Below are positions 1 to 64,000 of a DNA stretch of 64,000 nucleotides, in pieces. The DNA comes from Vicugna vicugna (taxonomy: Eukaryota): positions 4,652,001 to 4,716,000 of the forward strand of contig MU058221.1 of assembly GCA_013265495.1 (NCBI GenBank), given 5' to 3'. The notes beneath the pieces are model-generated. The model was not told the origin of the DNA. It made no database searches and saw only the letters and a list, made by a program, of their open reading frames with translations. The first letter of the stretch is position 1; each line of letters opens with the position of its first letter. The position numbers were made by a program, and so were the translations under genes.

Positions 1-1332
1 TAGCCAGCACAGGGCTTATCACCTTCTGCACCGAATGAGTCGCTGTAGGTCACACTGCTGTGATAAAGGTCCCCCAAGTACAGTGGCCAAAAGAAGACAG
101 AAATCCACTTCTGTCTCATCGAGCAGCCCAGAGGGAAGCCGCGTCTAGCCGTGTCTAGGGCAGCGGTTAGTCCTGCTCCGTGAGCTCATCCAGGGACCCC
201 AGCCGGAGGGCTGGCTCTCCCAGCCTCAGTGGGTAGCTTCCACTTCTGGGACTAAGGTGGCTGTTCCAACTGTCCCCTTTTACCACCCACTGGGACAGGG
301 GGAAGGGAGGGCCGAGGGAGAGCAGTTTCCAAAGAAAGATGTGATCCAGAAGTTGCATCCATCTTTTTTTTTCTTGTATCCCTTTAGCCAAAACTTGGTC
401 ACAGGGCAACACCCCACCTGCAGGGGTGGCTGGGAAACGCGGTCGCTGTGTTGGGTGCTCTGTGCCCAGCTGAAACTAAGAGGGTACTGTTGTTCAAAGA
501 GGGGACGGATGCTGCTCGGCTCTTGTCTCTTCCACATCATGGCCTTTCACCCACTTAAAGATGGATAAGTCCAAGTGTCAATTCCTCACCAGTCTTCCCA
601 AAACAGCAGCCCTGCCCTCCACCACCAGACGACAGGAGCCCCTTCTCAGCGCTCCACCCTTCAGGGGTCTGTGTCCGTCACTGTATGTGTGTACAGCATA
701 CCACCCTGCTTTGTGATCACTCCTCCATGAGTCTGGCTCCCCCAGTAGGCAGGGAGCAGCAGGCGGCGAGGCCCGGGAACCATGGCAGGGCCCTCCCCCG
801 GGCCTGCCCCGCCCCGGCTCTGCCCCACCTCACCCGGGGGGGGGCCGCAGGGCCGCCGTCGTGCTGAGCTCCCCCTCCTCCAGATGGGTCCAGAGCTGGG
901 AGGCAGGGCGGGCGGCGGGAGGCGCGGCCACCCGGCTCCCTAAGTGCGCTCCCGCTCCCGCTGGAGACGTGCGCGTGGTGGCCGCTCCTCTGTGCGCGCT
1001 TACTTAGCAGCCCTCGGAGGCCCTGGCGGCCTGGTCTCTCCGTCTCTGACGTGCGTCCTCCACGCATTTCAGACAAGGCTTCTGCTGCCTTTCTCCGCTT
1101 TTCAGCATCTAAGGTCGACTGCTGCTCCGGCTCCAGCTGGGGGCCTCTTTCCTGAACTCTGCTGCAAATGGTCCCTCAGCTCCTAAGGGCATATCGAGTT
1201 AAAACTCCTCTTTCCTACCACTGCCTCTTGTGCAAAGAGGTGGGCGGCACCCACAAAGGAACGGAAGCGTGACTAGCCCTGTTTCATCCTGTCTCGAGAA
1301 CTATCTGCCCGTGGTCCTGGCACTTTTTTTTT

Positions 1333-2019
1333 ACGTTTGTTTATTGAGTTATAGTCATTTTACAATGCTGTGCCAAATTCCAGTGAAGAGCACAATTTTT
1401 CAGTTATACATGAACATACATATATTCATTGTCACATTTTTTTTGCTGCGAGCCACCACAAGATCTTGTATATATTTCCCTGTGCTATACAGTATAATCT
1501 TATTTATCTATTCTGTAAATGCCTGTCAGTATTTACAAATTTTGAAATCCTGGTCTATCCCTTCCCACTCCCCTCCTCCTTGGCAACCACAAGTTTGTAT
1601 TCTGTCTATGAGTCTGCTTTCTGTTCTGTATTTATTTATTTATTTATTTTTTTGGATTCCACATATGAGCGATCTCATATGGTACTTTTCTCTTTCTGGC
1701 TTACTTCACTTAGAATGACATTCTCCAGGGACATCCATGTTGCTGCAGATGATGTTGTTGTCAGTTTTTATGGCTGAATAGTATTCCATTGTATCAATAT
1801 ACCACATCTTCTCTATCCAGTCATCTGTTGATGGACATTTAGGCTGTTTCCATGTCTTGGCTATTGTAAACAGTGCTGCTGTGAACATTCGGTTGCAGGT
1901 GTCATCCTGAAGTAGGGTTCTTACTGGATACAGGCCCAGGAGTGGGATTCCTGGGTCATATGGTAAGTCTGTTCCTAGTCTTTTGAGGAATCTCCATACT
2001 GTTTTCCACAGTGGCTGCA
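1333..2019 (-). mobile_element. 5'-truncated L1 (ORF2 C-terminus plus 3' UTR), relatively young
   Basis: ORF 1706..2020 is the L1 ORF2 end ([10 protein letters not shown]...MWYIDTMEYYSAIK); TSD cctgg(c/g)actttttttt at 1316-1332 and 2020-2036. Confidence 0.92.
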
Positions 2020-2802
2020 CCTGGGACTTTTTTTTTAATCAACATAAATTTGGTCTCTGATATCTTCCTATAATATTGTCCTAATATGGTTTGGCAGTAG
2101 TTCTCACAAAACTGGAACCCAAGAGAGCCACGCAAATCTCTATGCCCTGCCTTCACTGTCAGCTGGGCGGCAAACATCACCCTGTGCTTCCCATGGCTGC
2201 TGGTCCAGTATCTCCCAGGACCACTGCCAGCCTCTGTCTTTTGTTGAGATGAGGAGAAGATAAAGGGCGTGTCTTAAGAAAGTGTTTCCAGCACGAGGAA
2301 GCTCTCTGGTGTCAGCTGAAGGACTGGTGTCATCTAAGAACCTCTCCTTCCCGCTGTAACTCCTGGGCCGCAGCACATCCTGAGCAGAGCTGGCTGACGG
2401 TGTGAGGTAGTCTCCACGCCCTCACCCCTCCCTTCCATGGTCCCCAGATCGCTAACCATCAAGCCCATTCTTCCTTCGGCCTGGAGGAGAGCTGCACAGC
2501 GGCATTTCTTGAAATGTTTGGAGGACATTTTTCCACCTTCTCTTCTTTCCACTGCACTGGGTCCTGCTATTAACTGCCTGAACCACCCCTCCTCCCAGGC
2601 CTTACACCATTGTGGTCAAGTGTTGGGAAAAAAAAAAAAGCATGAAAAGACTGGAGGGTCTGGCCCAGCAGGTGGCGTGCAGAGGGTGGAAGCCAGCAAG
2701 CAGGCCCCTCAGCCCAAGGCGACACCTGCCACCCCGAACAAGTGTCACCCCCCCTCGGCAATCACATCTGTGAGGGACACCAGTCCTCTTTTGTCCTTTC
2801 AG

Positions 2803-2988
2803 ACGTCTCTAGATACGCTCAGCAAAGCCATCGCGGGGTTTGTGGTGATGTCTGAAGAAATGGAAAAGGTGTATAACAGTTTCCTCAACAACCAAGTTCC
2901 CTCTCTGTGGTCCAGCACAGCCTACCCTTCCCTGAAGCCACTCGGGTCGTGGGTCAAAGACCTCATTCTGAGGACTGCGTCTATGGAC
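2803..2988 (+). CDS. DNAH6: Dynein axonemal heavy chain 6, internal coding exon (5th from last; gene begins upstream of the window)
   Basis: tttcag|...|gtaaga boundaries; 186 nt, phase 0-0; encodes [62 protein letters not shown], a typical dynein heavy chain C-terminal domain segment. Confidence 0.95.
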
Positions 2989-3518
2989 GTAAGAAAAGTC
3001 ACTTCTTTGGGGTCTGATGTTCTGGGTGGCCCGGGCATCCTCAGGAAGCCCTAGCCAACTGACATACAACCATGGAGGGATGGTCTGAACCCAAAGAGAC
3101 AGAAACTTCCAGAACAGCATCCCTTTGAAAGTCTTATGCTGATTACAGTGTAGTTGGCCCTGGGCCCTTACCCCACATTCCACTTTAATTCCGGGCCGTC
3201 TTTGGAGTTTCAGATCTAGTTCATGGGACCCCACCGGGAGGTACAGAACCAGCGTGACGTGGGTCCAGACAGCCAGGTGTGACCTTGCTGCTGGCTCCCG
3301 CGCTCTAACCCCTGTAATGACCAGGTTCTGCTTTATGGTCAGCCTGGTGGCTGAGGAAGGCGGGGACAGGGCAGGGGGTAAGAATGGGGCTGGTGACCAG
3401 CTCAGAGCTGGTTGAGATTCTGCCTCCCGAGAGGCTCTCCAAAATACGCCTTTGATATAAATGACAAACTCTAGCTCAGAAAAAAAAAGTACATTATGGT
3501 GTAATGTTTCTCCTTTAG

Positions 3519-3591
3519 TTGTGGCTCAAAAGAGGTCAGCCTAAGTCCTTCTGGATCTCCGGTTTCTTCTTCCCTCAAGGATTTCTAACAG
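3519..3591 (+). CDS. DNAH6: DNAH6 coding exon (4th from last)
   Basis: tcctttag|...|gtacca; 73 nt; [24 protein letters not shown](G), containing the conserved dynein [13 protein letters not shown] motif; phase fits both neighbouring exons. Confidence 0.95.
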
Positions 3592-4332
3592 GTACCAGCG
3601 CGTTCCCGAGAGAAAGCCCCTAGGAAAGACAGCATTTGTGACACTGGGCTTCTAGGACCTGGGAAAATGGCATGGCTGCTAATGGCTTAGCCATGGGGGC
3701 ACTGATTACAGGGCAGTCCTGTCAGGCCCTGCTCTTCCTCGGTTGCCAGGGTGAAGCATGGCAGAAATAGCCAGGGTTCCCCCAGCGCCCTCCAGGCTCT
3801 GAGGGCAAGCCCTGTGAGCGCGCACGGCATGCCCCGACTCCCCAGGGGGCCCGAGCTCCAGGGCACCACCCGCTCTCTGCCTGCTCTGGCCCCAACTCTG
3901 AGCAGCCTCCTTCCCTCTAAAAATGACTGCTGATGCCCCTCCAGTGGCCCTCAGGGATTCTGGCGAGGGAGCCCCAGAGGGGGCCAGGGCCCCTGGGCTA
4001 ATAGATGCTAATTAGGTCAGTCCTTCATCTATCTCATCCTGAGTCCCTAATAAACTGCCCACACAAGAAAGACAAGCTAAGCAAGATGCTAAAGTTGGGG
4101 AGCCTGTGCTCTGAAGCCCCCTCACTGGCAGAGAGGTGCACCTCCCACTGGGCCTTCCCTCTCTTCCCAGGCAGGACCAAAATTCACACATGCCCTGGCC
4201 CCACTGCCCCCCCCCAATCTGTTCAGAGTAAGATGTTGACGGGTCTTCTGGATGGAGAGGCAGGGCTGTAACACTAGAGCAGCCTGGATGAGGCAAGTCG
4301 GGGCAGCAGCTTTCTGGTTTTCCTGTCTGCAG

Positions 4333-4484
4333 GCACCCTTCAGAACCACGCTCGGAAGTACAACTTGCCTATAGATGAGCTGAGTTTCAAGTACAACATG
4401 ATCCCTGCCTATCGCGACGAAGCCGTGGTTATAGAAGCTGCCAAGACAGTGCAGTTTGGACAAGAACTGCCCATGGACACGGAG
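4333..4484 (+). CDS. DNAH6: DNAH6 coding exon (3rd from last)
   Basis: ctgcag|...|gtactg; 152 nt; (G)TLQNHARKYNLPIDELSFKYNMIPAYRDEAVVIEAAKTVQFGQELPMDTE. Confidence 0.95.
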
Positions 4485-5109
4485 GTACTGCCCCCAACGT
4501 CTGGCACAGAGAAGCAGCTTCTGTCCCACTGCCATTCAGCATCTCGGGCAGTCTTCCCCGCAGTGCAGGAGCCGGGGAGGGACGGGATGGGACTCACACC
4601 CCCAGGATGGGCTCCCCAGTCAGCAGTGACAGATGCGACCTGCCTCAACTAGCCTGACCCCTGGAAATTCACTTCACAACAATGCCGCTTTGCTTCCCTG
4701 GATGCCCGCAGTAACTCTCTCATTCTTGCGGAGGCAATACAGCGAGAGGGTAAAAACTTTCAGAATCAGGCAGGCCTGAGTGGATCCCAGCTTTTCCCCT
4801 CCCCAGCTGTGTGTGCTAGAGCAACTACTAACACGTCTGCACCTCAGTGTTCTCGTCTGCAAAACGGGGCCCATGCCACCCAACACACAGCCACAGTGTG
4901 GTGTAGACGAACCTGCAGAGATCACGTGACTGGCGTATACTGCATCCACGATAAGTTAACTACTGTCCGAGGCTGCCTTGATCTGCTTCATTCACTCAGC
5001 TGCCTCCTGGCAGAACTGACGTGCTAACTTCACGCATCATGTAACTGTAACCACATTACATCACCAGTAGGACCGCACGAGAAAAGCAGTTCACACTCTG
5101 CTTACGTGG

Positions 5110-5560
5110 TTTACTCCCTGGAAGTGCGGTCCCCAGACCAGCAACATCAGCGTCCCTTGGACACTTACCTGAATGTAAACTCCAAGGACCCACTCCAGGC
5201 AGATTTGGAAACTCTGGGCTGCGATCCAGAATCTGTATTTTAAAAGCCCTCCCGCGGGGCTCTCAGCCCACTCAAGCTTGAGCACCACTGCTCCAGAAGG
5301 TCTCAACCTCGGCAGTCGGTGAGAATCACCTGTGGAGCTTACAAACACCCAGAGGCCCAGGCCACAGCCAGTGACGTCACAACCATCCCAATTACATCAG
5401 GCATCATTTTCTTAATTAATTTTTTTTAATTTTTTTTATTGAAGTAGAGTTGATTTACAGTGTTGTGTTAGTTTCAGGTGAACAGCAAAGGCATCAGTAT
5501 TTCTTAAAGATCCCCTGGTGACCCCCGTATGCAGCCCGGCCTGGGGCCTGCTGCTGCCAC
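5110..5560. mobile_element. Two adjacent MER5-type hAT/Charlie MITEs, the second interrupted by a short L1 3' end (~5420-5490)
   Basis: MER5 hallmarks (gtggtcccc-gaccagcagcatcagc, gaatcacctg, ttgag-accactg); T-rich L1 tail inside. Confidence 0.65.
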
Positions 5561-7397
5561 TCTGAGCTGCCCGCCTTCCATGTGCGGAGATACTGATGGG
5601 GCAGAGGAGCCTCTGCTTCAAAGCACCTGTCCGCCCCAGTGGGCCTTATAGATATAATTTGCTAAGTGTGCCATGAAATCAAAGATATGCCCCAGATCGC
5701 TTCTGTCAAGCGCGTGTCCACTAGCCAGTGAGCGTAGGTGGGGTGAGTGGCTTTTACTAAAGTTTCCTTAAAATATCATGGTCTTCATAGGAACAGGACT
5801 TGCTCCTGGGTAACTGTATCCATACCCACCCCACTGAGATCTGATGGACCCACTCCTTGCTCTGATTAGCAGAAACACACCAAGACCAGACTGATCCCAC
5901 ATGCATGGCTTCCTCTACGAAATACTCTAACACCCCATGCTCTGAATTGCCTGTATCTTAAAATGACAATGAGAGACCTTACTCTTTAAGGAAATTTGTT
6001 TTAGTATCAATTTTTTTATGCTAAAGTATTGGCATCCAAAAGTAAGGGGGAAATCAACTTAGAAACGTACTCATCATTTTGAGGCCCTTCTCAGCCGGAG
6101 GGTGTCGCAGGCCCGGGTCAGGAACAGCCGAGGCGGGAGGAGGTGGGATGACCCCCACACCCACACAGACCTCGCTGAGGCCGCCCTGGGTGCTGGCCCT
6201 GCTCTGTGCCCCGCGTGCTCTGCCTGCCACGTGACAGCATCGAGACAACTCAATGGACACAAGTTTCCAGTGACCACCGAGGCCTCTGTCCCTCCAGCCA
6301 CCCCAGTCCGCACACATCTCCGCGGGGTCACGTGCAGTGAACCATGCAACGCCCTGGAATCTCCGCCATCTGTGGAGACTGCACGTTGTACAGTTAGCCC
6401 GTGTCCTGGTCCTCCCAGCCAATGGCTGCTAGACACAGCCAAAGACGGCGAGATAACCTGAGTTCTGTTACAAACAGGGCCGCCGTGCACCTGGTGCCAC
6501 CTTTGTGCCATTTAGGAAAAGGCGTCCCTCTGGATGGGTGTCCAGATGGTTCCTACATGTGGCTTGGCAAGTGGGTGCAGGTTGATTCCAGCCCCTACTC
6601 AGGGAAACCTGCACAAATGTACACAGCAGCCCCCAAACCAGGAAGGGCCGCTCCACCCCACTGCACCCACAGGGCAAGTTCCAGGACACCAGAAAGTGAA
6701 GACCCACCAAAAAGAGCTTTTATAGCGACTCCTTTTAGTTACCATGAAATACACTACTTATGTCCACAGTGCTGGGTCCTCTGCCTGCGGCTGCGAAGCT
6801 CCACTTACCCAAAGATCGAAGGCCCCGGGACCGGCCAGATTCACTCAGTGTTTGAGGAAGGGTGACACAGGAGCCGGAACTTGGCAGAAACCGTACACTA
6901 GTGGTGACATCTAATCACAGGACATCGAGGGGCAGGGTCTCTGTCTCTCTTTCTCCCGCATAATTTCTTTGAAAAAATTTTCCACAGGCATTCTGCAAAT
7001 ACTTTTGCAGATGTGCAACCTTTCTGGAAGGACCCCAGATCTTTGAGAGACCTTGCCAAAAATAACAGAGGAAAATCTCAGCCTTCTCAGCCCATCTCCT
7101 TCCCACGTGAAGGGGAAAATCCTAACGTAACGATCGGAGTCTGAAGCCCACCGTGGGTCTCCCAGGGGTACCCCGTATGCACAGCCTTGGGGGGTGCTAA
7201 AGTACAAGGCATGGTAACAGACTGAAAAGCAAGTTATTTCACCTTTCGGAGCCTCGGTAGGCTCCTCCCTGAAACGTGAGCAGTAACAACCCCCCGAGTG
7301 GTTCTTAGCATTAACTGAGGATGGGGGACAGAGGGGGCATCCCCCAATGCTGATCCCCTCCTCCTCTTCTCACCTTTACGCCTCTGGTGTCTTTCAG

Positions 7398-7620
7398 TTG
7401 CCCTCTCCTGAGGATGGCGTTCTTGTTCATGGCATGTTCATGGATGCTTCCCGATGGGACAATGAGGAGATGGTGATAGAAGACGCACTGCCCGGACAGA
7501 TGAATCCAGTGCTGCCTGTGGTCCACTTTGAACCTCAACAAAATTATGAGCCAAGCCCAACACTCTACCACTCCCCACTTTATAAAACAGGGGCCCGGGC
7601 AGGAACCCTTTCAACCACAG
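7398..7620 (+). CDS. DNAH6: DNAH6 penultimate coding exon
   Basis: tttcag|...|gtgagg; 223 nt; [21 protein letters not shown]...[15 protein letters not shown](G), conserved dynein C-terminal motifs. Confidence 0.96.
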
Positions 7621-7839
7621 GTGAGGATGTGCTAAGACCCGAACAGATAACAACTGAATGCAAGGGACAGTCAAAGTCCAGACGCCACGCGGTAATGGGC
7701 AACGGGTGATCCTGGGCCAGTCGGCCACTTATGACGTGCAAATGTACACATGATGTGAATTCTGTTTGTTTTAATACTGGGTGTAGATTGATATTACAAA
7801 ACTAATGCTTGTGTCTGTTAGTCTAATTAGTAGAAAACA

Positions 7840-10160
7840 GTTAATTGAGCAGTGACCTCTAATTTCAAAATGATGGACTGAGTAGACACTAAAATCTCTG
7901 TATCTCTTACCAAATCCATTGAGACACATCCTAGAGAAGAGATTTAAAAATAAACTAACAAATGGAATGCCATGCTTCAAAAAGGGAAATCGGGGTAGAC
8001 CTGAAACTGAGATACAGCCCTGTATAAAAGGAACCAGATGGAAAGAAAGCCATGTCAACAGAGAAGCTGAAGAATTGAGAGCAGACAGTTAGAGGGTGAG
8101 CCAAGAGAACACACCGAGAAAATCCCTCAAAATACAGCACAACGCGGTTTTTCTTAAAGTGACAGGACACTATGGAGAAAGCCAACATTTCCAACATTTA
8201 TCTAGTAGGCAATCTGGGAGGGGAAAGGAGAGAGAATGGAAGAATGATAATATTTTTTAAAAAGGTAACGGCTGATCATTTCCCAGAACTGGAGAGACAC
8301 TTGAGTTCTAAGGTTGAGACATCTCACACAGAGTGGTGGGGATAATTTTTAAAACTATGTAACAAACAAATACTCAATTTTAAGAGAGCTCATAGCAAAG
8401 TGATACTAAAGATTATCAGAGATAAAGAAAGTTCTCAAAGCTAAAGAGATAAACTGTATTAATATGCTGGAACTAAAATTCCAGAAAGTGACAGTCAGAC
8501 TGGCATCGGACATTTGTCCACAGCGCGCATAAAAGGTGACAGAGAGACCTCTTCAAAGGGCTGGGAAAAAACACTTGAACCAGAACTGCAAATCCAACCA
8601 CGTTATCATTCAACAGGGAAGGCGTGAAAATAAAGACTCTTGGACATACAGAGGCTCTACACTAATCACCACAGACCCTCCATTTCATACCCACAAACAC
8701 AGTTAAATCTTTAATAGTTTGACTGTAAAAATTACTTTACCAATAACGTGGAACCAAGTTTCCAGATGACAGAAATACGGGCAGAAAGAACTAAAAAAAA
8801 AAATTCTCATTTAAATGGAGAATATAGGTCCTCATGGTATTTTTCATCAGTCAAATATTCAACGAAAGTACGTTCTCTGAGGGTAACACACAGAACAGAC
8901 TAAAAGAGACGCTCCTACCACACGCCTCCACCTCCCACTCCCACGACAGATCTAAGCAAGAACTCAGCAGTATTTTTTAAACTAACGATGGCACTGACAA
9001 CGGCATTTGCGTGGACACGTGCTTTTATTTATCCTGGATGACTGTCTGGGAGGGGGTGACGGAACCACATGGCAGGGACGTGTTTCACTTTTTAAGAAAC
9101 TGCTCAACTCTTCCAAAGTGGCCACACCTTCACATGCCCGCCAGCATGTACGAGGGCTCCCGTCCCGCCACGTCCTCACCGCCACTGAGTGTGACCGGTC
9201 CTCCCACTTGTAGATGTAGATAACTGACAGACAGACAGATGGACGGAGAGATAAATACAGACAGATGGATGACAGTACAGTGGAATCTCTTCGCATTTCC
9301 CTGACGGCTCATTACAGTGACCATCTTTTCTGGTGCTTATTTGTATCTTCTCTGATGAAGTGTCTGCTCAAACCTTTGGCCTATTTTTTCAGTCTTTTGT
9401 CTCCTTATTATTGGCTAAAATTCCAGCAGGAACTCTGTGGTTCTCAGTAAGAGGAACCAAGGAAAGGTAGTAATTAAAATGATGCTGCACTGGCACAAGA
9501 CTCAAAAGACACATCAAATGTACTAGACAGAGCGCCCAGAAGCACACCGTGCACACGTGGGAGCTTGGCCTGTGACAGCAGCCGCGCTAAAATCCAGCCA
9601 GAAGAGAGACACTGTTCCACAGATGGTGCTGGGACAGCTGGTTGTGCCAAACTCAGATCCTTCCCTCACACACATACAAAAATTAAATCACAGACGGATT
9701 TCATAGACGTTATCATCACTAAATTTTAAAATTATTAACCCTAATGAAATAACGGCACAAAGTAATCGCTATCAACAGCTGCTGACACCCCAGCCAGGAA
9801 ACGCAGTTAGACTTCCAGGTGGACGTGTACACCACCTAGGATGTATTGGCACCAAAAATCTCAACCCTGAACCTGACCGCGCCTCTAGATTTAACCAGCC
9901 TTGCAGGCCTAGAGGAACGTGTGTAAAATCACAAGGATGCTGACAGCAAAACTCAGACTCGGGGAAACCTTACGGGACAAACAGCTTAGTTATTTCAACA
10001 AACATATTACAAGGAAGGGACCAAAGTGACAGAGGGGGATCTAAATGAAAGAGATTTAGGACACACATCACTGCTGCAAGGTGTGGACCTCACCTGAACC
10101 CTCAAACTAACAGTTACTATACATACACACACTGCATATTTACTGCAAGATGTCACTCGA
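7840..10160. mobile_element. Cluster of old, fragmented L1M-type pieces in the last DNAH6 intron
   Basis: A-rich degenerate L1-like segments on both strands, e.g. ggtgctgggacagctgg and cttttctggtgcttatttg. Confidence 0.55.
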
Positions 10161-10471
10161 GCACTGCCAAGGCCCCACGCAGGGAATGACAAAGGGGAGG
10201 GGAGGTGCAGGCATTCTCTGCTGGGCACGCCACCACCCTGCCCGACTGCCACACAGGCGGGCCTTGCTGTGAATGCCAGAAACAGCGACTCCCGTCCTGA
10301 GGGCAAGGACTCCTCTTCCCACGCCGGTCCTGACCCCCTCACACAGGCCCACAGGGAGGAAGCTGCACAGGTGACCTCTTACTTCAGGTGTCCCAGAGCT
10401 GAGGACAGAACACCCGTGACTACACTTAGTCTTCTCGGGAGCCCCAGTTCCTCCCTGCTGGGGGGAACGAA

Positions 10472-10500
10472 GGATGGATGGATGGATGGATGGATGGATG
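10472..10500. repeat. (GGAT)n microsatellite
   Basis: Read directly. Confidence 0.9.
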
Positions 10501-10823
10501 CCCGACCCACCGACTGCATCCCCCGAGTCGCACGGAAAGCTCAGGCCTCAGTCCTGGCCCAGCGCTCCCTGAGACAGGCTGCGGAGAACTTGAAACGTAG
10601 TTTATAGGGTTATACAAAGTCTGGGCAGGTCCTAAAGGATCGTTTGTTCCAGCATCTTCACTTTGTAGAGCATAAAACTGAAATCTGTAGAGGACTGTTT
10701 GCCCTTCATCTTCAGAGGCAAATTCAGTTCTGGAACCCAGGTGTCTTGACTCCAGTACAGTGATTTTTGTATTAAGCGGTTATTCTTTAAGTAATGACCC
10801 TTTCACCCTGTGTCCTTCACTAG

Positions 10824-10927
10824 GTCATTCAACCAACTTCGTGGTGACCATCCTCTTACCCTCCAAGCGGCCCAAAGATTACTGGATTGCCAAGGGATCG
10901 GCCCTGCTCTGCCAGCTGAATGAGTGA
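10824..10927 (+). CDS. DNAH6: DNAH6 terminal coding exon with stop codon
   Basis: cactag| acceptor; (G)[36 protein letters not shown] at 10925-10927; the five exons splice into one open frame. Confidence 0.96.
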
Positions 10928-11079
10928 AAAGGAGCTGCCTCTGGGCAGAAAGAGAACCGGGCCAGAGATCTTTCCTGACAGGCAAGAAAAGCCTGCGTAA
11001 CTTCTACGTGAGCAAAAGGTGTGACTTCTGATCTGGCTTAAGGGTAGTAAGGGTGGCTTTTATTTCTCTTTTAACCTAA

Positions 11080-11085
11080 AATAAA
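11080..11085 (+). terminator. DNAH6: DNAH6 polyadenylation signal
   Basis: AATAAA about 150 nt after the stop, followed by GT/T-rich sequence. Confidence 0.75.
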
Positions 11086-12674
11086 GTGTTTTGAGTTTTC
11101 CTTTCAATTGGTGATTCAAGCTCTGATGTGAAAGCACTTCTCTCTTAAGCCTGCCCTCCCCCGCCCCCCAGCGTGAGGGGTGGACACACCCAGCAGTAAA
11201 GGGGGACTTGGGGGGAGGGCGTGGCCAGGGCGGAGTCAGCGCTCAGCACTGCCTCACCCCCTGGGGCTTCCTTCTTCGTCACACTAACGAGAAAGGCCTG
11301 TGGACACGCCGATCACACGGCCCCAGGTCCTTCTGCTTCTAGACCAGATTAAGGCTCAGAGCCCAGCGCATGAGATCTTGGCCCCTGGTGCTATTCCCCC
11401 AACTCTGTGGGGTAAGATTACAACCCTTAGAAGAGCCTTCAGTGTTTTCATGAGAATGCAGCTCGGCCCTGCCCCGGTGCAGAACAGTTGTTGGCTTTAG
11501 GATGAACCCACGTGAAAACTGGCCAAGTCCCGCTCAGATGCATTCGCGCCCCGGCCACCGCAAGAGCAGAGGATGTCGGGCCAGGGCTGAGATGCACCCG
11601 CCACTGCGGCAAACCGTTTTGCATCAGCCCTGCCAACAGGGTATGTTTGCTTTCGTGGCCATATTATAAGCCAAGAAACTGGGTGCCACCCAGCTAGGAT
11701 GTGGACCTCTGGAGACAGCCACGCCACCGCCTTACAGAAAGCTAGAACAATCCTACCCTCCCATCTTACCTCCCCCAACCCCCCCGCTTTCATCCCACAC
11801 CCACCAGAGTTAACAGACCCCCCCATGAGGCAGGGAGTGCCACCCCATTAGTCAGAGGTCAGTGCAGGGATCAGAAACTGCTCTTGGTGCCTCAAGCAGG
11901 AACCCGTGCTTCCGAAGCCACGGGAATGGCTGCAGCTGCAGAAGTCACAGGGCTGCCGTCAGGCCCCGCAGCGGCTGAAACCCAAGGCCAGAAAGCTGCA
12001 GGAAACTGTGCCAACCGCACAAGCACAGCACACTCGCACAGCAGGTGAGCGGGCAGAGGGATGCAGAGCCTGGCCCCTGCACAGACTGAGGTCTGCGGGA
12101 GCCCGCCCATAACGCCACCGCTGCTGGAGAAAAAGGCTTCTGCCCCCTCACCTTCCAGATCTCACGACAGAGGATCTCATTAGAAGACGCAACCACAGCA
12201 GCGAGGGAATCTGGGGGAGGTGAGCCCTCCTATCCCTGCAACACGGGTACAGAATGGCGCAGAGGCGGTGGGCATGCGTCCCGAGTGCCACCGCATCGCT
12301 CTTTCAGTGAGACCCCAAAGGTCTTCCTGGCCCTGGAAATGACTGAGAATGAACCCACAAGAAAGCTTCCGGAAAGGAAGGGAAGGCGACAGAGCTGCAC
12401 GCCCAGGCAGTCAAGGCACCGCAAACCAGGTCAGGAACAGGCACACCTACTTCCTACTGGCCCCATCAGGTCCTGGGCAGGCCCTCAGGGTTTCCGGGAG
12501 CTGCTCAGAGGCCCGGGAGAACCGTAAGGAAACTCTGCCGTAGGCGGGAGACCCCGGTCTGTAACCGTGGGAGCGGGGGGAGGCGGGGGGGGCAGCTGTG
12601 CTGGCCTGAAAGGTCCCATTTCACACTCGACCAGGGCAGTTCTACTTACTTTATGTAGAGATTCTCCGTAAGAT

Positions 12675-12680
12675 TTTATT
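12675..12680 (-). terminator. Candidate TRABD2A polyadenylation signal
   Basis: AATAAA on the minus strand about 680 nt past the stop codon. Confidence 0.45.
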
Positions 12681-13355
12681 TGAGAAAGACAAAGGCACAT
12701 AAATAAAAAATAAGTAACAGGACAGGAAAAGGGGGGAAGAGTTTGAAAACCACCTTCCTGCACAGCACCCCTGACAAAGCCCACCCGGCCCCCCGTCTTC
12801 AGCCTGTGGATGAGAGACTCACACCATGCACAGCGCAGGCACTTGCCAGGGCAGGAAGCACCCTCATCGCCAGCACCGACCGTGACCAGAGGGGAGCAGA
12901 ACAAGAGCCCCAAGGCCTGCTGACTCCCCGCACCCAGAACCAGGAGCAAACACGGAGGGGAGGAGCCCAGGGGCAGGGTCCCCGGGGGCAGCCAGGCCCG
13001 GGGCAGGGCCCGGAGCAGCGCCCGGAGCAGCAGGGAGAGGGCTCAGAGGACGGAGGCAAAAGAGGTGTTTGCTGGATATACACTGGGGAGAAAAGTCTAT
13101 ATTTGAAAGGCAGTTAATTGTTTTCAGACAATTCATTGATGATTAATTATTCACACACAGCTCGTTACGTCACAGAACCATAACTCCCCCTACCCCAGGC
13201 ATTGCTGGAGAGCCCAAAGTCACTCCTTGGAAGAATAAAAACCAACGCTGGCTTTTCCTCTGAGTCTCTCCTCCTGGGCTGGGCCTAAGGCCAGACAAGA
13301 GTGTGGGGTGCAGGCACGGCTATCCTTCAAGTCCCAGGGGTCAGGGTCCTGGCGG

Positions 13356-13533
13356 TTACAGGAGGCGTGTCTCTGTTTGGAAGGCCAGCACCAGCACCCA
13401 GAACACAAGGGTCCAGAGAGACCGACAGGAACCGCTGGCCACCACCTGGAGGGGGTGCCCACAGCAAGGGAGCCGCAGCTCGGCAGAGATGTGCCCATCG
13501 AGAACGGGGACCTGGCGCTGAGGGACCGCAGCA
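13356..13533 (-). pseudogene. TRABD2A: TRABD2A terminal exon (exon 7 equivalent), still open, encoding the hydrophobic C-terminal tail
   Basis: Acceptor ttctctttgcccccaag|; AAVPQRQVPVLDGHISAELRLP...SLWTLVFWVLVLAFQTETRLL* vs recalled human DIVPQLQVPVLDRHISTELRLP...SLWTPVFWVLVLAFQTETPLL*. Confidence 0.92.
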
Positions 13534-15496
13534 CTTGGGGGCAAAGAGAAAGGCAGAGTCTCAGGGCACAGAGGGAGCACCTGGATACCCGGAGGCCCCC
13601 AAAGGTCTGCACTGCCTCTTTCCACCTCTCTTCTCCAAAGACAGAGATGCAGCTTAGGGTGGTAACAGATTTCCGGTGTCTTGGCCCTCGTTACGACTGC
13701 TACAAAAAACCAAATGGTGCAGGCCGTAGGACTCGCACCGCGGACAACTCTCCCCTAGCCAGCTGCTTCTGGTTCAGGATTATTAAGACCCTCGAGGTAA
13801 GAAGTGCCAACTCAGATCCACTAATCATCAGCCTCTCGGTAATGGCAGGCAGGGCCCCTCCTCCCAGACCACACACACAGGCACAGCCAAGCCATGAGGA
13901 TTCCTCCCCAGGTCCCTGGCTCTCCCCCTACCCCGGCCTGGGTCTCCTGTGAACACCACGCAGGCGCCCCAGATCCAGACAGTATGAGCTGACGAGCCCG
14001 TGACCTCAGCTCGGCCACCCATAAATGGTCACCTTGAAAGGATGTGGCCCAGGCTATAAAGGTACTAAACAGAGCAGCGTATTCCTCCATCAATGAAGGA
14101 TGCCGGAGCAGCCACCCTGGGTCAGGCACCATGGGCGACATGGACACCAACAGGATCTGTGCCCTGCTCTCCAGGTCATATTTGGCTGCCAGCTTCTGTC
14201 CATTTAAAAATGCAAATCCCACAGCACCTGGATGCCTGCCTCAGACCTTCCAGTGCTTGCTACTTCTCTCAGGCATGAAACTTATAGTCACTCCACCCAG
14301 TGACCTATCTCACTCCTCCTCCTCTTGACCTCCCAGGCTCCAGCCAGAATGACTTCATCCTGGCTCCTTTAACATGATCACTCTCTCCCCACATCAGGCT
14401 TTCACACTGTTCCTTTTGCTTGGAGCGCCTTCCCCTCCTTGTTGAGTTGTTTACACACTCATTCAACATTTATTATTAACCATCTCTGCAGGTTATCAGA
14501 TCCCTGAATCTCCTGATCCAGACTCAGAAGCTCTGTGCATTGGGCTCCACTTTGTCAGGCTTCTACTCCGCATCAGCCCAAAAGTCGCTTCCTCCTGGAA
14601 CATACCTATATGATCGTATGTACATACCTATATGATCGTAAATCTCGGTTGTTTGAAGTCACTGAGTTTATGGTAATGTGTTATAGCAGCAAAAAAATTA
14701 CTACAGCATCCTGAGGAGAGTGTGGGGGAGTGGGGCATGGACTCACTAAACACTCAGGCTCAGCCCAACAGGACCCCCAGCCCTTCCTCTTCTCTGCAGG
14801 GAAGGCAGCTTCACAGCCAGAGCATTTCCGGTACATACCAGCCTACTGATAGGTGGAGGGTAGGGGCTGCGGGTTGCCCACCCCTCACCCCACACACGCA
14901 CCCCTCAGCCTTCCTAATAATACCCGCCTGCCCCAAGACCCAGGGTGCTGGCAGGGCTGCACTGAGCTAGGTGACCGGTTAGCAGCCCTCCCGCCCCCAT
15001 CCACACCAGCCTAACCAGTTCAAGTTCCATATGCTCCGAATCATCCCTCAAGGATTATCACGTGGCTGCCGAGGAGGGGAAAAAGGAAGCAGGTGCCCCC
15101 ACAGTCCTGCCCCGGTCCTCCTCGCCCACCTCTTCACGGTGGGCATCTCCCTCACTCTGGGCCCTTAGGCCCTCATCCCTTCTTCTCCCTGAATAGGAGC
15201 TCCTCTGAAGACTTCGTGCTCCCTCATGACCTCCCCAGGAGCAGGAGGCCAGTTCAGCACTGAAAACTCTTACAGATGCTACCCGCAGGAGGACAGCCTG
15301 TGTGTCAGGCTTCAGAACAGTGGCTACCACTGTACACACCAAACTCCGCAGGGTCGTGGCAGAGGGTGAACCCAGGCCGGAGCAGTGGGGAAAGACAAAC
15401 CCCAGCTCAGCTGGTCAGCCTGGGGCCAGGGCCTGAGAAGTGACCAGGAGACCCAGCCCACCCTGCTTTCCAAGAGAACATAGTCCAGGGAAAGAG

Positions 15497-15887
15497 TGTC
15501 ATTCTAAGTGTAGTAAGCCAGAAAGAGAAAAAAAAATACCATATGATATCACTTATATGTGGAATCTAAAAAAAATGACACAAATGAACTTATTTACAAA
15601 ACAGAAACAGGCTTACAGACATAGAAAACAAACATATGGTTACCGGTGGAGGGGGGCAGGGATAAATTGGAAGTTCAGGATTTGCAGATACAAACTACTA
15701 TATATAAAATAAACAACAAGGTCTACTGTTGTTTATACCACACAGGGAAATATATTCAATATCTTATAATTACCTATAATGAAAAAGAATGTGAAAAGGA
15801 ATATATATATATATAAAACTGAATCAGTATGCTGTACACCAGAGACTAACACAACATAGTAAACTAACTATACTTCAATTTAACAAT
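15497..15887 (+). mobile_element. L1 3' end
   Basis: tcacttatatgtggaatctaaaa...gctgtacaccaga...tacttcaat; TSD gggaaagag at 15488-15496 and 15888-15896. Confidence 0.88.
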
Positions 15888-16775
15888 GGGAAAGAGCCAC
15901 AGATTCCCCCCACTACTACCTTCCCCAAAACCAAGCAGAGAACCACTCAGGGAGGGCTGGGCTCTCCCTCCAGAGCTGAAGGAGAACAGGAGGGAGGGAT
16001 GGATGGAGACATGGGGCAGGATTTCCCCAGTCAAGGAGATGAGGGGAGGGCACTGCAGACAGAGGAAAGAAAGACCATTAGCAGAGGGAGAGAGGCAGCC
16101 ATGGGGACAGAAGGTTTTCTGGTGTCAGAAGCATATCCGTGCTGGGAAAAGGTGGGTCTGGGTGCCAAGGCTTCAGCATGAAGAGGCTGGACTTTGGAAG
16201 AGAGAACAGCAGGAAATCCTGAAGGTTTCTGGCTAAGGACCACTCGCAAGATTAGTCCCATAGAAAGATGGAGAAGAACCAGAGGGTGATGACCTTGGGA
16301 GCAAAGGGGGCAGAGCCAACAAAGATTTTCATGGAGGAAGGTGGGAATTGAGAGGTATTAGGTGAGGGCTTTTGTAACGAGAAGGTTTGGTGGGAAGAAC
16401 CGATGTTCCTGAGACACTGGATGCAGGACACGAAGAGAGGTGGGGGCTGGGACAAGCCTAGGAGGGATCCGACCTTTCCCGCTAAGAGGGGACCCAGAGA
16501 CGCATGGCCCCTGGCATAGAAAGCAGACTCCCAGGGAGGAACCTCTGGAGGGAGGGGATAGAGTAGGCCCCGGCCTGAGATGACGTGAGGTGAAGATGGC
16601 GGTTCGGAGGAGAGAGAGGGCACCTGGAGAAGGGCAGCCATCGGGCGGACACCTCTCCAGCCTCTCGGCAGAGGGCAGCATTTTCCTCCTGGAGGACTCT
16701 CTCTACAGCTGAGGGCTCTGCCAGCAGGGGGCGCCGGTGACCACGCACGGGAGGGGGTGGGACGCGTGGAGGGGG

Positions 16776-17150
16776 TGCTAAGGGCTGACCTGTGTCCCCT
16801 CAACATTCACACGCTGAAGCCCTAACCCCAGACCTCAGAATGCGGCTGTATTTGGAGAAGGACCTTCACAGAGGTGATTAAGTTGAGATGAGGCCCTCAG
16901 CGTGGGCCCTAATCCAGTGTGACTGGCGTCCTTACAAGAGGAGGTTTGGACACACAGAGACACCAAGACTGCGTGTACATCGAGGAGAGGCCACGAGGGG
17001 ACAGTGAGAAGACGGCCGTCTGCAAGCCAGAGGGAGAGGCCTCAGAGAGACCAAACCTGCCGACACCTTGATCCTGGACTTCTAGCCTCCAGAGCCGTGA
17101 GACTGTCGAAGCCACCCAGCCTGTGGTACCTCATCACGGCGGCGGGGGCA
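16776..17150 (+). mobile_element. MLT1-type MaLR solo LTR
   Basis: gggccctaatccagtgtgactggcgtccttacaaga...caccttgatcctggacttctagcctccaga...aagccacccagcctgtggtac. Confidence 0.85.
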
Positions 17151-17773
17151 GGAAGGGTCACCGTGTGCCCACTGGGGCTGGACACGGAGCAGGGGCTAGC
17201 AGGAAGGCCGGCGCGGGGTGGGCAGCATTGCCGCGGGTGGCGGTGGGTCGGGGCCTCCTGAGTTCTTTACAGAAGGGTCCGCAGGGCCAGAGGGTGACTG
17301 TGCATGAAAACAAGACATAAACAGACCTGGGGGGAGGAAACAGCTCAGAGAGAGGGAAGGGGCTTCGCTCCTGCCCCGGGACGGGTCTGACAGGCGCCCC
17401 CTGCACCTCCGGGCCCCTGACCTTACGTCGTAACTGACTCACCACCTGCCTCCCTAAAACTTCGCAGATGCGCAGGTCAAAGGCACTGATCGTTGAGCCT
17501 AATCGCCCTTCCTGGGTCCCAGGACCACGGGGCACCCTTCCCTTCACCTTCCTCTCTGCCCCCAAGCACTGCTGAGGGAAGGCCAGGGTGGCCTCCGCCG
17601 CCCCACGTGCCAGGCCAGGCAACCCACGCCGGACACAGCCCCGGCCACAAGGGGGCGCCCGCGGAGCCCGGGGCCGAGGGTGGCTCGGTGGCGGTGCTGG
17701 GGTCCCTCCGGACACAGCGCACCTCGGCTCTCCGAGCTGCCCCCCAACCCGGATGGAAGCACAGGAAGGTCAC

Positions 17774-17863
17774 GTGTGGACGGGCCGTCCAGCGAGGGTG
17801 CGCTCCACCCACAGCCTCCGCGCTGCGGAGCGTCGAGCACCGTGTGGCTGCCCATGAGATGCT
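17774..17863 (-). pseudogene. TRABD2A: TRABD2A exon 5 remnant with 1-nt deletion
   Basis: ctgcag|...|gtgacc; HLMGSHTVLDAPQRGGC then, after a frameshift, [11 protein letters not shown] vs recalled human [29 protein letters not shown]; 90 nt. Confidence 0.85.
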
Positions 17864-18454
17864 CTGCAGTAAGAAAAACGAGCCGAAATGCGGCAGCTCT
17901 CGTGAGCCCCAAACATACCCCCAGTACACACCCTGGGACCAAGAAATCACCCTGCCAGCCCCCTCCCTGCTGTCCAGCCCGGTAAGTTCAGACGGCTTCC
18001 GCAGTGGGGCCTCCCAGCAGCCCTGCCAGGGAGGCCCGGAGAAAGGGGAACTCTGAGGATCAGAACGGTGCAGCGAGCTGCCCAGAGTCGCACAGCTCAG
18101 GGGACACCAAGTCCCAACCTCCCGCCTCTGAATCCAGCGCTCAGTCCTAATCATTCTCATTTATATAAACCCACCACCTCTGAGACTCCAGCCCCGTTCT
18201 GTCCTGTGTGTACTTTAAAATGCACATTGTAAGAAAACAGTGACTTCACCTGCCTACACTATGAAAGACCGTGGAAGCTTTCAATACACCCTCAAACGCT
18301 GAGCTGTGTGTCTCTTTATCCCTCTACCCCAGCCCCTGCATTTTAATGACAGAAGTGGAGTGATGCTCTCACCTCTTAGAAGATTCAATGAAGTCACTTT
18401 TTCTAGACACTGGAAGAGTCAGATTGAGTTTTAAACAGTATTAAAGGTTTATCT

Positions 18455-18603
18455 GGGGGTGCGGGGAGGGTATAGCTCAGTGGTAGAGCACATGCTTAGC
18501 ATGCATGGGGTCCTGGGTCCAATCCGCAGTACCTCTATTTATATAAATAAGTAGATCGAATAAAATCCCCCCTCAAAAAAAACAACAAAACAAAGGATTT
18601 TTT
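18455..18603 (+). mobile_element. tRNA-derived SINE (camelid vic-1-like)
   Basis: ggggagggtatagctcagtggtagagcacatgcttagcatgca head with A/B boxes; A-rich tail; imperfect TSD taaagg(t)ttatct. Confidence 0.88.
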
Positions 18604-20570
18604 TAAAAGGTTATCTCATAAGATTCTCCCACACAAGCCCGTTGTTCTGGAGATGCTAAAGGGGATGATTTTAACAGGAGGGTGGAGGTGTGATACACCG
18701 AAACTGTGACAGTTGCGGGTGCAACGCAGTGCCTGCAGGTGAGGCTGAAACACTGGGTTCTCTCCCCACTTCCCAGCCTCAGCCTCCCCTCCCTGCCCCT
18801 TCTCCTCCCAGGGGTTTAACAGGTTAACCATCACCCTAGTCAAATACAGAACGGGGTTTCCACCCTCCAAAGTGCTTCTCCTATTTCCAGCAGCCTTGGA
18901 AAGACCTTTCGAGAATCCTCACACTCTTGTGATACAGCTGTCAATTTCCACTTCATGGATAACAGATCTCCTGCTGTTTCCTTGAAATGATGCTCTTTCA
19001 TTTTCAAGTCAAAAGCTTTCATCTTCTCCTTTGTCATCTTTTTTTAATCACGTCATTTAGGTCAGACCCTCCTCTCTGTTTTCCAGAATCTCTTCTCTTC
19101 AGCACACCCCTCCCTTTGCACCAGCAGCCCCTCCACAAAGGCAGCCCTGAATGTGCAAGGTGACCTCCCCGCACCACCATCCTGCTCCACCTTCTAAATG
19201 CCAAACATGACCTATGACCTTTGGCCACTGGGCCACCTGCCCAGCCCTCATTCCACAGGGGCAGGCACATTTCCCATCCTCCCCACCACCCGCAGGGGCC
19301 CTGGGGACAGGACAGGCCTGGAGGAGTCACAAGAAACGCATGAGATACCTGGCCCCTAACAGCTCCATCAGCCCTGCCATCTGCCCCTCTGACTTCCAAA
19401 GCCCCCACCCATGTTAACTTTTTTCTGCTGCTTCAAATTTTAATTTCCCAACTGATCTTGACCTTTCTCCCCACTTCCCCCGCCTCCACCCAGAGTGCAC
19501 GTATGAATCAGCACCACCATAACTCTGCTAGGCCTTCTTTCGTGTATTTCTTGCTTTCCCCTTCCTCTTGCTTGCTTTGCCTTGGTTTGACTTGCTCCCG
19601 CTCTAGACTGTCTAGAAACTCATTGGATCTTCTGACACTTGCAGGGTGACGCTGGATGCAGCCTCTCTGGTCCCCCTCCCCACGCCAGGTGCAGACATTC
19701 CTTTTCAACGCCTATACTCACTTGCCTTTCCTGTGACCCAGATCTGACACACCTGGACAGCATCACTCACACCCACTAGCTCCCTCCTCTCTCCTTCCCA
19801 GTGTCCTCCTGCAGGTGAGGGAGACAACACCCCCCCCATCTCAAAACCTCTGCTGGACTCACTTCCCCATGATCTTAGTGGGGGAGGGACGGAAGCAGTG
19901 GTTTGTCCCATGGGAGGCTCACTGATCAAAGCATAACAAGCATCTGTCCCACCTCTCTCCTGTAGGGGAGCCTGGCCAGCCGCCCCCTCCCCTAAATGGC
20001 CCCCAGGCAAGGCTTGCACTCACTGCACCAGCTCGGCCACACTCACTGCAACACGGCGGGCGGGGTGGAAGCCATGCCTGGAAATGCCGGCATCCTCCCC
20101 AGCCTCTCGTGTGCCACCCTGTACAAACACCATGAACACTTCCCGTTGCATCGCACTCATTTGTTCCTGGAAGCCCCCGAAAGCCGCAGCCAAAGTTTTG
20201 CTCCATCATTTCTCAGGTTACCTAAGCCAGCCGGGAGACTTTCTGACTTGCGCCCCTCCCTTCTCTGAAGGCTGGTTCACACTGCCTGCTGCCTAAGCCA
20301 GGAGGTCACTGCCGAATCCCTAAAGCCTCATCCTTCGACGGGGACCCTGGAATAAACTCTCATCAATGCCCCTCTCCATTCTTAAGTTTCCTAAAGAATA
20401 ACTTTCTCAGCTGCAGCCTCTCATTCAACACCAACATCTGCCCCGTTTTAGTTTTGGAGCCCTTCCTGACCTCCGTCCTTTGTACACAGGATGTCCCGGT
20501 GCCATCAGGCAATGTCCTTATTCTTGCATTTAAATGCGCGCTGAGCTGGGCAGAGGACAGGGGCTCTCAC

Positions 20571-20716
20571 CTGGGAGCTCTCATGGCTGAAGACGACGCA
20601 GCTGAGGTCCCCGCACTTGTAGTGTTATACAAGGTCCTTTGTTGTGCAGGGATCCGAAGGCTGCCTGCTCGCAGGCTCTCCTGCTGCAGGAGGGTCTGGT
20701 TCAAAGCAAAGAGGAC
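20571..20716 (-). pseudogene. TRABD2A: TRABD2A exon 3 remnant with 1-nt deletion and stop in the ancestral frame
   Basis: ctcag|...|gtgag; [22 protein letters not shown](P) then, in another frame, CTTKDLV*HYKCGDLSCVVFSHESSQ vs recalled human [49 protein letters not shown]; 146 nt; TAA at 20625-20627. Confidence 0.93.
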
Positions 20717-22399
20717 CTGAGGGGAGAAAACATATGTCTCTTTTAAGTTCACTGACACAGCGATCATTAGCTACTGTCTTATTTCTTTTGTCCATGTTGG
20801 CAGTAGCCTCAACTCTGCGTAAGGACATGGACGCTGCTGCTAAAAAAGGGGGGGGGACACAAATCCCTGGATGGCGTCCAACGAAGAGGAGGACAGTCCT
20901 GCCCAAGTCAGCCCCCATCGGATGCCTCCTGGGAAAGTGGGTGCCTTGGAACTCTCCCACGACAGTGACCAAGAGGTCAGGAGACCCCGAGAGCTGGTCT
21001 GTGGGGGATGGCTAAAGCTGGGGAGGTGGGGCAGGGAGGCACTGGGACCCACAGGCACACGTCCCTACCGGTTTCAACCACATGAAGGACTGGACAGGCT
21101 ATATTCACAGTATCCACAAGTCTTTTTCCAACCATCAGGGCGGCATTTGGCGACTAAGGGATTCATTAGGTCCATAAGATGTCAATAGTAGTTATCATGA
21201 AAAACAGGGAGTGGGGAATGAAGGCTAAACAAAATCAAGCACGTTTTTATCTTTATGGAACTTCTCAGAGTCTCGATGCACTAATGCGCACCGCGCTGCC
21301 TCTCCCCGAGGCGGGGAGAGCGTGCTGGCTTTCCGAGCTGATTTCAGAGCACATCACAAGAGAAGGGTTGGCTGGAATGTCTTTGGGGGAAAATCCAGAC
21401 TCAAGAAATTTTACAAAGCAGCGGATTCTCCGTGGCACTGGAGAGCTAGGTCAGAGGGGGAAGGCAGGACTCGCATCAGGTGGGAATTGGGGTCGACCAC
21501 CCTCTGCAAGGCTCCTGACAGCACCGGAGATGCTGTGGCATTTTCCCTCTCATTCCCCCAAGTATGGATGCAGACATCTCTATCACCTTTGACAGCTGGC
21601 CCAGTAGTCAGTGTATAGGATAACATCTTTGCTGGAATGTTTCCTCCCCCTTGGCTGAAATGCAGGCAGGCGGGGTTCATATGAGCATTCTGACCATGAG
21701 GTCGTCAACAGGAAGTTTTCGATTGTCCAGTGATAACACATCGCAGGTCTCAAGTCATCAAATGACCCCGTGCAGACCCTCCCCCTTCTTCCTCCTTCCA
21801 TGCTTTCTCACTCTGAGTGGCAAAGAGGCCGGAAGTCTTGTCGACTCGCTTCCCACAGGCCACTGCACACAGGCCTGCCTGCCGCACACCCTCCGTCCAT
21901 GCCACTGCCTGGCTTGGTAACTCTGTCCCTGCTGGGGGGGCTTCAACTAAAGGGGGAGGAGGCAGTTCCCTCTTTGTAAAATCCCCTCCTCTCCTCTCTT
22001 CTCTTTGCATGCCCCCCCACCATCAGAGACACCTCCTCCAGCCTCTCCTGGAGGTCGGCTCCCCAAGAATCTGCAAACCAGCCTCTTCTATCTTGGGATG
22101 AGCCTTCCAGGCCATGCCGTGTTCCCACCCTCCCCACCCCTCCACTGGTGACACGGGCCGACAGAGAAGCAGATACATCCAGGTGCCTGTCTACAAACTG
22201 TGGTCTAAGTGAGGAAACTCGGTCTTCCAGAGAAATGAGCCCCTGGGTTCTAAAGCCATACAGTGAGGACCTATCCACACCACCAGGAATTGCTAAATGA
22301 CTTCCGATCAGCTGGAGGAACAAACCTTTGGAGGAGGGGAGAGGCGGCACTATGGAGCACCTCGCAGGTATGCCACGCCCCAGGCTAAGGTCTCACACA

Positions 22400-22869
22400 T
22401 TCCGTCTCAGTCTAACTCATCCAGTCCAGCTCCCAGTAATCAAGAGAAATAATCATACCTGGTATCTGAGTTGTTCTCCAGGAGGAAGGTCACGGAACTG
22501 TCACCTCACACAATAGCCTGAATCACGAGAAGACCACGCAGTGGACACTTACAGATAAAGAGATCAAAAGAGTGACAACCACTAGCCTCTAAAGAATCAG
22601 CCGCCTGGGGTCACCATGATGCCACTCTGAGTCTTACAAGAAAAATTCTGTTGACTGTTATCAACGCCTTACTGTTTAATCTACGGCTGTACCATCACCC
22701 TGCCCCACCCGCAAGATGAGTTCACGGTTCTGCAGGCACTCACCTGCTGCGAGTCAGTCCCTTCACCCAGCAAAGCAATAAAGCTGCCTCTTCTCTTTTA
22801 TTCTCTAAGACCCTATCTCTGAGTTTCAGTTCGGCTTCACTGGGGGCAGGGGCCAATCTTTCAGCAACA
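22400..22869 (+). mobile_element. ERV-type LTR (5' limit uncertain)
   Basis: AATAAA followed by a U5-like end terminating in ...gcaaca. Confidence 0.55.
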
Positions 22870-22973
22870 CTGCAAGTGTTCTAACTATGGACCTTGGGGG
22901 CTTTAATACTGTGCTGGTTTATAGCCTAACCACTTCTGAGAGGTCTTAAGCATCTTGCAGATTAAAAGCCACC

Positions 22974-23250
22974 ACAGACATAGAAAACAAACTTATAGTT
23001 ACCAGGGGGAGATGGGGGCAGGGAGGGATAAATCGGGAGTTCAAGACTTGTAGATATTAACTACTATATATAAAATAGATAAACAACAAGGACCTACTGT
23101 ATAACACAGGGAACTATATTTAATATCTTGTAGTAACCTATAATGGAAAAGAATATGAAAAGTAATATATATGTATAAATGAATCACTGTGCTGTACACC
23201 AGAAATTAACAGAACACTGTAAATTGACTGTACTTCAATTTTTAAAAAAT
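22974..23250 (+). mobile_element. L1 3' end
   Basis: Same L1 3' UTR motifs as 15497-15887. Confidence 0.88.
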
Positions 23251-23259
23251 TAGTAAAAT

Positions 23260-23380
23260 GGGGGGAGGGTATATAGCTCAGTGGTAGAGCGCATGCCTAG
23301 CATGCACAAGGTCCTGGGTTCAATCCCCAGTACCTCCATTTAAAAAATTAAAAAAATAAACTTAATTACCCCACCACAAA
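23260..23380 (+). mobile_element. vic-1-like SINE inserted in the L1 A-tail
   Basis: tRNA-like head; TSD aaaaatta(g/a)taaaat. Confidence 0.9.
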
Positions 23381-24782
23381 AAAATTAATAAAATAATGTT
23401 AGGGGAAAACAGTTGATATTTTTTATGCTATTACTTGAACTTTCTCACTGAAAGGAATAAAACTATATTTATTTAAAAAAAAATTTAAAAACCCAGCCCA
23501 GGATAAGCCATTGACCACTGGGCCTGCAGCACCCTACTAAGAGATGTGGCAGAAAGGACAGGGTTTTCTTGGCTGGGAAGGGCCCTGGCAGATCCCAAGC
23601 TCCGAACACAGTGCTCGCTATCCGGTCCATGAAACGCATCCAGCAAAAGCCAGAGTTAGGCTGAGGGAAGCAACTGAAGGGACAGCTTGGCCCAGGGCAT
23701 CCAAGGAGACAGCCACCCCAGCTTCCCCGTCAGTGGCTTAGCAGAGACCCGGGGGAGCCTCTGGTGCAGTTTCTGTTTAAGGGGGAAAGCTCTTAGATTT
23801 CTGGGAGAAAGGCCAGGCACGGGGTCCTGAGATAGGCCTATCTGAGTGAGGCCCTCCTGGGGTTTCCTCAGAGCCTAACACCCCCTGTGACTCTGAGCCC
23901 TGGTTAGCTTTCCCCTTGCACACAGCCAAGGAGGTGGGTCTCCGCCTCCTCCAGACAGCAGCCCTTTGTCAGCTCTGCCGCCCAGACCTCGGCTCACAGT
24001 CCCCGTCGGGGGCCGCCCAAGCTCCGTCCAGCCAGGGGCAGGGCCCCGGAGGCACTGCGGGGGGTGCCTTCTTGGAGGCAAAACTTTGGGGCAAACCAAG
24101 GGTGGCCATCCGTGTCGCCCCTGCACAGGGGAGGCCACCACCACCAGGTCTCTGCAAGAAGTCTCCACATCCTGGAGCAGGGGACAGGGTGCACATGAGG
24201 GCCTCATAAAAATGATACACTGCCCCAAACTTGCCCCAGCTAAAGCCACGGGAGGGCCAGACCCAGCTTGCTCAGAAATCTGCTGTGGCATCTCCGAAGC
24301 ATTAACAACCGTCGATCATTCTTCCATGACTGACTGTCCTGGCTATGCCTGACGGAGTCTGAGCCAGTCGAACGAATGCAGGGTTTCAGGATGTGACTCA
24401 CGGAGAAGCACATACCTCTGAAACATCTCTCATTTGGTTAAGTGGACCCCAGAGGCCTCTTCCGGGAAGTTCACCCTGATGGGTGTTGTCACCGACCTAA
24501 CCACCTGCGTTTCAGGGTCAGTACTAAGTGATCGCATGTGGGGCACAAGCGCTGTTCCCGGGCAGCCAGAGAGCCCAGGGCCAGCGGGCAGCCTGCCAGG
24601 CCAGGGGCCGGGGCAAAGGGGAACCGGGGCAAAGGAGTGGGCGTGGGCACCCGGCCAAGTGTCCCCAGTGTCCCCAGACATGCATGCTGCCCCCACACCT
24701 CCCCCACAGACAACTCCCCGCCACCCACTGCCTCTTGTCCCCATTCAGCTCCTTTCTTTGGGGTTTCTGCTAACATCTCACG

Positions 24783-25197
24783 TGTTACATCAGTCTGCTA
24801 GGACTGTCTTAACAAGCAGAGTGACTTAAACAACAGAAATGTATTGTCACACAATTCTGGAAGCTGGAAGTCCAAAATGAAGGTGTCAGCAGTGTCACGC
24901 TCTCTCTGAAGGTGTCAGGGAAAAATCTGTTCTAAGTCTCTCTCCTAGCTTCTGGTGGTTTCTCAGTCTGTGGCAGCGTAACTCCAACATTTACATGGCT
25001 TTTTCCTTGTGTGCCTCTCTGCGACGTAATTTCCTCTTTTTATAAGGACACAGTCATATTGGGTTCGTGCCCAGACAACGATCTCACCTTAAACCGACCA
25101 TCTGCAAAGACTCTTTCCAAATAAGGTCTCATTCAAAGGTCTTGGGGGTTGGTACTTCAATGTAAGAATCTGGGGACCCAAGTCAACTCATCAAACA
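24783..25197 (-). mobile_element. MLT1-type MaLR solo LTR
   Basis: gacttaaacaacagaaatgtatt...ggaagtccaaaatgaaggtgtcagcag...tataaggacac. Confidence 0.85.
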
Positions 25198-27369
25198 TCT
25201 CTCTCTCAGCTCTACTCTCTTTGGAACAGCGAATATGCATAGGGTAAAAATTTCACACAGCACAAAGAAATAAATGAGGCAGTGCTCTCACTCCTGCGCC
25301 CCAGTCACCATCCCTGAAAGTAATCACTATTGCCAGTGTCTTGCAGCTCTTTCCAAGGTTAGTCTCTGCATCTGAAAACAGACAGATACATAGACAGACA
25401 GATCTATGTTAGACACATAGACACACAGACAGACAGACAGACAGGAGCAGAGAAATCTCCTCCACTTTCATTGGTTTTTATTTTTGCTCCTCTGGCCTTT
25501 AAGCACTCAAATAAAATCCTTCCCATGAATAAACAGTGAAGCTATACATCACAATGTAAGGCAAAATAATCAAGGAATAAACAGCCAAGTCTGGCCAACA
25601 GGGACAGCCTCCATTATTTCTGAAGCAAATGCAGCCTAGACCTTCTATTCGCAAGATAACATCAGTGACTAAGGCAAATCATAGAAAAGGAAAAGGGAAA
25701 TTTCTGACAGCAGGAAGGGACAACATTGAGGATTCCTACAGCCTTTCCGGTGAGAAAGCAGGTTGGATGCAGAAGCCCCTTGGAAGTACGCCGGAGGTAC
25801 CTCCATTGCTCCTGGGACCTCTGCTCTGGGCTCAGGCTGACCAGGGCAGACCCCAAGGAGAAATCCAGGCAGGATTCTACGGGTGAAGATTTCATACAGT
25901 CCTGCAAAGATGCAGGTTCATTTCTCCAAGATCTCAGATGAGACACCCAGAACCTTTGGTTTTCCCAGAAAACTTCTAAGCCAATTTTGTTTTTTCCAAA
26001 CCACAGATTACAACCCATTATCCACCACATCACTGTGGATGTAAATCTTGGCAGGCCCCATCCACCGCTCTGTGGCTTGTTTGTCTCCTTTCACCCTGGG
26101 TGTCAGTCCTCACAGTGCATGCGGGGCTGCTCCGTGAGCATAAACCATGACAAGCATGTGCACTGCCCTCCCTGGAGGGACAGATTCTGTAATCACAGCT
26201 CTGAGTATGAATCACCAGCTCCACCCTCCACCAGGTGACTCCAGTATGCAGGCAGGGCTGGGAGCCACTGACTGAATGCAATCAGGGTCAGAGCTCCAAG
26301 AACCCAAAGAGATGAACACCGATTGCATTTAATTTGCAAATATCGCATGTCCCCCGAGAGCTGCAGTCAGCTCCCAGCTCAGTCCTCCGACCCAGAATGG
26401 CCATTCTCCCCACCCCAGTTTTCGGAGTCTGACTCACATCCTCACAAGGAAGGATGTGGGCTGTCAGGGTGCTGGTGGATGGGGCCCATGTGCTTCTCAA
26501 ACGGTACTGCTTCTACAGTTTTTCCACACAAACATATGCCTTTCTGGGGACTAAACAAAATAAAAACCACCACCTTAAAACATTATTTCAAAAGAAATCC
26601 ACACTCTTGCCTTCTCAAGCCCGGCTGTGGGAATGCACCAGGAGGCTCCAAGCATTCCTCTCTAATGCCTCCCACATCTTGCCAAGCTACTGTGCTGATG
26701 GAGCAGCAACAGATTCTCTTAAAGAAAAAGACGCCTTTGCCTAGGTCCCTGTCACTCAACTGTCAATCTTGTAACAGCACCTGAGGGCACAACAAGACGC
26801 ATCAGAGAAGAGGGGATGAACGGTGTAGGTGGTGGAATGTTACACTCTGGGCAACCTGGAGGGGGCGACAAAGCGGTCAGCGTGATGTCTTTACAATAAT
26901 CATAATCATAATAGCAGCAGCTGTCCCTCCCCGACCCGCAGAGTCACCCTGTCCTCTGGGAGGTGGAGCTGCATTTGGGGAGGAAGATGGGGTCCCTGCT
27001 GGAGAGGTGGCTGTTGGCAGGGGGACAGGACAGACGGGGTGTGACGGCAAAGGTCACAGAGGGCAGCAGAGAAGGAACACAGACACTCACTGGGAGTTCA
27101 GGCCAAGGTGGAAGCCCCAGAGAGAGACAGGCCGTCACAGTCACTCCCTCACCCCAGAACTATAGTTCGCTCCCCCGCATCACACAAACAGGTGACGGCA
27201 AGAACAGTGAATGTCTGTCATGACATCACCTGGCCCCGGCAGCCACGTGGTGGGCCACGCCCAGCACCTCATGGGGGACCAGCAGCAATGAGGGTACAAA
27301 AGAGGAGAGTATATTTTCAAGGATGCACCTGTGTAAGCAGCATTATCCTGATCAGCAAAGAATAAATTT

Positions 27370-27780
27370 TTGCCCTTTGCAACAGCATGGATGGACCTGG
27401 AGGGAGTTTCGCTTAGTGAAGTCAGTCAGAGAAGGACAAACATGGTGCCTTATCACTCATATGTAGAATCTAAAAAATAAAACAAATGAATGCATATAAC
27501 AAAACAGAAACACAATCACAAATATAGAGGACAAATTAGTAGTCACCAGTGGGGAGACGGAAGGGGATGGGGGTAAGATAGGGGTAGGGAATTAAGAAAT
27601 ACAAACTGCTGTATATAAAATATTTAAGCCACAAGGATATATTGTTCGGCACCGGGAACAGAGCAAATCTTTTATAATAACTTTAATTGGAGTACAGTCC
27701 ATAATAATATCAAATCACTATATTGTACACCTGAAACTAATATTGTAAATCAATTATACATCAATAAAAAATTTTAAAAC
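27370..27780 (+). mobile_element. Older L1 3' end
   Basis: tttgcaacagcatggatggacctggaggg...tgtacacctgaaactaat...tcaataaaaa. Confidence 0.85.
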
Positions 27781-28918
27781 AGTGGCCCCAATTCTTGGTA
27801 GAGGGAAAAGGGTGTCGGAGACTGCGCTGAGACCAGCAGAGGGCGGTGAGAGGCGGGAGATCACAGGTGCCTAAATCCTGAGACCAGGGAGGTGGTAACC
27901 TCCCAGGCAGATTGCAGAGGGGCCAGAGCAGGAAGACCGGGTTCCGAGAAGCATCCCCAGAGAGTCATTCCAGCTTTCCTTAACTACAGTTTACTTAAAT
28001 CAAAGAAAAACCATAGAATCTGAGGAGACCCTCACAAGTGCGTTTTAGGGGACAACCCCGATAATTTTCTTGTTATAAACATTGTCGTATAAACAAAATA
28101 ATTTGAAACAGCAGAACCTTGGAAACAGCTCAAACGCCCACCAAAAAGAAAACTGACAGACTGTGGTTTATGCATGCATGTGATGCCATACAACAACAAC
28201 AAAATAAACGGCAGCCACACACGTTAGAATCAACGAGTATCACACCAGTAAACCAGCAAGACATGGAAGAACGCATATAACGTAGTTCCATTTACAGAAC
28301 AATTCAAAAACAAAACCAAACAACACGCTGTTTAGGGCACCTGTTTGGTGACTTCAGGGAAGGAATAGGGACTTTATCAGGAGCAGTTACAGAGACAGCG
28401 GGAATCAGCTGGCATCAGGATGAACTCCGGGAGCCTTAAATTGGCTTGCACCATAAGGAAACACAGCCAAAAGCAGAGGAGCATAGTAAGATCAGGCTCT
28501 CCTGGTCTGTGCAACTGCTTTATTCTTGAGCTGCCCTTATAACTAGAAAACCCAACCCCAGCCGGGGCAGCAGAGAACCTCCCTTCTAACCTCTCCTCCA
28601 CCTGCCCGAGCCAACGTAGTACGCATGCTCACACCCACACCAGGAAGAGTAGCCGGAGGAATGCTGTGTGCTGATTGGCTCAGACGCAGGTCCCTGAGCC
28701 AATCACGGAGAAGACTGACTGGTTCCTGAACCAATCAGTCCAGGCTGGACCCTTAGAGTAAAGGCAAGAAAGGTGGCAAACTGCAGGATTCAGAAACAGC
28801 ATTCAATCCCAACCCTGTTCTAGTTTTTCTTGCTAGACTGAAAATAATGCCTAGAAATACAGAAATGGAGCAAGGGTATAAAACGTGTCAGCAAGGGGTA
28901 TAAGAGTAAATCGGCGAC

Positions 28919-29216
28919 AGGGGTGGAAAGGGACAGACTGGGAGTTCGAAATTTGCAGATACCGACAGGCATATGTAGACTAGATAAACAAGATTATATA
29001 TATAAACAAGGGAAATACATACAAGATCTTGTGGTAGCTCATGATGAAAAAGAATGTGACAATGAATATATGTATGTTCATATATAACTGAAAAATTGTG
29101 CTCCGCACTGGAAATTGACACAACATTGTAAACTGACTATGACTTAATAAAATAAATTTTTTTAAAATTGCATTTAGAGAAAAATAAAACTACATATTGC
29201 AAAAAAAAAAAAAAAA
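28919..29216 (+). mobile_element. Short L1 3' end of the same young subfamily as 1333-2019
   Basis: Close match to the reverse complement of 1335-1590; A16 tail. Confidence 0.88.
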
Positions 29217-29299
29217 TTAAACCAGCGACGTACAGGTAACTGCAACCACTTAGGTGGTGGAAGCAAAGCAAAACAAACTTTCATCAAATGTCTTCAGCG

Positions 29300-29500
29300 C
29301 ACGGGGCACTTTACAAAGGTCCCGTTTTGTTTATTCCTCATTACAACCCTATGAGGTCTGTTTCATCACCCCCATTTTACAGATGAGGAATCAGATTCAG
29401 AAAGGTTCAGTGTCTTGCCCAAGGTCACCATGGTAGTAAACAGGGAAGCCAGGACTGAAACCCAGATCCATGGTCCCCAGAGTTCATGCTCTTTCCACTG
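29300..29500 (+). mobile_element. MIR SINE (further MIR pieces near 4760, 10660, 46800, 51320 and 57150)
   Basis: MIR core ccccattttacagatgaggaa...cttgcccaaggtcac. Confidence 0.85.
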
Positions 29501-29867
29501 AGAAGCAGGATAGAAGAACAGCGAGACTGGCAGCAGGACTGACCCTGACCTCTCCGAGGTGTCTAAAGCCAACTTCTCCTAAGGCAAGGTCTACCTGCTC
29601 AGGACCCCTGCACCCCTAAGGCAGGGAGAGGCAGTATACCCACGTCTCCTAAATTCTCCATTCTAGTTATAACAGCACCATTCAGAAGATTCAAAAACAG
29701 CCTCAAATTCACCCTCCATGTCTGTTCAGTAACGGCCCTCACCTAGATCACTGCGTCAAGTCAATTTCCACCTCCGGGGAAAAAAAATCCACAAAACCAT
29801 CCTCTTATTTCAGACATTTCTCTCCTGCTAGGTGTTTCAGAAGTGCCAAATCACTGTGCTCTTAAGG

Positions 29868-30180
29868 AGACGATTAGGATTAAATGAGGTCTAAAGGGTG
29901 GGGCCCTGATCCAATGGGATTAGTGTCTTTGTAAGAAGAGGAAGAGACACCAGAGTGTTCTCTCTCTCTCTCTCCCTCTTCCCACCGGAAAAAACGCCAT
30001 GTGAGGACACAGGAAGAAGGCAGCCATCTGCAAACTGAGGAGAGAGGCCTGATCAGAAACCAGCCCAGCCAGCACTTTGATCCTGTACTGTGAGCCTCCA
30101 GAACTGCAAGGAAATCTACCATTGTTGTTTCAGCCACACAGCGTGCGGTATCCTGCAATGGCAGCCCGAGCAGACCAGCA
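29868..30180 (+). mobile_element. MLT1-type MaLR LTR (partial)
   Basis: gggccctgatccaatgggattagtgtc...gccatgtgaggacacag...agcctccagaactg. Confidence 0.82.
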
Positions 30181-30395
30181 CACCTGTCCCCACCTCCCCA
30201 AACCCTACAGGACGCCGGGGTCACAATAAGAATAAACAGCCATCTCTCCACCTCCAAGGCCCAGCGGAAGCTGCAGCCTCTGCTGAGCACTCCCGGACTG
30301 TCTCAGCCCCTTGCTAGGAGTTTCCATTCTCATCTCTGGTGCCCTAAAAGGTCATCTTCCTTTAAATTGTTTAAAGTTCTGGCAAGACAAGCTTC

Positions 30396-31023
30396 AAGGG
30401 AAATAGACTATGAAGAATCATATGAAGACCCAAGTGAAAAACACAGGAAAGCTAACTGCACACACTTAACCACATCCGGACCTCTTACTGGGGCTAATTC
30501 GGCATAAGTGGTAAGCAGCTCACCGAATGACTCCACACTCTTGCTCCTGCCAGCTAAGGAATGTCGCTCACCATCCAGCCCTGTATGAATTGAGTCATTA
30601 GCCACGGCAGCCACTGACCTTTAATACACCCTGAAAGGAGCTCAGGGTGGAGATCAGAAGTGAGGCCCTCTGTGCTCTGGGAAACCTGGCAGAACAGACC
30701 TTCAGACAGATAGATATTTTCAAGAGAAATGGTTTAAGAACATGGATTCTTGCATCTTCCCATACTCGAAAAAGCACTAGAATCATCAGCAGAGAGATCC
30801 ATGCTTTGTGACCAGCAGCAACCTTCTCCCCGAGACATGTGCTTGGTCGCACGTACCCCCATGGTCAAAATCACATATATTCTGCCCACCCCACGCCCCG
30901 CCCCTGCGAGCAGTTCCTCTGAGCTACCTGAGAGGCTGCCTACCAGGTGACAGTTCGCAGTGAGCCCCCAAATAAAACTGAAACTCACAGCCCTCATGTG
31001 TGTACTTTTTATTTCAATCGACA
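30396..31023 (+). mobile_element. ERV1-class solo LTR
   Basis: AATAAA near the 3' end, ending ...tcaatcgaca; possible 4-bp TSD cttc. Confidence 0.7.
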
Positions 31024-32264
31024 CTTCCCAAGAGTCTAACCTGTTTCTGGCTTTTCTCTTATTCTGCGTGTTCTCCAATAATCGTGATCAGCATCCAAGG
31101 CAGGTTTCCCTTTGCACGACAAACTATATGATGCTCACGATCAAGTCCACACAGAGAGCAACAATAAATGTCAAACATCCCCCTCCCCAGCTGTCGCACT
31201 CCCCAGACCGCCAGTGTCTCCCTCCTGAGGGTCCAGGGTCCTGGGCCAACGCAACTGAAGCTCTTAGCCCAGAGGCTGACTCCGACACCCCTGCGGGAGT
31301 GACCAGCGCCTGGGCCCCACCCAGCCCACGCTCAGCTGCCAGGTGCACATCCTGCAGCCCTGCTCTTTGCGCTTTCAATTCCCCTGGAAAATAGCCGTGA
31401 TGCCCCGCTGCCCTCAGAGTTCACGGTAATTTCCCCACCTCACACTCCAGCCCTCTCCAGCCTCATTGCCCAGCTCACTCCCACACAGCCCAGCCCACCG
31501 CACTGCGGGCCCACCTGCAATATGCCCCTCCGTTTCCTCTGCCTGTGTACATCCCAGCCTTTCCTTGAAAATCAGCTCCAATTCTAAAGTGTTTAATAAA
31601 GTAAGCTGAAGAACATCTGGAAAATAATATTGTCATGCCTTCCCCCCATCAATTACATTCTTTGGCGGCCATGTCAGCACCATCTCCCCTGGTGGAGGCC
31701 GGGGCCAGAGTCCACCCCACCCGCAGCGGGTCACCTCAACTGCCAGCAGCTGAGGGCCTGGAAGGCACCTTCATGTTCAGGCTCTTCGATCTTCGTGGTG
31801 CTCCCAAAGTTCAGGGCTGGTTTGGAGAGAAGCTCTAAACCTGCACCACAGAACTGGGGATCGTTCCTAGAAAGGAAGGGGAGGTTTTCCTAGCGCACCC
31901 CTCCTCGCACACCCCTCGGCCCTCACAAGGCATGCTTGACTTGCCCTCTGCTCCGTCTGGGGTCACCCGTCAGGAAGCTGGGAGGGGCACGCTGCCCGTA
32001 TGATGTGATCAGCCTCCCTGCCTCGGTGGCAGGAACGAAGTCACTCTGCGAGGATTAACAAACGAGAACAGTCAGGGGAAAGATGGAAACAAATCAACAG
32101 AGTCGACGCTGTGGTTCTGGGTGTTTAAGACAGTGTGGCGCGATTGGCCAACAGCCATCTTCAGACAGTGCCCTCCAAGGGGAGACATCACCTGTGCACG
32201 GCGCTGAGCCAGGCTTGCTAAAAAAAAATTTTTTTTTAAAAGGTAAATCAAGATCCTTGCTCTC

Positions 32265-32398
32265 AGCGAGGAGGGTGTAGCTCAAGTAGTAGAGCACATG
32301 CTTAGCATGCATGAGGTCCTGGGTTCAACCCCCAGTGCCTCTTCCAAAAGTAAATAAATAAACCTAATTACCTACCCCCTCAAATTAATTAATATATA
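32265..32398 (+). mobile_element. vic-1-like SINE
   Basis: Perfect 15-bp TSD aagatccttgctctc at 32250-32264 and 32399-32413. Confidence 0.93.
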
Positions 32399-32660
32399 AA
32401 GATCCTTGCTCTCTGGGAGTTTTTGTGCTAGTTCAAAAGCTGGAATAAACACCTGGAAGTTAAACACCAATATAAGAATTAAATCAACATAAAACCGATC
32501 ATTCAACAGCCACCCAAAGGTAGCAAAAGAGCAAACTGCCCAGTGGTGGCCTGGACAACAGATGCCATTAATACAGGAGAAAGGGGAGTCTCTGGCAGCC
32601 TGAGATAATTTCTGGAGGCAATACCAGGACAGGGACCAGAGTGGTGACCAGGAATAGAGA

Positions 32661-32830
32661 CTGGTAGTTCTCAAACTTGCGTGTGCATCGAATCACCTGG
32701 AAGGCTGGGTAGACTGAAGATTACCAAGCCCCACCCCAGAGTTTCTAATTCGGGAAGTGTGGGATGGAGCCCAAAATTCTGCGTGACTAACAGTTCCCAG
32801 GTGATGCTGATGCTGCTCTGAGAACCTCTG
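32661..32830. mobile_element. MER5A-type MITE
   Basis: gttctcaaactt...gaatcacctgg...cccaccccagagtttct...ttcccaggtgatgctgatgctgct...tgagaacc. Confidence 0.8.
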
Positions 32831-34790
32831 GTTTAGCCCGAACATTCCACATCAGATGTAGGAAATGGGGGCACGCTAATGTCACCCCGCATTTTACGAT
32901 TCCAGGCCCTTGCTGAAGCTGGCGCCAGAGCCCTGCTCACTCCCCTTGGGGAGGGAGGACATCACAGGAGCATCAGGAGGGAAAGAGGAAAACAGACAGA
33001 GAAGAGGTACCATGGTGCCCACAGCGTGACATGACGCAGCCTCCGCCCCCAGAGTCCAGGACAGCCTCTGGCTCCATCCCTGGGCCACGCAGCGCCTCTA
33101 CCTGCACAGTCCTCAGCCAGCTCCTGGCTGTAACAGCTGGCCCCAGTCCCACCCGGCTCCTCCCTCTTCCCCTTCCCTCCCTCCACCAAGCTGGGAAGGC
33201 TCTGCCTCCCCTAATCCTGCTGGACAGGTGGACTTCTGGAGGAGGGACAGAGAGCCCTCCCTCCCCTCCTAAAGAGAAACACTGAGAGTTATTCCTCAAG
33301 TTGAGGGCGCAGGGCTGATCCACCAAGGAGAGGTGGCTGCTCGGGTTTCAAAGGACTCTCTATTCCCAGCCTGGTTCACCAGGATGTGAGTCAGGGACAT
33401 GGGGCCTAAATGAGGCTGCAGCATCCCTTGAAATGCGCCTCTCATGACCCCAAGGGCAGCCAAGCAGGGTCAGATCCAGGTGAAGCCAGAACCCCAGCAG
33501 CACATGTGGGATCCATGCACATGTACAAAAGCAGCTATTTTTTTTAAATACCTTTTTTTTTAACTTCACTTTGGGCTTTAGAGGGGCCGGCCAGAGCCAG
33601 GGGCAGGCAGGACCAATGCCTGCTTTGTCTTTGAATCCTGAAAATGAGAAACAGAGTGCCCAGCCCATGCTGAGTGCTTAAGAGACATGTCCCAAATAAA
33701 GACGAGCAATAAAAGAAAAGATGACTCAAGTCCCAAGCAGGCCTGTGCCCAGGGGGAAGCACAGAGCTGAAGTCTGTGGCGTCTGAACATCACAGCCAGC
33801 CACCGGCACACGGTTGGTTTCGTTTCCCATTTCTGGTCAAAAAAATTAGAAATGAAAGGGATGGCCAAGGTGAAGGAAGGCTGCGGAAGATTGCCCCTGG
33901 GAGAGCTAACGGCCCAGCCCAGACTCCCGATCTATGAAATCAGGGCCCACCTACAACGCCTGTGAGGATGCTCCATGTGAAGCAGGGACAAGTTCAGTCA
34001 AGAAGGAGATGTCGCAGCTCCTGAGGCATTTACAGGAACGGCAGCACTTCACCCCACTGTGCATAAGAACCCAAAAATATGAGATGACAATATTGGGAAA
34101 GAATGTTGAGAAAGAAAAAAAAAAGCAAAAAGATGAATTTTAAGATGCCAATCTATATCTACACAGCTATTAGAAAGGCTGTTTTCAACGCTTGTAAGTA
34201 ATCAGCACACACTCATGGTTGTATCCCAGTTTAGCCGAGGTATCCACAAGTTCACTGGTTTCCCATTGCTCTTTCCAAGCTCTGCCCACTGAAATGGGAC
34301 TTTCACACATCCTACCGGCCCAACACATTCAGCAGATATCCAACAACCGCCAGCGAGCCCCTCCCACGTGCCAGACGCCACCTTAGGAGCTGGCGTACAA
34401 GGACCAAGAGAGCGCAGCCCAGCCTCAGAGCATCTCGCACCTTTGGGGGAGGCAGTCATCAGGTCTCCAGCAAAGGCTTCCACGGGGATGCTGAGAGGAC
34501 AGCAGAGGGTCAACCCTGGGCTTGGGAGGGCTTCACAGAGGAAATAATATGTAAGCTGAGTCAGCCGCCAGCCAGAGGGACAACCCGGGGAGGCTTCCCA
34601 GCGGAGGGGACAGCATGTGCCTACACAGGGCTCGCCTGCCTCCTTCACAAGAAGGACGTTCTTGTTCACAAGCAAATCTGCCCACATTGTAGGAACCAGT
34701 TCCCTTTCCAAGAGTTCACATACTTTTCTCTAGGCCTTTATTTTAAAACAAGCCTAGGAAGGAAAAGTGAAGTGTCAAGATCTCCATCTT

Positions 34791-34867
34791 TTTTAATTGA
34801 AGTATAGTCGATTTACAATGTTGTACAAGTTTCTGGTGTATGGCAAAGTGATTCAGTTCCATATATA

Positions 34868-34898
<31 letters not shown>

Positions 34899-35147
34899 GT
34901 ATATACATATCTGAAAAAGTATATATATACACACAATCTTTCAGATTCTTTTCCATTATAGGTTATTACTAGATACTGAATACAGTTCCCTGTGATCTAC
35001 AGTAGGACCTTGTTGCTACAGCAGTGTGTATATTTGTTAATCTCAAACTCCTAATTTATCCCGCCCCATCTTTCTCCTTTGGCAATCACAGGTGTGTTTT
35101 CTATGTTAGTTAAACTGTTTCCGTTTTGTAAATCACTTCATTTGTCC
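34791..35147 (-). mobile_element. L1 3' end with internal (AT)n
   Basis: Perfect 15-bp TSD caagatctccatctt at 34776-34790 and 35148-35162. Confidence 0.92.
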
Positions 35148-37289
35148 CAAGATCTCCATCTTCAAGCACATTCTATCTCAATTACGGGAAATGCGGTCAA
35201 TTTCAAAGATAAGATCGTTTGCTTTTATTGGCATTTATGACTAGGGAGCTGCAGGAAGTCAGACTGTAAATCTGGCAGGTGGCAGCGCTCAGAGGCAGAA
35301 CTAGATTAGAGGATGAGAGATCAGGGAGGCCAGGCCAGCCCTGCACAGTCCCGCTGAGACCCCAGGCAGTGCACTGGGGTCTTTCCAACAGGAAACTGTC
35401 CCCACCCGCTTCTGCTCTCTGATCTGCCTTCACTCTTGCCATGGCCTCTGGGGACAGGGAACTGCCAGCCTCGTGGGGTTGTTCTGAAGATCCAACCCAC
35501 TGATGGGGAACATGCAGAGATCTGCAAAGTACAAAGCAAGGAACTGTGCAGCAGCATTCCTGCGATCAGCCTCCCCTGTGCCTAGCAAGTCGGCCCCCTC
35601 CTCAAAGAATCCGACCCTCTTTCTCTTTCTCAGGCTGGCAGGCACCTCCAAACCCCCTACTCCTCCAGCATTCACCAACAACAGCCAAGGACGGAGAGCT
35701 GGAACATCTTTCCAGGAATTCATGCTGCCTCCCGGCCAGATCCCCATCTCCTGCGGGCAGGGGTTGCTTCCACCACTCAGCTCTGCCCTGGACCTTCCCA
35801 GCTGTTTCTTCTGTGAAATGACTGACCCAGCTAAAGAGAACTTTCTCCAAAAAAGAAAGATCCCCATCTTCCCTAACACCCCAAAACCGTGACTCAAGAA
35901 ATGAACTTTTGCATGAGACCTGCAAGTGGACACTCGACCCAACCATTGTTCAAGGTTTCACTTTGTGCTCCCCCTAAAAAAAGGTTTTCAGCCAAAAAGA
36001 GTGAGTTATTAGGGTCCTGGGGTAAAGAGAGCAGGAAGTGGTAGCGACACCTACTTCTGGAAAGTACAGTATTAAGAATGACAGCTGAAAGGGCAAACAG
36101 GAAGTATGTCAGTGCCATCCACTGGCAAGAGTGATCAATTACAAAGACACAATTCTTTGTCAACAGCGATTCGGATAAGAACACTAACGCATCATCTAAA
36201 GAGCACCTTTGGGTTTGCAAAGGACTTTTACATCCAACTACCTGCCTCTTGGGACACCGGGAGTCCAGAGATGAAGTATTGCATGTAGAAGGCAGAGGGC
36301 AATCCCAGACCGGTTGGCTGCATTCGTATTAGCTCTCGGACCCCAAACCTAAATGTGACTGGGTCCCAAGGACAGACTCCAACACCAAGGGGACTAGAGT
36401 TGTCTCAAATTCCCACCCCACCCGACTCTGACATCCAGTCCATCCCTGGGGAGGCAAGCAGGAGAACCCGTGGTTAGATGGTCATTCCCGTCAGTCCTCG
36501 GAGGCAGCAGGCAACGCCCCCAAGTCTGTAGCCTGTGCATAGATGTCTGGCCAGGGGAACAGCATTTAGAAAGGTCGCTTCTCTAAGGAACCCTACATCT
36601 TTAATGGGAACTCACCTATGCAGATGAGGAGGGAAGTGAGGTGAGCCTCACAGTGGAGGCTCCAGCTCTGAGCTCATGTGCTTTCTTCACGCAGGGAATG
36701 GCAATGTGTAGGACCAAGCAGGTCTTTGGGTGAAAAAGATCAGGAGACATGACCTGGCTCCATCCCGCAGGGTCAGGGTGGTGTCCCCTCTGAGATGATA
36801 GATCAGATCCATGGACAGGAAGCAGGCATTCTTTCCTGGATGTCAAATCAGAATAGCCAAAGGGAACAATTAGTTCTCAGATAGCAGGGAAGAGGTGAAG
36901 GGGGAGAGAGAAGGGGGCAAAATAATGGAATCATGAAGGATCTGGAACAGAGAGAGGCCATCTGTTCTCTCTCCAGGCAGACTTACAGACTCCTTCAACC
37001 AACTTATCCCACAGAAGCTTACGGAGAATCTACTATGTGCCGGCATGGTGCTAAGTCCTAGGACACAGTGATGAGTGCCCTTGAGAAGCTGGTCACTTGT
37101 ATTATAAAGACCTCAGGTTCTAGGGAGCAAAACCCAGGTTACACCTTATCTTTTTCATGTAACACTATGCTCAACAGGAATTCAGTGGGTGTGTTGATTA
37201 AATGAATATAGGAATGGGTGGCTAGGAGGGTCTCTTCTGATGAGCTCACAACCTGGTCCTTGAAGTTTAGGGCCAGTTGGGCAGGGATG

Positions 37290-38465
37290 GTTTAATATTG
37301 AGAAATCTACAGATAGACGTCAAACAAAGAAAGCCATACGATTAAGGCATCATGGAAATTTGCTAACAGAGTAAATCTTAAGAGTTCTCATCACGAGGGA
37401 AGAAACAACTTCTAGCAATAGATGGTCACAGATGTTAACTAGACGTATTGTGGTGATCATTTCACAACATATCCAAGTATCGAATCATTATGTTATACGT
37501 CTGAAACGAATGTAATGTTACATGTCAATTATATCTCAATTTTAAAAGACATCACAACAGATCACAACAGAAATGAGAAAAAAGATCTTGAGGAAACTCA
37601 ACAACTGCTTCTGATAAAATTCCCAGTAAAACAAACTGAAGGATGTTTCATTCACATCATAAAGACTAGTCAACCACTAGCATCCTGTTTATGGTGAACT
37701 ATCAAAGGCTTTCTCATTCAAGTTAAGTAAAAGAAGGATGCCTGCTCTTCCCACCACTACTTAATGCTGTTCTAGGCATCCCAGCCAACACATTAGGACA
37801 AGAAAAAGAAATGAGACAAACTGTGGAAAGATGGACACAAAATAGCTGTTTATCAATGATCTGTCTGGTCATTAAGAAAGCAAGAGAATCAACTAACATT
37901 GTCAGAATACAAGATTTCAACTAAGTGGTTAAATTAATATATAAAAATTAGTAACCAGATGGAAAATATAACAAGAAAATAGAGTTTTTTTAATTGAAGT
38001 ACAGTCAATTACAATCTGTCAATTTCTGGTGTGCAGCACAATGTCCCAGTCATGCACAGACATACATATATTTGTTTCCATATTTTTTGAGAAAAGTCTT
38101 TATAGCATGAAGCTTACATTAAAAACAATGAATAAACTTATGAATTGAACAAAATCTGGATCAAGACAGCTACAAAACAAAAAAGAGGACTAAGCTGAAC
38201 AGAAAGGATAACATGAGAAAAAATCTATTTTTCCCAAATTGACCTAGAAATTAACAAAATCATAATCGAAATGATTTCAAGAATCAGCAAGCAAAGTGAC
38301 ATCATATCACTTTTAATGTGGCACAAAGTGACATTAATAATGTAGTATTGACACAGAAATAGGCAAACAGGGTCAGTGAAACAAAATGGAAAGTCCAGAA
38401 ACAGGGTGAGCATGTGTGTGCATGTGCGCGCAGCGGTGAAGGTTAAAAATAAAGGCCATCATAAA
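37290..38465 (+). mobile_element. Nested old L1M fragments (ORF2 and 3' UTR pieces), with a short younger L1 tail on the minus strand at ~37988-38088
   Basis: Degenerate ORF2-like segments (aaggatgcctgctcttcccaccactact, aaagcaagagaatcaac) and a 3' UTR piece. Confidence 0.65.
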
Positions 38466-38639
38466 TCAACAGTGAGAAGCTGACCCAGCCCAATTACACC
38501 AGAAGGGGCAGCCATGGGCATTTAGAGTCCCCAGAGACGACCTGGCAAGTGGGCAAAGGGCACAGCGGTGGGACTGATCACAGGCAGCCCAGCCTGTAAG
38601 TGGACCTGCCTCGGACACGCCTCCAGAAACCGTCTGGAT

Positions 38640-39133
38640 CAGCGGTCAGTCAACTTTCAGATACAGTGCGAGCTAACTTTCAATAAGTAGTCACCTTAAA
38701 AAAAAAAAAAAGAAACAGGTAAAAATAAATGTAATGATGTATTTTTTGAATCCACTACATCCAAAGTCTTATCATCTCAACATGTGGTCAATACAAAAAG
38801 TTATTCAAGATATATTTTACATTCTTTTTTTCATACTCAGTCTTTGAAATCTGTTGTGTATTTCACACTCACAGCACATCTCAATTTGGACACTAAATTT
38901 TCACCAACAATACTTGATCAACTCCCTAAAATTTGTAGTTGAAAAAGGAGATTCACATGCCCAAGTTGTTCCAAACATACTTAGAAGTTTTCCAATAAAT
39001 GAACCAAGTATCAGTTTTTAAACTTTAATTCCAATTAAGTAAAATTAAGAGTTCACTTCCTGAGTCCCACTAGCCACCATTCAAGGGCTCTGCGGGCAAC
39101 CTTACGTGGCCAGTCAGTAGTGCATTGGACAGC
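38640..39133. mobile_element. hAT-Charlie non-autonomous DNA transposon (MER33/Charlie5-like)
   Basis: tctttgaaatctgttgtgtatttcacactcacagcacatctcaatttggac...cactagccac...ttggacagc. Confidence 0.7.
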
Positions 39134-41158
39134 TTAGGTCCAGAACCTTCTGCTGCAACTCAAAACTCCAGGGTCTCACACCCGCTCATCTTCTATCAAA
39201 ATGAAAAACGATCTTCCCTACTGAGAAGGCAGGCATCCACCACCACCCCAAACCTCAGCTGCAGTTTTACAATTCTACAGAGCAGTGAACCATGGACAAC
39301 TACACCCAGCAACATGAGTGAATCACAAAGCTAACACTGAACAAAGGGGTCTAGAGCAGGTCCACCAGCATCTTCATAGAAGTAATCAGAGTCCTCGAGT
39401 TATTTAAATACTACTTCAGAATGCTAAGTGGAAACCATAACTGTACGGGAAAATGATTGCCAAGGCTAATTAAGCGATCAGTTGTCTCACTGGTGGTCAG
39501 AATTAGATCAAGCCGGTAGAAAAACACTGATTAGGCAGTAATCAAAAGCTGAGGTTGACAGTTACGGCTCTGGTTAACTTAAAATGGGTAACGAAATAAT
39601 TATCACCTATAAATGCAATCGGGTTGCAAGAGGTGGCCTTCCGAACATAGGTTTAGTTTGGTTTATTTGCTCATCTCAGTGGGAAGAGTTGTTGGTGATC
39701 AAAGGGGTCCTGGATGATGGGGACCACTGACCTATGCAAGCCATCTGGTCCCACAAGGTCCAAACAACCTACCAAAGGGCTTCTACACAGTTTCCAACTG
39801 GGAGACAGGGCAAGGAGCTGAAATGTTATTATTAAACCCATGGGCACCTGACTCATTGTCAACTATCAGGAGACCATCATATTAAACAAATGCATTCCCA
39901 CTGGGGAGCAAGGGGGTGTTTCTTTCGGGTTTGGTTTTGGTTTGTTTTTACCCAAATACAGTTGATCTCCCTAACGTTCCATCCTACCTCAACATATCCG
40001 CACTTCTCTTGAGAAACAAAGTCTATCCCTGGTGCACATTCTCCTCTCCAGCCACGCGCCTCCTGCCTCTAGGGAGGCGGGGAGAGCCTCGGCGTGTCCG
40101 CAGCCCAGAGCGCCTCAGGAACACAGCGCAGCTCCCGAGCAATCCCCCTTGCGCCAGGAATAGCTCGATGAGGTCACCCTCTCTTTGTTGTGTAGTTAGG
40201 ACGATGAATAAAATCACGGATAAAGGTGGGCGCGGCCCCAGAAGCTGCGAAGGGGACCCCTGAACTCGGACACCCAGCAACCCCGGGCGCACAGCCTAGG
40301 ATCACTTTCCCCAGAGCCAGGGATCCATAGAGATACGACCCACCAATGCAAATTCACAAAATTCAACTTCCACTGCGCTCAGAAGAGGGGGACTTCAGAC
40401 GGCAGAAAATTCCGAGCCTAAGAAAATTGATCAGGAAAAGTTAACACTCGTCTGGAAAGAGATCCAGCCTCGGAGACGCGAGACCTGCCAGGTTTCTGCT
40501 CGGCTTCTACTCCTATAGGGCTGGGTGGACGGACCCAGCAGGTCACTGGGCCTCTCTCACCTCAGCTCCCCTCACCCCGAAACGCTGATGTCAACGTCTA
40601 AAGGAGCGTCTTGAGGCTGTCAGACCTGGTCACTCCGCGAATGCGCTCTGTGACCTGGCGCACAAGGTCCATCTCTGGGCTTCGGTTTCCCAAGTCAAAC
40701 AAGGAAAATGGCTTTAGCGCCCCTCAAATACTCAGGCACTGAATAGACGAAGGTTAAATCAAGCAGCTGCAGGAAGCTCTTATTTCGATAAGCGCAGGAG
40801 AAAAGAAACGCTAGGGCAGAGCGAGCAGAACAAACTTGCAAAGTAAACGTGCCCAAGTTCCGGCCCCACTCAGTCCCCGTGGGTTCGCCCCCCGAATGCC
40901 CGGGAAGACCCCTCCCGGGGACCCTCCGGCTGGCAGGCGGCGAGGGCTGGGGGACGGGGTCCCGCGTGGCCGGAGGGCTGCGCCCCGCCCGGAAGGGGGA
41001 CCTGAGGGCGCGGCGCGACGAGCGAGCGAGAAAGCGCCGCCGTGCGGGGAAGCCCGGCCCGCAGAGTCGGCTCGGGGTCCGAGTGCGCGGGGCTCGGCGG
41101 GGCTGGGAAGGTGCCACCACCGCGCCCGGAGGTGCCAGGAGGCAGCCGCGCGCCTTAC

Positions 41159-41236
41159 CCGGGCGGGAGCTCGCCGCTGGGGGGAGGGGGGTGGGCGGGG
41201 CGCCGCGCGCAGGGGCTGCGCCCCCGGGCAGGAGGC
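41159..41236 (-). pseudogene. TRABD2A: 3' part of TRABD2A exon 1; the start codon region falls in the assembly gap
   Basis: LLPGGAAPARGAP and GELPP followed by a gtaagg donor, vs recalled human LLPTGAASRRGAP..CELKPQ; lies inside a CpG island. Confidence 0.7.
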
Positions 41237-41427
41237 NNNNNNNNNNNNNNNNNNNNNNNNNNNNNNNNNNNNNNNNNNNNNNNNNNNNNNNNNNNNNNNN
41301 NNNNNNNNNNNNNNNNNNNNNNNNNNNNNNNNNNNNNNNNNNNNNNNNNNNNNNNNNNNNNNNNNNNNNNNNNNNNNNNNNNNNNNNNNNNNNNNNNNNN
41401 NNNNNNNNNNNNNNNNNNNNNNNNNNN
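41237..41427. other. Assembly gap (191 N) over the 5' part of TRABD2A exon 1
   Basis: Run of N within the CpG island. Confidence 1.
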
Positions 41428-42304
41428 GCCCCCGCCCCACCCCTCCGCCGCCCGTCGGCGTCGCGCGGACGCGGCCGCGGGAGCCAGAACAAGGGTTCCC
41501 CGGAGAAACTCTGCCCGGCCCGCCGGCCACCTCGTCCGTGAACAGGCCACAGTAGAAAAGTGAGGCTCCGGACTGGCTTCTAAATTCAACCGAAAATCGT
41601 GCTGGCTCCTGCCCTCACGTCTGCGATCAAGCTGCCAATTCTAAGCGTGGCTCACAATGGAAAGAAATAAGCCAAAGAAACAAATGAAAGTCTCTTTTTA
41701 ACGTCAAGTTCATTAAAACAAAGAGGATCGCACGTAAGTTTAGTCTGTAAAAGAGGAGACTAGTCTGCATTCACTTAAAATCCGGAACCATAAAAGCTGG
41801 CACTCCATTGAGTGCCCTCTTAAGGGATTTGAGGGAATAATAGGAGGATATTAACACCGAACTCGACGGATTACTGCAAAGTTGAAATGAGGACACTTAG
41901 GAAAAGCACCTCGTGAGATGCACATAGTAGGTCTGCAAAATGTAGCCACTCTCTTTCCCTTCAAACTCCCATAGCAGTGTCCCTTCAGGAAGAAAAAAAA
42001 TTATAAAAGCAACTAGATGTGCCGGCCTCCCCCACCTCCCACCCGAGGCCTGGGTGCACTCTGCCACCTCCCTTTACAGCCAGACTCGTGCATGATTAAC
42101 TTATGAGTGGAGTTTAACGGAGCATTCGCGGGCTAGGTATCAATTAAGCCCCTGTCCATTGCGATAACATAAAAGGAAACTTCGGAGGATCTCCTGGAGA
42201 GTGGGAGAAGGGGACAGCCTAGATTTGCACACAATGGAAGGAGGAGTTTTCTGAGCCTCTGGTGCCCATTCGCCATACTTCCAGTTAAGAATCCTAGGTT
42301 TTTA

Positions 42305-42600
42305 CCAGAAAGAGACTCACGGACAAAGAAAACAAACTATGGTTACTAAAGGAGAAAGGGAGGGGTGGGGAGGGATAAATTAGGAGTTTGGGATTAACAG
42401 ATACGCACTATTATATATAAAATAGATTTTAAAAAAAAGGTCCTAATGTATAGCACAGGGAACTATATTCAATATCTTATAATGGACTACAATGAAAAAG
42501 AATCTGAAATTATATATATATATATATATATGAATCGCTTTGCTGTACACCTAATGCTAACCTTGTAAATCAATAAAACGTAATATTAAAAGAAGAAAGA
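42305..42600 (+). mobile_element. L1 3' end
   Basis: agggataaattaggagtttgggattaacagatac...tatagcacagggaactatattcaatatct. Confidence 0.87.
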
Positions 42601-43913
42601 AAGAGACCCAGGCCTTTAAAAGGCAAGTTTTTCAAGCTGTGATTCCACGGAGGTTTAGACAGCCTGTCCGGGTTTTCAAAGAGCCAGCGCTGCCACCTAC
42701 TGGCAAAAAACGTTCTCTCTGAGACGCAAGCATCAAGAACTCAGAAGGAAGTCATTATTTCCTACTCTTCCCACCCCGACCCCAACTCAGATGATTTCTC
42801 ATCCAATCAGCTGCGGCTAGAGGGAAGAAGGGGAGGCACACTGCGTCAGAAAACGTAACTGAGCTCGGTAATTCTCTCTCATTATTGGCCTCTTTTCTAT
42901 TCTGTTGATTCCTGCTTGTACCTTTATTACTTCCTTCCTTCTACTTCCTCTGGATTTACTTTGCGCTTCTTCTTCTAACGTCTTATGGTGGAACCTTAGA
43001 CCATTGACTTTTCAACTTTATTCTTTTCTAATACAGATCGTTACAGCTACAAATTTCCTTTGAAGCACTGCTTTAGCTGCATCACACAGATTTGGAAAAG
43101 TTTTCTTTTCATTTTCACTCTGTTGAGAATACTTTCAAATTTCCCTGATGACTTTTTTTTTACCATGGATAGTTTAGTAGCATGTTGCTGAATTTTCAAG
43201 TTACCGATATTTCCTAGATATTAGGTTTTAATTGATTTCTAATCTAACTCTATTGTAATCACAGAACATATGCTATATAATTTCAATCATTTTAAATTTA
43301 CTGAGATTTGTTTTTATGGTCCAGGATATGGTCAGACTCTGAGTTTGAAATGTCTAGTATATGGATAACTTGGTTTGGTTCTAATATTTTTAAGGTGGAG
43401 CTTCCTGCCTTAGTCAGACCCATCATGAAGCAGGATTTATTCTGTAAGACATTCAGTGTCCAGACATTCAATAGAATCGCATCTACCCCACATGCATGGT
43501 CTCCACAGACATTCCTGAGGCCCTATCATGTCAGGGTGCTGCCCCAGACCTGGTGACAGGCAGGTGGGGACAGCCTGGTCCTCACTTGCCTTCTAAAGAC
43601 ATCTAGGCTGAAGGTCTTCCTTGCTTCCCATTTGTAGTCGGGAAGGAGATGCTAAATGTTCCTGTAGCCTCCTCTCTACCGGTCCACAGAGTTTCCATAT
43701 CTGGTTCAACTCCCTCACTTGAATATTGTTCTTGGTCTGTATCTCTCACATCCTACTGCCAGAGACCTGGATGTTTTTAAACCTTTGCTTGCTCCTTTCT
43801 GTTTCTCATCCAAGTACCATTGATACCCCCAGTATCCCTCCTTATGTCCACGTACTCTTAATTTCTTCCTCTGTGCGCCTACCAATGGCTTGCTGAATTT
43901 ATACCAACCCGTG

Positions 43914-44125
43914 ATTAACATATACACACAACTATAAATAAAATAGGTAAACAACAAGGACCTACTGTGTAACACAGGGGACCATATTCAATATCTTGTA
44001 ATAACCTATAATGGAAAAGAATCTGGAAAAGAATATATATGTATATGTATAATTGCATCACTTTGTGTACACCTGAAACGAACACAACATTGTAAATAAA
44101 CTAAACTTCAGTTTTTAAAAAAAAG
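43914..44125 (+). mobile_element. Short L1 3' end
   Basis: Same 3' UTR motifs with an A-tail. Confidence 0.85.
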
Positions 44126-44129
44126 CTAC

Positions 44130-44519
44130 TGTTATGGGCTGAACTATGTCCCCCCAAAAGTCATGTTGAAGCCCATGAGCCTGGACCAGGATGCGACTGT
44201 ATTTGAAGAGAGGGTCTTTGAAGAGGTGACTGCATTCAAATGAGGCTGTTCTGGCAGGCCCTGGTCCAGTCTGACTGCTGACTTAAGAAGAATGGGACAT
44301 TTCCACACACGACAGAGACACCAGGAGCACTCAGGCTTGGGAGGATGACCAGGTGGGAACATAGGAAGAAGGTGCCAAACCAAGGAGAGGGGCCTCAGGA
44401 GAAACTAAATCTGCCCACACTTTAATTTTGGGTTTCTCGCCTCCAGAACTTGAGAAAATTAGCTTCTGTGGTGAGCCACCCAGTCTGTGGTATTTTGTGA
44501 TGGCAGCCCTGGCGAATAT
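44130..44519 (+). mobile_element. MLT1-type MaLR solo LTR
   Basis: tgttatgggctgaactatgtccccccaaaa...gccacccagtctgtggtattttgtgatggcagccct. Confidence 0.87.
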
Positions 44520-47352
44520 GGATGGTCGGTCAGAATTACGCTCACTTCCTGAAAACACTCACTCGGAGCAGAGCCCTGCTGCCTTGACCCTTCCCCCAAA
44601 TCACCTCCAACACAAGCCAAATCCTGTAACAAGCCCTCCCGTCACCCTCTTACTGAGACGCCCCACGGTTCCCGCCGTACGAGCTCTTCCTCGCTGCCAA
44701 GAGCGATAAATCCAACTAATTCAGCTTCAGGTGTGTCTCTGGTGGTCTTTGCCTGAAGGCCATTGATAATTGCACGCCTGCTGGGGGCCCCTTTGGCCAG
44801 CTCCCCAGGCCACCCCTTGTGCTTCCTCAGGTCCTGCGTCAGGCCTGGCATGGGGAGAAGTTCTCCTGTCATTGGCACATTTCCCTCCTCCTCCCCGCGT
44901 CCTCGTCTCCCACCCCTGTCCCCTCCACATCTGCCTGGGTGGCACAGCACTTTTCTCCTGGAAGCCTGGTACCACGTTGGTGCCTACAGGCATGATTCCT
45001 GACAGCAGGGGCTGAAGGATATGCCGGGATGAACAAGGCCTCCCAGGAGAGCGCAGGAGAAGCTGTGAATGGCCACTGCCCAGCTAACTTGAGGCACTGG
45101 CTTCCTGTGTGGAATGTTCAAGCAGGGGAAAGAGCTGAACTGCTGGACACTGGAGATAATTTTTTTTTCCAAGAGGGGAGGAAAGTCAGAGAGACTAAAG
45201 ACAAGAAAACTAGAGAAGGCAGTTAGGGGAGGAAGAAAGCAGAGGTGTTGGCCAGGAAATTTTTGTGATGTTTTATTGTTCATTAGTTAACAAAAATTTG
45301 GGGAAAATTTAAATTACACATCAATCTTTCAGAGGTGGGTTTGGGGCCTCTGACAGTGCAGCATTTGGCTTCAAGGAGGCCTGGGGAGGAGAGAAGGCTT
45401 CCGAAGGGGCACCAGTCACACACACGTGACAGCAGAGTCTAAACGTGTCCTTTTTACTATGAATCTAAAGTAAACAAAACTACGAACTTTTTTTTAAAGG
45501 TTTAAAACCACAAGTTACTGATTGTTCTCTAGAACCTTTCAAAAGCTCCAACTTGCTACCCAGCCTATGTTTGGTGTGCGTTATATGTTGTCCCCGATGG
45601 TTCCTGCACCCCTCCCAGAAACCGCTTCATTCATTTCTTCAACACACTTAGTAAATCCGTGAGCACTTCCACGCCGAGTGAGGGGTTTAGAGTGAAAACT
45701 GACAGACAGGACACCTGGCCCATCAGAGCTCGCGATCAAGTGCTGCTCTCATCCCCAGATGAACATCAGACTCACCCCGGGAACTTTCAGAACTACCGAA
45801 GCCCAGGCCCCTCCCCTGGTGAGTTAACTCAGAACCTCTGGGGGCTGTGGCACCAGCATCAGTATTTTAAAAGCAGCCCTGGTGATGCTTTGTGCAGCCA
45901 AGAGACAGAAAATTACAAGGTGGTAGGATGGGTGTGGAGGTCCATGGCCACCTGTAACCAAGCCTGCCCTTCCAAGGGAGGGTTTCCCAGGGGAACGTCA
46001 TTTCACCAGAGACCTGCAAGTTGGGTAGGAGTTGGCAGCAGAACAGCATTCCAGGCAGAGGGAACAGCGCAGGCAAAGGCCTGGAGGCGTGAATGAGAGC
46101 CAGCTACGGTCAAGGAATTCAGCCTGGTGGGCACATCGATCAGAGCACGTGATACTGAGACAGGAAGATAAGCAGGCACCAGTAGGTGAAGGGCCTGCGC
46201 TGGGCGGAGGGGTTGGCCCTCCGTCCTCGAGGCAGGAGGCTCAGAGGCACAGCTGAGCACCCAGGGTTCCAAGCAGAGGGGTTGGGCAATCGAATGTGTG
46301 CTTTAGAAAGATCACTGGGGCTACAGCAGGGAGGGGGAACTGGAAGGAGCAAGAGTGGAAGTGGTAAGACCAATTAGGGGAGAGGATGGGGACCGGCAGG
46401 GCTCTGGCAGGGATAAGGAGAAGTGACAGGAAGGAAGTGAAACCCACTGCACTTGGTGGTGGGCTGGACGTGGGAGGGAGAAAGAAGAAGAAATCCCCGG
46501 AACTGGCACCCAGAAAGGCCCTGCAGACCACACCCTCTAGCCTGTGCTTCCAGGAGCCGCAACCCGCCAGCTGGAAGGTTCTTCAGTGGTCCTTCACGCG
46601 GCAAGAGCAGCGGGGAACGGGGGCTGTCTCTCGCTTTCTCCATGCTCAGGAACACCAGCTTCTTCTAGATCCCCCTGAACTCCTTTCCCCCAGCAGCCCC
46701 GTGAAGTCTGTCGAGCTCCTTAGTGGAGTCTCACTGCCTCAGGCAGTTTCCCTTTGGTCCAAAAACTGTGAAAAAGCCGGATGGACCGGGAGTCCCATCC
46801 CATCTCTGCCGCTTCTCATCCATGTGACCTTTGGCAAATCAAGTAATCTGGGGAAACCTGAGCTCAGTGACCTTTAGCTTCTTCCTCTGCAAAATGGAAA
46901 TAATCATACTTGTCCTGCAAAAAAGATGGGCACCAGAGTCACAGATAAGGAGCCAAAGCAAAACAGATAAAACTGAAAATAGATGATACACTAGAAAAGC
47001 TCATACTTTTTCAAAAAAAAAAAAACAGAAAGGGAGAAAGGACAGAAGCCTAGTTAGAATGTCCACAAAGATCATACAGAGGCTAAAGAAAGAAAGAGAA
47101 TGAAGGAGGGAGAAGTGGAGGGAGGGAAGAAAGAGCAAAAAAATACAGTTATCGACAGATAAATGAGAAGCTCCTCACTAACTAATCCAACAAAAGCAAA
47201 TTACTTCTGGCAAAGGATGGTGGTGACGGTTGCCCAACAGTAAGAATGCACTTAATTTTAAGGAACTGTACATCCCAAAATGATTAAAATGGTAAGTTTT
47301 GTTATGTATTATTTTACCACAATTTAAAAAAATAGAGCATTCCTTTAAAGCA

Positions 47353-47698
47353 GGGGGAGTAGGTACAGCTCAGTGGCAGAGTGTGTGCTTAGCATGCACA
47401 AGGTCCTGGGTTCAATCCCCAAGACCAGCATTTTAAAATAATAATAATAAACACATAAATAATAATAAATACATAAATAAACCTAATTACCTCCCTTCCA
47501 AAACAAAAAAAACAAGCAAAACAGGTATTCCTTTAAGAAAGCAAAATAAAGGGAGGGGTATAGCACAGCGTTAGAGCGCATGCTTAGCATGCATGAGGTC
47601 CTGGGTTCAATCCCCAGTACCTCCACTAAGAATAAATAAATAAACCTAATTACCTCCTAATCCTCCCTAAAAAAAAAAAAAAAAAAAACCCAAAAAAA
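47353..47698 (+). mobile_element. Two head-to-tail vic-1-like SINEs (~47353-47520 and ~47551-47698)
   Basis: Two tRNA-like heads, each with an aaataaacctaattacctcc tail. Confidence 0.9.
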
Positions 47699-48056
47699 NN
47701 NNNNNNNNNNNNNNNNNNNNNNNNNNNNNNNNNNNNNNNNNNNNNNNNNNNNNNNNNNNNNNNNNNNNNNNNNNNNNNNNNNNNNNNNNNNNNNNNNNNN
47801 NNNNNNNNNNNNNNNNNNNNNNNNNNNNNNNNNNNNNNNNNNNNNNNNNNNNNNNNNNNNNNNNNNNNNNNNNNNNNNNNNNNNNNNNNNNNNNNNNNNN
47901 NNNNNNNNNNNNNNNNNNNNNNNNNNNNNNNNNNNNNNNNNNNNNNNNNNNNNNNNNNNNNNNNNNNNNNNNNNNNNNNNNNNNNNNNNNNNNNNNNNNN
48001 NNNNNNNNNNNNNNNNNNNNNNNNNNNNNNNNNNNNNNNNNNNNNNNNNNNNNNNN
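47699..48056. other. Assembly gap (358 N) after a SINE poly(A) tail
   Basis: Run of N. Confidence 1.
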
Positions 48057-49589
48057 ATTGGTGACTTCTCGGGAGGGGGGGACTTCCATTTTTACTCCCT
48101 GGGCTTCTGTATTGCTGATTTTTTTTTCCTTTTTTTTTTACACCGAGCAGAATTTTTTATCATTTATTTAATTTTATTTTAAACACTCCAAAACCTGACA
48201 GTCTGCACATCCTTCTGGCAGCTCCAACACCCTCCGCAACAGGGCCTACCTGCTGCCTTCACGATCAGAAATGACCCTGTAGGGAATCGTGCAGGGAGGA
48301 ACATCAGTGCTGAGAAGACGGCCGAGATTAGCATTCCTGTGACTCGGACTTGTTTGTTAGGAGCAGTGGCCCGGAGTGGCCAGTCCTTTCCAAGAGAGGC
48401 GACATCTCTCTGCTGTCGCCTGCTGTGACCCCCACCTAAGACCCCACCAGCCTTCAGGACGCTGCCCTGGCGTCTGGCAGCTGATACTTTTATGACGAGG
48501 AAGGAGGCCTCTCAAACCCCGCTTTTTTCATTCCTTGCTGCTGCCAGAACTGTGGGCTCTTCTTACAACCAACACAGGGCCCCACCGCACAGACTAATGT
48601 CAGTAGCCTCGGTGAGGGAGACTCTCAGCCTGATCCCCCTAACCTGTAGGCCACCCTTTCTAGGGGCTCAGAGATCTGCTTTCCATCTTCCTAAGGGCCC
48701 CGTGGAACTTCCTTGTGGCCCAGAATCCCAGCCCAAGAGTCAGCTTCTCTTCAAGGGAGTACAGACATGCTTAGTCCTAGGACGGGTGTACATCTACAGA
48801 GAAAAATATGTTTTATGATCTCCCAGAAATGAGGCACCAATAAAATTCTTTGTTTCTAGTTGGTCCTTGTAATCATACACATACAACTTGTTAATATTAC
48901 GTTTTAGGCTTCATACTTGATTTTTATTTTTTTACAAAATAACTGCATGGACATGCCCATCTCTCAGTGTCCCCACGTGTCAAGGACCACCCTGCCCTCG
49001 ATCCGGGGAGCAGAGCACAGCATACTGGCTTAAGTCACTGGCCCAAGGTCACTGCATCTAGTAAATGTTAGATTCAAACTCACACATTCTAACTTCAGAA
49101 CTCAAACTTTCACCTACTTCAGTCTACCTCCTCTCATTGCCAGCTAACATTTTCTTTAAGAAGATGTATTTATTTGTATCTTCAGATACGACAGTTTTTG
49201 AAACACACACAAGAGAAGGAGGTGAGTCCAGGAACCTATGTGCACGTATCACCCAGCTCTGGAAGGACATATTCACATCTCCAGAACCAGCGTTCCATGG
49301 GACAGCTGGGGAACCAGAGACCCAGGTCAATGTGAATCGCTCCTCCAGAACTCGTGCAGAAGAACCAAGGCGATGGCAAACCAGCTGGTGCCCAGGAGAG
49401 CGCAGACCAGACCCAGAGAAGAAGCAGAAGGTTGTGAGAGAGAGAGCACGGGGGTCACGCATGCTGGGGGGCAGTGAGGGGGGTGGGGAACTCAGTTCCT
49501 GGGAGGCTGCTGGCAGCCATCAAGTTCCAGCCTGAAGACACTCAGGGTTACCCTGAGTCCCCCGGATGGACACTGTGGGCACCACCCAG

Positions 49590-49885
49590 ACCCCCCTTCA
49601 AGGGAGGGCTTGCTGTCCCAGCTGGCTGGGGGCACCATCAGCAGAGAAGTGGCAGTGTTATCTCAGCCGCAAGAGGCACCTCCAATAGCCATCTCAGCCC
49701 TTTGGGGACAACTCTAGCTCCTGAGGCCCCCTGGGGTATCAGAGGACTAAGGCTGTCACAGCTGGACTTCTCTGCCCAGTCGCACTTTCTTCCTCCCCTT
49801 CGACAGCAGTTCGTCCTAGGGCACCCTTAATAAACGCCCTGCATATGAAACATCACAGAGGCTGTTTCCCTGGAAACCCAACATG
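49590..49885 (+). mobile_element. Old ERVL-type LTR (LTR16-like), 3' part
   Basis: tctgcccagtc...cttaataaac...ctgtttccctggaaacccaac. Confidence 0.55.
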
Positions 49886-50674
49886 CCACACGACCTTTCT
49901 CTAAAAAGCATTACTAGCAGAGGTACCCAGAGAGTCACCATATGGGGGCCATGATGATGACAACAGCCTATTCACAGAGAACATACAGACCTCGGGACAA
50001 GTGAGAGACAAAGTAAACAGGAGAGACTTTTGCATTGTGTGTGTCCAGGGAATCTGCAACACATATTTGGAGGAAAAAATGCAGCTTTCTTCATTTCCCT
50101 GGGAGTGCTTGGGAGCCCATCCCAGCAGATGCGGTGTGAGGGAGCCAATGAAACGCAACTCAGTCTCCCAGCTCGAAGCCATCTCCTAGGGCTTCATTCA
50201 GCCACCCACCAACCCCGCAGGGGAAAATGCTCCGGGTGTGGGGGGTCCTTCTCTTTTCCACCTCCCCGAGGGGGTCCAAGGCCCAGAAGCTCACCTGCCC
50301 CCACCCCCAAGCTGCTGGTGTAACTCAGGGCCTGTTTCCTTGGCTGACCCTCTGACTTTGCAGATTACCCGAGATCTGACTGTCACTTTTCTTAAATCTC
50401 TGGCTTGGGCAGCTTTCCCGGGGGCCCTCATCACAGGGCCAGTTCACCCCTGCCGTGGTGACACCATCTCCTCTGCAAATGTATCAGCAAAAAATTCCTC
50501 AGGGAACTTCCATATTTCTCCCCGAGGCCTTGGTTGGGTACTTGGACCTCTTAAACTCAGTGAGCAGGCCCTGCAAGTCATGGGGAACTGAGGGCTTTCT
50601 CAGGCCAGGCTGTTTGATTTCTGTGATGACTTTTTTGATGTGTCAATTTGGCTAGACTATTGTCCTATCTATTT

Positions 50675-50798
50675 TATATATATACATATATATACACATA
50701 TACATACATATACATACATATTCACAATATACATATACACACATATATATACACGCACATATATATACATATGCACATACATATACATGCACATACAT
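50675..50798. repeat. Compound (TA/CA)n low-complexity tract
   Basis: Alternating purine-pyrimidine tract after an MLT2-like stub. Confidence 0.9.
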
Positions 50799-51442
50799 AA
50801 GTCAGGTAGTATGATAAATGTTATGAAAAATAATCAGGCTAGGTGAGGCTCTGGATATGCAGTGAGGGACATTTAGTACAGAGCCTAGCACATAGCATTG
50901 GGTAACATCACTGTCACCCAAGCCAGCTGGACACCACTCTCTCCATCACCCACCACGTCACATCCACCACTGCTTATTTTCTGCGGTGAATCACTCTCAA
51001 ACTCTCCAGGTTTTCATCCCCACCCCGACTCTGTGAGTCTGACCCTCCCAGAGGCCCCACCATCCCTGTGTAGAAAAAGGACCTTGTCCTGTAACGTGTC
51101 CAGAAACCTCTTTGCAAGAATTTGTATTCATCTTGGGAGCCTTTACTGGGCAGCGTGGAATGATAAAATAGAGCAAAACTGAGACTCACTCAGGAAATAC
51201 TCCAGAGAACGAATTCGCACAGTGTGGGAAAATTATAATAATGAACCAAAGTAGCTGAACCGCTCCCCTTCGTGTAAGACATCTCACTTACAAAATTCTT
51301 TCAGATACTTGAGCTCACTGACCTTCATGACAGCTCAATTACTATCTTCATTTCTCAGATGAGGAACTGAAGCTTGGAGAAGGGGAGTGACTGTCCAAAG
51401 GCCCAGGGCAGCAGGTAGTGGTCCCAGCACTGGGACCCAGGG

Positions 51443-51496
51443 TTAGGGTTAGGGTTAGGGTTAGGGTTAGGGTGAGGGTTAGGGTTAGGGTTAGGG
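51443..51496 (+). repeat. Short interstitial telomeric sequence (TTAGGG)9 with one TGAGGG variant
   Basis: Read directly; embedded in a MIR-like element. Confidence 0.97.
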
Positions 51497-51987
51497 TTTC
51501 CTGACCCCAGGTGCTGTCTGAGTGAGATGCTTCATAAACATGTCTACACCATCATTAGAAAGGAGGGGGTTTGCCTGAAAGCGTAACACTTAACCACATT
51601 CCTCTCTGGAAGTGCAACGATAGTAAGTAGAACCATTTTTTCCTTCTTGCCTGTTATAAATTATTACTCCCTTCCCAGTAGGCTTGTAATTGGCTTTTTA
51701 TAAGTCTTCTCTGGGAGAAAGCTTAGAAATTTGGCTCCAAGCCAGAGAGTAACACATTGCATAAAAGAGACAGAAAAAGAATATGAATTTTCAAATGAGC
51801 AAATTAACTAAAAAGAAAATAGAAATTCTACATATTCCTTAAGGAGGAGGATAAAAATATAGCATGCAGAAGGGGCCAGTTTTCTGGAAATTATGCAAAT
51901 TAAAAGGAAGCTAGAAGTAAGGGAAAACTATAAAAATGATTCAAAACCTGAGAATTTATCTGGCATAGACACTTGCATGGGTTTTGT

Positions 51988-52259
51988 AGTTAGTATCTGC
52001 AAATCCCAAACTCCTAATTTAACCCTTCCCCCCTCCTTCCCCTTTGGTAACCATAAGTTTATTTTCTATGTCTGTGAGTATGGTTCTGTTTTGTAAGTAA
52101 GTTCATTTGTGTCTTTTCTTTTTTTTAGATTCCATATATAAGTGATATCATGTGGTATTTTTCTCTTTCTGGCTTACTTCACTTAGAATGACTATCTCCA
52201 GATCCATCCATGCTGCTGCAAATGGCATTTTATTCTTTTTTACGGCTGAGTAGTATTCT

Positions 52260-52303
<44 letters not shown>

Positions 52304-52438
52304 TTTACATCTTCTTTATCTAGTCATCTGCCAATGGACATTTAGGTTGCTTCCATGTCTTGGCAATTGTAAATAGTGCTCCTATGAACATTGGGGTGCA
52401 TGTATCTTTTTGAATTAGAGTTCCCTCTGGATATATGT
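51988..52438 (-). mobile_element. L1 3' region containing (GT)n at 52261-52300
   Basis: tagattccatatataagtgatatcatg...atggacatttaggttgcttccatgtcttgg. Confidence 0.9.
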
Positions 52439-52659
52439 GGTTGGGCTGTTTTAAGCAGTGAAATCACCAACAACAGGAGAAAAATGAGGTACTAAATAGA
52501 CTATAAAAAGGACGCTTATTTATAGTGTAAGAGCTCAAATAAGAATGCAGAACATTGCTTTGTTTCACAACTTGAGGAACAGAGCTTCATTTGTTTTTAG
52601 GTAGATACATCTTATATCAAAGTGACTTTTCAAAGAGTTTCATCCACTGAGAGCACTGA

Positions 52660-53025
52660 TGCTACAGACTGAATGTTTATGTTTTCCCAAGACTCATCCA
52701 CTGAAATCCTCACCCCCAAGGTTAGGAGGTGGGGCCTCTGGGAGGTGGTTAGGTCATGAGAGTGAAGTCCTCATAAATGGGGTTAGTGCCCTTATAAAAG
52801 GGACCCCAGAGAGGCCCCTTGCCCCTTCTGCTGTGTGAGGACACAGAAGACGGCTGTCTATGAACCAGGAAGCACTTCCTGACCAGACCCAGACCTGCCA
52901 GTGCCTTGACCTGGGGCTTCCCAGCCTCCAGAATTGTGAGATAAATTTATGTTGTTTATAAACTGCTCTATAATATGCTGACTCTAACATGCTGTTACAG
53001 GAGCCCAAATGGATGGACTAAGTCA
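52660..53025 (+). mobile_element. MLT1A-type MaLR solo LTR
   Basis: ggtggggcctctgggaggtggttaggtcatgag...tgcccttataaaagggaccccagag...cagcctccagaattgtgagataaattt. Confidence 0.88.
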
Positions 53026-53471
53026 ACCGGAGAAGAAAATGAAGGACCAAAGCGCACTGTCAAGGGAGAGCAGACTTCACACACAGACCAGGGGCGTGCA
53101 GGACCCAGGACCACAGGGCTTTCTGTTGAGATATATATAAGCGGGGGGGGGGGGAGGGATGCTCATCTGGGGGAGAAAATACTTGTTTAACGTGTAAAAG
53201 AAAGAGAAACACAGAAGACAGACTATCCTATCAAAAGACACAAGTAGTGTTAACCTAACAGCTAACAGCAAAAGTCCACTGAGGAAGGAACCAGCTTCGG
53301 GGAAGCTCCTCCATCAGCTGCTTGTGGTAGAAAGGGAGGCCCCGAAACCTCTTTTTAGCAAAATACAAAGTGACAAAGAACAAGTACGCTGTCCTGCTGG
53401 AGAGGAAGAGGGGAGTTGGTATTTCTTGAAGGTACGGATGGAGACAGGAAGAAGGGAATCAGAAAATGGAA

Positions 53472-53765
53472 GGAGGGAGGGTATAGCTCAGTGGTAGCAT
53501 GCGTGCCTAACATGCACGAGGTCCTGGGTTCAATCCCCAGCAATGCCGTTAAAAAAAAAAAGAATAAATAAACCTAATTACCTCCACCCTCAAAAGATAA
53601 ACCCAAAATAAAAAATAGTAATTAAGAGGTATTTTAAGGGGGAGGGTATATAGCTCAGTGGTAGAGCACATGCTTAGAATGCACGAGGTCCTGGGTTCAA
53701 CCCCCAGTACCTCCATTTAAAATAAATAAATAAACCTAATTACCTCCCCCAAAATAAAAATTTTA
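53472..53765 (+). mobile_element. Two head-to-tail vic-1-like SINEs (~53472-53615 and ~53638-53765)
   Basis: Two tRNA-like heads; the second is flanked by TSD aaga(g/a)gtatttt. Confidence 0.9.
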
Positions 53766-54577
53766 AAAAGAAGTATTTTTTTTAAAAGTCAAATTATACA
53801 CACATAAAGTGAAAGTCTCTCCTTTCATCCACTCCCCTACAAATTCACTGCCCTTAGAAGAAACTATTGTTAACAGACTGAAGTTTATTCTTCTGGATAT
53901 TTTCTAAGAATTTATAAATATATATAAATTTTTTAAATATAAGTTACATTTTAAAAAGGAAGAGAGGAGATTGTAAGAAAGTGGGAATTAGGAAAAACAC
54001 AGAGTAGGGACTTGCCCAAGGCACCCAGAGGGCTTTTCAGATCAAGGACGTGTCATAAAAAATACAGATTTTCTCCCTCCCCTTAACCCACAAAACTTTG
54101 GTCAAAGCTGTGCTGTGCACACCAACCTTACAGTTACAGTTGCTTGAAGACGGCTGTCCCTATTTGGATGTGCGTCAACGTGGACAAAAAATTTCAGAGA
54201 AACCAGAAGGAACCATAAGAACAGAATATTCCTGAAATTTCAGGGAAACCACAGGGAAGCATCAAATAGGAGTTGGAATCATTCTTATCCAGGTCTTTAT
54301 CAGACTCCAGAGGACATTTGGATTACACATAAAATTTCAGAAACATGTCTTGTGGAGGTGAAAGGAGAGTTTAGAAGTTAAAGGGATGATTTTTGAATAA
54401 CAGACACTAAGCCACTGATTGAATGAGCCCACTTCTGCAGCGTCTGAACTGCTGGCCACGACGAATTAGTGGGCGATAAAATCAAACTGGCAGGTCATAA
54501 GCAGTAATTTTAATAAAATAATAAAATGGAAAGGAATCATCCAACCCCACCGGCCAGGAGGGAAATGTAATTTAAGA

Positions 54578-55220
54578 CACTGAAGAGACAGAACTCCACA
54601 CCTATGAGAACAGCTAAAATTAAAAATAGTGACAATACCAAATGCTGATGAGGATGCAAAAAACCTGGATGTCTCATACATTGGTAGTGGGACTGTAAAA
54701 CGGTACAGCCACTCTGACAAACTGGGGGAAAGTTTCCTACAGAACTAAACACACACTTCCCACACGATCCAGCAATCACTCCCCTGGACGTTCATCCCAG
54801 AGAAACAAACACTTACGTCCACACACGCCAGTGGACGTAACAGTGCTGTTTCCTGTTTCTAGCTCTTAAAGAGAACGCTGCTGTGAACATTTGTGTATAG
54901 TCGAAATGACCTTCAACCGATGATTCATTCATACTGTGGAATACCACTCAGAAATAAAAATGAATGAGCCACTGATACACTCAACAACTTGAGTGGATCT
55001 CAAGGGTATCGCAATGAGTGGGAAAAGCCAATTTCAAAAGACAAAATTTTGCAGATGGAGACCAGATAAGTGGTGGCTAGGAGTTATGGGTGGAGGTGGA
55101 GTGGTGGCGATAAGACTATCAAGGAGAAGTAACTCAAGGGATTCCCTCTGCAGTGATGGCATAGGTCTGTCTGGATTGTGGTGGTTGTACAAATCTATAC
55201 ATGTGATAAAACTGCATAGA

Positions 55221-55258
<38 letters not shown>

Positions 55259-55440
55259 TATACCAACTGGTGAAGTCAGGAAAAGTTCTGTAAATTGCAC
55301 CAGCATCAGCGTGCTGGTTCTGATACAGCATCACGGTTGTGTGAGATGTTACCACTGAGCACACAGAGGACTTCAGTGCACTATCTTTGCAATTTTCTGT
55401 GAGTCAGTAGTCATTTCAGAATAGAAAGTTTTTGAAAATG
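54578..55440 (+). mobile_element. Old L1M 3' portion with (AC)n at ~55224-55255
   Basis: ataccaaatgctgatgaggatgc...ggtagtgggactgtaaaacggtacagccactctg...atccagcaatcactcc. Confidence 0.8.
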
Positions 55441-55869
55441 AAAAGGGGTCAAACAGAGAAAGCCAGAGTGCATCACTCACACTAAGAGTGAGTATTGTTC
55501 TGGTGAAACTCCTGTTTCATTTCCATGCGCTCAGTGGGTCCTGGGTCACCGTGTGAAATGTACTTACTGTACTTCTGGGGAGAAGGGAGGGCAGTCATCA
55601 AGGTCAAAACCAGTTTGAAAACCACTGCTTTACAGCAAGCTTGGGAGACTCAGAGACCTAGAAGGGGCCAGGCAGAAAGTGTGAAGAAGACAGGCCTGGC
55701 TCCTTAAAACTGTCATCACTCCTGTTTCCCGTATAACAGCCACAGTTCTGACTGTGGCAGGTTTCATAACAATATGAGCATTTTTTACTGCCACAGACAC
55801 ATAAGCTCTTTCTTAATGTTTTTAACTACATGGCACTCAATCTACCTGTTCTCCCCACTTTGATAGTGC

Positions 55870-56800
55870 TAATTTGATAGTAACAAATTACCCCAAATCT
55901 TAGCAACATAAAACAACATCTATCATCTCACAGTTTCTGGGAATGGCTTAGCCGGGTGGGTCTGGCTCGGGGTCTTCCAGGAGGCTGGCACTGCACTGTC
56001 AGAGACCTGCAGCCATCTGAAGACTCAACCAGGGCCAGAGGATCGACTGCCAAGCTCATTGATAAGCTTCAGCTCCTCCCCTGCTGTTGGCCAGACTTGA
56101 AGTCCTCACCATGTGGGCGTCTCCGTAGGGCTGCTCCCAACATGGCAGCCAGTTTCCCCCAGAGGGAGGAGTACAAGAGAGGGAGAAAGCGAGGCACCAC
56201 AAATGGAAAGTTAATCTTAGAAATGGCAGACTATCTCCTCTACCATATGCCTTCCATCCCACAGACCAACCCTGATACAATAGAGGAGAAGACGACACAG
56301 AAGTGGGAAGGACCGTTAGGGGCCATCTTTTTTAAATTGGTCTAGTCAGTTTACAATGTTGGGTCAGCTTCTGGTATATAGCATAATGTTTCAGTCATAC
56401 ATATATATTCCTTTCCATATTCTTTTTCATTATAGGTTACTACGAGATACTGAATATAGTCCCCTGCACTATACAGTGTGTTCATTTTATATATGGTAGC
56501 TAGTATCTGCACATCTCAAACTCCCAATTTATCCCTTCCCCCTTCCTTCCTCTCCTGGTGACCATGAGTTTGTTTCCCATGTCTGTGAGTCTGTTTCTGT
56601 TTTGTACATAAGTTCATTTACGTCTTTTTTTTTTTAAGATTCCACATATAAGTGATATCACATGGTATTTTTCTTTCTCTTCCTGGCTTACTTTACTTAG
56701 ACTGATGATCTCCAGCTCCATCCATATTGCTGCAAGTGGCATTATTTTATTATTTTTAATGGCTGAGTAGTATTCCAGGGGCCATCTTGAAGGCTGATGT
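55870..56800 (-). mobile_element. MLT1 MaLR LTR interrupted by an L1 3' end (56330-56776)
   Basis: MLT1 motifs at 55880-56320; L1 flanked by 12-bp TSD aggggccatctt at 56318-56329 and 56777-56788. Confidence 0.85.
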
Positions 56801-58074
56801 CCACAAATACAGACCTGGGAAGAAGAAATATTTATCCACTATAAGTAAAACACCAGTACATATATAATAAATGCAATGACCCTGGTCTCCATGCTGCGAA
56901 AATATTTGGGAGTGGTGGAGAATCCAGTCAACCAAAGCAGACATCCCCCATGTCAAGGGTCAGCTGCTAATCATGATGCTGCTACGAGAAAATAGAGACC
57001 CAGTGTCACTAGATCTTCAACTTGGAAATCTTCCGATGTCTGAGAATTGGCTGAAGGTTTTTGTTAAGTTTAACGTGATCAAACATCTGGGTCCAGGTTG
57101 CCAGTTTGCAAACCCTGCTGCAGGATCCAGGCAAGGACAGGGCTGTGGTTAAGGGCTCAGGATTTAGAATCAGCTAGACCTGGATTCTAGGTCCAGCCAT
57201 GCCAGTTACCTGCTGTGTGACCTTGACCAAGCCTCAGAGCCCATGCTATAGAGCAGAGAGGATCAAAACTCTGCCACTTTACACTTTTTCGGTGAGGGTT
57301 GAGATAATGTGAGTAAAGTCCTTCTCACAGACTGGAACCCAACAGCTGCTCAGACGTGTCCGTTGCCATCACTATTGCTGTTCCAGCACCAGAAATGAAA
57401 ACTGAAACACTGACATCCTCAGCCACGCTGTGACTGTTAGCGACGTGGGCAACCTCAGCAACGCCAGCGCTGACTTATGCCCGAAGCAGAACAATCGTGA
57501 CAGAGGCTGAGCCACAAAGGCCCACTGTGCTTTCCTCGCCATTCTGTCTTAAACACCATGACCTGCAAAGAGAAGTGTTTTGATGGTATGGCAAACACAG
57601 AGGTCACATCTTGATTTCTTTGCTTCCCACACATCCTCTGTGTGGGAGTCACACAGCTACTTTCAGGCTGGCAAAGCTGGCATCCAAAAGGAGGCTGTTT
57701 CACCACTGGAAAAGCATCACAAGAAAGACCAGGGAGGTTATCTAGGGAGAAGCGATTTTGCTCACTTGGGACCCTACTCCAGCCCAAGGTCTGAGCCATC
57801 TCTATCACAGTCCATGTACTTGGCTAGCCACTTCTCCTTGAATGCCTCCAGTGACAGGGAACTCATCACCTCCCCAGCAGTAGCTTATTCCATTTTGCTA
57901 GGGAATTTGTTATGCATTTGTTCAAAGACTATTGACTGAGCACTTACTATAAATCAGGTGCTGTATTTGGTGACACAGTGGTAAATGAGACAGATGAGGT
58001 CTCCCATTTTCTAGTGTGGGAGACAGACAATAAACAAAGAAATGAATATATAACATGTTTGGCAGAGAGAGATT

Positions 58075-58565
58075 TGTTGACAAAATAATCAATACACAAT
58101 CTATAAACAGAGAGAAGAACTTTCTTTGAGCCAGACTGGTGACTATCGCCCAGAAGATATCCTCTCAGATAACTCTGAGGGACGGCTCCAGAGAAGGATG
58201 GTTTTCAGCACAGATTTATATCTTGTCAGAACAAAGATCAGGGATACATTCCTCCAAGGTCTTGAAAAACAAATCAGCACATACACAGAGAGCCTGTACG
58301 GACTTGGCACCTGGGAAGGGAGTCTTTTTGTCCAAGATGTACCAGCACTGACATCCCAGGAAGGGAGGTATTTAAACTTTATTTATGACATGGGCATCCT
58401 TTACTTCTGGTCAATGACGCTGTTCCTTAATAATTAAAGCAGATGTACAATGTATGTTTGATGGGCCATAAACAGGCTATTCTAGTTAGCACAAAATTCA
58501 AGTTAATTCATGTGTAAGCCAGACTGACTTCCCCTTACCTCAATACGTGAACATTCCTTTGATCA
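58075..58565 (-). mobile_element. ERV1-class solo LTR inserted in an L2 fragment
   Basis: TG...CA termini with 4-bp TSD gatt at 58071-58074 and 58566-58569; L2-like sequence on both sides. Confidence 0.75.
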
Positions 58566-59554
58566 GATTCTAAGAAGAAAAATGAAGCAAAGTAAAAGTT
58601 TAGAGAATGGCAGGGGTGATCAAGGAGAGTTCTCTGAGGAGAGGACACTGGAGCCACTTTCTAAATGAAATGAGAAGGTACACAGTCTAGACTAAGAAGA
58701 GGATCTCATGTGAGCATGTCAGCAAGGAGTAAATGAAGCAGGAGTGAATGTCTTCCTTATAGTCAAAGGAAATCTGGACTGAACTCTTTCTTCCTATATC
58801 ACACAGCCACAAAGCTCACTGCCACTGGAGAGAGTTAATCATGTTACTCATGTCTCTCTACACTTGTGGGTTAATGGTCAGGCCAAGAAGACTCTGCATC
58901 TGGCCCTATCATGTTCATTTCATCATATTTTGTTAATTTCTCCACTGGCTCCACCTTGCCTTGGTGTTTACAGTGTTGCATCCTTCCTAATACAGTTAGC
59001 ATTCTAACCACACCCCAATTCAAGTCCCCCCACAAAAAAGTCAAATTGACCAGACCTGAAGGTTGGAATTCCAGGGCGAATTTCCAAATTCTTCCCCCAC
59101 AACCAGCTTGACAGTCAAGACTCCTTTAGTTCCCTCTTAAGAGCTCTACATTTTCCAGAGCACCCTTCTCAATGAAAGAGATGGAAATATAATCAGAGTT
59201 GAGTGGTTTTGCTTTCTCTATACCATCTGTGAACAGTACACAATCTGTTCCAGGCAGCAGGCTGATACGTTGTCAGACAAATGACGCCCCAAGTCATAAG
59301 GAAACACATGAGCTTGTTGACTGACTCAGAGTCATTCAGTGACTACACCAGACTTGTCACTTAAAAGTCTCATCATCTCTGTATCTTCCACATCTAGAAC
59401 ACTGCCAGACACTCCGTGGGCATTTGATAAACACTTATTGATAAGTAGACATGGGAGTTTTATGGGAAATATTTAGGAAAAAAATCCCCAAACGGGACCT
59501 AAGACCCTGGCACCACTAAGTTATGATCTTTCTATCTCATGGGAAAATAAGATG

Positions 59555-61345
59555 TGTTGCAACATCACAACAAGTCCCCAAACTTAGTGACTTTACAATA
59601 ACAGCAACATTTATTTCGCTCGGGAACCTGCACTGGGACCAGGGACAGCTTGTGTCCGCTCGGCTCAGCGTTAGCTCCTGTGCTGCAGGGGCTCGTGGTT
59701 GACGCTGGCTGTCGGCTGAGACCTCAGCTGCGGCTTGTGGCTGAGACGCCTGCACGTGGCTGCTCCGTGTAGGTGCTTGGTTTTCTCAGAGTGTGGAGGC
59801 ACTCCGAGAGAGTGTCAGGCAGAGCTGTGCGGCCCTTTATGTACTAGCCTCAAAGCCGAAAAGTATAATTTCTGCCACATTTTATGTATTGGAAGAAAGT
59901 CATGAAGGACAGTGTGTATGCAGGAGTTAGTGGGAGAAATGTCAAAGAATATGCAGACGTTTTAAAACCACTACCCACTTTGCTAGACACCTCAAACTAA
60001 CACTGTAAATCAACTACACTTCAATTAAAAATGAGAAAATTTTAAAAATCGAGAAAAATAAATAAATAAATAAAACCACTACCCAGAGGACTGAATGAGA
60101 CTAACAGATTTGACCTTTGTTCTTAAGCAAACCAATGCCTAGGAGGCTACAAGCTTGTTTAGAGAAGGGCCACAGAAATGCACTGAGTGATAATAAAGAG
60201 CGTTTACAAGTCCACTTAAATTTCCTTAGCTCGGAAATTCCGCAGGCTTGGTATATTTGAAACATCTGTATCCGCAACTGTATCTAGAAGAAATGGATTC
60301 CTTTGTTTCCCAAATGGGAGGAAGCTGGAGTTCACCACGGGTCCAAACTGGGCTGCCTTCACAGGCCTAAGGCGGGGCCCAGGAAGGTAACACCTAGTTC
60401 ACACTTGGCTTTACATCTGAAAAGGAATGCAGCACCAGTGAGACCCTCCAAAGAGTCGATGCCTCCGGATGTCTGGATATTTTCATGCTCAAGTTTGGCA
60501 GATCCTCCAGCAGTGAATGGCAGAGGCTGCTCCAAGTCCACCGACCCCCACTTTTCTCTACTCCTGGGCACACAGCTTGACTACATTTCCCAGCCTCCCT
60601 TGCAGTTACGTGCGACCACATGACTGAGTTCTGGACAAAGAGAAGGCAGCAGAAGTAATGAAGGCTACTTCCAAGCCTGGTCTGTAAAAACTCCAGTGCA
60701 CTCCTCTGTCTTCTCTTTTCCCCTCCACTGGCTGGATGGGGTACACTTCGAGGACCTAGACGATGATACCGAGTGATGAGAGGGAAGGGGGCTTGGCTGG
60801 TAAAGTGACTATGTGGAGGAGAGCTGCCTGACCAGAAACAACATAAAATGTCGCTGCATGAATGGAAAAGAAACTTTTACTGCGTTAAGCCCCTCTAGGG
60901 GGTCATTGGTTACAGTTGTGTGTCTACCCTGACGGTGAAGTTGGATTTCTACTTAAGAAATGCTCGTTTGCCTTCCTCTTCGACCATAGGTGGAATACAC
61001 TTCCCCATTCTGTGGGTAGGTTTGGCCAGTGGGATGCTGACAAACAGGAGGTGACATGACATGCTTTTGCACACACTTCAACACTTCTGCACTCTCATGC
61101 GCAACAGCCCTCTTACTCTTTTCCCAACACCTTGAGAACAAGCTCCAGCTAGTTCTTGAGCCAGAGCATGAGACACTCAGGGGCAGACTTGGATCCAACC
61201 AGCAGTGCAGAGCCAAGCCCAGCCTAGCCCAACCCAGCAGCAGCTGCCTGCAGCTGAATGAACAAGAATAAGTTATTAGTGTCTTAAGCCACTGAGTTTT
61301 GCCATAATTTGTTACACAGCATATTGTGGCAATAGTTGGCTGATA
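59555..61345. mobile_element. Three old MLT1-type LTR relics (~59555-59970 minus; ~60560-60930 and ~60985-61345 plus)
   Basis: ccccaaacttagtgacttta; ctacatttcccagcctcccttgcagtt; ttaagccactgagttttg...ttgttacacagca. Confidence 0.7.
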
Positions 61346-62601
61346 CACTACCAAAGTTGTGAGTCTGCCGTGTCATTTTCATGGGGCTGCCCTGTTACCT
61401 TTACACTTGATGTCTGTTTATCTCCTTTAGGTTTTATGCCCAAACTCTTACACATGAAGAAACTGAAGTGCAAGAAAAGACTTGTCCAAGGTCACACAGG
61501 GAGTTTCGTATATCAAATTCATTGGCATAAATTTATTTCCTTCTGTTCCACTGAAGGAATGTGAGAAAAGCAGATAAAACCAGGAAGGGATAGGGACAGA
61601 ATTTAGGATGTTTCCACCAAATGCCACTTTAACAGAACTTGGTAATACTCCTTAACATTTGGAAAATCCAGTACAAATAAAACAATGACCAGCTTCACCC
61701 CTTGGGTTATTAATTAATGGAACTTATTATCTAAAGATGTTGCACAGGCTGAAAAAACAACTTTTCTAAGAAAGATTTGAGTAACTGCATTATAGCACTC
61801 CTATAATGGGATAAAAAGGAATAGAAGAATGTTTGTGGAGACATCTTCAAGGTTAACTTGAAGGAGGAAAACACACCTAGCGTTCCTAGGAGATCTGGGG
61901 ACCCCCTCGGGACTGCCTGCTCCCTCCACCGCCTTCCAGACAATGCTTGTAACAAGCATTTAGGAGCAGCAGCGGCGGGTGATGCAGGAGCTGCCCAGCT
62001 CGGGGAAGGGAGACAACTATGCGAGGGCAACCGGCCCCAACCTGAGCAAAGGGCGGTGGAAACCTATCTGCCACCACCCCCCACCCCGTCTCTACATCTC
62101 TAGGACCCTCTGCTCTGATCCTTTTGGTGCAGGACCCCGCAGGGGTTCACCTCCTCAAGGGGCGGACAAGCGGGGGTGGGGGAGCAGGGGCAAGGCATGG
62201 GGACTGCACAGGGGTGTGGCGTCCCCCGCGAACGGGGACTCCTGTAGAGCGCGCGTGCACGCCCGCACATCCACACCCACAACGACACACTACACACTCA
62301 CACCAAACCGTACACCCCTCCCTCGCCGGTTTCCCGCGCCCCTTCTGCGCGTGAGCAGATTTCCGGAGAGGGGAGTGCAGCCCCCTAAGAAAAACGAAGG
62401 CTTGGCTCCCACCTTGGCGGCGCCTGAGGTCTCCACGGCGGGGACTCGGCGAGCTGGGGGAACTGGGCGCAGGGGCCCCGCGCGCGGGAAGAGCCGCGCC
62501 CAGCCTAGCGGGTAGCCGGGCGGAGGGCGCGGGAGGGAAGCGGGCGGCCCACGCCGGCCCCGCCCCCCGGCCGTCGGGCCCGCCCCCTTTGCGGCGGGCG
62601 A

Positions 62602-62629
62602 GGGGCGGGGCGGGGTGCGGCGTATATAA
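62602..62629 (+). promoter_or_regulatory. TMSB10: TMSB10 core promoter: tandem GC boxes and TATA box
   Basis: GGGGCGGGGCGGGG at 62602-62615; TATATAA at 62623-62629, about 25 nt before a pyrimidine-rich start region. Confidence 0.85.
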
Positions 62630-62649
62630 GACGAGGGGCGGGCGCCACT

Positions 62650-62716
62650 CTTTTGTCTCTTGCTGCAGCGGAGCGAGCGGGAGCATCCGGACCTCGGCTC
62701 GGAGCGGAACTCCTCG
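62650..62716 (+). other. TMSB10: TMSB10 non-coding exon 1 (start approximate)
   Basis: Downstream of the TATA box; ends at donor tcg|gtgagc; next acceptor at ctag|63001. Confidence 0.7.
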
Positions 62717-63000
62717 GTGAGCGGCGCGCTGGGGCGGGGGCCCCATCAGGGTGGGGTCGGAGCGGGTTTCCCCAGCGGGCGCGGCGCGGCGCGGCTGCAT
62801 CCGGGCGCGCTTCCCCGACGGGGCGCCCGGGCCGGCCACACCCTGGGGCTGCGGAGGGGGTGCGGGACGCGCACAGATCCTCGACCTCGCGGCTGCCGGG
62901 AACGCCCTGATCGGAATGCCACGTCGAGAGGCGGCGGCGGGGAGCGTGGAGGGGGCCGCTGGCCCTGGCCCTGGGCCAACCGCCTTGGTTTGCCCGCTAG

Positions 63001-63177
<177 letters not shown>

Positions 63178-63392
63178 TAACCCAGCCCCCCACTCCCATC
63201 CGGCCGGTGCCTCCCATCGAGCGGCCCCAGTCCCCCTTTCTGTTACACAAAGCGCTGTTTCTCCACAGCCCCAAACCCCTTTCTGAATCCCCAGACCGCG
63301 TGGGTGCCTCGCCCACACCAGGTTTTAAGCGCCTCGGTGGGGGGGTTGCAAGGGGTCCCCATCCCCCAGTGCCCGCTTCCTGCTCTCTACAG

Positions 63393-63421
63393 CCATTGAG
63401 CAGGAGAAGCAAGCGAAGTGA
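63393..63421 (+). CDS. TMSB10: Thymosin beta-10, last coding exon (42-aa product ending TIEQEKQAK)
   Basis: ctctacag| acceptor; (T)IEQEKQAK*, TGA at 63419-63421. Confidence 0.96.
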
Positions 63422-63655
63422 AATTTCCTAAGCACCTGGAGGATTCTCCACCCCCATCATCCTGGAGACCCTAGTCGTGATGTGGGTGAAGAGCCACCTG
63501 CAAGATGGACACGAGCGACAAGCTGCACTGTGAACCCGGGCGCTCCGTGCCGGCGCCACCGGCCCGCGGGTCTCTGAGGGGACCCTCCAATCGGACTGCC
63601 AAATTCTCCGGTTTGCCCTGGGATATTATAGAAAATTATTTGTATGATTAATGAA

Positions 63656-63661
63656 AATAAA
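63656..63661 (+). terminator. TMSB10: TMSB10 polyadenylation signal
   Basis: AATAAA after an AT-rich 3' UTR segment, with GT-rich sequence downstream. Confidence 0.85.
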
Positions 63662-64000
63662 ACACACCTTGTGGCATGGCTGGCGTGGTCTGAGTCTCTT
63701 AGTTGAGTATGCGTGGGAAGTGTCGCTGCAGCAAAGCCCCACGCGCCGGACTTCCTGCCGCAGAGCGGGGGAGGGGGTCTCGGGGTGGGCGGGCTGGGAG
63801 GGCCCACCTTTTAATTTTGTCTTTATCTGCTTCTCCGTAGGATTTCATGGGTTATTAGCCGCTTACTCTTGCTTGCAATGCAATTTATACAAAATATAAC
63901 CCCACTTTTCGTTCCTGGAAACTGTTTTGGAAAATACTTTTTCAGAAAAGCAGGATTTGTTTCTGATAAGCTTTTACAGCCCTACTATTTTCCGGCCTCG

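Follow-up and report, generated by a model that had tools for sequence, protein, structure and literature searches.

The TRABD2A locus lying between DNAH6 and TMSB10 in the 64,000-nucleotide stretch of Vicugna vicugna DNA analysed here (the window) has no exons 2, 4, and 6 and carries frameshifts in exons 3 and 5, as far as the lesions and exon deletions can be read from the assembly. The gene, which encodes TIKI1, is very probably a unitary pseudogene, whose decay likely set in early along the camelid stem and separately from the loss in mouse-like rodents.

Two syntenic anchors flank the locus:
2800..7620, plus strand: three late DNAH6 exons, left anchor, open
63016..63421, plus strand: TMSB10, right anchor, with two open coding exons (63016-63115 and 63393-63421)

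The three DNAH6 exon-bearing frames are unbroken and match DNAH6 chains at E values of 3e-30, 1e-44, and 8e-27. The original prediction described the flanking exons as clean, and this holds for those checked, namely the three DNAH6 exons and both TMSB10 coding exons. The TRABD2A remnant is situated between the two genes on the strand opposite to DNAH6; the human order is DNAH6-TRABD2A-TMSB10 (PMC10742694). A horse TIKI1 model extends into the antisense of the DNAH6 exon at 7538-7347. The position and the exon matches, including that of the TIKI1 C-terminal exon, both identify the locus as the TRABD2A/TIKI1 orthologue by descent.

The recognisable parts of the gene and its surroundings are as follows:
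41237..41427, no strand: N gap abutting exon 1
41159..41236, minus strand: 3' part of TRABD2A exon 1 (signal-peptide region, residues about 13-36), identical in 11 of the 13 called codons of residues 14-26
40001..41000, no strand: CpG-rich sequence immediately 3' of exon 1, with an observed/expected CpG ratio of 0.69-0.73
20571..20716, minus strand: exon 3 remnant, 146 nt against 147 in the reference (49 codons in full-length orthologues), AG/GT intact
20649..20651, minus strand: 1-nt deletion in exon 3 at codon 246/247
20625..20627, minus strand: TAA replacing Lys254 in the ancestral frame
17774..17863, minus strand: exon 5 remnant, 90 nt against 91 in the reference, His332 codon retained
13356..13533, minus strand: coding part of exon 7, 178 nt, open up to the native stop
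12675..12680, minus strand: AATAAA, candidate polyadenylation signal 0.7 kb past the stop

Exons 3, 5, and 7 reach frameshift-aware profile scores of 186, 65, and 174, whereas controls reach at most 40, 39, and 39, respectively, and the exon 5 score also exceeds those of 40 out of 40 shuffles. The part of exon 1 scores 43, a value attained by none of 40 shuffles, and is followed by a donor GT at 41158-41157. The adjoining N gap likely conceals the start codon together with the 5' portion of exon 1. Every splice site examined at the locus survives.

The point lesions agree with the original prediction, which had placed a missing base of exon 3 at GGG 20649-20651, a TAA in place of a Lys codon at 20625-20627, and a second missing base in exon 5 near 17805-17812. 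In exon 3 the frame is lost at codon 246/247, consistent with the GGG. The TAA replaces Lys254, a residue shared by all 18 TIKI1 proteins in the alignment, and stands in the ancestral frame downstream of the 1-nt deletion. The deletion in exon 5 falls at codon 349, at about 17810. Exon 7 displays an in-frame 6-nt deletion and encodes a hydrophobic C-terminal tail.

The other three exons are expected in the following intervals:
20717..41158, minus strand: interval for exon 2 (residues 37-223, the greater part of the TraB domain), gap-free
17864..20570, minus strand: interval for exon 4 (residues 273-330), gap-free
13534..17773, minus strand: interval for exon 6 (residues 362-447), gap-free

There is no N anywhere from 13356 to 41236. 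The best frameshift-aware score for exon 2 in its interval is 54 of a possible 970. The best score for exon 4 anywhere in the window is 38 and that for exon 6 is 35, both at background level. Simulated decayed copies were recovered in 115 of 120 trials overall: exon 2 in 40 of 40, with scores of 188-564, exon 4 in 38 of 40, and exon 6 in 37 of 40, each counted as above the null. Tblastn searches with 10 full-length orthologues, and then with 327 proteins, gave no match to exons 2, 4, and 6. Intron segments with orthologues in whale and bat models persist in the exon 6 interval at 17646-17560, 16742-16677, 16218-15954, and 13652-13534.

One segment next to exon 3 was considered as a vestige of exon 2 and rejected:
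20725..20880, minus strand: weak likeness to exon 2 residues 45-97, identical at 17 of 50 positions, interrupted by frameshifts and a stop, non-coding

Its score of 54 is below the prediction from simulated decay, and it overlaps sequence that is intronic in a gray whale model. The score is reached by 5 of 1104 and 1 of 368 shuffles, giving a single-test p of about 0.005, uncorrected for the 11 segments scanned. The match is probably due to chance rather than an old fragment. No direct-repeat pair was found that clearly accounts for the deletions; the repeats of at least 40 nt resemble interspersed elements. The SINE family may be a camelid marker. SINEBase names vic-1 in camels and says no more.

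The missing exons contain most of the catalytic domain. Pfam PF01963 spans residues 43-351, and 239 of these 309 residues belong to exons 2 and 4. None of the three window pieces scanned gave a Pfam match. The invariant H60, E87, and E161 are located in the absent exon 2, and the H332 codon alone is kept. A 2His/2Glu motif is given for the superfamily (PMC6254334), and these TIKI1 residues are assumed to correspond to it. No splice path would restore the TraB domain, and a Wnt-cleaving enzyme would not be made. The claim that TRABD2A is inactive as a protease, first based on the point lesions, thus gains further backing from the absence of exons 2, 4, and 6. An AlphaFold model of rhinoceros TIKI1 built with an 18-row alignment has a mean pLDDT of 34.7, unusable for mapping the lost exons, and a sequence search found no solved TIKI structure.

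The remaining exons bear the marks of relaxed selection at the amino-acid level. Nine of 47 codons are altered in exon 3 and 13 of 28 in exon 5, together 22 of 75 (29%), compared with 3.9% when 27 other placental orthologues are pooled, an approximately sevenfold excess. The maxima among the 27 placentals are 6 of 49 in exon 3 and 5 of 29 in exon 5; the binomial p of 7e-14 ignores relatedness. The disabling lesions at the orthologous locus likewise agree with a unitary pseudogene.

A 'Metalloprotease TIKI1' model from Camelus dromedarius (KAB1256905.1) provides a comparison within camelids. The model has 168 residues without a TraB domain, begins in exon 3 in a shifted frame, and switches frame within exon 7. 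It resembles the window in the shifted frame at the end of exon 3 and in derived residues 480, 484, 487, and 492 of exon 7. Two of these residues are absent from all 27 other placentals, and at each of the remaining two a single species shows the same or another residue. The shared residues support the camelid identity that the original prediction held probable. However, a damaged exon 6 is still present in the dromedary model, 8 of 55 compared codons differ, and 10 nt found in exon 7 of the window are missing. The codon differences and the retained exon 6 indicate that the window probably does not come from a dromedary. The dromedary evidence consists of one automatic gene model, and no single frameshift is shown to be common to both. 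Because the dromedary model is broken too and shares the four derived residues, decay likely started on the camelid stem. By a rough dating, decay amounts to 0.13-0.17 substitutions per site, compared with about 0.03 on each branch after the dromedary diverged. The dromedary model retains exon 6, which appears to have been deleted only once the lineage had parted from Old World camels.

These observations bear on whether the animal possesses a working TRABD2A that the scaffold misrepresents through lost exons and miscalled bases. The scaffold is of draft quality with two N gaps. The 58-mammal screen of Turakhia et al. (2020), conservative in method, took in alpaca and wild Bactrian camel and calls no TRABD2A loss in them (PMC7498332). 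Fourteen DNA runs share 0.81-0.84 of the window words, a measure that does not resolve single bases or junctions, and the same would be expected if the assembly had dropped exons. However, such an artefact would have to leave out three exons separately from gap-free DNA and also create two indels and a stop, next to DNAH6 and TMSB10 exons that are clean where tested. It also leaves the 22 amino-acid changes at conserved sites unexplained and does not account for a dromedary model that is separately broken and carries the same derived residues. An assembly error is extremely unlikely.

An intact TRABD2A elsewhere in the genome, with the syntenic copy being a dead duplicate, is highly improbable. 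The window locus occupies the ancestral position. Among the matches listed by three protein searches (all 4, the best 120 of 976, and the best 120 of 262), there is no camelid TIKI1 with a TraB domain. This absence is weak evidence, as the largest cluster has 143 members, of which 15 were covered, and cluster representatives may mask others. A search with the exon 7 peptide of the window returned no full-length camelid protein (4 matches among 29 candidates).

Joining exons 3, 5, and 7 gives 137 codons that read open through to the native stop, since the frame effects of the 1-nt deletions in exons 3 and 5 and of the missing exon 4 offset one another. This frame could reflect a remodelled gene under selection, in which exons 1, 3, 5, and 7 encode a membrane-anchored protein of only about 170 residues, without catalytic activity, or a functional RNA, and the surviving splice sites, CpG-rich 5' region, and AATAAA are in keeping with such a gene. 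Against it, frame restoration by chance has a probability of about 1 in 3, and these GC-rich exons are poor in stops in any frame. The frame is not common to dromedary, which has 10 nt fewer in exon 7 and uses exon 6, and the tail is altered at conserved positions. Whether a ribosome meets the exon 3 TAA depends on the length of exon 1, since the TAA is 3' of the 1-nt deletion. Exon 1 as assembled is 7 nt beyond the ancestral frame, a low-confidence value given the poly-C adjoining the gap, and with this length the spliced frame closes at the TAA after 57 visible codons. Three runs recorded as RNA and three guessed to be RNA contain 0.15-0.22 of the window words, which is evidence neither of expression nor of species. 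A remodelled gene is very unlikely, and the open non-catalytic frame is likely a product of chance. In a specific version, the compensating frameshifts would create a cell-surface micro-protein particular to South American camelids, composed of the old signal peptide, about 45 novel residues, and the membrane-anchor tail in about 170 residues without a protease core; this is highly doubtful.

The preferred reading remains a unitary pseudogene, which may have arisen in several steps. Selection on the TIKI1 protease would have lapsed, and point changes and 1-nt deletions would then have built up neutrally. Intragenic deletions would later have taken exons out, that of exon 6 only after the Old World camel split. 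Any transcript would halt at the exon 3 TAA, with exon 1 as assembled, or its product would be short and non-catalytic. Other Wnt antagonists, with TRABD2B as one candidate, likely cover the function and made the loss tolerable. Tiki2-null mice lack any Tiki gene and show only partial perinatal lethality (PMC13263348). Given this partial lethality, buffering by TRABD2B may be unneeded.

Full-length TIKI1 frames are present in hippo, baleen whales, horse, carnivores, rabbit, and pika. These frames suggest that the camelid loss is likely separate from the rodent loss, in support of the original prediction of a lineage-specific loss independent of mouse and rat. TIKI1 models are short or broken in finless porpoise, white-beaked dolphin, beluga, giant pangolin, and large flying fox, and of low quality in manatee, dugong, and humpback. 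No ruminant or pig TIKI1 appears among the proteins listed, which is uninformative, as pig TRABD2A is named in PMC5796098. A Bos mutus sequence (P0204) and two rodent matches were considered as TIKI1 and rejected as TIKI2-type.

Taken alone, camelid TRABD2A is likely an ordinary pseudogene and a fresh case of a known kind of gene loss. No report of its loss was found in the full-text literature and gene-loss supplements searched; subscription papers and TOGA/Zoonomia tables may list one. TIKI1 is described as needed for head formation in Xenopus. If true, the camelid loss would constitute a second natural TIKI1 knockout, and the lack of the gene would no longer be confined to rodents. Should genomes confirm the short or broken models, TIKI1 would have been lost repeatedly in placentals. 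Repeated loss would raise the question of what frees TIKI1, with early Wnt antagonism set against its reported role on HIV-1 Gag. The protein is reported in a review to degrade Gag in resting T cells (PMC12488699).

Intact TRABD2A/TIKI1 genes, as in rhinoceros (XP_058406798.1), right whale (XP_061066928.1), and hippo (XP_057598483.1), have in common with the window exons 1 (in part), 3, 5, and 7 and their order, strand, and neighbours. The window differs in the absence of exons 2, 4, and 6, two frameshifts, one stop, and alteration of 29% of exon 3 and 5 codons. The paralogue TRABD2B/TIKI2 belongs to the same family and is reported to cleave the Wnt N terminus (PMC13263348). However, exon 3 of the window bears TIKI1-type residues, in which TIKI2-type sequences (P0204 and P0240) differ, and the neighbours are those of TRABD2A. 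Erosion of TRABD2A has been described in six mouse-like rodents, namely jerboa, vole, two hamsters, mouse, and rat, by Turakhia et al. (2020; PMC7498332), and absence of Tiki1 in such rodents is also stated in PMC13263348. The rodent loss involves the same gene and likewise leaves the orthologous locus without a functional TIKI1, but it concerns another lineage and is likely a separate event, and in the window four exons are still recognisable.

The TRABD2A (TIKI1) locus is very likely an old camelid unitary pseudogene. Four exons survive, numbered and given reference lengths from the splice sites in the window and the isoform boundaries in the fetched set of TIKI proteins.

Surviving TRABD2A exons
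41236-41159, minus strand: exon 1, 3' part only; the rest is hidden in an N gap (41237-41427)
20716-20571, minus strand: exon 3, 146 nt, acceptor and donor intact
17863-17774, minus strand: exon 5, 90 nt against 91 expected, frame shift near 17810
13533-13356, minus strand: exon 7, open, with an in-frame 6-nt deletion

The original prediction named several lesions, and those in exons 3 and 5 are all present in the assembly sequence. Exon 3 is 1 nt short of its 147-nt reference, a length given by exon-skipping database isoforms that lack exactly residues 224-272 (P0001 against full-length proteins). Tblastn matches switch frame at about 20651, the site of the predicted GGG lesion. TAA at 20627-20625 replaces Lys254, a residue that all 18 aligned proteins share. 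The single-nucleotide shortfall of exon 5 likewise stands.

Inactivation as a protease is supported by stronger evidence, the absence of exons 2, 4, and 6. In a tblastn search, ten full-length mammalian TIKI1 proteins matched only exons 1, 3, 5, and 7 of the window, and none of the 327 fetched proteins matched exons 2, 4, or 6 there. A frameshift-aware profile scan built on 14 placental rows scored exons 3, 5, and 7 at 186, 65, and 174 (controls, 31-46), and exons 2, 4, and 6 at 54, 38, and 35; each of the latter scores was reached by 2 of 40 shuffles. When decay was simulated at 0.15 or 0.30 substitutions per site plus indels, exons 2, 4, and 6 exceeded the null maximum in 40/40, 38/40, and 37/40 trials, respectively. 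The sequence between 13356 and 41236 is free of N; a second N gap (47699-48056) lies upstream of TRABD2A, outside its exons. The TraB domain (PF01963) spans 309 residues (43-351) of the rhinoceros protein; the missing exons 2 and 4 account for 181 + 58 = 239 of them, among which are the invariant H60, E87, and E161.

One contrary result is a segment just upstream of exon 3 (20880-20725, minus strand) that weakly resembles exon 2 residues 45-97, with 17 of 50 identical, frame shifts, and a stop. Its score was reached by 5 of 1104 shuffles (single-test p ~0.005). It overlaps sequence that a gray whale model places in an intron, and its score is far lower than a remnant of that age would give. 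The likeness is probably due to chance, less likely an old fragment, and the segment is unable to code.

The flanking exons examined are clean, as first noted. DNAH6 is matched by three frames at the left end of the window (E 3e-30, 1e-44, and 8e-27), and an intact beta-thymosin gene, TMSB10 by position, lies at 63016-63421. Its last coding exon (63393-63421, plus strand) ends in EKQAK, short of the end of human TMSB10, and the protein resembles bovine thymosin beta-9 (PDB 1hj0, 41 aa). Thymosin beta-9 is the usual form in even-toed ungulates. DNAH6-TRABD2A-TMSB10 is the human gene order (PMC10742694). A horse TIKI1 model extends onto the opposite strand of the DNAH6 exon at 7538-7347. Whale and bat read-through models match intron pieces at 17646-17560, 16742-16677, 16218-15954, and 13652-13534, indicating that the introns are orthologous and the exons were excised from between them. 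A tRNA-like short interspersed repeat occurs in three copies (18471-18582, 23272-23383, and 32277-32388; 63-79% alike), probably the camelid SINE vic-1.

Read in the ancestral frame, exon 3 departs from a 27-placental consensus at 9 of 47 codons and exon 5 at 13 of 28. In the other placentals the means are 1.7 of 49 codons for exon 3 and 1.4 of 29 for exon 5, with maxima of 6 and 5; the pooled excess has p = 7e-14, relatedness ignored. In simulation, 22 changed codons in 75 call for some 0.13-0.17 substitutions per site, and values from about 0.07 to 0.25 are plausible. The dromedary 'Metalloprotease TIKI1' model (KAB1256905.1) also lacks the TraB domain. Its first five residues are the end of the window's exon 3 in a shifted frame, and it contains a damaged exon 6, whereas the window has none. 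The first half of its exon 7 is out of frame, until a 10-nt difference brings the frame back. The last 30 residues hold seven departures from the consensus: four common to the window and the dromedary model, two window-only, and one dromedary-only. Window and model disagree at 8 of the 55 codons compared, which corresponds to roughly 0.03 substitutions per site on each branch. Decay would then be some four to five times as old as the window-dromedary split, a rough figure because small numbers from different exons are compared. The genome is a camelid, likely South American: in 14 runs from 6 studies, three closely related organisms contain 0.81-0.84 of 923 sampled words.

No splice path restores the enzyme. 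Exon 1 as assembled carries 7 extra nt (low confidence; it adjoins the gap), and a 1-3 splice meets an in-frame TAA after 57 visible codons. If the ancestral phase of exon 1 is assumed, exons 3, 5, and 7 form an open 137-codon frame to the native stop, the two 1-nt deletions and the missing exon 4 together leaving the phase unchanged. The predicted product would comprise 23 ancestral exon 3 residues, about 45 foreign residues, the end of exon 5, and a hydrophobic tail. That the ruin is re-used for such a new non-protease protein is very improbable, since the dromedary model does not have the frame.

Perinatal lethality is only partial in Tiki2-null mice (PMC13263348). Among five rabbit founders edited at TIKI1, two looked normal and the other three were dead within three days; biallelic edits were present in three of the five, and the source does not say which (PMC4230364). 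Compensation by the paralogue TRABD2B, as originally suggested, is possible, a hypothetical addition that the loss does not require.

Shortened models occur in toothed whales (P0310, P0326, P0196, P0002, and P0318): the longest finless porpoise model among those listed begins only at exon 4 and has 311 aa, those of white-beaked dolphin, named 'TIKI1-like', have 172-202 aa, and a beluga isoform has 230 aa. These may represent further loss. In a further set of models (P0245, P0251, P0246, P0045, P0051, and P0140), those of giant pangolin and large flying fox seem to be short or to contain frameshifts, and those of manatee, dugong, and humpback carry a LOW QUALITY flag. TIKI1 decay may be under way in several lineages of placentals.

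The standard mammal tree places camelids and rodents apart among lineages with full-length TIKI1. Such models exist in hippo, baleen whales, perissodactyls, carnivores, bats, primates, and lagomorphs. One paper also names TRABD2A of pig and refers to its sixth intron (PMC5796098). The camelid and rodent losses are thus likely separate, in line with the independent loss first proposed. No ruminant, pig, or rodent TIKI1 is among the matches listed. The lists hold 120 of 976 and 120 of 262 matches, and from the largest cluster 15 of its 143 members; absence from them therefore says little and may reflect clustering, since pig is named in the literature.

TIKI proteins are described as membrane-anchored proteases that cut Wnt at its N-terminus; Tiki2 is reportedly the only one that rodents retain (PMC13263348 and PMC11237130). 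No camelid TIKI1 loss was found in full-text literature searches, nor any mention of TRABD2A in searched supplements to three gene-loss papers (PMC6760925, PMC5865188, and PMC6386725). Turakhia et al. (PMC7498332) list TRABD2A erosion only in jerboa, vole, two hamsters, mouse, and rat. Their genomes included alpaca and wild Bactrian camel; they demanded erosion of all transcripts in at least two species, a strategy they call "conservative". Their silence on camelids argues mildly against loss across the whole clade. The locus likely adds a camelid example to the TRABD2A loss already known in mouse-like rodents.
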